Below, piece after piece: positions 1 through 64,000 of a DNA stretch of 64,000 nucleotides. The notes below the pieces were generated by a model, which searched no databases, was not told the DNA's origin, and saw only the letters and a program-made list of their open reading frames with translations. The position numbers and the translations under genes are program-made. Numbering within the stretch: the first letter of the stretch is position 1; the number at the start of each line of letters is the position of its first letter. Source of the DNA: Candidatus Nanopelagicales bacterium (GTDB lineage Bacteria > Actinomycetota > Actinomycetes > S36-B12 > UBA10799). The stretch is from NCBI GenBank assembly GCA_037045455.1, contig JBAOIN010000003.1, forward strand, positions 14,410 through 78,409, written 5' to 3'.

Positions 1-101
1 ACGCACCGACCGGAGTTGTCCGCAAACTGACAGCCGATGACGACGACGAGGTGCGCCGGGCCGCGCAGGAGAATCACCGGACGCCGAAGAAGGTCAAGTG
101 A
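1..101 (+). CDS. 3' end of an upstream CDS cut by the window edge (unknown function)
   Basis: Open frame from position 3 to TGA 99-101 (...DDDDEVRRAAQENHRTPKKVK*). The stop overlaps the GTG start of the next gene (GTGA). No family recognised. Confidence 0.3.
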   Translation, partial: APTGVVRKLTADDDDEVRRAAQENHRTPKKVK

Positions 102-1031
102 CCCTGGCCACCCTGCGCCGGGCGGAGGTGGCCGACCTGCGCTGGCGAGTGCGTCCGGATCCGGTTTTGCAACCACCCTTCCCGTCGCCCGTGATCGCCG
201 ACCCCACCTTCCTGCCGCCGGATCAGACTCCGGGCGGTGATTGGCGGTTATGGGCGCATTCCCTGCTCGGCTTGCATGCCTATCGCAGTGACGACGGCGT
301 GCAATGGCAGGGTGCCGGGACTGTGACACGCAACGCGCTGCGCGGGCAGGTGACGGCCCACGCTGGGCGGTACCGCCTGGCCTACGAGAAGACCCGCCTG
401 TTCATGCCGATCGGTGTGCCCTGGCTGTCCTGGATCGAATCGCGCACGTCCTTGGATCTGCAGACCTGGGGTCCGCCGAGCCGCTTGCTGGAACCGAGCC
501 TGCCCTGGCATGCGTCCGGGCGCAGTCGAGCCGTCTCCAACCCGTGCCTGGTGCCGCTGTCCGATGGCAAGTGGCGGCTGTACTACTCCGCCGGGTCTGA
601 CGCTGCTGCCGGATTGCGGGTTCAACGAGCCCACGTGGATCGGCGTGGCCGAAGGCCCTGGCCCAGACGGCCCATTCGAGTCGCGCCCCGAGCCATTGCT
701 GGGTCCGGGAGACGGTCCCGCGTCGCTGTGTGCCGGGGCCCTCAAGGTCCTGCGCGTGGCCGACGGGTGGGTCGGGTTTCAGAACGCGATCACCTGGGAC
801 GGCAGGCACTCCGGGTCGGAGATCTGGGTGCTGGGCTCGGCCGACGGGCTGAAGTGGGAGGTGCTCTCGGATCGGCCCGTGCTGGCGCCCACGGGCAGCG
901 GCTGGATGGCCACGCACGTTTACGCGTTGGACGTCCGGGATACCCCGGACGGACCGCGCATGTACTTCAACGCTCGGGATGGCTACCACTGGACCCGGGG
1001 TAGAGAGCGAATCGGTTTCGCGACCGTCTAG
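98..1031 (+). CDS. Beta-propeller glycosyl-hydrolase-like protein, reading frame interrupted near 596
   Basis: ORF-track frames 98-1003 and 414-1031 join into one continuous protein (...GKWRLYYSAG | LTLLPDCGFNEPTWIGVAEG...MYFNARDGYHW...). The frame switches at an apparent extra T at about 596. The family call (GH43/32-like propeller) rests on weak motif resemblance only. Confidence 0.55.
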
Positions 1032-1046
1032 GGGTGCGTGCAAGAT

Positions 1047-1120
1047 CGTTTGTCGCGTTGTTGGTGCTAAACCCGGCGTGTCGCGCCGACAACGCAACAG
1101 CCAGGGCAACTTCGCGACAA
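1047..1120 (+). repeat. Family A nested-palindrome intergenic repeat, copy 1
   Basis: cgTTTGTCGCGTTGTTGG-10nt-GGCGTGTCGCGCCGACAACGCAACAG-6nt-CAACTTCGCGACAA. It aligns along its full length with copies at 32414, 40615 and 52337(rc). It starts 16 nt after the stop at 1031. Confidence 0.8.
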
Positions 1121-1251
1121 TGCGGCGCAGTTCGGCCCACCGCGAGCCGAGCGCCCGGGCCCGATGGACCACAGTCGGCCGCGGTGCGGCCGAGCCCCCG
1201 GCAGGAACCGTCGGCCCTGCGGGCCTCCTCCCGAATCCTGCAGCATGGCAC

Positions 1252-1285
1252 AAAGCTGAGGGCCCCACTGGGGCCTCTCGGCTTT
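1252..1285 (-). terminator. Hairpin immediately 3' of tRNA-Arg (candidate terminator)
   Basis: On the minus strand, aaagccgagaggcccc-agt-ggggccctcagcttt directly follows the tRNA 3' end. The stem has two mismatches or wobbles and is followed by a TTTG run. Confidence 0.45.
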
Positions 1286-1286
1286 G

Positions 1287-1358
1287 TGCCCCCGGCAGGA
1301 TTCGAACCTGCGCGCATGGCTCCGGAGGCCACTGCTCTATCCCCTGAGCTACGGGGGC
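1287..1358 (-). tRNA. tRNA-Arg (anticodon CCG)
   Basis: The reverse complement folds by hand into a 72-nt cloverleaf: GCCCCCG-TA-GCTC-AGGGGATA-GAGC-A-GTGGC-CTCCGGA-GCCAT-GCGC-GCAGG-TTCGAAT-CCTGC-CGGGGGC-A. The anticodon loop CT-CCG-GA gives CCG. CCA is not encoded. Confidence 0.93.
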
Positions 1359-1427
1359 TTGGGGTGATTCCACCCTAGCAACCGGCGGTCACGCAGTTCC
1401 TTGGCGGGCGCGGGTACCTTGGGCAGT

Positions 1428-1991
1428 GTGCGGTGGCGGCTCCTGATCTGCGTCGTGATGCTTGCCGCGTGCGATCAGCTCCAACCCGCTCCGCATCCGA
1501 CGGCATTGCCCGGGGCATTTCCGACCGGCCCGCCGGACGCCGGCACCACCATCGCCGGCCAGCCCTGGGACCTGTGCACCAAGAAGCAACTCAAGACCTA
1601 CCCGCCGGTGCTCGACAAGCCGGCCACGACGTACTACGCGGGCCCGTGGTGCCGCAGCGAGGACGGCGGCACCGCCTTCTTGTGGGTTTATGCCAAGCCC
1701 TTGTTCAACGGCGAGTTGCCGGAGGAGATCCGCTCGTACGTCAACCAGGACGCAGCTCTACTGGCCCGGGGCCTGCGCACGACGGGCTACTCGATGATCA
1801 GTTCCTCCCCGCGTGGCACCGACGTGCGGTACGAAGCGCGGCGTCCGACCTCACCCAACGTAGTGCGCGTCGAGGTGCTCGGGGAGAATCCGCCGCCGCA
1901 GGGCCAGACCTATGCGGGGACCGATCCGCTGCGGCTGGGCGTCGCGGTCCGCAAGGCAGGACCCACGGATACCCCCGCACCCACCCCCTAG
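1428..1991 (+). CDS. Putative lipoprotein, unknown function
   Basis: Lies in ORF 1401-1991. GTG 1428 gives VRWRLLICVVMLAAC with an L-A-A-C lipobox. No recognisable domain. The start could also be 1401. Confidence 0.6.
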   Translation: MRWRLLICVVMLAACDQLQPAPHPTALPGAFPTGPPDAGTTIAGQPWDLCTKKQLKTYPPVLDKPATTYYAGPWCRSEDGGTAFLWVYAKPLFNGELPEEIRSYVNQDAALLARGLRTTGYSMISSSPRGTDVRYEARRPTSPNVVRVEVLGENPPPQGQTYAGTDPLRLGVAVRKAGPTDTPAPTP

Positions 1992-2001
1992 TCTTGAATG
2001 C

Positions 2002-3648
2002 ATGACGCCTGACGCACTGGTTGCCGCCATAACCGCCGCTCTGGCTGAAGTGCCTGAGACCCGCGACCTCGACGTCGACGTGCGTGTGGAACGGCCGAAG
2101 AACCGCGACCACGGTGATTGGGCCACCAACGTGGCGCTCGTGAGCGCCAAGCGCGCTGGCCTGCCGCCGCGCGACCTCGCTGCGAAACTGGTGGCCGCGC
2201 TTCAGACGAACGAAGGCATCGCGCGGCTCGACATCGCTGGCCCGGGTTTCATCAACATCACGCTGGCCGCCGACGCACAGGGCCGCATCGCCGCCGACAT
2301 CGTCGCGGCCGGGAGCGCCTACGGGCGCATCGACGCATTGTCCGGAACTGCTGTGAACCTTGAATTCATTTCCGCCAATCCGACCGGTCCACTGCACCTG
2401 GGCCACACCCGCTGGGCGGCGGTCGGCGATGCCATGGCGCGGGTGCTGGCCGCTGCCGGCGCCGAGGTGGACCGGGAGTTCTACATCAACGACCGCGGCG
2501 TGCAGATGGACAAGTTCGGCATGTCGCTCGAGGCTCGCGCGGTGGGTGAGCAACCGCCGGAGGGCGGCTACCAGGGGGAGTACATCAAGGACCTCGCCGA
2601 GCGGATCGTGGCCAACGACCCGGGCATTCTCGATCTGCCGGCAGATCAGCGGTGGGTGGCCTTCCGGGAGGCCGGCTATGCCTTGCAACTGCAGCAGCAG
2701 AAGGACGTCCTCGACAACTTCCGCACCCACTTCGACGTGTGGTACTCCGAGCGGTCGCTGCACGAGTCAGGTGCCGTCGACCGAGGAATGGCGAAACTGC
2801 GCGAGCAGGGCCACGTCTTCGAAGAGGACGGTGCGGTGTGGCTTCGCACCACGGACTTCAGCGACGACAAGGATCGCGTGCTGATCAAGGCCGACGGCGA
2901 ACTCACCTACTTCGCGTCAGACACCGCCTATTACGTGGACAAGCGGGCCCGCGGCTTCGACATCTGCGTGTACCTGCTCGGCGCCGACCACCACGGCTAC
3001 GTCAACCGGCTGCGGGCCGTTGCCGCGTGTGCTGGTGACGATCCGGACTACAACATCGAGATCCTGATCGGGCAGCTCGTAAAGATGTTCAAGGGCGGCG
3101 AGGAGGTCCGGCTGTCGAAGCGGACGGGCGCCATGATCACGCTGGAAGACCTGGTGGACGAGGTGGGTGTCGACGCCGCCCGCTACACGCTGATCCGCTA
3201 CCCGGCCGACTCGCCGCTGATGATGGACCTGGACCTGCTGGTTTCGCGCACGAACGAGAACCCGGTCTACTACGTGCAGTACGCCCATGCCCGGATCGCC
3301 TCAGTGCTGCGCAACGCCACCGACCTGGGCATCGACTGGCGGACGGCGGAGTTCGACCCAGGTCTGCTTGAGCACGAACGGGAGAGCGCGCTGCTCGGCG
3401 TGCTCGCGGACTTCCCGCGGATCATCGCCACGGCTGCTGAACTGCGCGAACCGCACCGGGTCTGCCGCTACCTCGAGGAGGTGGCCACGGCCTACCACAA
3501 GTTCTACGACTCCTGCCGTGTGCTGCCCAGGTCCGACGAGGAGTTGTCCGGGCTGCACGTCGCGCGGTTGTGGCTGTGTGCGGCATCCCGTCAGGTCATC
3601 GCCAACGGCCTGGATCTGTGCGGGGTGACGGCGCCGGAGCGGATGTGA
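2002..3648 (+). CDS. argS: Arginine--tRNA ligase
   Basis: Has the class-I HIGH motif PTGPLHLGH and conserved blocks YYVQYAHARI and HRVCRYLEE. ATG 2002 (MTPDALVAAI) was chosen inside ORF 1912-3648. Confidence 0.95.
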   Translation: MTPDALVAAITAALAEVPETRDLDVDVRVERPKNRDHGDWATNVALVSAKRAGLPPRDLAAKLVAALQTNEGIARLDIAGPGFINITLAADAQGRIAADIVAAGSAYGRIDALSGTAVNLEFISANPTGPLHLGHTRWAAVGDAMARVLAAAGAEVDREFYINDRGVQMDKFGMSLEARAVGEQPPEGGYQGEYIKDLAERIVANDPGILDLPADQRWVAFREAGYALQLQQQKDVLDNFRTHFDVWYSERSLHESGAVDRGMAKLREQGHVFEEDGAVWLRTTDFSDDKDRVLIKADGELTYFASDTAYYVDKRARGFDICVYLLGADHHGYVNRLRAVAACAGDDPDYNIEILIGQLVKMFKGGEEVRLSKRTGAMITLEDLVDEVGVDAARYTLIRYPADSPLMMDLDLLVSRTNENPVYYVQYAHARIASVLRNATDLGIDWRTAEFDPGLLEHERESALLGVLADFPRIIATAAELREPHRVCRYLEEVATAYHKFYDSCRVLPRSDEELSGLHVARLWLCAASRQVIANGLDLCGVTAPERM

Positions 3649-4457
3649 GCCGGGTTGCGCTGATCACCGGAGCCTCATCCGGAATCGGTGCTGCGACTGC
3701 GCGGTTGCTGCATTCCCACGGATACCGAGTGGTGCTGGTCGCACGCTCTGCCGATGCACTGCAGGCGTTGGCCGACGAGCTCGGGGATGGGGCGTGGGCG
3801 CGGCCCTGCGACGTCTCGGACCTCGCTTCCTTGCCCGGTCTCGTGCAAGAGGCCGTCGAGCACTTCGGCACCCTGGACGTTCTGGTCAATAACGCCGGCG
3901 TGCATCACCGGGGATCGATGCTGCGTCACACGCCCGAGCAATTGGCCGAGATGATTACCGTCAACACCGCAGCGCCGATTGCCCTGACCCGGATCGCGGC
4001 AGACTTCATGCCACCCGGCTCGGTGGTGGTGAACGTGGCCAGCCTGGCTGGGAAACTGCCGGTGCCCGGGGCAGCGACCTACTCGGGGAGCAAAGCGGGC
4101 TTGCGGTTCTGGGCGATGGCGGCTGCCGAGGACCTCGCTGCCCGCCAAATCCGGATCGCCAGCATCAACCCGGGTCCAGTGGACTCCGGCTTTCTCGAGA
4201 CCGACCTCGACAACGTGACACCGATGACCTTCAGCCAGCCGATGAGCACGGTGGAGCAGTGCGCGCAGGCGGTGTTGCGGGCGATCGAGAGCGAGGTGGC
4301 CGAGATCGACCTGCCGTTCGCCTCCGGCAAGCTGGCCACGCTGGGCTATGTAGCACCGCCCCTGCGCCGCTTGCTTCGTCCCGTGCTGGAGAAGCGTGGG
4401 GCCCGCGTGAAGGAGCAGTTGCGGAATCGCAAACGTGCGGATACGGGCCACATATGA
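3645..4457 (+). CDS. Short-chain dehydrogenase/reductase (SDR)
   Basis: Has TGASSGIG Rossmann and NNAG motifs and the catalytic YSGSK. The GTG 3645 start overlaps the argS stop (GTGA). Confidence 0.85.
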   Translation: MSRVALITGASSGIGAATARLLHSHGYRVVLVARSADALQALADELGDGAWARPCDVSDLASLPGLVQEAVEHFGTLDVLVNNAGVHHRGSMLRHTPEQLAEMITVNTAAPIALTRIAADFMPPGSVVVNVASLAGKLPVPGAATYSGSKAGLRFWAMAAAEDLAARQIRIASINPGPVDSGFLETDLDNVTPMTFSQPMSTVEQCAQAVLRAIESEVAEIDLPFASGKLATLGYVAPPLRRLLRPVLEKRGARVKEQLRNRKRADTGHI

Positions 4458-4533
4458 CCCCGATCCACACGTCTAGTTAGAGGGCACGCACAGAACGATG
4501 GATTCGGGTCACATCTGGCCCCGATCCATGCAG
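4449..4533. repeat. Local direct and inverted repeat between the SDR stop and lysA (element G)
   Basis: cacatatgaccccgatcca (4449) is repeated as cacatctggccccgatcca (4510), 17 of 19 identical. The inverted copy atggattcgggtc (4498) can pair with ggccccgatccat (4517). Confidence 0.55.
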
Positions 4534-4574
4534 AATCCCTTTAGCTGAGGCTCGCTGGCACATACCCTGAACCC

Positions 4575-5963
4575 ATGCCCGCCCACCCCGCCGGACCGCG
4601 CCACGAGGACATCCTGCATGCCGCCGCATTGGGCGAGCCCCCGCAGGACCTCAACGCCCTCACCGCAGGAGTCTGGCCGCTGACTGCGGGCCGTCAGAAC
4701 GGGACCCTGACCATCGCCGGCGTGCCCGTGACCCAAGCAGTGACCGAGTTCGCAAGCCCGTTGTTCGTGATCGACGAGGACCATTTCCGCAACGAAGCCC
4801 GGTCCTACGTGCAGGCCTACGAGGGGGCGGACGTCTACTACGCAGCCAAGGCGTTCCTGACCGGCACCATTGCCCAGTGGGCCGACGCCGAGGGTTTGCG
4901 GATCGACGTCTGCACCATGGGCGAGATGGAGATCGCGCTGCGGGCCGGCGTAGATCCCCAACGCATCCTGTTCCACGGCAACAACAAGAGCGTGGCCGAA
5001 CTGCGGCATGCGCTCGACGCGGGCATCGGGCGCATCGTGGTGGATTCGTTCGACGAGATCTCCCGCCTGTCGGCACTGGCCGCCGAGACTGGGACCAGGC
5101 CCGAGGTCCTCGTCCGGGTCACCGTCGGCGTCGAGGCGCACACCCACGAGTTCATCGCCACCGCCCATGAGGATCAGAAATTCGGGCTGGCGCTGGCCGA
5201 TGGTGTCGCTGCCAAAGCCGCGCAGCAGGTGGCGCAGGACCCGCATCTGAATCTGCGTGGTCTGCACAGCCACATCGGCTCCCAAATCTTCGATGCCGCC
5301 GGTTTCGAAGTGGCAGCCCACCGCATGGCCGGGTTGGTGGCTGAACTCACAAGCCAGGGACACCCCATTGCCGAACTGAACCTCGGCGGCGGCATGGGGA
5401 TCGCCTACACCAACGACGACGATCCGCCGCAGGTCGCCGACATGGCGGCGCAGTTGCGCGCGATCGTGACCCGCGAATGCGAACTCGCGGGCGTCGAGGT
5501 TCCGCGCCTCGCGGTGGAACCCGGACGAGCGATCGTTGGCGGTGCCGGTATCACGGTGTATGAGGTCGGCACGGTCAAGCCCGTCGACCTCGGCGGCCGA
5601 TCACGGCTTTACGTATCTGTCGACGGGGGCATGAGCGACAACATCCGGACCGCTTTGTACGGCGCGGACTACACGGTGGTCCTCGCGAATCGCGAATCGA
5701 CCGCGCCGCCAGTGCTCGCCCGCGTGGTTGGCAAGCACTGCGAGAGCGGCGACGTCGTGGTGCGCGACGCTTGGCTGCCTGCAGACATCACGGCCGGGGA
5801 CCTGCTGGCCGTCGCAGCGACGGGCGCCTACTGCCGCAGCATGGCCAGCAACTACAACTACCTGCCCCGGCCCGGCGTGGTGGCCGTGCAGCATGGCGCG
5901 GCACAGGTGGTGCTGCGCCGGGAGACCCTCGACGACATGTTCGCCGCCGACCCCGCGTTGTGA
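4575..5963 (+). CDS. lysA: Diaminopimelate decarboxylase
   Basis: Has the PLP-lysine region YYAAKAF plus HSHIGSQ, GGGMGI, EPGRAIV and CESGD motifs. Lies in the conserved argS-lysA-hom order. Confidence 0.93.
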   Translation: MPAHPAGPRHEDILHAAALGEPPQDLNALTAGVWPLTAGRQNGTLTIAGVPVTQAVTEFASPLFVIDEDHFRNEARSYVQAYEGADVYYAAKAFLTGTIAQWADAEGLRIDVCTMGEMEIALRAGVDPQRILFHGNNKSVAELRHALDAGIGRIVVDSFDEISRLSALAAETGTRPEVLVRVTVGVEAHTHEFIATAHEDQKFGLALADGVAAKAAQQVAQDPHLNLRGLHSHIGSQIFDAAGFEVAAHRMAGLVAELTSQGHPIAELNLGGGMGIAYTNDDDPPQVADMAAQLRAIVTRECELAGVEVPRLAVEPGRAIVGGAGITVYEVGTVKPVDLGGRSRLYVSVDGGMSDNIRTALYGADYTVVLANRESTAPPVLARVVGKHCESGDVVVRDAWLPADITAGDLLAVAATGAYCRSMASNYNYLPRPGVVAVQHGAAQVVLRRETLDDMFAADPAL

Positions 5964-6014
5964 GCAGATCAGGCGCAAAGCGACCACCGAACCCGCCGTG
6001 ACAGACTTGGCAGC

Positions 6015-7304
6015 GTGTCTGACATCGTGCGCGTAGCCCTGCTCGGGGGCGGAACCGTCGGATCGCAGGTCGCCCGGCTGCTGACGGACTCAGCCGCCGA
6101 TCTGCAGGAGCGCGTCGGCGCTCCCTTGGAACTCGTCGCGGTCGCTGTACGCGACACCAACAAGCCTCGCCCGGGGATCCCCAGTGAAGTGCTCACCGAC
6201 GACCCCTTCGCCGTCGTGTCGCGCGACGACATCGACATCGTCGTGGAGGTGATGGGCGGGCTAGAACCCACCCGGGAACTGCTGGAGACCGCGCTGTCCA
6301 ACGGGGCCAGCGTCATCAGCGCGAACAAGGCGCTGCTCAGCGAGTACGGCGCCGGCCTGCACGAGATCGCCCACAAGAACGGCGTGGACCTCTTCTACGA
6401 GGCGGCTGTGGCCGGGGCCATCCCATTGTTGCGGCCGTTGCGGGAATCTCTGGCGGGCGACCGTGTGAACAAGGTTCTCGGCATCGTCAACGGCACGACC
6501 AATTACATCCTCACGAAGATGGGGGAGGGGCAGGACTACGCAGAGGTGCTGGCAGAGGCACAGCGACTGGGATACGCCGAGGCCGATCCGACCGCTGACG
6601 TCGAAGGCCACGATTCAGCCGCAAAAGCCGCAATCCTGGCAACTCTCGCGTTCCACTCCAGCGTCACACTTGGCGATGTCTACTGCCAGGGCATCAGTTC
6701 GGTGACGCTGCGGGACGTGCAGGCCGCGGCCGATCTCGGTTACGTCATCAAACTGCTGGCCGTGGCCGAACGCACGCCCGATGGCGAGGGCATCGTGACC
6801 AGGGTGCATCCGGCACTGGTCCCCAAGGCGCACCCGCTGGCCAGCGTGCACGACGCATTCAACGCCGTCTTCGTGGAGGCGGAATCGGCCGGGCAGATGA
6901 TGTTCTACGGCCGCGGTGCCGGCGGGGAACCGACGGCCAGTGCAGTACTGGGAGATCTGGTGACCGCTGCTCGTAACCGGCGGGCGGGGGCCGCCGGCCA
7001 GGCGCAATCGGTCTATGCCGGACTGACGCCGCGCCCGATCGGCGAGGCCACCACCCGCTATCTGGTCAGCCTGGACGTCGCCGACCGGCCCGGTGTGCTC
7101 GCGCAGATCGCCACGGCATTCGGGCAGCACGGCGTGTCGATCCAGACTGTGCGGCAGGACACCGACGAGCAGGGTGGTGCCACGCTGCTGATCGGCACCC
7201 ATGCCGCGCAGGAGGCGCATCTGGCCGCCACCGTCGAGGAACTGCACGACCTCGACAGTGTCAACGAGGTCGTGTCGGTGATGCGCGTGGAGGGTGCGGA
7301 ATGA
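6015..7304 (+). CDS. hom: Homoserine dehydrogenase
   Basis: Has an N-terminal [14 protein letters not shown]-binding site, the central NGTTNYILT block and a C-terminal ACT-like domain. Its stop overlaps the thrC start (ATGA). Confidence 0.93.
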
Positions 7305-8344
7305 GCGCGCATGTGTGGCGTGGCGTGATCGAGGAATACCGCGACCGGTTGCCGGTGACCGATCAGACCCCGATCATCAGCTTGCGGGAGGGTGGCACAC
7401 CGCTGGTCCACGCGAGCCGGATCAGCGAGACCACAAAGTGTGAGGTTTACCTGAAGGTTGAGGGTGCGAACCCGACCGGATCGTTCAAGGACCGCGGCAT
7501 GACGATGGCGATCTCGCACGCGGCGCAGGAGGGCGCGAAGGCCGTGATCTGCGCCTCCACCGGAAACACCAGCGCGAGTGCCGCGGCCTACGCCGTGCGT
7601 GCCGGGATGGTCTGCGCGGTCCTGGTCCCGGCCGGCAAGATCGCCATGGGCAAACTGGCCCAGGCCCTGGTGCACGGCGCCAAGCTGCTGCAGATCGACG
7701 GCAACTTCGATGACTGCCTGACTCTCGCGCGCAAGTTGTCCGAGGCCTATCCGGTCGCGTTGGTGAACAGTGTGAACCCGTCGCGGATCGAGGGCCAGAA
7801 GACCGCCAGTTTCGAGATCGTCGACCAGCTCGGCGCAGCTCCGGACATCCACTGCCTGCCCGTGGGCAACGCCGGCAACATCACGGCCTACTGGAAGGGC
7901 TACACCGAGTACGACACGAAGCCGCGGATGTGGGGCTTCCAGGCCGCGGGCGCGGCCCCGATCGTCCGCGGGGCCCCTGTAACCCATCCGCAGACCATCG
8001 CCACCGCGATCCGGATCGGCAACCCGGCGTCCTGGCAGCAGGCCGAGGCGGCACGCGACGAGTCCGGCGGGTTGATCGACATGGTCACCGACCGCCAGAT
8101 CCTGCGCGCCTACAAACTGCTCGCTGCAGGCGAAGGTGTGTTCGTGGAGCCGGCGTCAGCCGCCGGAGTGGCCGGTCTGCTGGCCCGTCACGCCGCCGGT
8201 GAACTCGACCCCGGCCAGACTGTGGTCTGCACGGTCACGGGCAATGGACTCAAAGACCCGCAGTGGGCCATCGCGGGAGCCCCGCAGCCCGTCAACATCG
8301 CGGTGGACGCGCATGCCGCGGCCGTGGAACTGGGACTCGTCTGA
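7301..8344 (+). CDS. thrC: Threonine synthase
   Basis: Has the PLP-lysine motif [10 protein letters not shown] and the STGNTSAS block. Lies in the hom-thrC-thrB operon context. Confidence 0.94.
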
Positions 8345-9171
8345 TGCCAGTGGTGGTGCAGCCACCCGCCACCTCCGCGAACCTGGGTCCCGGCTTCGAC
8401 TGCCTCGGCCTGGCTCTGGAACTGCGCGACCGGGTGATCTTCGAACCGGCCCATGCGGACAGCGTCCAGGTCACCGGTGAGGGTGCCGGCGAGGTATCGA
8501 CCGGTTCCGACCATCTCGTGCTGGCCTCGTTCCACCGGGCCTTTCGTGAGTGCGGCCGTCAGGCCCCGCCGGTCGCGCTGACCTGCCAAAACGTCATTCC
8601 GCACGGCCGCGGCCTAGGCAGTTCCTCCGCGGCGATCGTGGCGGGGCTGGCTGGGGCTCGAGCCATGGGCGCGGACCTAGACGACACCGCGTTGCTACGC
8701 ATTGCCACCGACATCGAAGGACATCCCGACAATGTGGCTCCGGCGCTGCTGGGCGGGCTGACCATTGCGTGGGACGGGCAGGCTGTCCGGCTCGACCCGC
8801 TGAGCGTGCCCGTGACCGTGCTGGTGCCCGAACACCGGCTGGCCACGCACACCGCCCGCGGCCTGCTGCCCGAAACCTTGCCCTTTGCCGACGCGGTGCA
8901 CGCGGCCGCCCGTAGCGCCTTGGTCGTCGCGGCCCTTACGGCCTTTCCCGACCGACTGCTCGCGGCCACCGAGGACCGGCTGCACCAGGACTACCGGCGC
9001 CCGGCCTATCCGCAGTCATGGGCACTGGTGCAGGAGCTACGCCAGCAAGGGGTCCCTGCGGCGATCTCGGGAGCCGGGCCTAGCGTTCTCGCCTTCAGTC
9101 GGGTCACGGCACCAGGGTGGCGTGCGCTGGACCTGGACATCGCCAGCCAGGGCGTGTTGGTCGACGCATAA
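8344..9171 (+). CDS. thrB: Homoserine kinase
   Basis: Has the GHMP kinase motif PHGRGLGSSSAA and N-terminal ATSANLGPGFD. ATG 8344 lies inside ORF 8263-9171 and overlaps the thrC stop. Confidence 0.92.
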   Translation: MPVVVQPPATSANLGPGFDCLGLALELRDRVIFEPAHADSVQVTGEGAGEVSTGSDHLVLASFHRAFRECGRQAPPVALTCQNVIPHGRGLGSSSAAIVAGLAGARAMGADLDDTALLRIATDIEGHPDNVAPALLGGLTIAWDGQAVRLDPLSVPVTVLVPEHRLATHTARGLLPETLPFADAVHAAARSALVVAALTAFPDRLLAATEDRLHQDYRRPAYPQSWALVQELRQQGVPAAISGAGPSVLAFSRVTAPGWRALDLDIASQGVLVDA

Positions 9172-9172
9172 G

Positions 9173-9275
9173 GGCGTTCGAAACCTGGCCCGATGGGCCC
9201 GTTCCGGACGCGACACGCCGTGCGGCCAGCCAAAAGGCGGGGAGTCGTGGTTCTGGCGGCCACGTTTCGAACGCC
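9173..9275. repeat. Long-armed inverted repeat between convergent thrB and the CoA-binding gene (element F)
   Basis: The arm ggcgttcgaaacctggcc (9173-9190) pairs with ggccacgtttcgaacgcc (9258-9275), 17 of 18 complementary, around a 67-nt spacer. Confidence 0.7.
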
Positions 9276-9751
9276 TAGGCCACCTGCCGCGGCACCGCCT
9301 TGGTCATCTTGAGCATCCGGCACATGAACCGGTGCCCGCCGTCGGAGGTCTCTCCGAACATCAGCGGGCAGCCGCCGTCGATGACCAGCACCCCGGCATC
9401 CCGGCCGATCCGGGTCGCCTCCGGGCTCACGCTCCCCGCGCCGAAGGAACGGTGCATCCAGGCGTACTTGATTCCCAGGTCCACGATCTCGCGCATCGTC
9501 GCCGGGGCATGGGCCGCACTCGTGCCGATGACCACTGCCTCCACTCCACCGGGTATCGATGCCAGATCCGGGTAGGTCTTGTCACCGTCCACTTCGGGGG
9601 TGTTGGGGTTCACGGCGAACACGGTGTACCCGCGGTCCTTGAGCCGTTGGTACACCACGTTCGCGCCGTGCTGGGTGCCCTCCCGCGATACGCCCGTGAC
9701 AGCGATCCGGTGCTGGGAGAGGAAGGTCTGCGCTGCATCTGCGATCTTCAT
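9275..9751 (-). CDS. CoA-binding domain protein (YccU-like)
   Basis: 158 aa. The N-terminal ...HRIAVTGVSRE...GANVVYQRLKDRGYTVFAVNPN... is typical of the CoA_binding_2 family. Confidence 0.75.
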   Translation of the reverse strand: MKIADAAQTFLSQHRIAVTGVSREGTQHGANVVYQRLKDRGYTVFAVNPNTPEVDGDKTYPDLASIPGGVEAVVIGTSAAHAPATMREIVDLGIKYAWMHRSFGAGSVSPEATRIGRDAGVLVIDGGCPLMFGETSDGGHRFMCRMLKMTKAVPRQVA

Positions 9752-9991
9752 GTCGCGCCTCCTGCTTCCAGGCTACGACCGACACGCCCGCCGCAGTGGG
9801 GCAATCGATCGAGTCAGTGGTACAGTGTGATCAGCCAGGGCGATTCACTCGTGGCGGTTCTTTGTGAACGATCCTTCGTTCCTCTCTCCACTTCTGAAGC
9901 CCATCGGCTAATACCTGTCCGCACTGAGCGGTGTCTGATACCGCTCACACGAAGGGCGAAACCGCCCCGCGTCCATGAAAGGACGTGTCAG
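9752..9991 (+). promoter_or_regulatory. rho 5' leader with a pyrimidine-rich tract and a hairpin (possible autoregulatory attenuator)
   Basis: A 240-nt non-coding gap of visibly lower GC. It carries the C/U-rich tract ccttcgttcctctctccacttctgaagccc and the hairpin tgagcggt-gtctgat-accgctca. The RBS gaaagga lies 8 nt before TTG 9992. Confidence 0.3.
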
Positions 9992-11581
9992 TTGACTGAC
10001 ACCACACTCGAAGAGCAGCCCGCGACCAAGCGCAAGGGACTGTCCAGCATGCTGCTGGCCGACCTGCGCAAGCTGGCTGCCGACCAGGGCATTTCCGGTG
10101 CTTCGGCCATGCGCAAGAGCGAACTCATCGCCGCGCTGCAGGGCAACGGCAGCCCCACCCAGGCGAAGGCCGATAAACAGCAGCCACAGCAAAAGCAGCA
10201 GCCGGCGCCCGCCGACGCCTCCGCCGACTCGCAGTCTGGGGGGCAGTCCGGCGAAGAGGAAACCCGCCGCGACCAGAACCAGCAGAACCAGAACCAGAAC
10301 CAGCAGAATCAGCAGAACCGCGACGGCAATCGCAACCGCCGCCGCCGCGGGCGTGACCGCAACCGCGAGCGGCCACGGCGTGACGAGGGTGAGTCCACTG
10401 ACGTGACCGAGGACGAGGTGCTCGTGCCCGTGGCCGGCATTCTCGACGTTCTCGACAACTACGCCTTCCTTCGCACCACCGGCTACCTGCCCGGCCCGAC
10501 CGACGCCTACCTCGGACTCGGTCTGGTGAAGAAGTACGCCCTGCGCAAGGGTGACCACATCGTGGGTGCCATCCGCCCGCAACGCGAGAACGAGAACTCC
10601 CGGCAGAAGTACAACCCGCTGGTGCGCATCGACAAGGTCAACGGGCTGGACCCCGAGAAGGCCCGCGAGCGCAAGGAGTTCGGCAAACTCACCCCGCTCT
10701 ACCCGCAGCAGCGGCTGCGGCTGGAAGGTGAGCCCAACAACCTCACCACTCGGATCATCGACCTGGTCGCGCCGATCGGCAAGGGCCAGCGCGGTCTGAT
10801 CGTCTCCCCGCCGAAGGCCGGCAAGACGATGGTGCTGCAGCGGATCGCCAACGCGATCACCACGAACAACCCCGAGGTCCACCTCATGGTCGTGCTCGTC
10901 GACGAGCGCCCCGAAGAGGTCACGGACATGAAGCGGTCGGTGAAGGGTGAGGTCATCGCCTCGACGTTCGACCGTCCCGCCGACGACCACACCACGGTGG
11001 CTGAACTGGCCATCGAGCGCGCCAAGCGGCTGGTCGAGATGGGGCAGGACGTCGTGGTTCTGCTCGACTCGATGACCCGCCTGGGCCGTGCCTACAACCT
11101 GTCCGCCCCCGCATCGGGCCGGATCCTGTCCGGTGGTGTGGACTCCGCGGCGTTGTACCCGCCGAAGAAGTTCTTCGGGGCTGCCCGCAACATCGAGGAG
11201 GGCGGCTCGCTGACCATCCTTGCCACGGCGCTGGTGGAGACCGGCTCCCGCATGGACGAGGTCATCTTCGAGGAGTTCAAGGGCACCGGAAACATGGAGC
11301 TCAAGCTCGACCGGCGGCTGGCCGACAAGCGAGTCTTCCCGGCTGTCGACGTCGACGCCTCCGGCACTCGCAAGGAAGAGCTGCTCATGACCAAGGAGGA
11401 GCTCGCGATCGTCTGGAAATTGCGCCGCGTTCTGCACGCACTGGACACCCAGCAGGGGATCGAGTTGCTCATCTCCAAGTTGCGCGAGACCAGCAGCAAC
11501 TACGAGTTCCTGCGGCAGGTGCAGTCCACGACTCCGGCCGGCCTCGAGGCAGAGGCCCCCGGGCCGGGCGACGTGCTGTAA
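9992..11581 (+). CDS. rho: Transcription termination factor Rho with a Q/N- and R-rich N-terminal insertion
   Basis: Has the Rho_N block LADLRKLAADQGISGASAMRKSELIAAL, an RNA-binding CSD-like region, Walker A GKGQRGLIVSPPKAGKT and Walker B VVLLDSMTRL. TTG 9992 with an RBS was chosen inside ORF 8885-11581. Confidence 0.93.
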   Translation: MTDTTLEEQPATKRKGLSSMLLADLRKLAADQGISGASAMRKSELIAALQGNGSPTQAKADKQQPQQKQQPAPADASADSQSGGQSGEEETRRDQNQQNQNQNQQNQQNRDGNRNRRRRGRDRNRERPRRDEGESTDVTEDEVLVPVAGILDVLDNYAFLRTTGYLPGPTDAYLGLGLVKKYALRKGDHIVGAIRPQRENENSRQKYNPLVRIDKVNGLDPEKARERKEFGKLTPLYPQQRLRLEGEPNNLTTRIIDLVAPIGKGQRGLIVSPPKAGKTMVLQRIANAITTNNPEVHLMVVLVDERPEEVTDMKRSVKGEVIASTFDRPADDHTTVAELAIERAKRLVEMGQDVVVLLDSMTRLGRAYNLSAPASGRILSGGVDSAALYPPKKFFGAARNIEEGGSLTILATALVETGSRMDEVIFEEFKGTGNMELKLDRRLADKRVFPAVDVDASGTRKEELLMTKEELAIVWKLRRVLHALDTQQGIELLISKLRETSSNYEFLRQVQSTTPAGLEAEAPGPGDVL

Positions 11582-11592
11582 CACCCTTCGGC

Positions 11593-11626
11593 AAGGGGCG
11601 GTTGGGCTGCGGCTCACCGCCCCTTT
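11593..11626 (+). terminator. Hairpin terminator after rho
   Basis: aaggggcgg-16nt-ccgcccctt, a 9-bp perfect stem starting 12 nt after the rho stop and followed by tgtcgcg. Confidence 0.5.
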
Positions 11627-11677
11627 GTCGCGCTCAGGGTCGGGGAAAGCGTCGAGCTCCCAACGTGTCCTTTACAA

Positions 11678-11703
11678 CACTGTGTGACACACACTATCGT
11701 GTG
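11678..11703. promoter_or_regulatory. Overlapping GT/CA palindromes just upstream of padR (candidate operator)
   Basis: tgtgtgAcacaca (11681-11693) and cacac-tatc-gtgtg (to 11703) sit directly upstream of the GTG 11708 start. PadR regulators usually autoregulate through palindromic operators. Confidence 0.3.
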
Positions 11704-11707
11704 AGAT

Positions 11708-12043
11708 GTGAGCGAGTTCGAGGATCTGCACCGGCAGGAGTTGCGGAGGGGTACTGCTGTGCTCGCATGCCTGCTGCTACTGCGCACGCCGGAGTACGGC
11801 TACCAGTTGCTGGAGTCGCTGACAGCAGCCGGGCTCGACGTGGACGGCAACACCCTCTACCCGCTGCTAAGGCGGCTCGAGAAGCAAGGCCTGCTGGCCA
11901 GCGCCTGGAACACCGACGAACCCCGGCCCCGCAAGTACTACGAGACGACCGCATTGGGCGACCAAATGGCTGCCTCGCTGGTTGCCGAGTGGCAACAGCT
12001 GAACGCGTCCTTGAGTGATCTCCGGAAGGGACAATCATCATGA
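11708..12043 (+). CDS. PadR family transcriptional regulator
   Basis: 111 aa with the wHTH signature ...YGYQLLESL...GNTLYPLLRRLEKQGLL...W...PRKYYETTALG. Confidence 0.88.
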   Translation: MSEFEDLHRQELRRGTAVLACLLLLRTPEYGYQLLESLTAAGLDVDGNTLYPLLRRLEKQGLLASAWNTDEPRPRKYYETTALGDQMAASLVAEWQQLNASLSDLRKGQSS

Positions 12044-12954
12044 CCGATCTTGTCGATCGTTACGTCACCGCGGCCGTGGCCGGCGTGCCGCAACCGCAGC
12101 GGGACGACGTCACCCGCGAGCTGCAGGCATCTGTCGCCGACGCCATAGATGACCTCGTGGCGGCAGGGCTGACCCGGGAGGAGGCCGAACGCCAGGCCAT
12201 GACTGAACTCGGAGATCCCGCAGTACTTGCCGAGCGGTTCGGCGGCCGTCCTCGCCACCTCATCGGCCCGGCCTATTTCGGTCAGTACGTGCAACTCCTG
12301 CGGGTGCTGCTGATGGTCGTGGTACCGATCGTCGGGGTGGCGTCGCTGCTCGCGCAGGGCCTAGCCGGGTCCTCTCCGTTGCCGGCAGTGCTGAGCGCAT
12401 TGGGCACTATGGCCGCTGTCGCGGTGCAGATCGCTTTCTGGGTCACGGTCGTTTTCGTCATCCTGGAGCGTACGGACACCGCCCTGCCCACCGGGCAGTG
12501 GACCCCAGACGACCTGCCGGAAGTCGTCGAGCGCAAGATCGGGATCGGCGAGATTGTTGGCGGCATCAGCTGGGCCGTCCTGCTGATCTGGTCGATGGTG
12601 TGGCAGCGCGACCACTGGCTGATCAGCGTAGACAACCAACAGGTTCCCATCCTCAACGAGGATGCCTGGGTTCCCTGGCTGCTCCTGCTGATCGGCGCAC
12701 TGGTCGCGGCCATCGTGCTGGAGGTCTGCAAGCTCCGAGTCGGGCACTGGACGGTGATGCTGGCGACCGCGAACACGGTCATCAACGCCACTATCGCCGC
12801 CGTTGTGGTGTTCCTGTGGAGTGCGGGAGACCTGCTCACCGCCGGTGTCGCCGATCTTGTACCCGGCGGGCTGCTCAATCCGCTGCCGTGGATTGTCGTG
12901 CTCATCGCGGTGGTGGACAGCGCGAATGGCTGGTGGCACGTTGTACGCCGGTGA
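12040..12954 (+). CDS. Membrane protein coupled to PadR (cytoplasmic N-terminal helical domain plus about 6 TM segments)
   Basis: Its start overlaps the padR stop (ATGA). The N-terminus (MTDLVDRYVTAAVAGVP...REEAERQAMTELGDP) resembles the DUF1700 / permease-prefix type domain often encoded next to PadR. Several hydrophobic segments follow. Confidence 0.6.
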   Translation: MTDLVDRYVTAAVAGVPQPQRDDVTRELQASVADAIDDLVAAGLTREEAERQAMTELGDPAVLAERFGGRPRHLIGPAYFGQYVQLLRVLLMVVVPIVGVASLLAQGLAGSSPLPAVLSALGTMAAVAVQIAFWVTVVFVILERTDTALPTGQWTPDDLPEVVERKIGIGEIVGGISWAVLLIWSMVWQRDHWLISVDNQQVPILNEDAWVPWLLLLIGALVAAIVLEVCKLRVGHWTVMLATANTVINATIAAVVVFLWSAGDLLTAGVADLVPGGLLNPLPWIVVLIAVVDSANGWWHVVRR

Positions 12955-13079
12955 TTGAGGACTGAACCCTTCCCCAACGACCACCGGCGGGAATGCCCGC
13001 ACCACCCGCACCGTTACACTGGACGAGCCTTCCGGTTCACGCCCATCCGGCGACCCGGAGGAGCCATTAAGGAGATTCC

Positions 13080-13295
13080 ATGAAGCCCGACATCCACCCC
13101 GAGTACGTCGAGACCACGGTCACCTGCTCGTGCGGTAACACCTTCACCACCCGCAGCACCGCCAAGAACGGCGTGATCCACGCCGACGTGTGCAACAAGT
13201 GCCACCCGTTCTACACAGGCAAGCAGAAGATCCTGGACACCGGCGGCCGCGTGGCGAAGTTCGAGAAGCGCTTCGGCAAGCAAGCCAGCAAGTAA
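13080..13295 (+). CDS. rpmE: 50S ribosomal protein L31
   Basis: MKPDIHPEY...CSCGN...[13 protein letters not shown]. The RBS aaggag lies upstream. Confidence 0.96.
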
Positions 13296-14363
13296 GTGTT
13301 CGACCGGGTCACCGCCCTCGTCGAGGAGCTGCACGACCTCGAGTCGCAACTGGCCGATCCCGCTCTGCATTCCGATCCGGCGCGTGCGCGCGTGGTCGGC
13401 AAGCGGCATGCCCAGTTGCGCCCGGTCGTGGCGACCTACGAGCGCTGGGTGACCCTGGGCGAGGACGAGCAGGCCGCGCGGGAACTCGCGGAGGCTGACC
13501 CGGCGTTCGCCGCCGAGGCCGAGGAGCTGGCCGCCGAACGCGAGCAGGTCGCCGAGAAGCTGAGCAGCTTGCTCGTGCCCCGCGATCCGCTCGATGACTC
13601 CGACGCGATCTTGGAGATCAAGGCGGGGGAGGGCGGCGACGAGTCCGCGTTGTTCGCGGGTGACCTGTTGCGCATGTACGAGCGCTATGCCGCCGTGCGT
13701 GGCTGGCGCTTCGAGGTCATCGATCTTGAGGAGACCAACCTCGGTGGGGTCAAGGACGCCACGGTGTCGGTCAAGGCGAAAGGCCAGACCGAAACCGACG
13801 AACTGCCCTTCGCGCGGCTGAAGTTCGAGGCCGGCGTGCACCGCGTTCAGCGAGTTCCGGTGACTGAGTCGCAGGGCCGCATCCACACATCGGCGGCCGG
13901 CGTGCTCATCTATCCCGAGACTGAGGACGTCGAGATCACCATCGACCCCAACGATCTGCGGATCGACGTGTACCGCTCGTCGGGCCCTGGCGGCCAGAGC
14001 GTGAACACCACCGACTCGGCCGTGCGGATCACCCACCTGCCGACCGGCGTGGTGGTCTCGTGCCAGAACGAGAAGTCCCAATTGCAGAACAAGGAACAGG
14101 CAATGCGGATCCTGCGCGCCCGACTCGTGGCTTTGGCCGAGGAGGAGAAGGCCGCCGAGGCCGCCGCCACCCGCAAGGAACAGGTCCGCACGGTCGACCG
14201 CTCGGAGCGTATCCGCACCTACAACTTCCCGGAGAATCGGATCTCCGACCACCGCACCGGATTCAAGGCCTACAACCTCGACCAGGTGCTGTCCGGGGAA
14301 CTGGACCCCGTGATCCAGTCCTGCTTGGACGCCGATCTGCAGGCCCGGCTGGAATCGGCGTGA
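13296..14363 (+). CDS. prfA: Peptide chain release factor 1
   Basis: Has the GGQ motif ([12 protein letters not shown]), the RF1-type P-x-T tripeptide ([10 protein letters not shown]) and the ...[12 protein letters not shown]... block. Confidence 0.96.
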
Positions 14364-15178
14364 CGTTGCGCCGGGAGGTTGCCGCGCGCTTGCAGGCCGC
14401 CGGTGTGCCGTCGCCGGATGCCGATGCCGCCGCGCTGATCGCCTTTGTCGCGGGAAGCCGCGCGTTCGACCCCCGTTTGGACGCCGAGCAGCAACAACAG
14501 CTCGAAGCGCTGGTGGTTCGGCGCTGCGCGCGGGAGCCGCTGCAGCACCTGACGGGAGTCGCCGGGTTCCGGTATCTCGACATCGAGGTCGGGCCCGGAG
14601 TGTTCGTGCCCAGACCGGAGACCGAAGTCCTCGTCGACGTCGCCCTGCAAGAACCGTTCGAGAGTGCGATCGACCTGTGTACCGGTTCGGGGGCTATTGC
14701 GCTCGCGCTGGCCACGGAGGCCGGCGCGAAAGTCACTGGCGTCGAGATGCAGGAGCAGGCCTTCGCGTGGGCGCAGCGCAACGCCAAGGGCCGGATCGCC
14801 CTGCTGCGGGCTGATGTGTGCCAACCGCTGGATCTGTCGCCGGTCGATCTCGTGGTCAGCAATCCGCCGTACATCCCGCAGGCGATGGTCCCGCGCGACC
14901 CCGAGGTGGCCAAACACGATCCCAAACTCGCTCTGTACGGCGGCGAGGACGGCATGCAGGTGATCCGCTGTGTCGTGGCGCGGGCCCGTGAGCTGCTCAA
15001 GGCGGGTGGCCGCTTGCTGATCGAGCACGGGGAACACCAGGCGCCTGACGTGCGTGCGCTGCTCGGCGGTTTCGAGCAGGTGCAGACCTGGCAGGATCTC
15101 ACCGGACGCGATCGCGTCACCGGTGGCCGCTATGTATTCCCAGGTCGGGCGGCGGAATCGCTCCGATACTCCAACTAG
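14360..15178 (+). CDS. prmC: Release-factor glutamine N5-methyltransferase PrmC (HemK)
   Basis: Has NPPY and the SAM-binding [10 protein letters not shown]. The GTG 14360 start overlaps the prfA stop. Confidence 0.9.
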
Positions 15179-15232
15179 GGCTGTTACGCCAACAGCAGGC
15201 GTTTCAGACACAGTTTGCGGTAGAAGGGCCCT

Positions 15233-16864
15233 GTGAGCACCGCACAAGCCAGCGAGCCAGAGCTGGCGGAGGGTAAGAGCCCCCTCGGACGGATGCCGAG
15301 CGGGGGTTTTGGCGCCTGGGGCGTCAAACTCGTCCTGCTGGGTCTGCTGGATGCCCTGGGAATCCTGGCCGTCGTCAAGTGCTATGCCTCGGGCTGGTGG
15401 CTGGCGGTCGGGTTCCTGGTGATCGTCCTGGTGGCCGCCAACATCGTGTACTTCCGCAAGGGCGGGCTGCCGTGGAAGTACCTGCTGCCCGGTGTGGTGT
15501 TCCTGATCGCGTTCCAGCTCTACCCGGCCGGCTACACGTTCTATGCGTCGTTCACCAACCTCGGCACCGGACATCTGATCTCTCAGGAGGACGCCCGGGC
15601 CTCGATCGTCGTGCAGAACGAGAAGCCTGTGGACGGTTCGCCGAGTTTCGTGGTGCGGCCCATCGAGTCCGGCGGGAAGATCAGCATGCTGATCACTGAC
15701 CCGGACACAGGTCAGGCGTTGATCGGCACGATCGAAGGGGCCACCCCTGCCCCGGATGCCGTGATCGAGGGCGGCACCGCGGTCTCAGCGCCTGGGTACA
15801 ACACGCTCAACCTCGGCGCACTGGCCGGCGACCCGGCCCTGGACCAGCAGTGGCAGGATCTGGCAGTGCCCTGGCAGGACACCGGCTACAACCTGCGGCC
15901 CTCCAGCCCGACCCGGGCCGGCCTGCGGCAGTCGCAGGTGACCTACGACCCGCAGAATGACACGTTCACCGACATCGAGTCCGGGGCCGTGTACACGGCA
16001 AACCAGGAAGTGGGTCTGTACACGACCGACACGTTCGATCAGGATGCCGGACAGTCCCGGGCCAACGAGGGCCAGTTCCTCACCCCGGGCTGGCCGGTCA
16101 ACGTGGGGCTGGACAACTACTCGACGGTGCTGACCGACCCCGGCGTCCGAGCCAACTTCCTGCCGATCCTGATTTGGTCCTTCGTGTTCGCGATCGGCAC
16201 GGTCATCATGCAGTTCGCCTTCGGGCTGCTGCTGGCCATGGTCATGTCGAACGAGAAGATGCGCGGCCAGAAGTTCTACCGGTTGGCGCTGATCCTGCCC
16301 TACGTGTTGCCCATCTTCATGAGCGCACTGGTCTGGCGGGGGATGCTCAACACCGACTTCGGGATCGTCAACCAGATTTTGGGTGTTCGCATCGACTGGC
16401 TGGGCAATGGCACGCTGGCCAAGTTCTGTGTGTTGGTCGTCAATCTGTGGATCGGGTACGCCTACATGTTGCTCGTGGTCACGGGCGCGCTGACCGCGAT
16501 CCCGAACGACCTCAAGGAAGCCGCGTTCGTGGACGGGGCCAGCGGGTTCCGGGCATTCCGCACGGTGATCCTGCCGCTGTTGATGGTGGCCGTGTCCCCG
16601 TTGCTGATCGCGTCGTTCTCGTTCAACTTCAACAACTTCACGCTGATCCAGCTGCTCACCGGAGGTGGTCCGTTCGAGGGCTCGCCCATCCAGGGCGGTC
16701 AGACCGACCTGCTCATCAACTACACCTACCGGCTCGCGTTCGGCACCAACGAGCAACTCCTGGGCTTCGCCTCGGCCATCTCGATGATCATCTTCGTGAT
16801 CGTCGCGGCGGTCTCCGCGTACAGCTTCCGGCTCACCCGACGGCTTGAGGAGATCAAGGGATGA
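15233..16864 (+). CDS. Sugar ABC transporter permease, MalF-like (long form)
   Basis: 543 aa with multiple TM segments, a large periplasmic loop and an EAA-type loop (...LKEAAFVDGASGFRAFRTVILP...). Confidence 0.85.
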   Translation: MSTAQASEPELAEGKSPLGRMPSGGFGAWGVKLVLLGLLDALGILAVVKCYASGWWLAVGFLVIVLVAANIVYFRKGGLPWKYLLPGVVFLIAFQLYPAGYTFYASFTNLGTGHLISQEDARASIVVQNEKPVDGSPSFVVRPIESGGKISMLITDPDTGQALIGTIEGATPAPDAVIEGGTAVSAPGYNTLNLGALAGDPALDQQWQDLAVPWQDTGYNLRPSSPTRAGLRQSQVTYDPQNDTFTDIESGAVYTANQEVGLYTTDTFDQDAGQSRANEGQFLTPGWPVNVGLDNYSTVLTDPGVRANFLPILIWSFVFAIGTVIMQFAFGLLLAMVMSNEKMRGQKFYRLALILPYVLPIFMSALVWRGMLNTDFGIVNQILGVRIDWLGNGTLAKFCVLVVNLWIGYAYMLLVVTGALTAIPNDLKEAAFVDGASGFRAFRTVILPLLMVAVSPLLIASFSFNFNNFTLIQLLTGGGPFEGSPIQGGQTDLLINYTYRLAFGTNEQLLGFASAISMIIFVIVAAVSAYSFRLTRRLEEIKG

Positions 16865-17799
16865 CTGCCGACACTGCTGACACTGAACTGCGCGCGGCTC
16901 CCCGGATGAGTTTCGGGAGGTGGGCCAAGACGCTCGGCTGGCGCCACGCGATCGTCATCCTGGCCGTCCTGTTCGCCCTGCTGCCCGTGACCTACATCAT
17001 CGGCGTGGCCCTGAACCCGGTGGGTTCGCTGTCCTCGTCGTGCTCGCCCAACAAGAGTGGTCTCGAAGCGCTGGGGTGCATGATCATCCCCTCCACCGTG
17101 AGTTTCGACAACTTCACCGCGATCTTCAGTGACCCGCGGCTGCCGTACGGCGTGTGGTTCAAGAACTCGGTGACCATTGCGGTGATCGGCGCGACACTGT
17201 CCACGGCCATGTCCGCGGCTGCCGCGTTCGCGTTCAGCCGGATGCGCTTCACCGGCCGCCGGCCCGGCCTGCTCGCGCTGGTGCTGCTGCAGATGTTCCC
17301 GCAGATCCTGGCGATCACCGCGATCTTCATCCTGATGACCAAGATCGGCGAGGTCTTCCCGGCATTGGGTATCGGGACGACAACGGGGCTGATCCTGATC
17401 TACCTGGGTGGCTCACTGGGTGTGAACACCTACCTGGTGAAGGGCTTCTTCGACACCATCCCGGTGGAGATCGACGAGTCGGCAAAGATCGACGGAGCCA
17501 GCCATGTCCGGATCTTCTTCACGCTGATCCTGCGACTGGGCGCGCCGATCCTGGTGGTCGCCTTCTTCGTGACGTTCACGTTCATTTTCAACGAACTCGC
17601 AATCGCGGGAACCCTGCTGCCGAACACCTCCAACACGACGCTGGCGGTCGGGATGCAGACCTACGTATCAGGCAACCTGCAGGAGTGGGGGCTGTTCGCA
17701 GCCGGGGCGCTGCTCGCGGCGCTACCCATGATCGCGGTGTTCGCGGTGGCTCAGAAGCACCTGGTCACCGGTATGACGGCCGGCGCGGTCAAGGGCTAG
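16861..17799 (+). CDS. Sugar ABC transporter permease, MalG-like
   Basis: Has the EAA loop [22 protein letters not shown]. The ATGA overlap with the upstream permease indicates coupling. Confidence 0.85.
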
Positions 17800-17816
17800 G
17801 ACGAAAGGGCAGGGGC

Positions 17817-19001
17817 ATGGCAAAGGTCTCCTTCGAGAACGTGGAGAAGAAGTACCCCAACGGCTTCCACGCGGTGCAGGACCTGAACCTCGAGATCGCC
17901 GACGGCGAGTTCCTCGTCCTCGTGGGGCCGTCTGGGTGCGGCAAGTCGACGGCACTGCGGATGATCGCCGGACTGGAGGACATCTCCAGCGGCAAGCTGC
18001 TCATCGGTGACCGGGTCGTCAACGACCTGCCGCCGCAGGACCGGGACATCGCGATGGTGTTCCAGTCCTACGCGCTCTACCCCCACCTGTCGGTGGCCGA
18101 CAACATCGCCTACGGCCTGAAGATCCGCAAGATGGCCAAGGATGAGATCGCGGCCCGCATCAAGCGCGCATCCGACATGCTCGAGCTCGGACCCTACCTG
18201 GATCGCAAGCCGGCCCAGTTGTCCGGCGGGCAGCGCCAGCGCGTGGCGATGGGCCGGGCGATCGTGCGGGACCCGGCTGTGTTCCTGATGGACGAGCCGC
18301 TGTCCAACCTCGACGCCAAGTTGCGTGTGCAGATGCGTTCGGAGATCTCCGCGGTCGTGCACGGGTTGGGAACGACGACCGTCTACGTGACGCACGACCA
18401 GGTCGAAGCCATGACGATGGGTGACCGGATGGCCGTGATGAAGGCGGGCATCCTGAACCAGGTCGGGGCGCCACAAGAGGTTTACGACCACCCCGACAAC
18501 ATCTTCGTCGCGCAGTTCGTCGGTTCTCCACCCATGAACCTCGTGATGGGCACGGTGAGCGCTGACGGCAAATCGGTGCGGGTGGGCGAGAACGACGTGG
18601 CCATTCCGGAGGCGGTGCTGGCCCAACGCCCGGCATTGCGCACCTACGGCGGCAAGAAGGTCGTGCTCGGCGTCCGCAGCGAGGACATGGAGGATGCCAC
18701 GCTGCAACCCAATGCCCCCGCCGACCGCCGGATCCGCGGCGAGGTAGCGCTGGTGGAGGCCCTGGGATCGGAGATCGTGGTGCACTTCGGCTTCCCGGCC
18801 GAGCAGGTCGTCACCGACGACACGAAGCTCATGGCCGAGGAATCCGGTGAGAGTCTGCTGGACGCCGGTGACGAGGTGCGCTGGGTCGCCTCGTTCGCGC
18901 CGCGTTCGCGGGTACGTCGCGGTGACACCATCGAGATCGTGATCGACACCGAGCGGGTCCACTGGTTCGATCCGCAGACCAGCGCGGCGATCCGGGACTG
19001 A
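17817..19001 (+). CDS. Sugar ABC transporter ATP-binding protein (MsiK/MalK/UgpC type)
   Basis: Has Walker [10 protein letters not shown], signature LSGGQRQRV, Walker [12 protein letters not shown] and a C-terminal MalK-type regulatory domain. ATG 17817 lies inside ORF 17154-19001. Confidence 0.92.
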
Positions 19002-19073
19002 CGGACGTGACTGACAGTAGGTTGAGAACGGCTGTTCTGCTTTGGGACAGGCGGAAACGGAAAAGGGGTAGAC

Positions 19074-20334
19074 ATGCGTAGAGGCAGTATTGGCAAAGGG
19101 TTGGCGCTGGCCGCCGCTCTGGCGTTGCCGTTCGGCTTGACGGCCTGCAGCAGCGACAGCGGATCCAGCGGCGGCAGTGGCGCTGCAGGCGTCGTCCGGC
19201 ACGTCGCTGGTGATCTGGGCCGATGAGAAACGCGCCGAGCCGATCGGTCAGCTCGCGCAGACCTGGGGCGAGGAGAACGGCGTCGACGTCAAGGTCGAGC
19301 AGGTCAACTTCGACGGCATGAAGGATCAGTTCGTCCGGCAGGCCCCGCAGGGCCAGGGTCCCGACATCCTGCTGGGTGCCAACGACTGGGCGGGCGAATT
19401 CGTCGCAAGTGGTCTGGTCACCCCGATCGACCTGGGCTCCAGCAAGGACAGCTTCGTCGCGGCTTCGGTGAACGCCTTCACCATCGACGGGCAGACCTAT
19501 GGTGTGCCGATCGCGACCGAGAACATCCTGCTCTTCCGCAACACCAAGCTCGCTCCGGACGCGCCGGCGTCCCTCAACGAGATGGGTGACACGGGCTTGC
19601 AACTGAAGAAGGACGGCAAGACCCAGTACCCGGTCGGCCTGCAGGTCGGTGACGTCGGTGACGCCTACCACGCGTTCCCGTTCTTCTCCGCCGCCGGCGG
19701 CTATTTCTTCGGCGGTCCGGACGCTGAGGGCAACTACGACACCAGCGACCTGGGACTGACCAGCGAGGGTGGCATCGCCTGGGCGAACTACTTCTCCGAG
19801 TGGGGCAAGAAGGGCATCGTGAAATCCACGTTCGTGGGTGACGACCTGACGAATGCCTGGTCACAGGGCAAGCTGCCGTACTGGATCACCGGTCCGTGGA
19901 ACGCGGAGATCGTGGAGAAGGCCAGCGACAAGGTGCCGTTCAGCGCCGAAGGCCTGCCCACGTGGGACGGCTCGGACTCCCCGTCCATCCCGATCGTCGG
20001 CGCCCAGGGCTTCTACCTGAACCAGAGTTCGAAGAACACAACGACGGCTCAGGCCTTCCTGGATGCAACCATGAACACCGACTTCATGAACAGCATCTTC
20101 CAGGCAGACCCGCGGCCGCCGGCGTGGAAGGACTCGCTGGCCGCAGCGCAGGACGACCCGATCATCAAGGCCGTCGCTGACTTCGGCGCCGACGGGTTCC
20201 CGAACCTGCCGTACGCCGCGATGGGCCCGATGTACGAAGAGGTCGGCCTGGCCGAGAAGCGCATCCTCGACGGGTCCAACCCGCAGAAGACCATGGAGGC
20301 CGCGCAGGCCAACGTGGAGAAGCGCATTCAGTAG
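19074..20334 (+). CDS. Sugar ABC substrate-binding lipoprotein (MalE-like), frame interrupted between signal peptide and mature domain
   Basis: ATG 19074 encodes MRRGSIGKGLALAAALALPFGLTAC (lipobox) in one frame and terminates at 19226. The mature domain (…SSGTSLVIWADEKRAEP…) is in the +1 frame (ORF 19177-20334). The switch lies somewhere in 19146-19200. Confidence 0.8.
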
Positions 20335-20347
20335 TTGCAGCAACACG

Positions 20348-20380
20348 AAGTGCCCATCACCCGCGCGGTGGTGGGCACTT
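20348..20380. terminator. Bidirectional hairpin between the convergent SBP gene and the YrdC-family gene
   Basis: aagtgcccatcacc-cgcgc-ggtggtgggcactt, a 14-bp stem with one mismatch, followed by a T-rich tgctgt. Confidence 0.55.
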
Positions 20381-20402
20381 TGCTGTATCCCGTTAGCCGC
20401 GT

Positions 20403-21014
20403 CTAACCGGGTTGCTCCAGGGCGGCCATGACGTCTCCAGCGCTGATTGCCCCTTCCCGGATCACCTCGACTCCGTGCCGCAGGTCGACCACCGTGGACG
20501 CAAGCCCGCCGGGCAGTTCCCCACCGTCCAACCCGATCGAAACGCCGTCGGTCGTACAGGCAGCAAGCGAGGTGGGCAGGGGAGTGCCCGCACCCGTGGC
20601 CGCGATCGGCCCGGTGGCCGCCACGAGTTCGAGCATCCACGGGTGCAGTGGCATCCGCAGCGCCACGGCGTCGGTGGTGCCGGCGCTCCAGGCCAGGCTC
20701 AACTGCGGTTTGCCGATCAGCGTCAACGGTCCCGGCCAGAAGCGACGAGCCAGGAGTTCGGCATCGCGGGGTACCCGGCCCCACAACGCATGCATCGTTG
20801 TGCGCCGGTCGATGAACACGGGGATGGCAGTGCCGTCAGCGATCCCACGCACGTCGCGCAGCCGCTGCACGCCTGTGCCGAAAGCGTCGGTCACGATCGC
20901 GTAGTGGCTGTCTGCGGGGGCGGCGACCAGCCGGCCCGAGCGCATAGCCGTGACGGCGGCCCGGGTGCCTGCAGCACGCAGTTGCAGGTCGCCGCCGGGG
21001 TAGGTACGCATCAC
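20403..21014 (-). CDS. Sua5/YrdC/TsaC-family protein (L-threonylcarbamoyladenylate synthase-like), YrdC domain only
   Basis: 203 aa. Blocks ...AAPADSHYAIVTDAF..., ...FWPGPLTLI..., ...ALRMPLHP... and ...ASTVVDL... match the YrdC fold. Its strand is opposite to the prfA-prmC and wecA-atp genes. Confidence 0.8.
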   Translation of the reverse strand: MMRTYPGGDLQLRAAGTRAAVTAMRSGRLVAAPADSHYAIVTDAFGTGVQRLRDVRGIADGTAIPVFIDRRTTMHALWGRVPRDAELLARRFWPGPLTLIGKPQLSLAWSAGTTDAVALRMPLHPWMLELVAATGPIAATGAGTPLPTSLAACTTDGVSIGLDGGELPGGLASTVVDLRHGVEVIREGAISAGDVMAALEQPG

Positions 21015-21124
21015 GGTGCCATTGTGTCGAACGCAGTTGGTAGATAACGAGACGTTGAGTGAGCGGTCCTCACCTGCGCGTTTGCTCTCAAGGCTGGAGC
21101 AGTCCCGAGTCCAGCAGCGTCTGA

Positions 21125-21184
21125 TTCACCGTTTGTGCTTTGTTGCACCGTTCCGATCGGTGCAAAACTGTCGCAACGGTGAAA
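21125..21184. repeat. Family B nested-palindrome repeat, copy 1
   Basis: The outer stem TTCACCGTT pairs with AACGGTGAA. The inner perfect 8-bp hairpin is ttgcaccg-ttccgat-cggtgcaa. Lies in the divergent YrdC/glyA intergenic region. Confidence 0.75.
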
Positions 21185-21275
21185 CCAAAGCGCCCAAGCA
21201 CGCCGCGCGGCTTCATCAATGCCCGAACGGTCCGCGCGTACACTTGCCCCAAGACCGTTCGTCAGGAGCCCATCC

Positions 21276-22538
21276 ATGTCCAACGTCCCGTTCTGGGGTC
21301 CAGATTTCGCCATGCTCGAGGCCGAGGATCCGGACATCGCTGCCATCCTGCTCAGTGAGCTGGACCGCGCCCGCAGTGGTCTGCAACTGATCGCCAGCGA
21401 GAACTTCACCAGTCCGGCAGTGCTCGCGGCGCTCGGCTCCACGCTGAGCAACAAGTACGCGGAGGGTTACCCTGGCCGGCGCTACTACGGGGGCTGCGCG
21501 GAGGTCGACAAGGCCGAGAACATCGGCATCGAGCGGGCCAAGGAACTGTTCGGCGCCGAGCACGCCAACCTGCAGCCGCACTCCGGAGCGTCGGCCAACA
21601 TCGCCGTCTACGGCGCGTTCGTGAAACCCGGCGAGAAAGTGCTCGCCATGAGCCTGCCGCACGGCGGGCACCTGACCCACGGCACGAAGGTGTCGTTCTC
21701 GGGCAAGTGGTTCGAGGCGGTGCACTACGGCGTGAACACGGCGACCGAGGACATCGACTACGACCAGGTGCGCGACCTCGCACGTGAGCACCAGCCCAAG
21801 ATGATCATCTGCGGGGGCTCGGCCATCCCGCGGCTGATCGACTTCGCGGCGTTCCGGGAGATCGCCGACGAGGTGGGCGCAAAGCTCATGGTGGACGCGG
21901 CGCACTTCATCGGGCTGGTCGCGGGCAAGGCCATCCCCAGTCCGGTGCCGTATGCCGACGTCGTCACGTTCACGACCCACAAGGTCCTGCGCGGGCCGCG
22001 CGGCGGCATGATCATCACCACGGCCGAGCACGCGGCCGCGATCGACAAGGCCGTGTTCCCGATGATGCAGGGCGGTCCCCTCATGCATGCCGTGGCAGCC
22101 AAGGCCGTCGCGCTGAAGGAGGCCTCTACCCCGGCGTACCAGCAGTACGCCCGGGACGTCATCGAGAACGCCCAAGCCCTCACGGCGGCACTGGAAGCCG
22201 AAGGGATGCGGGCCGTCACCGGGGGAACCGACACGCACCTGGCACTGCTGGACCTGCAGCCGCTGGGCGTGACCGGTGCCGAGGCCGAGCAGCGCTGTGA
22301 CGCCGCTGGCATCGTGCTGAACAAGAACGCGATCCCGTTCGACCCGCAGCCGCCGAGTGTGGCCAGCGGTATCCGGGTGGGCTCGCCCAGTGTGACCACG
22401 CAAGGCATGGGGACCGCCCAGATGAAGGAGATCGCAGGGCTGATCGCGCGCGCCGTCACCGATCCCGCCGCGACAGAAGAGGTGCGGGCCGGCGTCGACG
22501 TCCTCGTGGAGCAGTTCCCGGCCTACCCGGTCGGCTGA
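21276..22538 (+). CDS. glyA: Serine hydroxymethyltransferase
   Basis: Has LIASENFTSPAVL, the PLP-lysine block TTHKVLRGPRGG and SGIRVGSPSVTTQG. ATG 21276 has an aggag RBS. Confidence 0.96.
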   Translation: MSNVPFWGPDFAMLEAEDPDIAAILLSELDRARSGLQLIASENFTSPAVLAALGSTLSNKYAEGYPGRRYYGGCAEVDKAENIGIERAKELFGAEHANLQPHSGASANIAVYGAFVKPGEKVLAMSLPHGGHLTHGTKVSFSGKWFEAVHYGVNTATEDIDYDQVRDLAREHQPKMIICGGSAIPRLIDFAAFREIADEVGAKLMVDAAHFIGLVAGKAIPSPVPYADVVTFTTHKVLRGPRGGMIITTAEHAAAIDKAVFPMMQGGPLMHAVAAKAVALKEASTPAYQQYARDVIENAQALTAALEAEGMRAVTGGTDTHLALLDLQPLGVTGAEAEQRCDAAGIVLNKNAIPFDPQPPSVASGIRVGSPSVTTQGMGTAQMKEIAGLIARAVTDPAATEEVRAGVDVLVEQFPAYPVG

Positions 22539-22548
22539 CCGCGGCGCC

Positions 22549-23640
22549 GTGCGCGAATACCTGCTCTGCTTCCTGGTGGCAGCAGCGGTCACCTACCTGC
22601 TGACCCCTCCAGTGCGGGCACTCGCGATCAAAGCCCGGGCAATGGCCGAGGTCCGGGACCGGGACATCCACGCCGCCCCGATCCCGCGCTGGGGTGGCCT
22701 GGCGATGTACTTCGGGTTGCTGGCGGGGTTGCTCGTGGCCAGTCAGCTGCCAGGGATCAGCGTGGTGTTCGACGGCAGCCGACAGCCTTTGGCGCTGGTC
22801 GTCGGATCGACGCTGATCGTGGCACTGGGGCTGCTCGACGACCGCTTCGGTCTCGACGCCCCGACCAAATTCGCCGGGCAGGTGCTGGCGGCCGGGTCGA
22901 TGGCGTTCCTCGGCATCCAGATGGTGTGGCTACCGATCGGTGGAACGCTGGTCCTGGACCCGCTGACCAGTGTGTTGCTGACGGTCCTGTTCGTCGTGCT
23001 GACGATCAACGCCGTGAATTTCGTGGACGGCTTGGACGGGCTGGCAGCCGGTATCGTCGGGATCGCGGCGATGGCGTTCTTCGTCTACGCCTTCCTGCTC
23101 AGCGTGCAATTCGGGTTCGACCGGGCAACACTTGCGGCGCTGATCTGCGCACTGCTGGCCGGCGTCTGCATGGGATTCCTGCCGCACAACATCAACCCGG
23201 CGCGGTTGTTCATGGGTGACACCGGCTCGATGCTGATCGGGCTGCTGCTGGCCGCCAGCGCGATCACCTTGTCCGGGCGGGTCGACCCCAGCGCTGTACG
23301 TGCCGAACTGCTGTTCCCGGCGATCCTGCCGTTGCTGTTGCCGTTGGCCGTGATCGCGGTGCCGTTGATCGACGTGGCGCTGGCCGTCATCCGCCGCACC
23401 CGCCGCGGCCGCAGCCCCTTCGCCCCGGACAAGGAGCACCTGCACCACCGGCTGATCGAACTCGGGCACTCCCAGCGGCGCGCCGTGGGCCTGATGTACG
23501 CCTGGACGGCCCTGATTGCGTTCTCCGCGGTGAGTGTGGCGGTGGTGCCGTGGCCGGTCGCTGCGGTGGTATTCCTCGTCGGCCTCGGCGGATTGGCCTT
23601 CCTGGTCGGCCGGCCGGTGGGGGCGCTCACCCGGCAGTAG
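22549..23640 (+). CDS. wecA: Undecaprenyl-phosphate GlcNAc-1-phosphate transferase (WecA/Rfe, glycosyltransferase family 4)
   Basis: A polytopic membrane protein with the MraY/WecA blocks DDRFGL, NAVNFVDGLDGLA and MGDTGSMLIG. Conserved position upstream of the atp operon. Confidence 0.85.
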   Translation: MREYLLCFLVAAAVTYLLTPPVRALAIKARAMAEVRDRDIHAAPIPRWGGLAMYFGLLAGLLVASQLPGISVVFDGSRQPLALVVGSTLIVALGLLDDRFGLDAPTKFAGQVLAAGSMAFLGIQMVWLPIGGTLVLDPLTSVLLTVLFVVLTINAVNFVDGLDGLAAGIVGIAAMAFFVYAFLLSVQFGFDRATLAALICALLAGVCMGFLPHNINPARLFMGDTGSMLIGLLLAASAITLSGRVDPSAVRAELLFPAILPLLLPLAVIAVPLIDVALAVIRRTRRGRSPFAPDKEHLHHRLIELGHSQRRAVGLMYAWTALIAFSAVSVAVVPWPVAAVVFLVGLGGLAFLVGRPVGALTRQ

Positions 23641-23754
23641 GACTCCAGAAGTGCCCCTTTGTTCAATGTGCGCCAACTCCGAACCGGCGAAAGGTGAACA
23701 AGCGGCCGCACGCGACCGATGGGGGCGCGAGCGACGCCAGGTACCCTGAAATCG

Positions 23755-24198
23755 ATGAACGCCTCCCTGCGCAGACCCGTCCTCGGTACCGCCGCGGTCG
23801 GAATCCTGGGCACGGTGATCGGCACGATCGTGGCTGGCGTCCCCGGTTTGATCGCAGGTGTCATGGCCACCGTGGTCGTGCTGTTGTTCTTCGGGCTGGG
23901 CCAACTGGCCGTGCAGAAGGTGCTGGCGAACAACCCGGCACTGGGCCTGAACGCCGCGCTCGGGGTGTACCTGGGACAGATCCTGATCCTCTTCATCATC
24001 CTGCTCGTCCTGCGCAACGCGACGTTCTTCGACACCAAGGTCTTCGCCTCGGTCATCGCTGTGTGCGCTGTGGTCTGGACCGGGTTGATCATCGTGGCGC
24101 TGTCGGCCAAGCCCGCGGCCTACGTCGAGCCGGAATCGACACTAGGACTCAGCGACGACCCGGAGGTCGTCGAACGGCTGAAGAAGCAGAACCCGTGA
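23755..24198 (+). CDS. Small integral membrane protein preceding the atp operon (Rv1303-like position)
   Basis: Four predicted hydrophobic segments. ATG 23755 (MNASLRRP) lies inside ORF 23719-24198. No catalytic motif. Confidence 0.6.
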   Translation: MNASLRRPVLGTAAVGILGTVIGTIVAGVPGLIAGVMATVVVLLFFGLGQLAVQKVLANNPALGLNAALGVYLGQILILFIILLVLRNATFFDTKVFASVIAVCAVVWTGLIIVALSAKPAAYVEPESTLGLSDDPEVVERLKKQNP

Positions 24199-24225
24199 TC
24201 GGCCGCCGAGAGCCGGGCTGGTAGG

Positions 24226-24477
24226 TTGAGCGCGAACATGAAAGCTCCAATGGACGTCGACCGCCAAGCCCCGAACGTCGCATGGACGGCGCTCAACAAC
24301 CTGGTTGCCGGCATCCTGGTCTATGGGGGTCTGGGCTACCTGATCGGGCTGTACTTCGGGAAATCCCAGGTCGGATTGGCCATCGGAGCGGTGTTCGGGT
24401 TGGCGGCGAGCACGGTGTTGGTGTTCTACCGCCTGCGGCATTTGGACAGCGGTTCGCAACCACAGCGGGAGGCGTAG
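24226..24477 (+). CDS. AtpI/AtpZ-like small membrane protein
   Basis: 83 aa with two hydrophobic helices, immediately upstream of and stop/start-overlapping atpB. The start (TTG 24226 or ATG 24238) is uncertain. Confidence 0.5.
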   Translation: MSANMKAPMDVDRQAPNVAWTALNNLVAGILVYGGLGYLIGLYFGKSQVGLAIGAVFGLAASTVLVFYRLRHLDSGSQPQREA

Positions 24478-25283
24478 TGCAGGGCGCATTGATACCGATG
24501 TCCGAGGTAGAGCCCGGCTGCCACCTGAACAGTGGCTGCGCCTTCCCGGCGCCCGATGCCTCCATCTTCGAGTTCGATGCCTACTTCGGGCAGTGGACCA
24601 AGCCCGTCATCCTGCTCGTGCTCGGCTCCCTGATCATCATCGTTTTCTTCCTGATCGCGTTCCGTAAGCCCAAGCTCATCCCGACCAAGCTGCAGAGCAT
24701 CGGGGAGATGGGCTACCTGTTCATCCGTGACGGCATCGGCCGCGAGGTGATCGGCAAGGACGGCGACCGGTTCGTTCCGCTGCTGTTCACGATCTTCTTC
24801 TTCGTCTGGATCGGCAATCTGTGGGGAGTCATCCCCGGAGCACAGTTCCCGGTCAACTCCCGCTTCGCGTTCCCGGTCGGTCTGGCCATCGTCGTGTGGT
24901 GCATCTACATGTACCTCGGCATCCGCCACCAGGGCCCGGTCAAGTTCTTCACCACCATGATGTTCCCGCCCGGTCTGCCCAAGCCGATCTACCTGATCCT
25001 GGCTCCGATCGAGCTGATCTCCAACGTGCTGGTCCGCCCGGTCACGCTGTCCATCCGGTTGTTCGCCAACATGTTCGCCGGCCACCTGCTGCTGACTGTG
25101 TTCACCGTGGGTGCGTTCTACCTGGCAAGCCCGTCGGTGATCGGCATCCTGGGCTCGGCCACGTCCTTCGTGATGACTGTGATCTTCACGGGATTTGAGG
25201 CCTTCATCCAGGCATTGCAGGCCTACATCTTCACGCTCCTGACCGCCGTGTACATCGCCGGATCCCTGCACGCCGAGCACTAG
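24477..25283 (+). CDS. atpB: F0F1 ATP synthase subunit a
   Basis: Has the conserved RLFANMFAGH block with the essential Arg. The start is GTG 24477 or ATG 24498, inside ORF 24282-25283. Confidence 0.93.
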   Translation: MQGALIPMSEVEPGCHLNSGCAFPAPDASIFEFDAYFGQWTKPVILLVLGSLIIIVFFLIAFRKPKLIPTKLQSIGEMGYLFIRDGIGREVIGKDGDRFVPLLFTIFFFVWIGNLWGVIPGAQFPVNSRFAFPVGLAIVVWCIYMYLGIRHQGPVKFFTTMMFPPGLPKPIYLILAPIELISNVLVRPVTLSIRLFANMFAGHLLLTVFTVGAFYLASPSVIGILGSATSFVMTVIFTGFEAFIQALQAYIFTLLTAVYIAGSLHAEH

Positions 25284-25586
<303 letters not shown>

Positions 25587-25596
25587 GGATCCCCAC

Positions 25597-26145
25597 ATGA
25601 CCTGGCTGCTGGCCGCCGAAGAAGGCGGTAGCAACGTCCTTCGCATCCCGATGTTCGAGTTCGTCATCGGGCTGGTTGCGTTTGCCATTGTGTTCGGGAC
25701 GCTTGCCAAGTTCGCGCTGCCCAAGATCAAGCAGACGCTCGACGAGCGCGCCGACGCGATCGAGGGTGGCATCAAGCGTGCCGAGGAGGCGCAGGCGCAG
25801 GCCCAGCAGACCCTGGAGCAGTACCAGGAGCAGATGGCCGCCGCCCGCGCCGAGGTCGCCGAGATTCGTCAGCAGGCTGAGGCCGAGCGGGCGACGGTGA
25901 TGGAGGAGGCTCGCAAGGCCGCCGAGGCGCAAGCGCAGCAGATCGCTGCGAACGCGACCGCTCAGATCGAGGCCGAGAAGGCCAAGGCGTTGGCCGACCT
26001 GCGCAAGTCCATGGGCGGGGTCGCCACCGATCTCGCCGGGCGCATCGTGGGGGAGTCGATGAGCGACGACGAGCGCGCCCGCGGCGTGGTCGACCGGTTC
26101 ATCGCTGAACTCGAGCAGGCCAGCGCACAGGGCGGAGATAACTGA
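25597..26145 (+). CDS. atpF: F0F1 ATP synthase subunit b
   Basis: One N-terminal TM segment followed by a long A/E/Q-rich helix. Operon position supports the call. Confidence 0.9.
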   Translation: MTWLLAAEEGGSNVLRIPMFEFVIGLVAFAIVFGTLAKFALPKIKQTLDERADAIEGGIKRAEEAQAQAQQTLEQYQEQMAAARAEVAEIRQQAEAERATVMEEARKAAEAQAQQIAANATAQIEAEKAKALADLRKSMGGVATDLAGRIVGESMSDDERARGVVDRFIAELEQASAQGGDN

Positions 26146-26963
26146 TGATCGGGGCCAGTCGCACGTCACGGGCAGCGGTACGGGAGTCCGTGGACACCCG
26201 CTTCGACGCCGCCGATGCCGATGCTCTGGCCGCCGACGGTCAGTCCCTGCTGTCCTTCGCCGGTCTGCTCGGTCGTGAGCGCACCCTGCGTGCCACCCTG
26301 GCCGATCCGGCTTTGGACGCAGGTGCCAAGCGTGGCCTGCTGGACCGGCTGCTCGGGTCCCGGGTTCCGGGCTCGGCAGTCGACCTCATCGCGCAGGTCG
26401 TCGAGCAACGGTGGTCCACTGATCGCGACATGATCGACGTGCTCGCCGAGGCGGGCCAGAGTTTGCTGCTGATGTCGGCGGAGAAGCACGGCCGGCTCGA
26501 CCGGGTGGAGGACGAGATCTTCCGCTTCGGCCGGACCATCGACGCCAACCCCGACCTGCAAATGGCGCTCACCAACCCGGCGCTGGACTCAGCCACCAAG
26601 GCTGGCATCACCGGCCAGTTGCTCGAGGGCAAAGCGGATCCGCTGACCGTGACCCTTCTCCAAACCTCCACGGCCGAACTGCACGGACGCCCCGTGCAGA
26701 CCGCAGTCGGCGACCTCAGCGCCCTGGCCGCGCAACGCCGCGGCCGTGTGGTAGCCGAGGTCCGCAGTGCCATCCCGCTGACCGACGAGCAATCGCAGCG
26801 CCTGCGTGATGCGCTCGGTCGCATCCACCACCGGGACGTCCAGCTCAACGTCACCATCGACCCCAGCGTCGTGGGCGGCTTGGAGGTCCGCGTCGGCGAC
26901 GACGTCATCGACGGCACCCTGTCCACCCGCATCGAGGCGGCGCGCCGCCGGCTCACCCACTGA
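26145..26963 (+). CDS. atpH: F0F1 ATP synthase subunit delta
   Basis: OSCP-family C-terminal block ...[20 protein letters not shown].... Operon position supports the call. Confidence 0.9.
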
Positions 26964-26989
26964 ACCTCCCAACGAAAGAGGCACGAAAC

Positions 26990-28633
<1,644 letters not shown>

Positions 28634-28636
28634 CCC

Positions 28637-31421
<2,785 letters not shown>

Positions 31422-31454
31422 CCGCCCGAGGTCCGCACCACTCACTCGTCCCCG

Positions 31455-31509
31455 CGTTTTGTCGCATTGTCGTCGTTAACTTCGGCGTGTCGTGACAACT
31501 TCGCGACAG
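31455..31509 (+). repeat. Family A repeat, copy 2 (short variant lacking the central CGACAACGCGACAG module)
   Basis: cgTTTTGTCGCATTGTCGTCG-8nt-GGCGTGTCGTGA-CAACTTCGCGACAG. It ends 4 nt before the stop of the minus-strand DUF559 gene. Confidence 0.75.
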
Positions 31510-31512
31510 AAG

Positions 31513-32370
31513 TCAGGGGCGCCACCCCTGCTGTCGCAGGGCTTCGCTCACGAAACCCACTGCCACGTGGATTCTGCGGGTCATCTCCTTGGTGATCACA
31601 ACGTGCCGCCAGCCGTGCGCTGCATAGTCATTGCGCGTGGCCGCGTCCTGGTGCCGTTGGCGGCCCTGGTCGTGATGCTCACCGTCGTAATCAGCGATGA
31701 CTCGGAAAGGTTCCCACACGAAGTCCCCGCATCCCAGCCACGCGCCCTGCTCGATGATGTCCTTGTTCAACTCGGGCCTGGGCAGGCCCGCTTGTATCAT
31801 GGCTACCCGGAACAGCGACTCCTGCGCCGAAGCGCTGCCCGGATCGGCGAGCTCCGCGGCTTTCGACAATGATCGCGCATGACGCACACCTGATGTGTCC
31901 AGCAGTTCCTCGCGGGTACAGTGCCGCCGCCGGAGCAGAACGTCAGCTATTGCCACGAGATCCGGCACCGACAGCGAACCCGCCAGGTCTTGCCACGTGC
32001 GCAGACCGTCGGTGACGCGCATACCCTTGTGCACGATCACCGAGTGAGCAATCTCGCGACTGTGCCACGTGATTCCCTGTCTGGATCCTCTGGCCTTGCC
32101 AGGCGGCACGGTGACGTGAAAGGGCCGGGGCTCGATCTTCGGCAAGGGCAGGTCCAAGATCTTCGCGGCGGTCGTGTGCGAGAAGACAGCGTGGGGAGCC
32201 AGCAGCAATGCGTAGGCATCCAACTCCGCCTGCCAGCCAATCTGCTCGGTGCGAACCCCACGTGTGGGTTTGTCCAGACCGGCGAGTTGGATTTGGCGGT
32301 ACGACATCCCGCCACCGCCAGCGCGGGAAACTGTGAAAGGGCCCATGGCGCAACCCAAACCGGAATTCAT
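31513..32370 (-). CDS. DUF559-type endonuclease-domain protein (AbiEi-like N-terminus plus Vsr/restriction-endonuclease-like C-terminus)
   Basis: The C-terminal block ...GDFVWEPFRVIADYDGEHHDQGRQRHQDAATRNDYAAHGWRHVVITKEM... is typical of DUF559 proteins. The start may be M1 (32370) or M9 (32346). Confidence 0.7.
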   Translation of the reverse strand: MNSGLGCAMGPFTVSRAGGGGMSYRQIQLAGLDKPTRGVRTEQIGWQAELDAYALLLAPHAVFSHTTAAKILDLPLPKIEPRPFHVTVPPGKARGSRQGITWHSREIAHSVIVHKGMRVTDGLRTWQDLAGSLSVPDLVAIADVLLRRRHCTREELLDTSGVRHARSLSKAAELADPGSASAQESLFRVAMIQAGLPRPELNKDIIEQGAWLGCGDFVWEPFRVIADYDGEHHDQGRQRHQDAATRNDYAAHGWRHVVITKEMTRRIHVAVGFVSEALRQQGWRP

Positions 32371-32413
32371 ATGGGCAGACGCGTTTGGTGCGGATCTGTG
32401 GACCGAGCCGTCC

Positions 32414-32490
32414 GGTTTTGTTGCGTTGTTGGCGTCAACTGCGGCGTGTCGGGCCGACTTCGCAACAATGCGGTCAACTTCGCAACAAAA
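32414..32490 (+). repeat. Family A repeat, copy 3
   Basis: ggTTTTGTTGCGTTGTTGG-10nt-GGCGTGTCGGGCCGACTTCGCAACAA-6nt-CAACTTCGCAACAAAA. It ends 4 nt before the pduO stop. Confidence 0.8.
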
Positions 32491-32493
32491 CCC

Positions 32494-33051
32494 CTAGCGC
32501 TCGCCGCCCGGCACCCACAGCACATCGCCACCCGGGTTGCACACCCGCGCCAGGATGAACAGCAGGTCGCTTAAACGATTCAAGTAGTGCGCGGTCATGT
32601 CGTTCATCGAGTCGCCGTATTCGCCGAACGCCCGCCACGTGGCCCGTTCAGCCCGGCGGGCTACCGTGCGGGCAACGTGCAACAGGGCCGACGCCGGCGT
32701 CCCCCCGGGGAGGATGAACGAGCGCAGGTTCGGCAGGTCGGCGTTGAACCGGTCGCAGTCGGCCTCCAACGCATCGACGTAATCCTGGGTCACGCGCAAC
32801 CCCTTCGCCGGCAGCGGCGTGCACAGATCGGCGCCCACGTCGAACAGCTCGTTTTGCACCCGCGACAGCACCTCGACCACCTCGGCCGGCGGCTCACCCA
32901 GCGCGAGCACCACGCCGATCGCACTGTTCGCCTCGTCCACGTCGGCGTAGGCCTCCAATCGCAAATCGGTCTTGGAGGTCCGCGAGAAGTCACCGAGCGC
33001 GGTCGAACCGTCGTCGCCGGTCCGGGTGTAGATCCGGGTCAGGTTCACCAT
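32494..33051 (-). CDS. pduO: ATP:cob(I)alamin adenosyltransferase, PduO type
   Basis: Has IYTRTGDDGST, then ...ANSAIG..., ...QNELFDVGADL... and ...FILPGG...LHVARTVARRAER blocks. Same position as Rv1314c next to murA. Confidence 0.9.
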   Translation of the reverse strand: MVNLTRIYTRTGDDGSTALGDFSRTSKTDLRLEAYADVDEANSAIGVVLALGEPPAEVVEVLSRVQNELFDVGADLCTPLPAKGLRVTQDYVDALEADCDRFNADLPNLRSFILPGGTPASALLHVARTVARRAERATWRAFGEYGDSMNDMTAHYLNRLSDLLFILARVCNPGGDVLWVPGGER

Positions 33052-33060
33052 GCCTTGACT

Positions 33061-34278
33061 CTAGTTGCCACCCACCCACGGGATCGGGTACACGAACTGC
33101 CAGCCGCCGGGGAAGGACGGCATCGTGCCCATGTTCTGCGGCCACCCCTCGAACGTGGTGACGTTGGGCAGGTCGTCCTCGAGTTCCTGGGCGACGGCCT
33201 CAGCAGCATCAGCAGCGGCCTCACCCACGTCCCCACCGACCTCGGCGCCCTCGGCGATCGCAGCGGCCGCGTCACCCAGTTCCGGCAGGTCCCCGCCGCC
33301 GGTCACGACCGTCAAGGCCACGATCACGGCGACCAGGATCACGGCGGCCACCACCTCCAGCAGGATGGCCCAGGGACCTTGAGCATCGAAGAACTTCTCG
33401 ATCGAGGTCAGCATGCTGAACGAGCACGTACTGCCGCCCGGCCAGGTCACCGTGCCCTTGTAGCCGAACGTCTGGTTCTCGAACAGGATCACGGCGACCT
33501 CACCCTCACCCATCTGCGGCTGCGGGCTCTTGGAACAGGGATCACTGCCGGAACTGCCGTCGTACTTGTACGTTTCGTCGATGCCCGCCTCTTCGCCCTT
33601 GAGCGTGAATGCGGACGCCAGGTTGGCAGGTGGATCGCCGAGCACAGACAACAACAGCACCTTGTCGTTGAACGTGACCGGGCTCGAGGACTGCGAGCCG
33701 GCCGAGGAACCACCCGTCGTGTACGTGAGCTGCAGGTTCCGGCCGGTGTCGTTGGCGAAGATGTAGCCGTAGCCCCAGGCGCCCGCCGTGGATGTCGTGG
33801 TGGCTGATGTCGCGGTGGTGTTGGCAGCTGCCAGCCCGGATGAGTGGGACGCAAGACGGACCTTGGCGCGATAGACGTGGTGCCCCCACGACACTTTGCG
33901 CTTCACGGTGAACTGGCCGTTGTGGCTGACCTTCTTGATGGTCTTCCAATGTCCGGCGGGCTTAACAGGATCGCCGAACCGGCCGCCTCCTTTGAGTTCC
34001 TGGATCACGACGGTGCGGGAGGCGTCGGGTGCCCGGACGACACCGGTCAGCGTGATGCGGTGGCCAGCCTTGACGCGGGCATCGCCGGGTTTGGCCAAAT
34101 GCATCGTGATGCAGGCCTTGCGCGATTGGCCAGGCTGCAAAGAGCACGCCGTGGACGCTGCGCCGGACTCGCCTGCCGCTGCAGCGGGCCGTGGGGGTGA
34201 GGCGGCGTTTGCGGGTAAGGGCGCCGCCAGCAGCGCAACACCCGCAGAGAGCACCAATATCGCCTTGGTTGCACGCAT
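33061..34278 (-). CDS. Orphan secreted, single-pass membrane protein of unknown function
   Basis: ATG 34278 gives the signal peptide MRATKAILVLSAGVALLAAPLPANA. Next come an Ig-like segment, an S/T-rich linker, a beta-rich Cys-containing domain and one TM (AILLEVVAAVILVAVIVALTVV). The tail is acidic and A/E/D-rich and ends ...GGWQFVYPIPWVGGN. No family recognised. Lies 9 nt upstream of pduO. Confidence 0.6.
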   Translation of the reverse strand: MRATKAILVLSAGVALLAAPLPANAASPPRPAAAAGESGAASTACSLQPGQSRKACITMHLAKPGDARVKAGHRITLTGVVRAPDASRTVVIQELKGGGRFGDPVKPAGHWKTIKKVSHNGQFTVKRKVSWGHHVYRAKVRLASHSSGLAAANTTATSATTTSTAGAWGYGYIFANDTGRNLQLTYTTGGSSAGSQSSSPVTFNDKVLLLSVLGDPPANLASAFTLKGEEAGIDETYKYDGSSGSDPCSKSPQPQMGEGEVAVILFENQTFGYKGTVTWPGGSTCSFSMLTSIEKFFDAQGPWAILLEVVAAVILVAVIVALTVVTGGGDLPELGDAAAAIAEGAEVGGDVGEAAADAAEAVAQELEDDLPNVTTFEGWPQNMGTMPSFPGGWQFVYPIPWVGGN

Positions 34279-34376
34279 AGCGGACTCCGTCCGTAGGCCC
34301 CGAAGCGTACTCCCGCCAGACAGTGTTTCGTCAAGCCTCGGAAGTCTCGAAGACGCCACCAAACGGCTAGGGCAGA

Positions 34377-36419
34377 ATGGCGGCCATGGTGGACGTGCCC
34401 GAGATCAGTTTCACGTCGAGGGTGGCCAGTATGGCTTCCATGGCATCGATTGCGATGTCCTATCAACCGGGATTGCTGCCTCGCAGTGTCGGCGACCAAG
34501 CCATCCTGACCGGGCTCACCAGCGCCGTGAACTACGGCCTTGTGGCAGTGACGGGCTCAGCTGTGGAAGGTGCCGCGACCGCGGTGGTCGGCGCCGAGCG
34601 GATGCAACGACCCGGGGTGGCGGCTGCTGCCCATGCGGTCGCGAATGCCGGGGTGGTCGCGGGCAGCATCGCGCTGCGGCGCCTGCTGCCACCGCGTGCC
34701 GGGGAACCGTTGCGGCGGGCGACGCTGCGCAGCGCAGGCTGGGTCGGGGCCATGACCGGGATCACCGGCATCATCGCGTCCGGCATTCTGGGGGCCGGGG
34801 AGGTCCTGGAAGCCCGGACCGGCCGCAGCCATCGCCGCCTCGTGGCGCCCGGAACGGTCGCCGCCGCAACGATCGCCACCACCGTGCTCATCGCACGCAA
34901 CCGCCGCGACGCCAGACGCGATCTGCTGCCGCCCCCGGTGGACCCACTGCCGCTGTCGGAACAGGCAGGAGCCTACGAGCAGCGGCAGGCGGACAAGTAC
35001 GAGCGAGTCCCGTCATTGCCGAAGTCGTTGTTGTACGGGGTGGGCGTGAGCGCCGGCCTGCAGGTTGCGGCGCTGGGCGAGTCGCTGGCCTCCGAGGCGA
35101 TCGCCCACGGCCTCCGGCGGGTCGCGCCGTCGCTGGCGCCGTTGGCGAACTGGGCTGGTCATGCGGTGGCGCTGGGTGCGGTAGCGGCAGGTGCGACAGC
35201 GGGCCTGGAATACGTCAACCGGCAAGCGGATGCCGGTGGCGCCGCGATCGAAGCGGCCTATAGCAAGCAACCCTCGATGCTCACGGTTTCAGGCGGCCCG
35301 GGCTCGCAGATCCCCTTCGACACGTTGTCCCGAGAAGGCCGCCGAATCGTCAACATGGCACTGCCCGCCGGAGAGATCACCAAGGTCACCGGCAAGCCGG
35401 CCATGGATCCGATCAGGGCATTCGTGGGACTCGCCAGCGCGCCGCTGGTGGACGAGCGCGTGGACATCCTGATGCGCGAGCTCGAGGACATCGGTGCGTT
35501 CGACCGAAAGGTGCTGTGCTTCTGCTCGCCGACCGGGACCGGGTACGTCAACTACGTGATGATGGAGACCCTGGAGTACCTGACCGGTGGCGACTGTGCC
35601 ACGTTCGCGCTGCAGTACTCGCTGAGGCCGTCATTCATCTCCCTTGACCGGGTCGCCATGGGTCGGGAGCAGAACCGGGCCATGCTGCACGCGCTCACCT
35701 GGCGGCTGCGCTCCATCCCCGAAACCGAGCGGCCGCGGCTGGTCCTGTTCGGGGAGTCGTTGGGTGCACACACCATGCAGGACGCATTCCTGCACGAGGG
35801 CACGAAGGGATTCGAGCGGGCCGGTGTCGACCGTGCCCTGTTCGTGGGCACGCCGGCGAGCAGCGGCTGGGCGATGCGCTGGCATGCCGATCGGGAGAAG
35901 TCCGACCCGCGCGGGGAGGTCATCGAGGTCGCCAGCTACGAGGAGTACCTGGCCCTGCCCGAAACCAGCCGGGAGACCGCGCGCATCATCCTGCTCAGCC
36001 ATCACGAGGACCCGATCGTGAAGTTCTCGCCCGCGCTGGCCGTCGAGGTTCCGCAGTGGCTCGAAGAGCCCCGGGAGACCGGCATTCCGCGGGGTTTGCG
36101 GTGGCGGCCGGTCGGAACGTTCCTCAACGTGGGCGTGGACCTCAAGAACAGCACCGATGTCGTACCCGGGGTATTCGTCTCGCGCGGCCACGACTACCGG
36201 GCGGACCTGGCCCGTTTCACGTCGGTGGCCTTCGACCTGCCGACCGACGAGCAAACGATGGAGCGGATCGAGCAGGCGCTGCGTGCCCGCGAGCTGGAAT
36301 GGGCCACCGACCGGGTGCAAGCCGAGCAGCTGCAGCGGGCCAGCGAGGCCCTGCAGCGGCAACTGAGTCAGTGGGGGATCAGCGACCTGTCGTCCTCGAT
36401 CACGGCACCCTCTTCGTGA
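34377..36419 (+). CDS. Membrane-anchored alpha/beta-hydrolase family protein (Abhydrolase_9-like)
   Basis: Has N-terminal TM helices (MSYQPGLLPRS...) and a C-terminal hydrolase fold with the nucleophile elbow FGESLGA and the ...LLSHHEDPIVKF... block. The start could lie later than 34377. Confidence 0.7.
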   Translation: MAAMVDVPEISFTSRVASMASMASIAMSYQPGLLPRSVGDQAILTGLTSAVNYGLVAVTGSAVEGAATAVVGAERMQRPGVAAAAHAVANAGVVAGSIALRRLLPPRAGEPLRRATLRSAGWVGAMTGITGIIASGILGAGEVLEARTGRSHRRLVAPGTVAAATIATTVLIARNRRDARRDLLPPPVDPLPLSEQAGAYEQRQADKYERVPSLPKSLLYGVGVSAGLQVAALGESLASEAIAHGLRRVAPSLAPLANWAGHAVALGAVAAGATAGLEYVNRQADAGGAAIEAAYSKQPSMLTVSGGPGSQIPFDTLSREGRRIVNMALPAGEITKVTGKPAMDPIRAFVGLASAPLVDERVDILMRELEDIGAFDRKVLCFCSPTGTGYVNYVMMETLEYLTGGDCATFALQYSLRPSFISLDRVAMGREQNRAMLHALTWRLRSIPETERPRLVLFGESLGAHTMQDAFLHEGTKGFERAGVDRALFVGTPASSGWAMRWHADREKSDPRGEVIEVASYEEYLALPETSRETARIILLSHHEDPIVKFSPALAVEVPQWLEEPRETGIPRGLRWRPVGTFLNVGVDLKNSTDVVPGVFVSRGHDYRADLARFTSVAFDLPTDEQTMERIEQALRARELEWATDRVQAEQLQRASEALQRQLSQWGISDLSSSITAPSS

Positions 36420-37246
36420 CCTTCGACCTTGTCGTCCTCGGACTGTTGATCATCGTCAACGTCCTCAATCATTCGCCGTACGTCGCACAGAGGTGGTACG
36501 TCCCCACGGGCATCGTCGGCAGCGCCCTGATCGTTTGGATTGGCTACCGGGCGGGGGTCACGCTCTCCGACATCGGACTGGGCCCGAACAGCTGGATCCC
36601 CGGCCTGATCTGGTCGGCCGGCTGCATCGCGCTGGTCACCTCGGTTTACGTGATCGGCGGGTCGATGACGTTCACCCGCCGCTTCCTGGCCGACGACCGG
36701 GCGGTGCTCGGGCCGCGTACTTTGGCCTACAAGGTGCTGGTCAACGTGCCGCTGGGGACGGTGTTGTTCGAGGAACTGGCCTTCCGCGGAGTCGGCCTGG
36801 CTCTGCTGGCCCAGTGGTTTCCCTTGTGGCAGGCGGTGCTCTACTCCAGCCTGCTGTTCGGCTTCTGGCACATCCTTCCGAGTCTGGTGATGCACGACGC
36901 GAACGCGGCGGTGGGCGATCTGCTCGGGCAGGGCATCTGGGGCCGGTTGCAGTCGGTGCTGCTCACAGTGCTCGGAACGGCCATCGCCGGTGTCGTGTTC
37001 TGCCTGCTACGCATCCAGTCAGACTCGCTGCTGCCGCCCATGGCACTGCACTGGGCGATCAACGGGCTGGGGTTCATCGCGGCGAGTTGGGTGCACCGGC
37101 GGGCCGGGCCGGATCTAGGGGTCTTGCCGTGCCGGTTCCGGCGGTTGACAGATTCCGACGCACTTGTGAGCCGTAGCGGGCGTCTTGCACCGCGGGCTCA
37201 ACCGGCCCAACCAGCCTTCGGGTGCAGGCCCAGGCCGGGCGTCTGA
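36416..37246 (+). CDS. CPBP family intramembrane glutamic endopeptidase (CAAX protease / Abi family)
   Basis: Has motif 1 EELAFRG, motif 2 FGFWH and a later HWAIN. The GTG 36416 start overlaps the preceding stop (GTGA). The long non-hydrophobic C-terminal tail may be unreliable. Confidence 0.75.
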   Translation: MTFDLVVLGLLIIVNVLNHSPYVAQRWYVPTGIVGSALIVWIGYRAGVTLSDIGLGPNSWIPGLIWSAGCIALVTSVYVIGGSMTFTRRFLADDRAVLGPRTLAYKVLVNVPLGTVLFEELAFRGVGLALLAQWFPLWQAVLYSSLLFGFWHILPSLVMHDANAAVGDLLGQGIWGRLQSVLLTVLGTAIAGVVFCLLRIQSDSLLPPMALHWAINGLGFIAASWVHRRAGPDLGVLPCRFRRLTDSDALVSRSGRLAPRAQPAQPAFGCRPRPGV

Positions 37247-37349
37247 CGCAGACAACTGCGCCAATCCACACCACCGACCTCTCAACCGAGGACAACCGAT
37301 CCGCGCGAACCGCCACTAGCCCCGCAACGCCCCTGCCTACCATGGACCG

Positions 37350-38607
37350 GTGAAGTTCGAGGTCGTCGGCGGCAACCGCTTATGCGGGACGGTGCGGGTA
37401 CCAGGGGCGAAGAACAGCATCCTGAAGTTGATGGCCGCCGCTCTGCTGGCCGAGGGCGCGACCACCCTGACTGAGGTCCCGGACATCCTCGACGTCGAGA
37501 TCATGGCCGAGTTGCTTCGCCGTCTGGGCTGCACAGTCGAGCACGACCGCGCCGCCGGAACCGTCACCATCGACGTGCCGGCTGAGCCCCAGCATCAGGC
37601 CGATTACGACCTCGTCCGCAAGATGCGGGCGTCCATCTGCGTGCTCGGGCCGCTGGTCGCCCGAGTGGGGGAGGCCGACGTCGCGCTGCCCGGCGGGGAT
37701 GCCATCGGATCCCGCGGGCTGGACATGCACATCAACGGTCTCACCCGGTTGGGCGCCGAAGTCGAGTAGCGAGCACGGATACCTGATCGCGAAGTCCGGA
37801 GGGCTGCACGGCGCCAAGATCTGGCTGGACTTCCCGAGCGTAGGCGCCACCGAGAACCTGTTGATGGCGGCGGTCCTGGCCAAGGGCACGACGGTCATCG
37901 ACAATGCCGCGCGCGAGCCGGAGATCATCGACATCTGCCAGATGCTGGTCGAGATGGGCGCTGAGATCTCGGGCATCGGTTCCTCCACGCTGGAAATCGA
38001 CGGTGTCGAGAGCCTGCACCCGGTGACCCACCGGACCGTCCCTGACCGGATCGTCGCCGGTACGTGGGCAGTGGCAGCGGTCATGACCCAGGGCGACATC
38101 ACGATCGACCAGGGCGATCCCACGCACCTCGAAATCGCGCTGGACAAGCTCGTGAGCACGGGTGCCATGGTCGAGGAACTGCCCGCCGGCTTTCGGGTGA
38201 GCATGGACCGCCGGCCGAAGGCTGTCGACATCGTCACGCTGCCGTACCCGGGTTTCGCCACCGACTTGCAGCCGCAGTTCATCGCCCTCAACGCCATCGC
38301 CGAAGGCGCGGCCATGGTCACCGAGAACTTGTTCGAAGCGCGCTTCCGGTTCGTCCACGAACTCGCCCGGCTGGGCGCCGACGTGCACACCGACGGCCAT
38401 CACGCCCTTGTGCGGGGACGGCCGAGGCTCTCGGGGGCCCCAGTGGAAGCCACGGACGTGCGGGCCGGCGCGGGACTGGTGCTCGCTGGGCTGGTCGCGG
38501 ACGGCACCACCACGGTGCACGAGGTGCACCACGTCGACCGCGGTTACGCCGGTTTCATCGAGGCCCTGCGCGGGGTCGGAGCCGACATCACGCGCCGCGC
38601 CGACTGA
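37350..38607 (+). CDS. murA: UDP-N-acetylglucosamine 1-carboxyvinyltransferase, reading frame interrupted at about 37767
   Basis: Reads [23 protein letters not shown]...[27 protein letters not shown] | [11 protein letters not shown]...[12 protein letters not shown]. An extra T in gagTagcgag shifts the frame. The active-site loop has Asp117 instead of Cys. Confidence 0.93.
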
Positions 38608-38917
38608 GCAGAGCCAGCGCCCGGTCGCGGTCCTGACGCCACACCATCAGCCGGGGGCCGTCGGTGGTGCGCACGAGGTTGACCTTGAACCCGTGGTCGG
38701 TCAGCAGGCGCCGCTGCATCTCCGCGCGGATGTAGTCATCGGCCGTGGCCACCGGCACCATCAATCCGTACTCATCAGTCGAGCCCGGCGTGGGTTCGTC
38801 GGCCACCAGGGACTGTCCGCTCCGGAACGCCCACCGCAGCAGCAGGACCAGCAGCGCCATGATCAGACCGGCGATCACCGGCCCGAACAGGTAGGAGTAG
38901 GTGGACCAAGCGGGCAC
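38588..38917 (-). CDS. Small membrane-anchored protein, unknown function
   Basis: GTG 38917 gives [27 protein letters not shown] (TM) followed by a soluble approximately 70-aa domain. The longer ORF (to 39067) would read through repeat C1. Confidence 0.5.
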
Positions 38918-38954
38918 GCTGCCATTGTGCGCCCGCACCGGCCGACCCGCATCA

Positions 38955-39042
38955 TGTCCGGATTTGCAACGCGTTGGACGCCCGGGCACTGATTGCCGGC
39001 GATTCCGGCCGAGTGGGCGCGAACGTGTTGCAAATCCGGACA
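38955..39042. repeat. Family C terminal-inverted-repeat element, copy 1
   Basis: tgtccggatttgcaacgcgtt (38955) pairs with aacgtgttgcaaatccggaca (to 39042), 20 of 21 complementary, around a 46-nt core containing gattccggcc. Confidence 0.8.
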
Positions 39043-39092
39043 CGACCCCGCCCGAGGAAGAACGCAACGCCCGACCGCACTAGCCTCGAAAC

Positions 39093-39932
39093 ATGAAGAT
39101 CGCAGTGGTGGGCGCCGGTCTGATGGGCGCCGGAATCGCGCAGGTGTCGGCGACAGCGGGCCATGACGTGGTCCTGCAGGACGTGAGCGAGGAGGGTCTC
39201 TCGCGGGGTCGGGCCGGCATCGAAAAGTCCCTGGCGAAGTTCGCTGAGAAGGGCAAGGTCGACGATGTGCAGGCGGTCCTCGACCGCATCAGCACTACGA
39301 CCGACCTCGATGGCGTTGCCGATGCCGAGATCGTGGTCGAAGCCGTGTTCGAGAAGTTCGACATCAAAGCCGAGGTGTTCGGCCGGCTGGACAAGATCTG
39401 CGGGCCGGATGCTGTGCTGGCCACGAATACGTCTGCGATCCCAGTGACCTCGATCGCCGCCGTGACCTCGCGGCCGGAGCAGGTCGTGGGGACGCACTTC
39501 TTCTCCCCGGTCCCGATGATGAGGCTGTGCGAACTGGTGCGCGGATACAAGACCAGCGTCGAGACGTTGACGCGAGCCCGGGAGTACGCCGAGGGCATTG
39601 GCAAGACCGTGATCGTGGTCAATCGCGACGTTGCCGGATTCGTGACCACCCGTTTGATCACGGCGCTGTCCAACGAAGCGATGAAACTCGTGGAGTCCGG
39701 GGTGGCGAGCGCCGAGGACGTGGATACCGCCTGTCGCCTGGGCTTCGGGCACGCGATGGGGCCGTTGCAGACGACGGACATGACTGGTGTCGACATCATG
39801 CTCAACGCCACGTCCAATATCTATGCGGACACCCAGGACGAGAAGTTCAACCCGCCAGAGATGCTGCGCCGCATGGTGCAGGCGGGCGACCTGGGCCGTA
39901 AGACCGGCAAGGGTTTCTACGACTACTCATGA
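39093..39932 (+). CDS. 3-hydroxybutyryl-CoA dehydrogenase
   Basis: Has the N-terminal [16 protein letters not shown] site, the 3HCDH blocks ...[11 protein letters not shown]...[11 protein letters not shown]...EL and the C-terminal ...[11 protein letters not shown]. Confidence 0.9.
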
Positions 39933-40600
39933 GGCTGGTCGTTGCCACCTGCCAGGTTGACTACGTCGGCCGGCTCAGTGCCCACTTGCCGATGGCCCGA
40001 CGGCTGCTGCTGGTGAAGGCCGACGGGTCGGTGTCGGTGCATGCGGATGACCGCGCCTACAAACCGCTGAACTGGATGAGCCCGCCCTGCACGCTCGTCG
40101 AGATCGACGACCCTGACGACACCCTGTGGGAGGTCACGAACAAGGCGGGGGAGCGGTTGCTGATCCGGATCGCGGAGATCGAGCACGACTGGTCCGGGAT
40201 GCTGGGCCAGGACCCAGGGTTGATCAAGGACGGTGTCGAGGCGCATCTGCAGGAGTTGCTCGCCGAACACGTCCACACGTTCGGCGAGGGCTGGACGCTC
40301 GTGCGCCGGGAGTACCCGACGGCGATCGGGCCGGTGGATCTGTTGTGCCGCGATTCCGAGGGCACGGCCATTGCGGTGGAGGTCAAGCGGCGCGGCGAGA
40401 TCGACGGTGTCGAGCAGTTGACGCGCTATCTGGAACTGCTGAACCGGGATCCGCTGCTGGCGCCGGTAACCGGGGTGTTCGCGGCCCAGGAGATCAAACC
40501 GCAGGCGCGTACGTTGGCGCAGGACCGGGGAATCCGGTGCCTGGAGGTCGACTATGACGCTCTGCGGGGTTACGACGACGAGGAATCCCGGCTGTTCTGA
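39929..40600 (+). CDS. nucS: Endonuclease NucS (EndoMS, mismatch-specific)
   Basis: MRLVVA.C.V.Y.GRL...[12 protein letters not shown]...KPLNWM... and the C-terminal PD-(D/E)XK block [19 protein letters not shown] are characteristic. Confidence 0.92.
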
Positions 40601-40614
40601 GGTCGCCGGACGCG

Positions 40615-40690
40615 GCGTTTTGTTGCGATGTCGTTGGTATCCTCGGCGTGTCGCAACGACAACGCGACAGCCCGGACAACTTCGCGACAA
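40615..40690 (+). repeat. Family A repeat, copy 4 (most complete)
   Basis: gcgTTTTGTTGCGATGTCGTTGG-7nt-GGCGTGTCGCAACGACAACGCGACAG-6nt-CAACTTCGCGACAA. It fills the gap between the convergent nucS stop (40600) and the GNAT stop (40692). Confidence 0.85.
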
Positions 40691-40691
40691 T

Positions 40692-41537
40692 TCAGTTCAG
40701 ATCGATCGCCCAGTGCGTGAACGAGCGGTCCAGTGTCATGCCCAGGTGCTGGTAGACCTCCAGCGCGCCGGTATTGGAGTCGGTCGCGAGCCGCACCTGC
40801 GGGAAGCCTTCGCGAAAAGCCCGATCGCGGGCAGCAGTGATCAGTTCCCGGGCCAGGCCCTGCCGCCGGAATGCCGGATCCACCGCCAGACTGTCCACCC
40901 ACACCTCATCCACGCAGATCAGGAACGCCGCGGCGACTATCCGGTCACCCTGTCGGATCACCAAGAGATCCTCGGGCTTGAAGTCCGATCGCTCAACGGT
41001 CTGGGCGCGCCAGCGCGCGAGGGACACCGGGGTGCGGTCGCGGAACTCCGTGAAGCACCGTTCGATCAGCTCGAGTGCGGCATCAGCCTCGTCACCGGCT
41101 GGCTGCGCATGATGCGTTGCCGCGGCCGCCGGGATCGTCAACATCCACGACGTGTACCGCGGGGTGTACCCGAGCCGGGTGAACCACTGTGCGACATCGC
41201 GGCGTTCGTCGTAGATGCTTTCCCCGATCCGCGGTGCCCCGCGCTGCCGGGAACGCCACACCGACCAGCGCTCCAGCCAGCTCCCGATGCCCTGGCCGCG
41301 CGCATCCGGGTGGACGTCGGCCCAGCGTTTGCGAAGGTCCCATAGCAGGCACCACCCGATGATCCGGCCGCCGCTCACCACCACGCAGGCATCCCGCTCC
41401 CGGTCGATCTGCGCCAGATCCGCGCGGACGTCGTCGGCGTCGAGCATCGCCTCACCGGTGTCGGCGAGTTCGCAGGCGTTGACCATCGCGACCACCTCGG
41501 GGATGTCGTCGTCGGTCAGGGGTCGGGCGTGCCACAC
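40692..41537 (-). CDS. GNAT family N-acetyltransferase (two-domain)
   Basis: Has two acetyltransferase-like halves. The acetyl-CoA binding motifs are HPDARGQGIGSWL and DPAFRRQGLAREL. Confidence 0.8.
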   Translation of the reverse strand: MWHARPLTDDDIPEVVAMVNACELADTGEAMLDADDVRADLAQIDRERDACVVVSGGRIIGWCLLWDLRKRWADVHPDARGQGIGSWLERWSVWRSRQRGAPRIGESIYDERRDVAQWFTRLGYTPRYTSWMLTIPAAAATHHAQPAGDEADAALELIERCFTEFRDRTPVSLARWRAQTVERSDFKPEDLLVIRQGDRIVAAAFLICVDEVWVDSLAVDPAFRRQGLARELITAARDRAFREGFPQVRLATDSNTGALEVYQHLGMTLDRSFTHWAIDLN

Positions 41538-41578
41538 CCGCCCATTATCGGCGATGATCCCTTTGCCAGACTGGGGCC

Positions 41579-43244
41579 ATGGCTGAGAAGACGCTGGTGA
41601 TCGTCGGGGTGGGCACGGTCGGGACGCAGATTGCGGGCCTGGCCAAGGACGCGGGCTGGAGTGTCCTCGGAATCGAAAAGGATGCTGCCAGCGCGCAGGC
41701 CGCGGCGGAACGTACGGGTGTGAGCGTGACGGCTGAGGTCGCCGAGGCCAAGGGGGCTGGACTGGTCATCGAGTGCCTGCCCGAGAAGGCTGCCCTGAAG
41801 CATGCGGTGTTCGGTGAGGTCGCGGCGCTGGTCGCCGAGGACGCCGTCCTCGTGACGACCGCGACCGCACTGTCGGTCACTGACTTGGCGCTGGCCACCG
41901 GCCGCCCTAACCGCGTGCTCGGCCTGTCGATGCCGCACGACCCGGCTCGCACCCACGCCGAACTCATCCGCCCGGACTTCGCCGACGCCGATGCCGTCGA
42001 AAGCCTGCAGGCGTTCCTGGCCGACGTCGGCCGCACGGCCACGGTCGTGCGTTCCAAGCCGGGCTACATCGCCGACGGTCTGCTCTTCGGCTACCTGAAC
42101 CACGCGGTCACCATGTACGAGGCCGGATACGCCAGCCGCGACGACATCGACGCGGCCATGCGCTTCGGCTGCGGCTACCCGATCGGCCCGCTGGCGCTGC
42201 TCGACAAGATCGGCATCGACACCGCCTACGACGTGTTGGATGCCCTCTACGCCAGCACCGGCCGGCGCCTGCACGCGCCGGCTCCCATCCTCAAGCAGAT
42301 GATCGCCGCCGGACAGGACCGGTGACAAGGCGGGCCGGGGCTTCTACGGCGGCGACGAGCAGACCGAGACGGCTGCTGGGACCGGCGACCTGCGTGCCGT
42401 GCGCACGGTCGGCGTTGTGGGTACTGGCACCATGGCCTCCGGCATTGTCGAGGTGTTCGCCAAGTCCGGCTACGACGTGGTGTTCGTGGCCCGCAGCGAG
42501 GAGAAGGTGGCCGGGGTGCAAGCGGCCGTCACGAAGTCGCTGGACAAGGCCGTGGCCAAGGGCAAGATGACCGAGGAAGTCCGCGCCGAGGTGCTCGGTC
42601 GGTTGAACGGAGCCACCGAGCGGGAGGCACTGGGCGACGTGGACCTGGTCGTCGAAGCCATCGTGGAGAACCTCGAGGTGAAGCTCGAGTTGTTCCGCGA
42701 TCTCGACCGCATCTGCAAGCCGGGCGCGATCCTGGCCACGACCACCTCGAGCCTGCCGGTGGTCGAGATGGCCGCAGTGACCGGCCGGCCGCAGGACGTC
42801 GTGGGCATGCACTTCTTCAACCCGGCGCCGATCATGAAGCTGGTCGAGGTGGTCAGCCCGCTGACCACGGGTCAGGACGTAACCGACACTGTGGTCGCGC
42901 TGTGCAAGCAGCTGGGCAAGGTGCCCGTGAAGTGTGGTGACCGAGCCGGCTTCATCGTCAACGCGCTGCTGTTCCCCTACCTGAACGACGCGGTGCTGCT
43001 GCTGGAATCGCACTACGCGACGGCCGACGAGATCGACGAGGTCATGACCAAGGGTGCTGGACTGCCGCTGGGGCCGTTCGCGCTGCTCGATGTCGTGGGC
43101 AACGACGTCTCGCTGGCCATCGAGCAGGTGCTGCACAGCGAGTTCCGGCTGCCCGAACTGGCGCCCGCCCGGCTGCTCGAGCAGATGGTCGAGGCCGGCT
43201 ACCTCGGACGCAAGACCGGCCGTGGGTTCCGCTCCTACCATTAA
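41579..43244 (+). CDS. Tandem-domain 3-hydroxyacyl-CoA dehydrogenase, reading frame interrupted at about 42315
   Basis: The first, degenerate 3HCDH unit reads ...ILKQMIAAG | RTGDKAGRGFYGGDEQ...RTVGVVGTGTMASGIVE... into a second, canonical unit (ORF 42399-43244). An extra A in ggacAggacc shifts the frame. Confidence 0.8.
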
Positions 43245-43250
43245 CCCGGC

Positions 43251-43350
43251 GGTGAAGTCGCAATCCATGAGCATTCTGGGCATGGGTTAGCACGCCGGAC
43301 GCTGAAAACCCGCCCGTTGTGCTCACGGATGCCCGGAATGCTCACGGATC
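43251..43350 (+). repeat. Family D 100-nt long-hairpin repeat, copy 1
   Basis: Aligns gap-free with 56031-56130 (79 of 100 identical by hand count). The arm gagcattctgggcatgggttagc pairs with gctcacggatgcccggaatgctc. Starts 7 nt after the stop at 43244. Confidence 0.85.
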
Positions 43351-43410
43351 GGCCGGGCAACGCGCGGCTTGCTGGCGCGTTGTAGCCGGAACGAGTGGTT
43401 CGCTAAGGAC

Positions 43411-43659
43411 ATGTCCCGCCGCAACCGCCGCCGACCCGAGCAGTCCCGACCGCTGTCGGCGGGGTATGCCGGACGCCGGCGGGAGGGCGACTTCATGGTC
43501 CAGCCGGTGAGCGGCGGGCAGGCCGGCAAGGCCTACGTCTGTCCGGGCTGCAACCAGCAGATCGCGGCCGGGGTTGCGCACGTGGTCGCGTGGTCGGAGT
43601 TCGAGGGCCCGGAGTACCGCCGGCACTGGCACACGCCGTGCTGGAATCGGCGTCGCTAG
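43411..43659 (+). CDS. Small conserved zinc-ribbon-like protein (CPGC...HxxC), unknown function
   Basis: 82 aa: MSRRNRRRPE...YVCPGCNQQI...HVVAW...RRHWHTPCW. ATG 43411 lies inside ORF 43369-43659. Confidence 0.6.
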   Translation: MSRRNRRRPEQSRPLSAGYAGRRREGDFMVQPVSGGQAGKAYVCPGCNQQIAAGVAHVVAWSEFEGPEYRRHWHTPCWNRRR

Positions 43660-43678
43660 GGCGGTGGCCCCAGGATCC

Positions 43679-43724
43679 TTCACCGTTGTCGAAGAACGGT
43701 GATGGATTGTCCAAACGGTGAAGT
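43679..43724. repeat. Family B repeat, copy 2 (short)
   Basis: TTCACCGTT-gtcgaag-AACGGTGA-tggattgtcc-AAACGGTGAAGT, between convergent stops at 43659 and 43736. Confidence 0.7.
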
Positions 43725-43735
43725 CGACCACTAGC

Positions 43736-44137
43736 TCAGCGCAGCTCGACCCGCACCGGCGTCGGCAGCTCGAGACTGCGCCCGACGGTGCACAGCCGGT
43801 CATGGGACTCCGCGGCGATCCGGGGCAGGACCGTGCGGGCGGCGTCCCCTTCCGGCCCCTGCGGGAAGCGCACCTCGAAACCCACCACCACGTCCAGCAG
43901 GCGGTTGCCCTGCTCCGTGCGCTCCTTGCGGGCGCTGACCTCGACCGCGAACTGCTCGGGTTGCGCCCGGCGGCTGGTCACGTGATCGACGTCGATGGCG
44001 GTACAGGCCGCCAGCGCCGCGAGCAGCAGCTCGACAGCGGAGAATTCGACCTCGCCACCGATTCGGACCTGCCCCCCGGCTTCGTTGGTGGCCACATACT
44101 CGCCGAGAGCACTTCGTTGCAGGCGGATCGTCGTCAT
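43736..44137 (-). CDS. OsmC family peroxiredoxin-like protein
   Basis: 133 aa: ...ELLLAALAACTAIDV...RLCTVGRSL, the two conserved OsmC cysteines. ATG at 44137. Confidence 0.8.
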   Translation of the reverse strand: MTTIRLQRSALGEYVATNEAGGQVRIGGEVEFSAVELLLAALAACTAIDVDHVTSRRAQPEQFAVEVSARKERTEQGNRLLDVVVGFEVRFPQGPEGDAARTVLPRIAAESHDRLCTVGRSLELPTPVRVELR

Positions 44138-44200
44138 GGCGCCGAATGTAGGCGTTTTAGCGGGTCGGGCGCATACTGGAAGTGGGTGGGGAGGTTTCTC

Positions 44201-45061
44201 ATGCAGGGGGTCTACCAGGCGATTCTGGATCGCATGGAGGAGGGGGTCTGCGTCGTCGATGCCGGCGGCCGGATCACGCTGTGGAACGCCGCTGCCGAGC
44301 AGATCACCGGATATCGCGGATCGGACGTGCTCGGTCGCGCTGCCATGGAGGTGCTGCCGGATGGCGCCTCGGACGACACCGCCGCTGCCGACCGTCAGGT
44401 GTACCTGCACCACAAGCACGGCCACCAGTTGCCGGTGATCCTGCGCCGGACCGCTCTGCTCGACGAGCGGGGGGCGGACACCGGCTGTTTGATCTTCCTC
44501 TCGGCCGTCCCCGGCGCCCGCCCGGCGCACGGTGGGCTGCAACTGGCCGAGGGCGACCGCGATCCTTTGACCGAACTGGCCAACCGGCGCTGCGTCCAGC
44601 GGCACATCGAGCCGCTGGTGGCTGCCGAGTCGAACCCGCTGGGTGTGCTGTTCATCGATGTCGACGGGTTCAAGGCGGTGAACGACCGGCTGGGCCACTC
44701 GATGGGCGACCGGGTGCTGCGCATGGTGGCACGGACCGTGGCCAACGGCTTGCGGCAGTCCGACTGGGCGGTGCGCTGGGGCGGTGAGGAGTTCGTGGCC
44801 GTCGTCCACGCTGCCCGCGCCGAGGAGCTCGCCGAAGTGGCGGAGCGGCTGCGCACGTTGATCTCCAGTTCCTGGGTGGAGGCTGCCGGCACGCGGATCT
44901 CGGTCACCGTGTCCATCGGCGCCACGATGGTGGAACCGGGGCAGAGCCTGGAATCCGCGATCGATCGGGCGGATCATCTGATGTATGAGAGCAAGCGGGC
45001 GGGTCGCAACCGCGTCACCAGCGCTCGGCCCGGCATCGTGGTGGACCTGACCACCAGCTGA
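44201..45061 (+). CDS. PAS domain-containing diguanylate cyclase (GGDEF)
   Basis: Has an N-terminal PAS ([31 protein letters not shown]) and a GGDEF domain with RWGGEEF and [13 protein letters not shown] 44201 lies inside ORF 43718-45061. Confidence 0.9.
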
Positions 45062-45074
45062 CAAGGAGGCCCGG

Positions 45075-45971
45075 ATGGACGTCGTCATCGACGTGCAAGG
45101 GGTTGTGAAGAAGTTCGGCAGCACACTGGCCCTGGACGGCCTGGACCTGCAGGTGGAACGCGGGGAGGTGCATGCCTTCCTGGGTCCGAACGGCGCCGGC
45201 AAGACCACCACGCTGCGCATCCTGCTTGGGCTACTGCGGCGCGACGGCGGCAGCATCGAAGTGCTCGGCAAGGACCCTTGGACGGATGCGGTCGCGCTGC
45301 ACTCCCAGTTGGCCTACGTGCCCGGAGAGGTGAATCTGTGGCCACAACTGACCGGCGGTGAGGTGATCGACCTGCTCGGTCGCCTGCACGGTGGCCTGGA
45401 CCCCCAGCGCCGGGCGCGCTACCTGGAACTGTTCGAGCTCGACCCGACCAAGAAGTCCCGCTCCTACTCCAAGGGCAACCGGCAGAAGGTGGCGCTGATC
45501 GCTGCATTGGCCGCCGACGTCCCTCTGTTGCTGCTCGACGAGCCGACGTCGGGTCTCGATCCGCTCATGGACGCCCGGTTCCGCGATTGCGTGCATGCGT
45601 TCCGGGAAGGTGGCGGCACGGTGCTGCTGTCCTCGCACATCCTCAGCGAGGCCGAAGCCCTGTCCGACCGGGTGACGATCATCCGCAACGGCAAAGCGAT
45701 GGAAAGCGGCAGCCTGCAACAACTGCGGCACCTGTCCCGCACCCGCATCGATGCCCGGGTGGCGGAAGTGCCTTCGGGCCTGCACGACATCCCCGGCGTT
45801 CATGACCTCGATGTCGAGGGGCAGCGGGTGACGTGCGAGGTCGGCGACGACGGAATCGGTCTACTCATGTCCGCGTTGTCCGAAGGCGGGCTGCAGGCGC
45901 TGACGAGTCAGCAGCCCACGCTCGAGGAGGTGTTCCTCAAGCACTACCAGGACGGCGCCGGCGATGAGTGA
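45075..45971 (+). CDS. ABC transporter ATP-binding protein (ABC-2/DrrA type)
   Basis: Has Walker [10 protein letters not shown], the signature YSKGNRQKV and Walker [13 protein letters not shown]. Confidence 0.9.
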
Positions 45972-47547
45972 CTTCACCGGCACCGGCACGCTGGTCCGCC
46001 TGGCGCTACGCCGCGACCGCATCCTGCTGCCAGCCTGGATTCTGGTGTTCGCGGGCATGGCCTACAGTTCAGCGGCCGCGACAGTTGGGCTGTACCCGGA
46101 CGAGGCCGCCCGCCGCACCGCTGCGGAGGCGGTGAACTCCTCGACCGCCTTGGTCGCGTTGTACGGACCGGTGTACGACCCCGAGAGCCTCGGCGAGATC
46201 TCACTGTTCAAGATGACAGCCTTCGGCGCGGCGCTGGCTGCCGTTTTGATGATCTTCCTCGTGGTCCGGCACACCCGTGGTGACGAGGAATCCGGACGCT
46301 TGGAACTCATGGCCTCGGGTCGGCTCGGCCGCAACGCCCCGCTGACGGCGGCGCTGATCGTTGTAACTGGCGCCAGTCTGGTGATGGCTCTGCTCAGTGC
46401 TGGTGCGCTAAGTTCCACGGGCTTGAGTGGCCAGGGTTCGCTGGCGTTCGGTCTCGGCTGGGGCCTTACCGGTCTGGCCTTCGGAGCAGTTGCCGCAATC
46501 TGTGTGCAGATCACTACCGGCGCCCGGGCGGCGCGCGGAATTGCGCTGATCGCACTGGCCGTCGCGTATGCGATCCGGGCGATCGCCGATGTCACTGAAG
46601 GCACGTGGCTGTCGTGGTTGTCGCCCATCGGCTGGATGCAGCAGGTGCGCGCCTACGCCGGGGATCGCTGGTGGGTTCTGCTACTCCCGCTGGCACTGAC
46701 CGTGGTGTGCGTGCCGATCGCGTTCGCCCTGCGCAGCCGACGGGACCTGGGGGCCGGGTTCATCACCGACCGTCCGGGTCCGGCTCACGGCCGCCTCGGC
46801 ACGGTGTGGGGTCTGGCCTGGCGCTTGCAGCGGTCGGTGCTGCTGGTCTGGGCGGCGGTCTTCGCGCTGTTCGGCTTGCTGATGGGGTCGTTGATCGAAT
46901 CGAGCACCGGGTTCCTGAACAGTGAGCAGGCGATCGAATTCCTGGAGAAACTCGGTGGGGCCAAGACGCTGACCGACGCGTTTCTGGGCACGGAGCTGAG
47001 TTTCATGGGGATCATCGTGACCGGCTTCGGGATCAGTGCGGCCGCCCGGTTGCGCTCCGAGGAGACCGATGGGCACGCCGAGGTGCTGCTGGCCCAGCCC
47101 GTTGACCGGTTGCGCTGGGCGTTGAGCCACATCCTGATCGCGGCCGGCGGAGTCGCGGCCATCCTGCTCGCAGGTGGCCTGGGCCTGGCGATCGGGGCCG
47201 CCCTGACGACCGACAACGCTCCGGGTTTCTGGTCGCTGGTAGGTGCCGCACTTGCGCGAGTGCCGGCTGCGTGGGTGCTCACGGCGGTGGTGGTGCTGCT
47301 GTTCGGATGGCTGCCGCGCTGGGTTCCCCTGGCCTGGGGGGTGTTCGTCGCCGCGCTGGTGCTCGGCGAGTTCGCGCCGCTGTGGGACGCTCCGCAATGG
47401 GTGATGGACGTCTCGCCATTCGTGCACTCGCCGCGGTTGCCCGCTGCCAGCGCCTCGATGGGCGGGCTGATTCCGCTGGCGGCCATCGCGGTGGTCCTGC
47501 TGGTGGTGGGTCTGGTGGGCTGGCGGCGGCGCGATCTGCAGCCGTGA
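45964..47547 (+). CDS. ABC-2 type exporter permease (12-TM, fused)
   Basis: 527 aa and highly hydrophobic. It overlaps the ATPase gene by 8 nt. Confidence 0.75.
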
Positions 47548-47562
47548 TTAGGCTCGGGAAGC

Positions 47563-49052
<1,490 letters not shown>

Positions 49053-49126
49053 CGGGGTCCGGCATGTTGATCATCCCGCGAGAGGGGCGTGTCAGGTGCG
49101 ACCGTGAGCGGGTATCGGCTATTCGG

Positions 49127-49215
49127 TGTCCGGAATTGCAACGCGTTCGGCGAAGAAGGGCGCTTTCGGGGCCGAATCCGGCGGTTTTGCCCCTAACGTT
49201 TTGCGAATCCGGACA
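49127..49215. repeat. Family C terminal-inverted-repeat element, copy 2
   Basis: tgtccggaattgcaacgcgtt (49127) pairs with aacgttttgcgaatccggaca (to 49215). The core contains ggccgaatccggc. A degenerate fragment, tgtccggtcttgcagcatttgcggg, follows at 49317. Confidence 0.8.
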
Positions 49216-49461
49216 CGCACCCGCAGTCAGGTACCCCATCAGCAGAAGGTACGCAGACTCGACCTGCTGCACCGCCGACTGCATCAGAAGAATTATCGAA
49301 AGTGGTGAAAGCAGTCTGTCCGGTCTTGCAGCATTTGCGGGTCTAGTGCCTGTCGCCGACTATCAGCGATGGCCGCAAGGGCTCCGGCGCAACCACGCCG
49401 CGGCCGGTCGCCCATCTACCCCGGGGTTGCCGGGCCACCGCTCATGGGAAAGGCTGAGGGC

Positions 49462-49821
49462 ATGAGCATCGTGGACGTGCGCGACCGGATCGGGTCGCTG
49501 GAGAACGTGCTGGACAAGGTCGACGGGGTCGTGCTGGACACCGACAAGATCCTGGAGAAGGCCGACGCCGCGCTTGAGGTCGCGGAGAAGGGCGTCGAGG
49601 TCGGCAAGCGCAACCTGCCCAAGATCGCCGTGGGGCTGGCGGTCGTCGCCGTCGGTGCGGCTGTTTTTGTGGCTGTTCGGCGGCGCCGCAAGGCAGCAGA
49701 GCAGTGGCAGGTGCTCGAGCAGCCCGAAGACACCCAGCAGTCGATGCGTGACGTCGCCGAGAGCCGCCAGGACGCCAGCGATCTGGCCGACGCGGCCGAC
49801 ATCATCGACGGGCAGCAATGA
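49462..49821 (+). CDS. Hypothetical single-pass membrane protein
   Basis: MSIVDVRDRIGSLENVLDK... coiled segment, then a TM (IAVGLAVVAVGAAVFVAV) and an acidic tail. ATG 49462 has the RBS ggaaagg. ATGA coupling to the next gene. Confidence 0.55.
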   Translation: MSIVDVRDRIGSLENVLDKVDGVVLDTDKILEKADAALEVAEKGVEVGKRNLPKIAVGLAVVAVGAAVFVAVRRRRKAAEQWQVLEQPEDTQQSMRDVAESRQDASDLADAADIIDGQQ

Positions 49822-50543
49822 GGGTCGTCCTGCTGCACGCGTTCCCCGTCGACCATCGGCTGTGGGACGCGCAGGTGACATTCCTGACTGCCGCCGGGTA
49901 CGACGTGACCGCCCCGGACCTGGGCGGTTTCGGCGCTTCGGATCTTCCCGAGGCACCGGCCTTGTGGGAGATGGCCGCGCCGATCGTGCCTGCTGAGCCT
50001 GCAGTCTTCGCGGGCCTGTCCATGGGTGGCTACTTGCTGATGGAGATCCTGCGCAAGGCGCCGGAGAAGGTGGCGGGGGCGATCTTCGTGGACACCAAGG
50101 CCACCGCGGATTCCGAGCAGGCGCGCAAGGGACGCTTCGAGGTCGCGCACGTGATGGAACGCGACCCGGACCTCGAGGGGTTGGCGCAGAACCTGCTGCC
50201 CAACCTGCTCGGAGCGACCACCCGCGAGCAGCGTCCGGATGTGGTGGACACCGTCCGGTCGTGGATCACGCAGGCACCGCCAGCAGCGGTCGCCAATGCC
50301 GCGCGCAGCATGGCCGACCGGCCGGATTCCCTTCAGACATTGCGCAGCTACGAACGCCCGGCCGCCGTGGTCTGGGGTTCGGAGGACACCCTGTCGCCTG
50401 AGGCCGAGCAAGAGTTGATGCTGCAGGCCATGCCGCAGGCGGTGGGCCGGGAGATTGCGGGGGCAGGTCATCTGAGTGCCGTGGAAGATCCAGCCGCCCT
50501 CAACGACATCCTGCTGGAGGTTCTGCGCGACTGGTTGGGCTGA
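49818..50543 (+). CDS. Alpha/beta hydrolase
   Basis: 241 aa with the nucleophile elbow GLSMGG and a C-terminal ...GAGHLSAVEDP histidine block. Confidence 0.8.
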   Translation: MRVVLLHAFPVDHRLWDAQVTFLTAAGYDVTAPDLGGFGASDLPEAPALWEMAAPIVPAEPAVFAGLSMGGYLLMEILRKAPEKVAGAIFVDTKATADSEQARKGRFEVAHVMERDPDLEGLAQNLLPNLLGATTREQRPDVVDTVRSWITQAPPAAVANAARSMADRPDSLQTLRSYERPAAVVWGSEDTLSPEAEQELMLQAMPQAVGREIAGAGHLSAVEDPAALNDILLEVLRDWLG

Positions 50544-50602
50544 GGCTAGTCCAACAACAATGCGGCAGAACGGCATTCGACCCCTCAAAGTAGGCTGACT
50601 GC

Positions 50603-52333
50603 GTGCAGGTCGTGACGGATGCCGTGACGATCCGCAAGGGGGACCGCGAGATTCTCGCGGGCGTTTCGCTCGGGGTCGGTGATGGTGACCGGGTGGGCGT
50701 CGTGGGTCGCAACGGTGCCGGCAAATCCACGCTGCTGCGCGCCCTGGCCGGGACCGAGACGCCGGATTCTGGCCGGGTGGTCGCCACCACGGGCACCACG
50801 ATCCGGCTCGTCAGTCAGCACGACCGGCTGCCTTCCGGCACCGTTTTGCAGGCCTTGTTCGGCGATTCGCAGACTCACGAATGGGCAACCGATCCGCGTA
50901 TCCGCAGCATCGTCAACGGGTTGCTCGACCCGCAATGGCTCGACCGTGAGACCTCGGCGCTGTCCGGAGGTCAGGCGCGCCGCGTGGCGCTGGCTTCGGC
51001 TCTGGCCGCCACGCCCGATCTGCTCCTGCTCGACGAGCCGACGAACCACTTGGACATCGAGGCGGTGCAGTGGCTCGCCGAGCACCTGCGCGCCTGGCCC
51101 AGGGGCCGCCGCGCGCTGGTGGTCGTCACCCATGACCGGTGGTTCCTGGATGAGGTGACCGAGCGCACCTGGGAAGTGGTCCGCGGCGACGTCGAGCAGT
51201 ACGACGGGGGCTACGCGGCCTACGTGCTGGCCAAGGCCGAACGCGACGCCGCCAAGCAGGCTGCTGAGGCCCGTCGGCAGAACCTGCTGCGCAAGGAGTT
51301 GGCGTGGTTGCGGCGAGGTCCGCCCGCCCGGACCTCCAAACCCCGGTTCCGGCAGGAGGCAGCGTTGGCGCTGATCGCCGACGAGCCGCCGGCACGAGAC
51401 CGGCTCCAGCTGCAGCAAGTGAGCATGAACCGACTGGGCAAGCAGGTCATCGACCTCGACGAAGTCACCCTGCGCCCGGCGCCGGGAGCGCCGATCGTGC
51501 TGCAGGACCAGACGTGGGGGCTAGGGCCGGGAGATCGGATCGGGCTGCTGGGGCCGAACGGGGTCGGCAAGACGACGTTGCTGCGGTTGGTGCTCGGGAC
51601 GCTGGCACCCGATGCGGGCCGGGTGCGGCGAGGGAAGACCGTTCTGCCCGCCCTCGTGGATCAGCGGTTGCCGGTCGTGGATCCCGAGGTCCGCGTGCTG
51701 CCCTGGCTGGAACAGGCGGGACAGCGGGTCGTCGTGGCTTCGGGGGACGAGCGCACGCCGGGGCAGTTGCTGGAGGAGTTCGGCTTCACCGGTGATGCCC
51801 CGTGGAAGCGGCTGGGTGAGGTGTCCGGCGGGGAGTTGCGCCGCTTGCACCTGATGCGCACGTTCCTGTCCGGGGCGAACCTGTTGATGCTCGATGAACC
51901 GACCAACGACCTGGACACCGAGACGCTCACGGTTCTGGAGGACACCCTGGACGGCTGGCCCGGCACGTTGGTGGTGGTGTCGCACGATCGCTACTTCCTC
52001 GAGCGGGTGTGTGACGACTTCTGGACGGTTCGCGACCGGCGGCTTGCGCACCTGCCCGGTGGGATCGAGGAGTACCTGCGCCACGAGCCGGCTGTCGCGG
52101 TCGCGGCGACGCAGCGAACTGGCGGCGACACCCGGGCCGTTCGCAAGGAACTGGCCAGGGTTGAGCGGGAGTTGAGCAAGGCAACGGCGCGGGTCGCGGC
52201 CATCCACCAGCAGATGGCCGAGGCCGCCACTGACCCCGCCGCGCTGGTCGGTCTGGGTCAGGACCTGGCGTCGGCCGAGGCCTCAGTCGCTGACCTCGAG
52301 GAGCGCTGGCTGGAGCTGGCCGACCAAGTCTGA
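50603..52333 (+). CDS. ABC-F family ATPase (two ABC domains, no TM)
   Basis: Has Walker A GRNGAGKST and GPNGVGKTT, signatures LSGGQARRV and VSGGELRRL, an inter-domain linker and a C-terminal coiled coil. Confidence 0.9.
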   Translation: MQVVTDAVTIRKGDREILAGVSLGVGDGDRVGVVGRNGAGKSTLLRALAGTETPDSGRVVATTGTTIRLVSQHDRLPSGTVLQALFGDSQTHEWATDPRIRSIVNGLLDPQWLDRETSALSGGQARRVALASALAATPDLLLLDEPTNHLDIEAVQWLAEHLRAWPRGRRALVVVTHDRWFLDEVTERTWEVVRGDVEQYDGGYAAYVLAKAERDAAKQAAEARRQNLLRKELAWLRRGPPARTSKPRFRQEAALALIADEPPARDRLQLQQVSMNRLGKQVIDLDEVTLRPAPGAPIVLQDQTWGLGPGDRIGLLGPNGVGKTTLLRLVLGTLAPDAGRVRRGKTVLPALVDQRLPVVDPEVRVLPWLEQAGQRVVVASGDERTPGQLLEEFGFTGDAPWKRLGEVSGGELRRLHLMRTFLSGANLLMLDEPTNDLDTETLTVLEDTLDGWPGTLVVVSHDRYFLERVCDDFWTVRDRRLAHLPGGIEEYLRHEPAVAVAATQRTGGDTRAVRKELARVERELSKATARVAAIHQQMAEAATDPAALVGLGQDLASAEASVADLEERWLELADQV

Positions 52334-52336
52334 CCG

Positions 52337-52440
52337 CTGTCGCGAAGTTGCCCGCACTGTCGCGTTGTCGTCACGACACGCCGAGATTACGGACGACATC
52401 GCGACAAAACGATTACGGACGACATCGCGACAAAACAGCG
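52337..52440 (-). repeat. Family A repeat, copy 5 (reverse orientation, with an internal perfect 26-bp tandem duplication)
   Basis: The reverse complement reads TTTTGTCGCGATGTCGTCCGTAATC (x2)-GGCGTGTCGTGACGACAACGCGACAG-6nt-CAACTTCGCGACAG. The duplicated unit gattacggacgacatcgcgacaaaac sits at 52385-52410 and 52411-52436. Confidence 0.85.
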
Positions 52441-52444
52441 ATGG

Positions 52445-52837
52445 CTAGCGGGCGACAACCTTGTCCGGTATGACCCGCACCACGACCCGCACGTTGTCGG
52501 TGCCGTCGTCGGCGGGATAGCGCTCCCAGCCCTGGTAGGTCCCAGCGAACTTGTCGATGAGTTCCCGGCCACCCTCGCGGGTCATCTCAACGTGCCCCCG
52601 GACCTCCACGTAGGAGTACGGGTTGTCCGTGTCGTACACCAGCACGGTCGCGCGTGGATCCCGCACGAGGTTCTGGTGCTTGCGCCGGCCCTCGACCGTG
52701 GAGATCAGGATGTCGTCGCCGTCGCGCTCGTACCAGACCACGCTGCTCTGTGGCTGGCCGCTCGGCTCGATCGTGGTGACCACGGCGAACTGCTTGGGCT
52801 TGTCCAGCAGGGACTTGGCTGTGTCGTTGAGCATCAC
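52445..52837 (-). CDS. PPOX-class (pyridoxamine 5'-phosphate oxidase-like) probable F420-dependent enzyme
   Basis: 130 aa: ...FAVVTTIEPSGQPQSSVVWYE.DGD.ILIST...RKHQNLVRDPRATV... split-barrel pattern. The GTG start overlaps the ccr stop (GTGA). Confidence 0.8.
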   Translation of the reverse strand: MMLNDTAKSLLDKPKQFAVVTTIEPSGQPQSSVVWYERDGDDILISTVEGRRKHQNLVRDPRATVLVYDTDNPYSYVEVRGHVEMTREGGRELIDKFAGTYQGWERYPADDGTDNVRVVVRVIPDKVVAR

Positions 52838-54168
52838 GTGTTCCGGAAGCGGTTGATCTGAGTCTCAAACTTCGCACGCTTCTCGGGGTTGCGCACGCCC
52901 AGTCCCTCCTCGGGAGCCAGGCAGAGCACGCCGACCTTGCCCTGATGTGCATTGCGGTGCACCTCGTAGGCCGCCTGCCCGGTCTGGTCCAGCGGGAAGC
53001 TTTTGCTCAACGTCGGGTGGATCATGCCCTTGTCGATCAGCCGGTTGGCCTCGTAGGACTCCTTGTAGTTGGCGAAGTGCGAACCGATGATCCGCTTCAG
53101 GTTCATCCAGAGGTAACGGTTGTCGTACTCGTGCATGAAACCGGAGGTCGAGGCACAGGTGACGATCGTGCCCCCCTTCTTGGTCACGTAGACACTCGCG
53201 CCAAACGTCTCGCGGCCGGGGTGTTCGTAGACGATGTCCACGTCCTCGCCGCCGGTGAGTTCCCGGATCTTCTTGCCGAGGCGCTGCCACTCCTTGGGGT
53301 TCTGGGTGGTCTCGTCCTTCCAGAACTGGTAGCCCTCGGCGTTGCGGTCGATGATGTACTCCGCGCCCATCGCCCGGCAGATGTCGGCCTTCTCGGGGCT
53401 GGACACCACGCACACCGGGATCGCCCCGCCGTTGAGCGCGTACTGCGTCGCGTAGGAACCCAGGCCGCCGGAAGCCCCCCAGATCAGCACCACGTCGCCC
53501 TGCTTCATGCCCGCGCCGTTGCGCGAGACCAGTTGCCGGTAGGCCGTGGAGTTCACCAGGCCGGGGGCGGCCGCTTCTTCCCATGTGAGGTGGCCCGGCT
53601 TGGGCATCAATTGGTTGGACTTCACGAGTGCGATCTCGGCCAGCCCGCCGAAGTTGGTCTCGAAGCCCCAGATCCGCTGCTCGGGGTCGAGCATGGTGTC
53701 GTTGTGGCCCATCGGGCTCTCCAACTCCACGCTCAAGCAGTGCGCGACGACCTCGTCACCGGGGTTCCAGGCGTTGACGCCCGGGCCGGTGCGCAGCACG
53801 ACGCCGGCCAGGTCGGACCCGATGATGTGGTACGGCAGGTCGTGGCGCTTGGCCAGCGGGTGGCTGCGACCGTAGCGCTCGAGGAAGCCGAACGTGGGCA
53901 GCGGTTCGAAGATCGAGGTCCACACGGTGTTGTAGTTGATCGAGGAGGCCATGACCGCCACCAGCGCCTCGCCCGGGCCGAGCTCGGGGACCGGTACGTC
54001 ATCGAGGTGCAGCGACTTGCGAGGGTCCTTCTCGCGGGTCGGCAGGCCTTCGAACATGTCGACATCGTCCTTGTGCACCGTGATCGCCCGGTACGTCTCG
54101 GGGAGGTCCATCGCCGCGAATTCCGCCGCGGGAGCCTCGTTGAGGATGGCGTCAAGGATGTCTTTCAT
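52834..54168 (-). CDS. ccr: Crotonyl-CoA carboxylase/reductase
   Basis: Near full-length resemblance to Streptomyces Ccr as recalled: MKDILDAIL..., HLDDVPVPELGPGEALVAVMASS.NYN.VW, RIWGFETNFGGLAE, IWGASGGLGSYATQ and HQGKVGVLCLAPEEGLGV. ATG 54168 lies inside ORF 52834-54198. Confidence 0.9.
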   Translation of the reverse strand: MKDILDAILNEAPAAEFAAMDLPETYRAITVHKDDVDMFEGLPTREKDPRKSLHLDDVPVPELGPGEALVAVMASSINYNTVWTSIFEPLPTFGFLERYGRSHPLAKRHDLPYHIIGSDLAGVVLRTGPGVNAWNPGDEVVAHCLSVELESPMGHNDTMLDPEQRIWGFETNFGGLAEIALVKSNQLMPKPGHLTWEEAAAPGLVNSTAYRQLVSRNGAGMKQGDVVLIWGASGGLGSYATQYALNGGAIPVCVVSSPEKADICRAMGAEYIIDRNAEGYQFWKDETTQNPKEWQRLGKKIRELTGGEDVDIVYEHPGRETFGASVYVTKKGGTIVTCASTSGFMHEYDNRYLWMNLKRIIGSHFANYKESYEANRLIDKGMIHPTLSKSFPLDQTGQAAYEVHRNAHQGKVGVLCLAPEEGLGVRNPEKRAKFETQINRFRNT

Positions 54169-54302
54169 AACCCCTCCAGTTCCGGAACCTACTTGCACGC
54201 TAGCCGGTTGCCGACGGGGCTCGGTCGGGAGGGTGAGCCACTACGACATGCGACCGGCCATGCGCGGACAGTAACTTTGCCGTGTCGAAACATGGAGGAT
54301 TC

Positions 54303-55916
54303 ATGAGGCGTCTGTGGGCCCCGCTGGGTGCAGGAGCATTGCTGGTTGGTGGCGTCGTGATGGCCGCGCCAGCCAGTGCCGAGCCCTACCCCTACACGAT
54401 CGAGAAGGAGAACACCGGCCCGGCCTCGATCGTGGCGGGTTCGGACCAAGTCGCCGAGTTCACGATCACCGTCTCGTACAACAGCGAGCCGCAACCCATC
54501 GAGGGACCCGCGATGGCGTCCTTCTGGGACACCCTGCCTTACGGATTGGTGCTCGCTGAGATTCCCGCAGGGTGTACGGGCACGGTCGGGACCAGCCAGC
54601 TGGAGTGCGACGTGGACTTCAGCGAGGAGAACTCGGCCAAGGTCGTGGTGAAAGCCACCGCCCAGGACTGGGCGCGACCCGGGACGTATACGAACTGCGC
54701 CTATCTTGCCCTGGGTGCCTCCGAATTCGATCCTCAGCAGTACCAGGTCTGCGGGTCGGGCGCGCCGCCGGTTGAGCAGATCGACCAGACCGTGGCCTCG
54801 GCCTCGGTCGAGGTGACCAACGTCGCGGACATGCAGCTGGCTGCCAGCCAGCCTGGTCAGGTCGACCCTGGTGCCGGTGCCCAGATCACGTGGACGGCCA
54901 GCAACGGCGGGCCCTCGGGCGCAGACCTGCCGCTGACCCTGACTGCGACCCTGCCCGCAGGGGTCACCTGGGTCGGTGGGGGCGCAGCGCCGTGGGAGTG
55001 CAGCGCGAGTGGCCAGGATGTGACCTGCACGTTCAACCCGACTCCTCCGGACGCGCCGCAGATGATCTGCGCTCCCGTGATGGGTGCCGAGAACATCGGC
55101 TGCCCGGTGCTCGTGGTCCCGCCCGGCGCGGAGATCCCACCCGTGACCTGGAACGTCATGACAGCCAAGCCGGGCACGGTGGCGAAGTATGACGTGACCG
55201 CCAAGGTGACCTCGCTGACCGAGGACAGCACGCCTGCGAACAACTCCGCCGTCTCGACGATCAACGTCACCCCTGTCGATCTTGCGGTTTCCAAGTCCGC
55301 AGGGTCCCCGGTGTTCGTGGGAGACGAGGCGACCTGGACGGTGAACGTGGGCAACGTCGGCACGGTCGACGACGCCGGCAAGCTGACCGTCGTGGACACG
55401 CTACCCAGCGCTGCGACGTTCGTTGCCGCCTCCGGTGACGGGTGGACGTGTGAGGCCGCAGGGCAGAAGGTCACCTGCACGCGCGACGGTCTGGCCAAGG
55501 GTGCCAGCACTGACATCGTGGTGCGCTCGAAGATGACCAGCCGCGGGGATGCGAAGAACTCGGCAACTGTCTCCTCGCAGTCCTACGAAAAGAACACGGC
55601 GAACAACAGCGCCGAGAAGACGGTGAAGGTGGTCCGGACCGAACAGACGGCCGCGGGCCTGCCCGCCACGCCGACCCGTGTGAAGTCGGGCAAGACCGAG
55701 CAGGGTCAGAAGCTGACGACTCGAGTGCGGTGCCGGCCCGTCAAGGCCAGTGCGGCTGGTGAGGTGTCGTTCTGCAAGGTCACGCGCGGCAACGGCGTAG
55801 TACGGATCAAGGTCAAGGGCAGCCAGCCGATGAAGGTCACGGTTATTCAGACCGCGCGCGGCACGGCGAAGCTGAAGCCGTTCGTGCAGCGCAAGACCTA
55901 CATCGTCAAGCCGTAG
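54303..55916 (+). CDS. Secreted repeat protein with DUF11-like (conserved repeat domain) beta-sandwich modules
   Basis: Has the signal peptide MRRLWAPLGAGALLVGGVVMAAPASA. Repeated modules of the type ...ITWT.SNGGPS.A..L.L..TLPAGVT... and ...WTVNVGNVGTVDDAG.LTVVDTLP.... Confidence 0.65.
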   Translation: MRRLWAPLGAGALLVGGVVMAAPASAEPYPYTIEKENTGPASIVAGSDQVAEFTITVSYNSEPQPIEGPAMASFWDTLPYGLVLAEIPAGCTGTVGTSQLECDVDFSEENSAKVVVKATAQDWARPGTYTNCAYLALGASEFDPQQYQVCGSGAPPVEQIDQTVASASVEVTNVADMQLAASQPGQVDPGAGAQITWTASNGGPSGADLPLTLTATLPAGVTWVGGGAAPWECSASGQDVTCTFNPTPPDAPQMICAPVMGAENIGCPVLVVPPGAEIPPVTWNVMTAKPGTVAKYDVTAKVTSLTEDSTPANNSAVSTINVTPVDLAVSKSAGSPVFVGDEATWTVNVGNVGTVDDAGKLTVVDTLPSAATFVAASGDGWTCEAAGQKVTCTRDGLAKGASTDIVVRSKMTSRGDAKNSATVSSQSYEKNTANNSAEKTVKVVRTEQTAAGLPATPTRVKSGKTEQGQKLTTRVRCRPVKASAAGEVSFCKVTRGNGVVRIKVKGSQPMKVTVIQTARGTAKLKPFVQRKTYIVKP

Positions 55917-55919
55917 GCA

Positions 55920-55991
55920 GACAAACACCCCCGTTTGTGCGATTCACCCCCGGTTGAACTGGGGTGAATCGCACAACTGGGGGTGTTTGTC
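55920..55991. repeat. 31-nt-arm near-perfect hairpin directly after the DUF11 gene (element E)
   Basis: gacaaacacccccgtttgtgcgattcacccc-cggttgaact-ggggtgaatcgcacaactgggggtgtttgtc, 29 of 31 complementary. Starts 4 nt after the stop. Shares GTTTGTGCGA with family B. Confidence 0.8.
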
Positions 55992-56030
55992 ACTCCGCAG
56001 AATTGCTCGGCGGCAATGCGTGCTCGCCAG

Positions 56031-56130
56031 CGTGAAATCGCAATCGGTGAGCATACCGGGCATCGGTTAGCATTCCCGGCGCCAAAACCCCGCCCGTGCG
56101 GCTAACAGGTGCCCGGAATGCTCACGAATC
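56031..56130 (+). repeat. Family D 100-nt long-hairpin repeat, copy 2
   Basis: Gap-free alignment to 43251-43350 (79 of 100). The arm gagcataccgggcatcggttagc pairs with gctaacaggtgcccggaatgctc. Confidence 0.85.
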
Positions 56131-56161
56131 AGCCCTTTAGGGCATCAAGAAATTGCGGATC

Positions 56162-56584
56162 TCAGTGCCCGGAACCCGGCTCCACAAGCTCGATCAGCAC
56201 GCCACCGCAGTCCTTGGGGTGCGCGAAGTTGACCCGGGAACCGGCAGTGCCGCGCTTCGGGGCTTCGTAGAGCAGCCGTACGCCCGCGTCCCGCAGCTCG
56301 TCGGCGGCCTTCTCGATGTCGTCCACCCGGTAGGCGACCTGCTGGATGCCCTCCCCGTTGCGGGCGAGGAACTTCCCGATCGGGGAGTCCTCCTTCAGCG
56401 GCGCGAGCAGCTGGATACAGGAACCGCTGTCGCCGACGGCCATCATGGCCTCCCGAACGCCCTGCTCTTCATTGACTTCCTCGTGCACGAGGTCCATTCC
56501 GAACGCGTCCTGGTAGAAGGCAATCGCCTTGTCCAGATCCTGTACTGCCAGTCCAACGTGGTCGATCGCTGTGACGAAACCCAT
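56162..56584 (-). CDS. mce: Methylmalonyl-CoA epimerase (VOC/glyoxalase family)
   Basis: 140 aa: IDHVGLAV.DLD.AI.FY...FG......E.V.EQGV......V.......QLL.P......I.KFL...GEG.QQVAYRVDDI pattern. Confidence 0.85.
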   Translation of the reverse strand: MGFVTAIDHVGLAVQDLDKAIAFYQDAFGMDLVHEEVNEEQGVREAMMAVGDSGSCIQLLAPLKEDSPIGKFLARNGEGIQQVAYRVDDIEKAADELRDAGVRLLYEAPKRGTAGSRVNFAHPKDCGGVLIELVEPGSGH

Positions 56585-56797
56585 GGGGATATCGTGGCAT
56601 TAGGGAAGCACTGATTGATGCTGTTCCGAGCGAAACGTGGCTGAGGGTACGAGATGCAAGCCACACATCGTGGGTCATAGCGGCGCTATGGCACGAGATG
56701 TGGGGTGACGCAGATCGCGGGCTCGGGCACGGTGCAGCCGGGACATGATGAGTCAGTGGTTCCTGAGTTCTCACCACGAGATATGGGAGGTCTGGCC

Positions 56798-57982
56798 ATG
56801 GCCGGAAACGTCATCGTCGCTGGAGCCCGCACCCCGATGGGGCGCCTGCTGGGCTCGCTTAAAGGCTTCTCGGCCGCAGACCTCGGGGGTGTGGCCATCA
56901 AGGCGGCTCTTGAGCGCTCCGGTGTGACGCCCGAGCAGGTCGACTACGTGATCATGGGCCACGTGCTGCAGGCCGGCACTGGACAGATCACCGCCCGCCA
57001 GGCTGCGGTCAAGGCCGGCATCGGCATGGACGTCCCGGCGCTGACCATCAACAAGGTCTGCCTGTCCGGCCTGGACGCCATCGCGCTGGCCGACCAGCTC
57101 ATTCGCGCCGGTGAGTTCGAGATCGTCGTGGCCGGCGGCATGGAGTCCATGACCAACGCTCCGCACCTGCTCATGGGCTCGCGTGAGGGCGTGAAGTACG
57201 GCGACTGGAAGGCGATCGACTCGATGGCCTTCGATGGCTTGACCTGCGCGTTCGACCAGTGCGCGATGGGTGAGTCGACGGAGGGCTACCTCAGCAAGTA
57301 CCCGAAGGTGACGCGCGAGCGCCAGGATGCGTTCGCCGCACGCTCGCACCAGCTCGCCGCTATCGCCGAGAAGAACGGCGCGTTCGGCGAGGAGATCGTT
57401 CCCGTCGAGATCCCGCAACGCAAGGGCGACCCGATCGTGTTCGCGACCGACGAGGGTGTCCGGGCCGACACGACCGCAGAGAGCCTGGGCAAGCTGCGGG
57501 CCGCCTTCGCAAAGGACGGTTCGATCACCGCTGGTAACGCGTCGCAGATTTCCGACGGCGCCGCTGCGGTAGTCGTGATGAGCAAGGCGAAGGCCGAGGA
57601 GCTGGGTCTCACGTGGCTGGCCGAGATCGGTGCGCACGGAGTTGTGGCCGGGCCAGACGCGTCGCTGCACCTGCAGCCGGCCGAGTCGATCAAGGCTGCG
57701 TGCGCGAAGGACGGCATTGCGGTCAGTGACCTGGACCTGGTGGAGATCAACGAGGCGTTCGCTGCGGTGGGCTTGGCCAGCACCGATGAGCTCGGGATCA
57801 ACGAGGACATCGTCAACGTCAACGGCGGCGCGATCGCACTCGGTCACCCGCTGGGCATGTCTGGCGCGCGGGTCGTGCTGACGCTGGCTCTGGAGCTCAA
57901 GCGCCGTGGTGGCGGCGTCGGTGCCGCTGCGCTGTGCGGTGGCGGCGGTCAGGGCGACGCGCTGATCGTCCGGGTTCCGTAG
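56798..57982 (+). CDS. Acetyl-CoA C-acetyltransferase (thiolase II)
   Basis: Has the active-site Cys in [12 protein letters not shown] and the C-terminal [19 protein letters not shown] and [12 protein letters not shown] 56798 has the RBS gggagg, inside ORF 56705-57982. Confidence 0.93.
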
Positions 57983-57997
57983 GCCGTCAGCCTCGAA

Positions 57998-58056
57998 TTC
58001 ACCGTTTGTGCGAATGCACCGTTCCGAACGGTGAAGTCTGCGCCAAACGGTGAAGT
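57998..58056. repeat. Family B nested-palindrome repeat, copy 3
   Basis: The outer stem TTCACCGTTTG pairs with CAAACGGTGAA (perfect 11 bp). The inner hairpin is caccgtt-ccg-aacggtg. It fills the gap between convergent stops at 57982 and 58060. Confidence 0.8.
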
Positions 58057-58059
58057 GAG

Positions 58060-59530
58060 TCAGTGCCCGGGGAGAACCGGAATCGACCCTGGGGAGATCG
58101 CACCGTCTCCGGCGCTGCTGCGGGCCCGCACCGTGATCGAGTAGTGAGTCCGCGGGTTCAGGCCGCGCACGCTGCAACTGTGCTTGCGTGAGGTGCAGGT
58201 GCGACCACCCGGCCACACCGTCGCGACGTAGCGCCGGATCCGGTGACCGCCGTTGTCCAGCGGCTTGTTCCAGGTAACCCGCAGCCCGAGGCTGATCGGG
58301 TGGGCGGTGACGGCACGCGGGGCACCGGGCGGACCTGCTGGGCGGACGCGATGTGCGGCCGCAACAGGCGCGGTACGTCCGGCATCGGACTTGGCTGTGA
58401 CTTCGACGCGGTAGGCGGTGCCGTTCGTCAGGCCTTGGATCGTGCATTCCAAGTCGGTGGTCGAACAGCTGCGACCACCAGGCAGCGCGCGTGCGACGTA
58501 CTCACTCGCCTCGCCGCGAGCCGGTGCCGACCACGTGACGATCAGACTTCGGGAGCCGGAGTTGACACGCACGTTGCGAACCGGTCCGGGCAGCCCGACG
58601 GAGGGGGTCGCCGGACTACTGGCCAGTGACGGCTCACCTGGGCCGATCGCATTCTCCGCGGTGACGCTGATCCGGTAGGGCTGACCGTTCTGCAGGCCCT
58701 CGAGCGTGCAGCCGGTTGCCGTCGTGATGCATTGCGCACCGCCTGGTGTGGCGATGGCTCGGTACTGTGTGACGGGCGATCCGCCATCATCGGTGGGTGG
58801 CTGCCAGCTGACGCTGAGCCGGGAGTCACCAGGCGCCGCGGTCACGGCTGAGACCGGACCCGGCGGGGCGAGCAGGACGATATCGCGAGTGGTTGCGGTG
58901 CTGAGGGTCACGGGTTCCTGAACTTGGATCGCCCGCCCGGCTGCGGACAGGGTGTAGGCGCCCGGAGGCAGTGCCATCGCGTAGGAACCGTCAGCTGCAC
59001 TCAGGGTGCTCGGCCGGTAGGCAGGCTCGTCGACCCGGGTGGCAGTGACCAGCACATTGCCCACCCCGCGGCCGTCGCGCAGGCGCGTTCGGCCAGTCAG
59101 TGGGATACCTTCGCTGAGTTGGATGTCGAGGAGATGTGAGGGGCAAAGGGCAGGCAAGGTCGGTTCGCAGTTCGGGCCGTCACCAAACCACAAAGTGGTC
59201 GCTGATTCTGGTGCGTAGGCGCGGGGCCAGAACTGGGTGATGAAGCCGGGGCGGGTGACCTGGAGACGGTAGCGGCCGTAGGGCACGTAACTCGTCGATC
59301 GTAGAAAGGCGGATACCGCCGGATTGCCCGACGGCTGCAACGTGATCCGTTCGGCGGTGTCAAGGTTCTGCAGGACCACGGTCGCCCCGGGCAGATCACT
59401 GACCTGGCCGGTCGTCTGCAAGGCCCGTGACCTTGACCGTCGCAAAGCCACCCGCCGCGGACGCCGGTGCGGCAACCCCAAAGCTCAACGCCAGCAATGC
59501 CGCGACGAGCAACCAACGCAGGATTCTCAT
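58060..59530 (-). CDS. Secreted protein with CarboxypepD_reg-like N-terminal domains and three fibronectin type III repeats, frame interrupted at about 59424
   Basis: ATG 59530 gives the signal peptide MRILRWLLVAALLALSFGVAAPASA...VKVTG in one frame and continues as LQTTGQVSDLPGATVVLQNL... in ORF 58060-59481. Three FN3-like units each carry a Cys pair (e.g. ...LSVSWQPPTDDGGSPVTQYRA...C...C...NGQPYRISVTA.N). Confidence 0.7.
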
Positions 59531-60054
59531 GGTGCCGAAACCCCCGGATTCATGGGACCAGGAGGCAGCTCCGGTCCGACGACGACTGTGGACCCGGTAC
59601 TCCCGGTGGAACTCGACCCCGTACCGCTACTCGTCGTTGACCCGCTGGATCCCGAGGACGAGACGACGGTGGACACCGCGACCTGCGCCGTGTTGCCAGC
59701 ATCCTGAGGCTGCTGAGCGCGGTGAGCGAAACGGGCGGCTGCGGGCAGATCTGCAGTAACGGCAGTGTGCACCCTGCGGTGTAGGCGAGCTGACTGATGC
59801 CAAGCGGCTGGTACGGCGGAACCCATGATCCCGATCGTGGTGTCGGCCAGAGCCGGAGCGGCGGGAACTTCGGCAGTTTGTGGACGACTGCCGGACCACG
59901 CCAAGGCCACTGCCACGCCAGTGACACCGACGGCGAGGACAGACAGCACCGCCAAGAAGTGACGCACGGGCAGCCGTCGACGGCGCGGTGGCTCCGGGTC
60001 GCAGCCCAGGATGCGAATGCGCGCTGTGGTGTCGCTGGAAGTGGCGAAACTCAT
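59527..60054 (-). CDS. Single-pass membrane protein with an S/G/T-rich C-terminus, unknown function
   Basis: 175 aa with the TM FLAVLSVLAVGVTGVAVALAW and a low-complexity tail (SSSGSSGSTTSSGTGSSSTGSTGST). Its stop overlaps the downstream ATG (ATGA). Confidence 0.5.
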   Translation of the reverse strand: MSFATSSDTTARIRILGCDPEPPRRRRLPVRHFLAVLSVLAVGVTGVAVALAWSGSRPQTAEVPAAPALADTTIGIMGSAVPAAWHQSARLHRRVHTAVTADLPAAARFAHRAQQPQDAGNTAQVAVSTVVSSSGSSGSTTSSGTGSSSTGSTGSTVVVGPELPPGPMNPGVSAP

Positions 60055-60133
60055 GCCGGTCCCCCCGGATCGACAGGATTGGTGACGTGGGTCTCGAATC
60101 TAACCCACCGATACGCTGGAGCCACCGGGAGGT

Positions 60134-60994
60134 GTGGAAATGGCAGTGGTGGTCGGCTATGACGGGTCGGACGGTTCGGAGCGCGCTCTCGAGTGGGCTG
60201 TCGAGGAAGCCCGGCTACGGGGGCTGCCGCTTGAGGTGGTCGCGGTCTGGGACGAGCCGACAGTGGACGTCGGAATGGGGGCCGGCGCGGTCGCTGACCC
60301 GAACCTGGCCCGGGTGCTGGAGGAGCGGGCAGACGACATTGCGGCCCGGGGTGCGGCCGTGGTGGAAGAGGTGCCAGTCACGAGTAGGGCACTTCCCGGG
60401 CCGGCGGCCGCCGCTCTGATCGACCTCAGTCGTGATGCGGAACTCATCGTGACCGGGTCGCACAGCAAGCGGGGGGTTGCCGAGATCCTGCTGGGCAGTA
60501 CCTCCGATCAGGTCGCTACCCATTCGACATGTCCGACGATCGTGGTGCGGCCCAAGCCCATCGTCAACCAGCGGCTGGCGGTCGCGGTGGACGGGTCACA
60601 TCCGGGCAGCCGGGCGCTGGACTGGGCCTTCGAGGAGGCGAGCCGTCGCGGCTGGAAGGTGCGGGTCATTCACGCCTGGGACGTGCACGTGGTGGGCTTC
60701 GACGTCGATGACAGTACATATCCCAAGGGCGGGATCCTCGACGAGGTGAAGGACGCGGAGACCCGGCTCAATGCCGAAGTCCTGGCCGGACATCGAGCCC
60801 GGTATCCCGACGTCGAGGTCGAGGTGCTGGTAGATCGCGGAAACGCCGACCGCGTGGTGCTGGAAGCCAGCGCCGACTGCGACTTGCTGGTGGTGGGGTC
60901 GAAGGGCCATGGTGCGCTGGCATCGATGCTGCTCGGGTCGGTCAGTCACCGGGTGCTGCACCACGCGGACTGCAGCGTCGCCGTCGTGCATTGA
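60134..60994 (+). CDS. Universal stress protein, tandem Usp domains
   Basis: Two UspA units, each ending with G.HG......LGSV...V.HHA.CPV.VV-type blocks (GSHSKRGVAEILLGSTSDQVATHSTCPTIVV; GSKGHGALASMLLGSVSHRVLHHADCSVAVV). Confidence 0.9.
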   Translation: MEMAVVVGYDGSDGSERALEWAVEEARLRGLPLEVVAVWDEPTVDVGMGAGAVADPNLARVLEERADDIAARGAAVVEEVPVTSRALPGPAAAALIDLSRDAELIVTGSHSKRGVAEILLGSTSDQVATHSTCPTIVVRPKPIVNQRLAVAVDGSHPGSRALDWAFEEASRRGWKVRVIHAWDVHVVGFDVDDSTYPKGGILDEVKDAETRLNAEVLAGHRARYPDVEVEVLVDRGNADRVVLEASADCDLLVVGSKGHGALASMLLGSVSHRVLHHADCSVAVVH

Positions 60995-61054
60995 GCGCAA
61001 CGCTGCGTGTCGCCGTCAACGGGAATAGGGCGGAGGAGGCGCTGTGTTGCGGGA

Positions 61055-62429
61055 TCAGCTCGCCTGCGCCGCCAGACTTCGCAGCGTGCTGCGGATGCCG
61101 TCGAGGAACACCGGTAGGTCGCGCACTGAGTCGTAATCGGCGGTGACACCGAAGTTGATGGTCCCGTTGTAGGAGGCGATGGCCGTCGAGATGCGCACGT
61201 GTGACGCCAATGGCACAAACGGAATGAGTGTCTCGAGTTTGCGTCCCAACATGTACAGAGGGATCTGCGGCCCCGGGACATTCGTCGTCACTGTGTCGAA
61301 CGCACGCAGATCGACACGGCCGGCGACGCGACCGGCGGCGGCGAACAGCATCGGGGGAACGAAGTCGGCGAGTCCGATGATGGAGTCGACCGTGAGGGGG
61401 GTGCCGCTCTTCTTGACGCGCTGCATCTGCCGAGTCATGGCGTGCAGTCGCTCGACCGGTTCCTGCACGCCGACCGGCAAGCACGCAGAACATGGCCGAG
61501 ACCTCATTGCCACCGCTGGCGTCACCGGGGGAGCGCATGGACACCGGGATCATCGAGTGGATCTCCAGCGGTCGGGTATCGATGCCGCGCTGAATGAGCA
61601 GTGCCCGGAAACCGCCGGCCACCGCGGTGAGGATGACGTCGTTGACCGTGCCCCCGAATGCGTTCTTGATGGCCTTGATGTCCTCGAGGTCGGCTTCGAC
61701 CCAACCCCACCGCCGGTGCGGGCTGTTCGGACCACCGAGCACGGTGTCGGTGGCAAGCATGCGCTGGCCGAAGTTCTTGCTGCCGATCGTGCGGATCGCC
61801 ATGTGTTCCATAAGTTCCCGTGGACGGGTTGCGCGGTCGATGATGCGCCCGAGGTGCTCGCCGGGACGTTTTACGGAGTCGATGACAGCCTCGGTCACCA
61901 GGCCGACAGTGTTGGGGCCGGGCTCGGGTTGCCACTGACTTGCTGCGGCCTTCCGGCGCTTGGGGGAGGGGTCGAGGATGACCTCCATGATGTCGTGGCC
62001 GGACAGGCCGTCGATCATCGCGTGGTGGGCCTTGTTGATCAGCGCCCATCGGCCTTCGGCCAAACCCTCGACCAGCCACATCTCCCACAGCGGCCGGTCG
62101 AGGTCGACACGCTGCGAAAGCAGCCGGCTGGCCAGACGCTGCAGTTGTTCGTACTGGCCGGGCTTGGGCACCGCGGTGTGCCGGACGTGGTACTCGAGCT
62201 CGAAGTCCTCGTCGTCGACCCAGACCGGCTGGCCGATGTCCAACGGCACGGTCTGGATCCGCTGCCGGTAGCGCGGGACTTGGTCCAATCGGGAGTCGAG
62301 GTAGGCGCACAAGGCCTCGTAGGTCGGAGCCGGGCCATCGAAGACCATCAGCCCGCCGATGTGCATCGGCTGGCCGTCGCGCTCCAGCAGCAGGAAGGTG
62401 GTGTCGAGGGGGCTCAGACGGTCAGGCAC
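61055..62429 (-). CDS. Wax ester synthase/diacylglycerol acyltransferase (WS/DGAT), frame interrupted at about 61479
   Basis: Has the catalytic HHAMIDG motif. Reads ...GGNEVSAMFCVL | PVGVQEPVERLHAMTRQMQ...TNVPGPQIPLY... across ORFs 60942-62429 and 61055-61525. An extra T (ctTg) shifts the frame. Confidence 0.88.
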
Positions 62430-62433
62430 ACAA

Positions 62434-63243
62434 TCAGGCTAGCCGGAAGCGGCGCGGACCCCCCGCCCACTGCGCCACATCGTCCATGCTGCGGGGTGTC
62501 ACTATTGCGATGACCGGGTACCCGCCGGTTGTGGGGTGGTCGGGTCCCAGGATGATCGGCAGACCGTTGGGCGGAAGTTGAACGGCACCGAGGATCATCG
62601 GCCTGCTCGGCAGGCCGGCGGTGGGGGCTGGAATCGGGGTGCCAGCCAGGCGGATGCCTATGCGGTTGGATTGCGGGTCCAAATCCCATTCCCGGTCGAG
62701 CAGCGGCTGCACTGCAAGGTCGGGCCCGGGCAGCACGTCGAACGTCTCGCTGAACGTCCGCGGTGGCGTGTGATCAATGATGGGTCGACCGGCACCCGGT
62801 CCGCACCGCAGCGTTTGTCCCACTTCGGGCCCGATGCGGCCGAGGGTGTCCCGAGCGACCGATCCGAGGACGGCCTCGGCCTGGAAACCCCCACTGACTG
62901 CGACGTAGTAGCGAAGGCCCAGTCGCGGGGTCCGCAACTCCACGCGGCTGTTTGGTCGCAGGTGCAGTGGCTGATTGACGGAGTGCGCAGTGCCGTCCAC
63001 GACGACGTCGCCGTGGGCGCCAGTGACCGCGATCGTGCAGTGCTCCTGAGCTTCGGCGGAGAAGCCGCCGCCCAGACACTCCAGGACTGGCAGCGCTTCT
63101 GGATTGCCCAGCAGCCGGTTCGCCAGGTGCCAGGAACGGCGGTCGAAGGCTCCCGCCCGGGGCACCCCGAGATGTGCGTAGCCGATCCGCCCGGCATCCT
63201 GCAGCAGGGCTTGTGGACCAGTTGCCTGGATGAGCAGGCTCAC
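62434..63243 (-). CDS. pxpC: 5-oxoprolinase subunit C (PxpC; allophanate hydrolase subunit 2 family)
   Basis: ...TVQD.GR.GY...GV...GA.D-like N-terminus (LLQDAGRIGYAHLGVPRAGAFD) and the C-terminal ...GGYPVIA.V block. Confidence 0.85.
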   Translation of the reverse strand: MSLLIQATGPQALLQDAGRIGYAHLGVPRAGAFDRRSWHLANRLLGNPEALPVLECLGGGFSAEAQEHCTIAVTGAHGDVVVDGTAHSVNQPLHLRPNSRVELRTPRLGLRYYVAVSGGFQAEAVLGSVARDTLGRIGPEVGQTLRCGPGAGRPIIDHTPPRTFSETFDVLPGPDLAVQPLLDREWDLDPQSNRIGIRLAGTPIPAPTAGLPSRPMILGAVQLPPNGLPIILGPDHPTTGGYPVIAIVTPRSMDDVAQWAGGPRRFRLA

Positions 63244-63800
63244 GCGAATCTCACGCGGGTGCCAGGGGTGAGCAGTGCCGGCGGTTGGGTGCCGGGGTCG
63301 AACAGCACCGCCCCGCTGTGTCCGATCAGATGCCAGCCGCCGGGGGAGTCTGTGGGATAGACCGCGGCGTAACCGGACGCTATGGCAATGGAGCCAGCGG
63401 GCACTCGGGGTCGCGGGCGTTCGAGTCGCGGTAGGTGCAGTTGCGATGGCAGTCCGGTGAGATAGGCGAAGCCGGGGGAGAACCCACAGAACGCCACAGT
63501 GAACGCCGTGTCAAGCATTGTGCGGATGACATCGTCCACCGAGCAGGCAGCGGCTGTGGCGACCTCATCGAGATCCTCGCCGTCGAACTGGGCGGGAAGG
63601 ACGAGTTCTGCGTGCTGCTTTTGGCGTGCGGGCGCAGGTGGGTTGCGGGCGATCGCTGCCGCGCCGGGTCCCTGGACGAGGACGCAGTCCGCGGCGGGCA
63701 CAACTTCCTCGAGGCCGGACCGGGGAATGGCAGCCGCCAGCGCGATCGGTTCGTCGGTGAAGAGCAGCCAGGCGTCCGGAGCGAGCTCGACGGCCCTCAT
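63240..63800 (-). CDS. pxpB: 5-oxoprolinase subunit B (PxpB; allophanate hydrolase subunit 1 family)
   Basis: Has FCGFSPGFAYLTGL and PRVPAGSIAIASGYAAVYP...PGGWHLIG blocks. ATG 63800 lies inside ORF 63240-63989. Its stop overlaps the pxpC GTG. Confidence 0.85.
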   Translation of the reverse strand: MRAVELAPDAWLLFTDEPIALAAAIPRSGLEEVVPAADCVLVQGPGAAAIARNPPAPARQKQHAELVLPAQFDGEDLDEVATAAACSVDDVIRTMLDTAFTVAFCGFSPGFAYLTGLPSQLHLPRLERPRPRVPAGSIAIASGYAAVYPTDSPGGWHLIGHSGAVLFDPGTQPPALLTPGTRVRFA

Positions 63801-64000
63801 GCCCGTCACCGTGATTCCTTCGGAAGCCAGGTGGTCCGCGATGCGCCGGGCCAGTGCAGTTGCACCCGGGGTATCGGAATGCAGGCACACCGACTGGGCG
63901 CGCACGGTGAGCAGCCCTCCGGAGATCGTGCGCACTTCGCCCCGGGTGAGGCTGACGACTTGCTCGAGTGCCGCCTCCTCCTGTAGCACCGCCCCCGGAT
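63801..64000 (-). CDS. pxpA: 5-oxoprolinase subunit A (PxpA/LamB family), 3' part only (5' end beyond the window)
   Basis: Translation ...PGAVLQEEAALEQVVSLTRGEVRTISGG...SVCLHSDTPGATALARRIADHLASEGITV resembles LamB/YcsF C-termini. It runs in frame into pxpB with no stop. Confidence 0.65.

What the first reader, a model, noticed from the sequence alone, without database searches (positions are those of the whole stretch)
1047..58056. Unusually dense set of hairpin-forming intergenic repeats (at least 15 elements, about one per 4 kb)
I found 15 non-coding elements of 46-104 nt.
- Family A: 1047-1120, 31455-31509, 32414-32490, 40615-40690, 52337-52440 (reverse complement).
- Family B: 21125-21184, 43679-43724, 57998-58056.
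- Family C: 38955-39042, 49127-49215.
- Family D: 43251-43350, 56031-56130.
- Singletons: E 55920-55991, F 9173-9275, G 4449-4533.

All are nested imperfect palindromes, usually an outer stem enclosing an inner hairpin. About 11 of 15 lie within about 20 nt of a stop codon, often exactly filling the gap between convergent genes.

Different families share short strings: GGTGAAGTC in B and D, GTTTGTGCGA in B and E, CCGGAAT in C and D, and TTTGTCGCG in A and beside the rho terminator. That hints at a common origin or a common recognising machinery. No transposase or RAYT-like gene is in the window.

The pattern resembles REP/BIME or MITE systems. I do not recognise these sequences as any described actinobacterial family, though I cannot search.
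Basis: seen in the sequence. Interest (0 to 1): 0.7.

Follow-up and report, generated by a model that had tools for sequence, protein, structure and literature searches.

The report
Palindromic intergenic repeats with partner nuclease gene
This stretch of an uncultured actinobacterium is packed with real, genome-wide families of hairpin-forming repeats sitting just after genes, and the commonest family brackets a nuclease gene in a layout repeated across actinobacteria, which suggests a REP-like repeat system driven by a new kind of enzyme.

Summary
All 15 elements are at the stated coordinates, and I found a sixteenth (H, 56600-56764). They occupy 15 of 35 intergenic gaps and 8 of 9 convergent gaps. 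They are true dispersed repeats. Family A occurs at about 50 distinct places in 491 kb of non-redundant, mostly same-species DNA. It is never inside a gene, lies a median of about 17 nt from a stop codon, and shows no orientation bias. D, G, B, E and F also have copies elsewhere. The elements differ between strains and between related species. None matches Rfam, and they lack the 3' U-tract of canonical terminators.

This palindrome-gene-palindrome layout recurs, with genome-specific palindromes, in 13 of 14 gene copies examined. In Tsukamurella tyrosinosolvens and Arthrobacter sp. StoSoilB13 the flanking palindromes are also dispersed as solo copies.

The best reading is REP/MITE-like mobile palindromes, with family A tied to this nuclease gene much as REPs are tied to RAYT transposases. 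The repeats themselves are shown. The enzyme link rests on association only, and its direction is unresolved.

The parts
1047..1120 (+). Family A copy A1 (long form). Lies 15 nt after the stop codon at 1031, in a convergent gap with tRNA-Arg.
31455..31509 (+). Family A copy A2 (short form). Lies between the atpC stop and the stop of the AbiEi/DUF559 gene. It is the downstream flank of that gene.
31513..32346 (-). Gene for an AbiEi-like wHTH domain fused to a DUF559 (Vsr-like PD-(D/E)XK) nuclease domain. The called start is 32307, the likely start is 32346, and the longest ORF runs to 32370. It is bracketed by A2 and A3.
32392..32404 (-). GGTCCACAGATCC, a DnaA-box-like motif between the upstream palindrome and the start codon. 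It is conserved upstream of the homologous genes in the other genomes.
32414..32490 (+). Family A copy A3 (long form). Lies 3 nt from the stop of the cob(I)alamin adenosyltransferase gene (32494). It is the upstream flank of the AbiEi/DUF559 gene.
40615..40690 (+). Family A copy A4. Fills the NucS/GNAT convergent gap. A degenerate remnant sits at the orthologous site in the related species L003.
52337..52440 (-). Family A copy A5, with a duplicated 26-nt 5' unit. Fills the ABC-F/PNPOx convergent gap.
21125..21184 (.). Family B copy B1, in the divergent gap between Sua5 and GlyA.
43674..43724 (.). Family B copy B2 (partial), in the Rv1322-like/OsmC convergent gap.
57998..58056 (.). Family B copy B3. 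Fills the thiolase/fn3 convergent gap. Short-read contigs end here.
38955..39042 (.). Family C copy C1. Has 21-nt terminal inverted repeats and a unique core, and sits in a divergent gap. It is absent from the orthologous gap of L003.
49127..49215 (.). Family C copy C2. Same termini as C1 but a different core. Lies 74 nt after the SDR gene stop.
43251..43354 (.). Family D copy D1 (core 43263-43349), 6 nt after the stop at 43244.
56031..56134 (.). Family D copy D2 (core 56043-56129), in the CLIPPER/glyoxalase convergent gap.
55920..55991 (.). Family E copy: a near-perfect 31-bp-arm palindrome 3 nt after a stop codon. Relatives are in L151 and L115.
9173..9275 (.). Element F. Exactly fills the ThrB/CoA-binding convergent gap. 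Its termini (GCGTTCGAAAC..TTTCGAACGC) recur in L126.
4425..4533 (.). Family G copy. Overlaps the stop codon at 4457. Seven more places elsewhere, including the strain-variant filler in L093.
56600..56764 (.). Five further full copies. It abuts family D in L102 and L153.

Best explanation
The window carries at least 16 copies of at least 8 families (A-H) of non-coding imperfect palindromes, 46-165 nt long. These are dispersed, mobile or recently mobile repeats of this genome. They are of the REP/BIME/MITE kind and accumulate just downstream of genes.

Family A is the hairpin that brackets a single-copy gene (31513-32346, minus strand). The gene encodes an AbiEi-type DNA-binding domain fused to a DUF559 (Vsr-like PD-(D/E)XK) nuclease domain.

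Proposed mechanism:
1. The protein recognises its own palindrome, as a hairpin or cruciform, through the AbiEi domain, and cuts there.
2. That either copies the palindrome to new sites in trans, as RAYT does for REPs, or moves the whole palindrome-gene-palindrome cassette.
3. A moved cassette then collapses to a solo palindrome by recombination between its two direct flanks.
4. Copies survive where they do no harm, in 3' untranslated gaps. Once there they probably act as 3'-end RNA hairpins.

What is shown: the repeat families are real and dispersed, they sit at gene 3' ends, they turn over between strains and species, and the gene-palindrome association holds across Actinomycetota.

What is inferred: nuclease activity, recognition of the palindrome, the direction of the relationship (mobiliser or homing into palindromes), and any RNA-level role.

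My confidence is about 0.9 that these are genuine dispersed REP/MITE-like repeats. It is about 0.65 that the AbiEi/DUF559 gene and family A are functionally linked, and about 0.4 that the protein is what spreads the solo copies.
For: 1. Dispersal. A strict family-A pattern found 66 metagenome stretches, which reduce to 43 distinct places. Profile searches found about 50 places for A, 15 for D, 8 for G, 6 for B, 7 for H (6 full plus one partial) and 3 for E, in 491 kb of non-redundant DNA.

2. Placement. No family-A copy is inside a gene. Of the classifiable copies, 13 are in convergent gaps, 24 in tandem gaps and 2 in divergent gaps. The median distance to a stop codon is about 17 nt. Orientation relative to the upstream gene is 11 same to 8 opposite.

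3. Turnover.
- The gap 55917-56161 (E plus D2) is replaced in another strain by a different filler with a G-type copy, although the flanks are 98-100% identical.
- An orthologous gap holds A in one species and an F-like element in another.
- C1 is absent in L003.

4. Palindrome-gene-palindrome layout with genome-specific palindromes. It is seen in the window, L003, L155, L156, L157, L158, L160, L162, L163, L170, L171, L172 and L177. In five of these loci of 12-21 kb (L003, L155, L156, L160, L162), the two flanks are the only copies of that palindrome.

5. Solo copies of the flank palindrome in cultured genomes.
- T. tyrosinosolvens has 8 solos in 7 other records, sitting in convergent gaps or after stop codons.
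- Arthrobacter sp. StoSoilB13 has two paralogous genes, each with its own palindrome family. These give 35 and 10 strand-counted places.

6. The protein.
- AbiEi models match the N-terminal half at E = 5e-12.
- DUF559 matches 17 of 25 homologues.
- E163, D195, D208, H212 and D221 are invariant.
- The structure model has pLDDT 89. Its best matches are Rv2827c and the catalytic domain of homing endonuclease I-Bth0305I, TM 0.72.

7. Many homologues sit on contigs of about 1.0 kb, the size of the unit (window 31455-32490 is 1036 nt). This implies that assemblies break in the flanks.
Against: - There is no biochemical evidence, and no insertion event has been caught.
- No target-site duplication was identified.
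- Within-family covariation is no better than in shuffles.
- One allele in the same species (L166-L169) has the gene with only the downstream palindrome.
- In four loci the flank palindrome has no solo copy within 12-21 kb.
- Only one such gene was found in 491 kb, so families B-H have no identified partner.
- The metagenome loci were chosen because they contain family A, so its density there is biased upward.
- The sharp replacement of the whole atpC/adenosyltransferase gap between strains fits a cassette that inserts next to pre-existing hairpins as well as it fits one that spreads them.
Confidence: 0.55

Rival explanations
1. The repeats are ordinary MITEs or REPs, moved by a conventional enzyme encoded elsewhere in the genome: a DDE transposase of a parent IS, or an HUH RAYT. 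The AbiEi/DUF559 gene would then be a selfish, homing-endonuclease-like cassette. It would insert at or beside such palindromes, or be insulated by them, and would not spread them.
For: - The catalytic domain resembles the homing endonuclease I-Bth0305I.
- The cassette is replaced as a unit between strains whose flanking genes are 99% identical.
- The homologue in L156 sits in a different genomic context.
- Families C and F have conserved termini with variable cores, as MITEs do.
- Only about 0.5 Mb of the genome could be examined, so a RAYT or IS elsewhere is not excluded.
Against: - No multicopy IS-like gene or transposase turned up in 491 kb.
- In four independent cases the dispersed family is exactly the palindrome that flanks the gene: the window species, T. 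tyrosinosolvens, and two families in Arthrobacter sp. StoSoilB13. The two Arthrobacter paralogues each pair with a different family.
- Insertion into a palindrome would leave half-sites. What is seen is two complete palindromes.
Confidence: 0.25
2. The elements are mainly host-serving signals, either transcription terminators or 3'-end mRNA stabilisers. Their similarity would reflect selection for good hairpins rather than mobility.
For: - 11 of 15 window elements lie within 20 nt of a stop codon, and 8 of 9 convergent gaps are filled.
- Divergent gaps are nearly avoided.
- Canonical terminator-like sites are not enriched in this genome: 6 against 8.2 expected, and 7 against 9.1. Other hairpins may therefore do the job.
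Against: - About 50 places sharing 80-90% identity over 55-85 nt cannot arise by convergence.
- There is no 3' U-tract. Family A has its U-run 5' of the stem on both strands.
- B1, C1 and H sit in promoter-side gaps.
- Orientation is random.
- The genome also has unique, canonical terminators at 11590-11625 and 20335-20402.
- This reading explains where the elements are kept, not where they came from.
Confidence: 0.07
3. The solo palindromes are chromosomal binding sites for the AbiEi/DUF559 protein or for a nucleoid protein. They would have been recruited for regulation or DNA organisation, much as REPs bind IHF and gyrase, and the nuclease domain would be inactive or used for repair.
For: - From published work on AbiEi (not tested here), AbiEi proteins are sequence-specific repressors that bind inverted repeats.
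- The N-terminal half matches AbiEi.
- A conserved DnaA-box-like motif lies upstream of the gene.
Against: - The acidic and histidine residues of the nuclease domain are invariant across 24 homologues.
- The copies are placed at gene ends rather than at promoters.
- Turnover between strains is not expected for a regulon.
Confidence: 0.08

Closest known systems
REP/BIME elements and REPIN-RAYT systems (E. coli, Pseudomonas, Stenotrophomonas)
   Same: - Extragenic imperfect palindromes in high copy number, with several families per genome.
- Placed at gene 3' ends and in convergent gaps, sometimes in mosaic clusters (H plus D, E plus D2).
- Strain-to-strain variation.
- A single-copy, mostly syntenic gene bracketed by two copies of the family, with a different family for each paralogue.
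   Different: - Length is 55-165 nt rather than 20-40 nt.
- There is no GTAG or CGTC terminal tag.
- The host phylum is Actinomycetota, which is not among the phyla listed for GTAG/CGTC REPs in PMC3733652.
- The bracketed gene encodes an AbiEi plus DUF559 PD-(D/E)XK protein, not an HUH/Y1 RAYT.
- The two flanks are in direct rather than inverted orientation where this can be read (window, L156, L158).
MITEs (Correia/NEMIS, ERIC, RUP, SMAG, Nezha)
   Same: Size range 50-170 nt, terminal inverted repeats, folding into long hairpins, intergenic position, and effects on assembly. Families C and F keep their termini while the core varies.
   Different: No target-site duplication and no parent IS with matching ends was found in 491 kb. 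Family A is conserved through its centre (CTCGGCGTGTCG), not only at its termini.
IS200/IS605 elements and their palindrome-associated derivatives (PATEs)
   Same: A gene bounded on both sides by hairpins in the same orientation. Solo hairpin derivatives are scattered in intergenic DNA.
   Different: The enzyme fold is PD-(D/E)XK with a winged-helix domain rather than an HUH transposase. No TnpB-like gene is present.
Free-standing Vsr-like homing endonucleases (I-Bth0305I)
   Same: The catalytic domain fold matches (Foldseek probability 1.00, TM 0.72 on the target). The cassette also behaves like one, differing between strains whose flanks are 99% identical.
   Different: It is not in an intron, intein or phage, and there are no relatives in viral contigs. 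It is bracketed by complete palindromes, and it is syntenic across four species plus a second allele within the window species.
AbiE type IV toxin-antitoxin system (AbiEi; Rv2827c structure 1zel)
   Same: The N-terminal half matches AbiEi profiles (E = 5e-12). The best whole-chain structural match is Rv2827c.
   Different: There is no AbiEii nucleotidyltransferase partner; the neighbours are atpC and an adenosyltransferase gene. The C-terminal domain is a DUF559 nuclease.
U-tract-less ('I-shaped') hairpin terminators of high-GC actinobacteria
   Same: GC-rich hairpins directly after stop codons, often between convergent genes.
   Different: Here the hairpins are members of sequence families with tens of copies. 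Some also lie in promoter-side gaps.

Membership tests
REP sensu stricto (GTAG- or CGTC-tagged, RAYT-associated) | Short palindrome of 20-40 nt | tested here: not met
   The elements are 46-165 nt long. The basic family-A hairpin is about 55 nt.
REP sensu stricto (GTAG- or CGTC-tagged, RAYT-associated) | Conserved GTAG or CGTC tetranucleotide at one end | tested here: not met
   The family-A consensus runs from GTTTTGTYGCG to CGCGACAAAAC. The other families start with TTCACCG, TGTCCGG, GTGAGCA, GACAAAC or GCGTTCG. The definition is taken from PMC3733652.
REP sensu stricto (GTAG- or CGTC-tagged, RAYT-associated) | Extragenic, in many copies, biased to gene 3' ends | tested here: met
   Family A is at about 50 places in 491 kb, none inside a gene, with a median of about 17 nt to a stop codon.
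REP sensu stricto (GTAG- or CGTC-tagged, RAYT-associated) | A RAYT (IS200/IS605-type Y1 HUH) gene flanked by the REPs | tested here: inconclusive
   The called genes of the window carry no Y1 transposase Pfam family. No multicopy gene was found in 491 kb. The rest of the genome could not be scanned. The flanked gene that does exist is of a different superfamily.
MITE | Terminal inverted repeats and a size of 50-500 nt | tested here: met
   All families are palindromic end to end. C and F keep termini of 11-21 nt while the cores vary.
MITE | Target-site duplication flanking each copy | tested here: inconclusive
   No recurrent direct repeat is visible beside the 43 family-A copies. Comparisons of filled and empty sites were too divergent to place the boundaries.
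MITE | A parent IS with the same termini and a transposase | tested here: inconclusive
   None was found in 491 kb. The whole genome was not available.
Intrinsic (Rho-independent) terminator | GC-rich hairpin followed by a 3' U-tract | tested here: not met
   The consensus scan flags only a small hairpin abutting A4. Its site counts are below those of shuffles. Family A ends in ...ACAAAAC followed by GC-rich sequence.
Any Rfam family | Covariance-model match | tested here: not met
   At gathering thresholds only tRNA-Arg matches. At E <= 1 the only match on an element is a spurious hit of mir-802 on E, 28.7 bits against a gathering score of 86.
Integron attC site | RYYYAAC ... GTTRRRY core sites around an imperfect palindrome, downstream of gene cassettes | tested here: not met
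   The family-A ends GTTTTGT and ACAAAAC do not fit either core. The flanking genes are core housekeeping genes such as the atp operon, nucS and thrB. The attC definition is from my own knowledge.
DUF559 / Vsr-like PD-(D/E)XK nuclease (the flanked protein) | Profile match and a nuclease-like fold with conserved acidic residues | tested here: met
   PF04480 matches 17 of 25 homologues, with a best E of 7e-7. The window protein itself is below threshold. E163, D195, D208, H212 and D221 are invariant. The fold matches 3r3p, and there are weak sequence hits to 3hrl and PvuRts1I.
AbiE toxin-antitoxin system (the flanked protein) | AbiEi antitoxin paired with an adjacent AbiEii nucleotidyltransferase toxin | tested here: not met
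   The AbiEi domain is present. The neighbours are atpC and an adenosyltransferase gene, with no AbiEii in any of the loci examined.

The most novel reading that the evidence does not exclude
Actinomycetota carry a REP-RAYT-like system built on a different enzyme. In it, a single-copy AbiEi/DUF559 (PD-(D/E)XK) nuclease gene is bracketed by two copies of a long palindrome that it recognises. It spreads that palindrome (or the whole cassette, which then collapses to solo copies) into the 3' gaps of genes. Each paralogue has its own palindrome family. If this holds, families B-H of this genome should each have a paralogous partner gene elsewhere in the genome.
Probability: 0.4. Interest if true: 0.85.

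Novelty: new variant of a known kind. Interest (0 to 1): 0.7.

Why it matters
Dispersed palindromic repeats are well studied in Proteobacteria. There, one enzyme class (RAYT, an HUH tyrosine transposase) is held responsible, and the CGTC-tagged REPs still have no known enzyme. In Actinomycetota such repeats are barely described.

Three things follow from the results here.
- This genome has a density of palindromic repeats comparable to the repeat-rich Proteobacteria as I recall them.
- It points to a concrete, testable candidate partner of a different superfamily, present in cultured Tsukamurella and Arthrobacter, so binding and cleavage assays are possible.
- It would give a function to a branch of the large DUF559 family.

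There are practical consequences too. The elements break short-read assemblies, since contigs end in them. They also make intergenic regions the most variable part of otherwise 99%-identical strains.

Tried and rejected
- **Strict family-A pattern on species-representative genomes:** no match, because this species is not in that collection. The second scan, with the adenosyltransferase protein, gave one genus-level relative (L003) and otherwise distant relatives, mostly Streptomyces. None of those 79 loci (1.5 Mb) holds a homologue of the nuclease gene.
- **Family A in other collections:** no match in plasmids or viral contigs. The protein family has no relatives in viral contigs.
- **Covariation within family A:** I tested two alternative pairings. 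Both are 86-90% paired but no better than shuffles, so this gives no evidence for or against a selected structure.
- **Covariance model:** not built, because nhmmer profiles already recovered the copies.
- **The nuclease gene as a multicopy IS:** rejected. There is one copy in 491 kb by tblastn and by profile search.
- **Other genes bracketed by same-family pairs:** none found for any family.
- **attC sites, CRISPR and tandem MIRU-like repeats:** considered and rejected on sequence form.
- **TTTGTCGCG next to rho:** this is the tail of an ordinary terminator.
- **Nonomuraea hit (H3):** the reading frame could not be resolved, so I left it out.
- **Organism name:** the tools could not give one beyond 'MAG: Micrococcales bacterium' for the nearest representative.
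- **Literature:** searches for actinobacterial REPs or MITEs, and for DUF559 together with repeats, found nothing relevant.

Full report
**Source and gene map**

The window is 64 kb of 67% G+C DNA. It carries argS, lysA, the thr genes, rho, rpmE, prfA, glyA, the atp operon, murA and nucS.

Contigs holding exactly the same proteins belong to NCBI assemblies GCA_046330555.1 and GCA_040775065.1 and to several metagenome assemblies. They are 97-99% identical to the window.

The nearest species representative is a MAG labelled 'Micrococcales bacterium'. It shares about 80% nucleotide identity and is syntenic with the window (L003).

I transferred the called genes of these contigs to window coordinates to obtain a gene map. 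Elements B1, A2 and A3 are base-for-base identical in an independent assembly.

**Check of the observation**

Families A and D come out of an unbiased repeat search. B and C are confirmed by profile search.

- Eleven of 15 elements are within 20 nt of a stop codon.
- Eight of the 9 convergent gaps hold an element. The ninth (20335-20402) holds a unique, canonical bidirectional terminator.
- B1 and C1 lie in divergent gaps.
- A sixteenth element was missed: H, a 165-nt palindrome at 56600-56764 (fold z-score -7.0), with five further full copies elsewhere.
- In all, 15 of 35 intergenic gaps of at least 25 nt hold a repeat.

Of the 'shared strings', GGTGAAGTC and GTTTGTGCGA exceed chance. CCGGAAT does not. 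The rho-side TTTGTCGCG is the T-tail of a normal terminator.

**Are they real repeat families?**

A strict family-A pattern found nothing among species-representative genomes, because the species is not represented there. In metagenome contigs it found 66 stretches. These reduce to 43 distinct places, one of which (L146) lies inside a gene and looks like a chance match.

I pooled these loci with the window and removed redundancy, which left 491 kb. Iterated nhmmer profiles then gave the following numbers of places:

| Family | Places |
|---|---|
| A | about 50 |
| D | 15 |
| G | 8 |
| H | 7 (6 full, 1 partial) |
| B | 6 |
| E | 3 |
| C | 2 |
| F | 1 |

An F-like element sharing only the termini of F turned up in addition.

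The loci were selected for containing family A, so A is over-represented in this sample. The counts for the other families are unbiased.

Family A has a short form of about 55 nt and a long form with an extra 3' unit. Its centre, CTCGGCGTGTCG, is nearly invariant.

**Placement and orientation**

No profile-detected family-A copy lies inside a gene. Thirteen are in convergent gaps, 24 in tandem gaps and 2 in divergent gaps. The median distance to the nearest stop codon is about 17 nt. Orientation relative to the upstream gene is 11 to 8, which is random. This argues against an oriented RNA motif.

Many short-read contigs end inside the elements.

**Not canonical terminators, and not in Rfam**

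Family A carries its U-run 5' of the stem on either strand and is followed by GC-rich sequence. The consensus terminator scan flags only a small hairpin next to A4, and finds fewer sites than in shuffled sequence.

Rfam gives only tRNA-Arg at gathering thresholds. At E <= 1 nothing credible falls on the elements.

**Turnover**

- Between strains whose flanking genes are 98-100% identical, the whole gap 55917-56161 (E plus D2) is replaced by a different 164-nt filler containing a G-type copy.
- Between two related species, one orthologous gap holds a family-A copy in one and an F-like element in the other.
- C1 is absent from L003. A4 has only a degenerate remnant there.

**The gene between A2 and A3**

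A2 and A3 bracket one gene (31513-32346, minus strand). The unit from A2 to A3 is 1036 nt.

- The N-terminal half of its product matches AbiEi models at E = 5e-12.
- The C-terminal part belongs to DUF559: 17 of 25 homologues hit PF04480.
- The residues E163, D195, D208, H212 and D221 are invariant across homologues.
- The AlphaFold model (pLDDT 89) best matches Rv2827c and, for the C-terminal domain, the catalytic domain of homing endonuclease I-Bth0305I.
- It is single-copy in the 491 kb.

**The same layout elsewhere**

In every other genome I could reach, the homologous gene is bracketed by two copies of a long palindrome whose sequence is specific to that genome:

| Locus | Source | Context |
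|---|---|---|
| L003 | nearest species representative | same atpC/adenosyltransferase position |
| L155, L163 | metagenome contigs | same position |
| L156 | metagenome contig | different context (amtB-glnB/ftsY) |
| L157 | metagenome contig | contig ends inside family-A-like units |
| L158, L160 | metagenome contigs | other contexts |
| L162 | Blastococcus | other context |
| L170 | Arthrobacter sp. ERGS1:01 | plasmid record |
| L171, L177 | Arthrobacter sp. StoSoilB13, two paralogues | plasmid records |
| L172 | Tsukamurella tyrosinosolvens | plasmid record |

In L003, L155, L156, L160 and L162 the flanks are the only copies of that palindrome within 12-21 kb.

The stop codon abuts or overlaps the downstream palindrome. 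In Tsukamurella the annotated start codon lies in the upstream one.

There is one exception. A second allele in the window's own species (L166-L169) has flanks 99% identical to the window, but its gene is only 64% identical in protein, and it has only the downstream palindrome. The whole atpC/adenosyltransferase gap is therefore an exchangeable cassette.

**Solo copies in cultured genomes**

- In T. tyrosinosolvens NCTC13231 the 70-nt flank palindrome has 8 solo copies at 81-88% identity in seven other records. They lie in convergent gaps or just after genes.
- In Arthrobacter sp. StoSoilB13 each of the two paralogous genes has its own palindrome family. These give 35 and 10 strand-counted places on two replicons.
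- L158 has partial copies 6 kb from the gene.

This reproduces, in independent lineages, the pattern seen for family A in the window species.

**Interpretation**

The repeats are REP/BIME/MITE-like dispersed palindromes. That part I consider established.

The gene-palindrome association parallels the bracketing of RAYT genes by their REPs, but with a PD-(D/E)XK nuclease fused to an AbiEi DNA-binding domain. I think a functional link is more likely than not, at about 0.65.

Three things remain open:
- whether the protein spreads the solo copies;
- whether it moves the whole cassette, which then collapses by recombination between its direct flanks;
- whether it is a homing-type gene that targets such palindromes.

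Any terminator or mRNA-stabilising role is an inference from position only.

**Comparison with known systems**

Strict REP membership fails on length and on the terminal GTAG or CGTC tag. No RAYT was seen, although only about 0.5 Mb of the genome could be examined. MITE membership is undecided, because neither a target duplication nor a parent IS was found. attC, intrinsic-terminator and Rfam membership all fail.

The literature held in the library lists GTAG/CGTC REPs in phyla that do not include Actinobacteria. It has no paper linking DUF559 to repeats.

**Limits**

- No complete genome of the species was available.
- The metagenome loci are biased toward family A.
- Gene calls outside the window come from my own codon-usage caller, which recovered 53 of 61 known stop codons.
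- Within-family covariation is uninformative.
- Nothing here is biochemical.

Noticed in passing
It lies in the promoter-side gap upstream of the thiolase gene. In two other loci it directly abuts a family-D copy, forming mosaic clusters.
   Followed up: partly
window 32392-32404 (minus strand); also upstream of the homologous gene in L003, L155, L156, L157, L160, L162, L163, L167, L170, L171: A DnaA-box-like motif lies between the upstream palindrome and the start codon of every AbiEi/DUF559 gene examined. Examples are TTGTCCACA in L160 and L163, TTATCCACA in Arthrobacter, and GGTCCACAG in the window. It could be a promoter, an operator or a true DnaA box.
   Followed up: partly
window 19186, 30398, 30926, 31259-31260, 31356, 31360, 37109, 37390, 37764 and others: Compared with a same-species assembly (L001), the window has 16 single-base insertions and 3 deleted bases. 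Several fall inside atpD, atpC and murA and break their reading frames. These are more likely consensus errors of the source assembly than real pseudogenes.
   Followed up: partly
window 31422-32493 compared with L166-L169: Within one species the whole gap between atpC and the adenosyltransferase gene is an allelic cassette. The flanks are 99% identical, but the enclosed gene is only 64% identical in protein and has different palindromes.
   Followed up: yes
window 55917-56161 compared with L093/L087 1840-2004: A whole intergenic gap is replaced between strains: E plus D2 in one, a 164-nt filler with a family-G copy in the other. The boundaries fall within a few bases of the two stop codons.
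   Followed up: yes
window 13030-13061: Sub-threshold match to the Rfam L31-Actinobacteria ribosomal protein leader (29.4 bits against a gathering score of 35), directly upstream of rpmE (13080). It is probably real.
   Followed up: no
window 11590-11625 and 20335-20402: Two unique, canonical hairpin-plus-T-run terminators, one after rho and one between the SBP and Sua5 genes. The genome therefore also uses ordinary terminators alongside the repeat hairpins.
   Followed up: partly
window 12824/12825 compared with L083 18250-18304: A 53-nt insertion/deletion difference between strains inside a hypothetical gene downstream of padR. It splits the gene call in one assembly.
   Followed up: no
L089, L100, L107, L124, L135, L136 (ends); L087/L093 start at window 57996: Short-read metagenome contigs often end inside or beside the palindromic elements. 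Homologues of the nuclease gene often sit alone on contigs of about 1.0 kb. The repeats therefore act as assembly breakpoints.
   Followed up: partly
L158 9600-9960: Upstream of the AbiEi/DUF559 homologue, the palindrome unit is repeated three times in tandem, at intervals of about 160-170 nt. This forms an array rather than a single flank.
   Followed up: no

Follow-up and report, generated by a model that had tools for sequence, protein, structure and literature searches.

The window, by which we mean the whole 64-kb stretch of DNA analyzed here, has a GC content of 64 to 68% and the gene order seen in Mycobacteriales, with the atp operon, a cob(I)alamin adenosyltransferase gene, murA, nucS, and a gene of the Rv1322 family. 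The NucS protein encoded here shares no more than 78% identity with the NucS proteins of the GTDB species representatives retrieved and 75 to 76% with those of mycobacteria. The 91-nt spacer between the stop codon of nucS (40598 to 40600) and that of a convergent gene for a GNAT acetyltransferase on the minus strand (40692 to 40694) is filled by a full-length, 77-nt copy of a palindromic repeat, Family A (40616 to 40692, plus strand). Four other copies are present in the window. The copy at 1046 to 1122 (plus strand, full length) lies between the end of an open reading frame (98 to 1003, plus strand) and a tRNA-Arg(CCG) gene (1286 to 1358, minus strand), and its orthologue is present in contigs L089 and L125. 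A short copy of 57 nt (31455 to 31511, plus strand), in which one right-arm unit is missing, separates the stop codons of atpC and of a convergent gene of unknown function. The full-length copy at 32414 to 32492 (plus strand) is 1 nt away from the stop codon of the cob(I)alamin adenosyltransferase gene (32494 to 33051, minus strand; assigned by Pfam) and upstream of the next minus-strand gene. The fifth copy (52335 to 52436) is on the minus strand, carries a 26-nt duplication, and is flanked by the stop codons of an ABC-F gene (50603 to 52333, plus strand) and a PNPOx-like gene (52445 to 52837, minus strand), both named from Pfam matches.

A covariance model (R1) trained on the four full-length window copies was used to scan the whole window with filters off. 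It recovered exactly the five copies, four on the plus strand and one on the minus strand, that an initial annotation had reported from the bare sequence, all of them at the places given there. The full-length copies scored 90 to 95 bits (E of approximately 1e-19), with 95 bits and an E value of 4.9e-20 for the copy downstream of nucS, 92.1 bits for that at 1046, 90.1 bits for that at 32414, and 95.3 bits for positions 52335 to 52411 of the duplicated copy, and the short copy scored 42.8 bits. No sixth site was found in the 64-kb window, where the remaining matches had scores of 13.6 bits or less. A de novo search for dispersed repeats in the window also ranked this family first (D1). There are four exact matches to the 3' module, CAACTTCGCGACA, and 12 when up to two mismatches are allowed, compared to an expectation of 1.9 and with none of 100 shuffles reaching 12. 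The string GGCGTGTCG is identical in all five window copies; on its own it is not enriched in the window (42 matches with at most one mismatch versus 59.6 expected) and is informative only in context. The four full-length copies can be aligned without gaps over 77 columns, with a mean identity of 85%.

The Family A element is a degenerate 77-nt palindrome made of 13-nt units and centered on alignment column 40. The building block is CNACNNCGCRACA, with TGTYGCGWTGTYG as its complement, and a full-length copy consists of G-TTTT, a full left unit, an 11-nt linker, a diverged unit that forms the CGGCGTGTCG center, a 3-nt loop, a unit, a 7-nt linker, a further unit, and AAAA-C, in that order. Downstream of nucS, a T-tract (40618 to 40621) precedes the outer left unit TGTTGCGATGTCG (40621 to 40633), the last T of the tract being base 1 of the unit. 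The center CGGCGTGTCG (40644 to 40653) is the diverged inner left unit and pairs across the loop (40654 to 40656) with the first bases of the inner right unit CGACAACGCGACA (40657 to 40669). The outer right unit CAACTTCGCGACA (40677 to 40689) begins 20 nt downstream of the inner right unit and is complementary to the outer left unit; all of these features are on the plus strand. In the consensus structure, columns 5 to 12 pair with columns 68 to 75 and columns 15 to 18 pair with columns 62 to 65. The G-TTTT and AAAA-C ends also pair with each other, and the terminal inverted repeats (TTTTGTYGCG...CGCRACAAAA) extend over 10 to 12 bp and have TG...CA tips. The complementarity of 5' and 3' modules that had been noted at the outset holds, as approximately 88% of the cells of the alignment pair in the nested structure, and the description as a family of modular nested palindromes is well founded. 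The picture of conserved modules joined by variable linkers needs one correction: the modules are as described, and the linkers vary in sequence only, the 5' linker always being 11 nt long and the 3' linker 7 nt across the 77 gap-free columns.

Variation in length involves whole units. The 57-nt form is the full element minus exactly 20 nt, that is, one right-hand unit (the equivalent of 40657 to 40669) and the adjoining 7-nt linker. The copy at 31455 had been described as a deletion variant, which is accurate as to the missing segment, but it belongs to a recurrent size class that is present at 10 or more other sites. The duplication variant reported at 52337 proved to have its 5' module repeated exactly, as two adjacent segments of 26 nt (52385 to 52410 and 52411 to 52436; repeat family D7), by which this copy gained a left-hand unit, and the same duplication is present in the orthologous contigs L090 and L093. 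Gains and losses of 20 and 26 nt fit slippage or recombination between units.

The window contains several other repeats. A second dispersed repeat of approximately 103 nt (43252 to 43354 and 56032 to 56134; 80% identical) has the inverted segments GAGCATTCTGGGCA and TGCCCGGAATGCTC and no Rfam match at the gathering threshold. A 31-nt motif with a direct repeat of AACGGTGAA(G) is found at 21155 to 21185, 43694 to 43724, and 58026 to 58056; the copies at 21155 and 43694 are just upstream of, or overlap, an apparent gene start, and that at 58026 is in a gene boundary region. A small regulon might use this motif as an operator or promoter element. There is also a 52-nt pair (39000 to 39051 and 49173 to 49224; 77% identical) that includes AACGTKTTGCRAATCCGGACACG, and immediately after a gene ending at 55916 is a near-perfect palindrome (55920 to 55991), unrelated to Family A, with 31-nt arms that are 94% complementary and 10 nt apart.

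Outside the window, a metagenome scan with a pattern that fits all five window copies returned 55 contig stretches, in which R1 made 97 matches. After the five window copies were added and duplicates merged, 50 distinct sequences at 43 distinct genomic sites remained, in contigs of the same species cluster, so the enrichment beyond the window that the initial annotation had called for is present. The exact core pattern had 0 matches in the GTDB species representatives, and R1 gave nothing above 19.9 bits around nucS in 80 other actinobacterial genomes (1.375 Mb), a set that includes Mycobacterium, Mycolicibacterium, Rhodococcus, Gordonia, Nocardia, and Streptomyces; the Mycobacterium and Mycolicibacterium loci, in which it found nothing, make up approximately 160 kb of this set. 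A plasmid collection and viral contigs contained no Family A match. Rfam identified only a tRNA at the gathering threshold, its best match over the element being 16 bits (E of 1.3), and a literature search with the motif strings returned primer matches only. Family A is a lineage-specific repeat of an uncultured high-GC actinobacterium known from metagenomes.

The placement of the copies with respect to genes was determined for 34 sites at which the coding strand and frame of the flanks could be inferred from third-position GC content. Flanking genes are convergent at 13 of these, tandem at 18, and divergent at 3, and at 31 of the 34 the element adjoins a stop codon, typically at a distance of 0 to 30 nt, with a few copies overlapping the stop codon by up to 3 nt. 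Among the tandem sites there is no preferred orientation with respect to the upstream gene (10 versus 8), and orientation is not biased with respect to GC skew (16 versus 25), giving no support to a mechanism tied to the replication strand. The flanks differ at every site, and the neighbors are ordinary metabolic and housekeeping genes (encoding patatin, DUF2252, MFS, ADH, aminotransferase, arginine deiminase, OTCase, and similar proteins). No transposase was found among the flanking genes or the genes between neighboring copies.

Comparison of the nucS locus among relatives suggests how a copy may have arrived. The 91-nt spacer of the window corresponds to only 15 nt in L145, in which NucS is 89% identical and the gene order is the same, and the difference of 76 nt matches the length of the element. 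In L146 and L147 (NucS 91% identical), nucS and the downstream gene overlap by 15 nt and there is no element. From this sequence comparison the nucS copy was probably gained by insertion, deletion in the relatives being the alternative; the spacers are too diverged for exact insertion boundaries to be read from them. The view that the conserved modules speak for selection "rather than plain duplication" is accordingly misleading, since the empty nucS site of two close relatives points to copy-and-insert spread. Target-site duplications were not detected in 26 full-length copies at boundary offsets of 0 to 7 nt and lengths of 2 to 8 nt; the strongest signal, a 2-nt match, was seen in 10 of the 26 copies, compared to 3.6 expected, and nothing longer stood out. 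Insertion into preexisting hairpins was considered as well and was set aside, as beyond G-TTTT/AAAA-C the pairing of the flanks equaled that of a permuted-flank control. Among 85 orthologous strain pairs, taken from contigs that had been chosen for carrying the element, there was no insertion polymorphism. An autonomous insertion sequence with the same ends was not found in the window, the listed syntenic loci of relatives, the plasmids, or the viral contigs. RAYT-type genes, the transposase genes of REP systems, are usually single-copy. A tblastn search of approximately 0.74 Mb of sequence from the lineage, a small part of the genome, with an approximate E. coli RAYT query yielded nothing below an E value of 0.7, which makes for a weak test.

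Related species carry families with the same architecture and different units. In L145, the spacers downstream of atpC and cobO, which hold Family A copies in the window, contain elements with the same two-plus-two arrangement, with the sister units GTTTGCGACGTTGTTG and CAACAACGTCGCAAAC and a center that differs from that of Family A. Relative to Family A, TYG is replaced by CGA in both left units, and this is matched by the replacement of CRA by TCG in both right units. A triplet changed on both arms indicates that either the complementarity of the arms or the recognition of all units by one reader has been kept between the families. A further sister-family variant is present in L148 (NucS 84% identical), and the loci L142 to L144 (NucS 87% identical) have another nested palindrome, TTAGAGGTTGTGCTGTTGGTTAGCGAAACAACGYGTGGATTCGCTAACG.GGAC.ACAACCTCTAAC, with two copies in tandem downstream of nucS (10712 to 10782 and 10881 to 10951 in L142; 10690 to 10760 and 10815 to 10885 in L144). 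A variant with a different center also occurs within Family A contigs themselves (L102, L105, and L119). Right after the atpC stop codon of L145 (430 to 478), and just before the sister repeat, is a GC-rich hairpin with a perfect 17-bp stem (CACACGACGGTGGGCGC...GCGCCCACCGTCGTGTG) and TT after it; the actual termination of the atp operon may take place here.

Two observations concern the integrity of individual copies. A copy that extends over 3936 to 3992 in L099 and 3675 to 3801 in L139 is cut after the center in L120 (1174 to 1241) and followed there by unrelated sequence, which would fit a rearrangement or deletion that had its breakpoint within the element. A scaffold gap of L148 (a run of N, 14844 to 14943) falls inside a sister-family copy. 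With a gap inside one copy and a truncated copy at a breakpoint, these repeats seem to disturb assemblies.

As RNA, the window copies have predicted folding energies of -17 to -52 kcal/mol (z of -1.2 to -5.1), and both strands give stable hairpins. The values are -29.5 kcal/mol (z of -2.15) for the copy downstream of nucS, -38.7 kcal/mol (z of -5.08) for that at 32414 to 32492, which has the fullest outer stem of all (GGTTTTGTTGCG...CGCAACAAAACC), and -52 kcal/mol (z of -4.83) for the duplicated copy. Folding as single-stranded DNA is also strong, with z values down to -4.6, and to -10 for the sister element of L145. There are two competing folds, since the left unit pairs equally well with either right-hand unit (88.9% versus 88.1% of cells paired), and the nested arrangement of the initial annotation is one of the two.

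Whether the structure itself is conserved was assessed with an alignment of 27 distinct full-length copies from unrelated loci (mean column identity, 87%) and 500 column-shuffle controls. For the nested structure, pairing and covariation were not above those of the shuffles, of which 317 and 275, respectively, were at least as high, and for the alternative fold, in which the 5' unit pairs with the middle unit, the corresponding numbers were 367 and 380. The covariation score of the nested fold was 0.066, compared to 0.067 in shuffles, with changes on both sides at only one pair. Stem positions are often unpaired (17-63 in 18 of the 27 copies; 34-47 and 37-43 in 10 copies each), and mutual information across columns gave weak signals only. 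The proposal that selection acts on structure within the family is not borne out for either fold, and variable positions break pairs freely. Judged from the right half of the element and from the window copies, what is conserved within Family A is the sequence of the units and not their base pairing. Columns 4 to 11, 14 to 18, and 30 to 38 of the metagenome copies were fixed by the search pattern, so a lack of variation in these columns says nothing about conservation; in the half that the pattern left free, the conserved columns are the CGCRACA heptamers and GGGCAAC. Divergence between orthologous strain pairs was 0.6% in the element and 1.1% in the flanks, values too low to be informative about constraint. 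Conservation centered on 13-nt units with 20-nt phasing fits recognition by a protein and, like the arm complementarity kept between sister families, counts in favor of the initial annotation.

Several explanations can account for parts of this evidence. One is that Family A is an RNA element of gene ends, kept for its function as a noncanonical, TRIT-like bidirectional terminator, as a barrier between convergent genes, or as a shield against 3' exonucleases. The positions next to stop codons and between convergent genes, the stable hairpins on both strands, and the compensating changes that keep the arms complementary between sister families all speak for such a role, and a precedent is TRIT, a conserved palindrome of gene termini of which M. 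tuberculosis has 147 copies (PMC3152330). However, both strands of Family A read 5'-UUUUG...hairpin...CAAAA-3', which places the U-tract 5' and the A-tract 3' of the hairpin, and the U-tract that mycobacterial RNA polymerase requires (PMC3993855) is missing after the hairpin. A terminator scan had flagged two copies at which a GC hairpin in the flank could use the T-tract of the element as its tail, an L-shaped arrangement that was rejected because it is not enriched over 45 copies (9 versus 6.2 ± 2.4 in shuffles). The absence of covariation within the family, the lack of an orientation preference relative to the upstream gene, and the existence of close relatives without a copy at nucS, where the genes are 15 nt apart or overlap, also count against a selected RNA element, and even predicted TRITs overlap just 2 to 4% of the mapped 3' ends of M. 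tuberculosis (bioRxiv 10.1101/2022.06.01.494293). Overall, we consider this explanation rather unlikely.

We find it distinctly improbable that the element is instead a double-stranded array of binding sites for a sequence-specific chromosomal protein of the nucleoid-associated or gyrase type, as proposed for E. coli BIMEs, at places where convergent transcription builds supercoiling. Conservation that follows the 13-nt units rather than pairing is what such an array would show, as are the spacing of units by 20 nt (approximately two helical turns), their two-fold symmetry, and the presence of the same variant in all four units of a sister family, which is expected with one reader protein. Nevertheless, neither a candidate protein nor a known binding motif was identified, and relatives that lack the nucS copy suggest that it was gained by insertion. 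Moreover, the units differ between species with NucS proteins that are 84 to 91% identical, a turnover that seems fast for the site of a housekeeping protein and would be more like that of a selfish element with its own enzyme. Descent from a longer known mobile element (an insertion sequence, a transposon, or a prophage), of which the copies would be fragments or ends, is highly improbable and largely refuted. The TG...CA ends, the terminal inverted repeats, and the several subterminal repeats would agree with such an origin, and subterminal repeats occur at the ends of some transposons. Against this, every copy is compact (57 to 102 nt), with unique flanks and ordinary metabolic neighbors, which also answers in the negative the question raised by the initial annotation of whether the copies are such fragments; there is no match to a plasmid, a viral contig, or an Rfam family; widely separated left and right ends are absent from the window and the listed syntenic loci of relatives; and there is no target-site duplication.

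The closest described systems include the REP and REPIN-RAYT elements of Proteobacteria (PMC3116915 and PMC3337134) and the BIME mosaics of E. coli. These too are short extragenic palindromes, with tens to hundreds of copies, in which inverted units form one long hairpin, target-site duplications are lacking, and mosaics arise by gain and loss of units, and they too form lineage-specific, vertically inherited sequence families sited after genes. With 43 sites, 88% of cells paired, and 31 of 34 copies next to a stop codon, Family A is likewise a population of many extragenic palindromes able to form a long hairpin. It differs in that its units are not hairpins themselves, that no RAYT gene was found with the approximate query, and that the host is an actinobacterium. 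REP units carry a conserved unpaired tetranucleotide tag, GTAG or CGTC, at one end (PMC3733652, in which Actinobacteria are not mentioned), whereas Family A has no GTAG, and CGTC is present solely inside the left arm (TGTCGTCG) of some copies. Family A resembles MITEs, such as the Correia elements of Neisseria, in being small and noncoding, in its 10- to 12-bp terminal inverted repeats with TG...CA tips, and in its probable intergenic insertion, predicted cotranscription with neighbors, and predicted hairpin formation. Unlike MITEs, it lacks target-site duplications, and the sequences searched contained no insertion sequence with matching ends that could be its parent; at 57 to 77 nt it is also far smaller than most of them.

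Two kinds of terminators invite comparison as well. TRIT, described for Mycobacterium with the RNIE program (PMC3152330), is a conserved, largely palindromic, bidirectional motif of gene termini in a high-GC actinobacterium, and its sequence conservation led the authors to propose a binding factor. It is reported to be restricted to Mycobacterium and to be centered within the coding sequence, approximately 8 nt ahead of the stop codon (PMC3152330), whereas Family A usually begins 0 to 30 nt after the stop codon and its host is not a Mycobacterium. The Mycobacterium and Mycolicibacterium loci have hairpins of the form CCTGNGCCCCCC-loop-GGGGGGCNCAGG in common (L016, 579 to 647, where they form a tandem pair, and L034, 54 to 86) that are unrelated in sequence to Family A and may be a mycobacterial gene-end motif, perhaps TRIT-like. 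A de novo search for hairpins common to the Mycobacterium loci yielded a motif, GCCCCCC-loop-GGGGGGC, that is likewise unrelated to Family A. Like intrinsic (Rho-independent) terminators, Family A places a GC-containing hairpin directly 3' of stop codons, often one common to two convergent genes. It is not a canonical terminator, because no U-tract follows the hairpin; on both strands the U-tract is 5' and the A-tract 3'. A scan with a terminator consensus found none formed by the stems of the element, which appears only as the T-tail of small flank hairpins.

We favor, with a probability of approximately 0.55, the reading of Family A as a trans-mobilized miniature of the REPIN/MITE kind, a nonautonomous palindromic repeat that adds hairpins to 3' untranslated regions (UTRs). 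The many copies at unrelated sites, the probable insertion at nucS, the unique flanks, the absence of coding capacity, the whole-unit insertions and deletions, the species-specific units, and the preference for gene ends all lead to this reading. Copies would arrive by insertion into very short spacers directly 3' of stop codons, without a detectable target-site duplication, and would then be passed on by vertical inheritance. The element would spread by means of a trans-acting protein that reads the 13-nt units or their single-stranded-DNA hairpin, by analogy with REP/REPIN elements and their single-copy transposase. Such a protein could also explain why the unit sequence differs from one related species to the next, with matching changes in the two arms. 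After insertion, a copy is likely to be transcribed within the 3' UTR of one or both neighbors and to fold into a hairpin of -17 to -52 kcal/mol, which may protect the 3' end or slow convergent read-through. This would be a side effect or a later co-option and not the reason for the conservation of the sequence. A selected role as a gene-end RNA hairpin or a protein-binding array, though less probable, is not exclusive of a mobile repeat. Since its ends carry neither GTAG nor CGTC, the weak search for a RAYT gene found none, and target-site duplications are lacking, Family A is best regarded as a new variety of small palindromic repeat and is not placed in any of the named classes. No repeat family of this type was found to have been described from this uncultured lineage of high-GC actinobacteria.

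Most work on small palindromic repeats has dealt with Proteobacteria. If Family A is merely another selfish miniature repeat, its value is modest and mainly one of cataloguing. Its copies lengthen the spacers between convergent genes and put strong hairpins in 3' UTRs, which is relevant to terminator prediction where canonical terminators are lacking. A bolder and quite speculative extension is that these are long-lived repeat populations, one variant per species, each coevolving with a candidate single-copy enzyme that reads the 13-nt units. They would then be an actinobacterial counterpart of REPIN-RAYT systems, possibly with an enzyme of another class, and the copies may have been co-opted as "U-tract-first" hairpins between convergent genes. 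Different units on the same architecture, arms that change in step, and an empty site in close relatives make these families a compact natural system for questions about the spread of such repeats and their coevolution with an enzyme.
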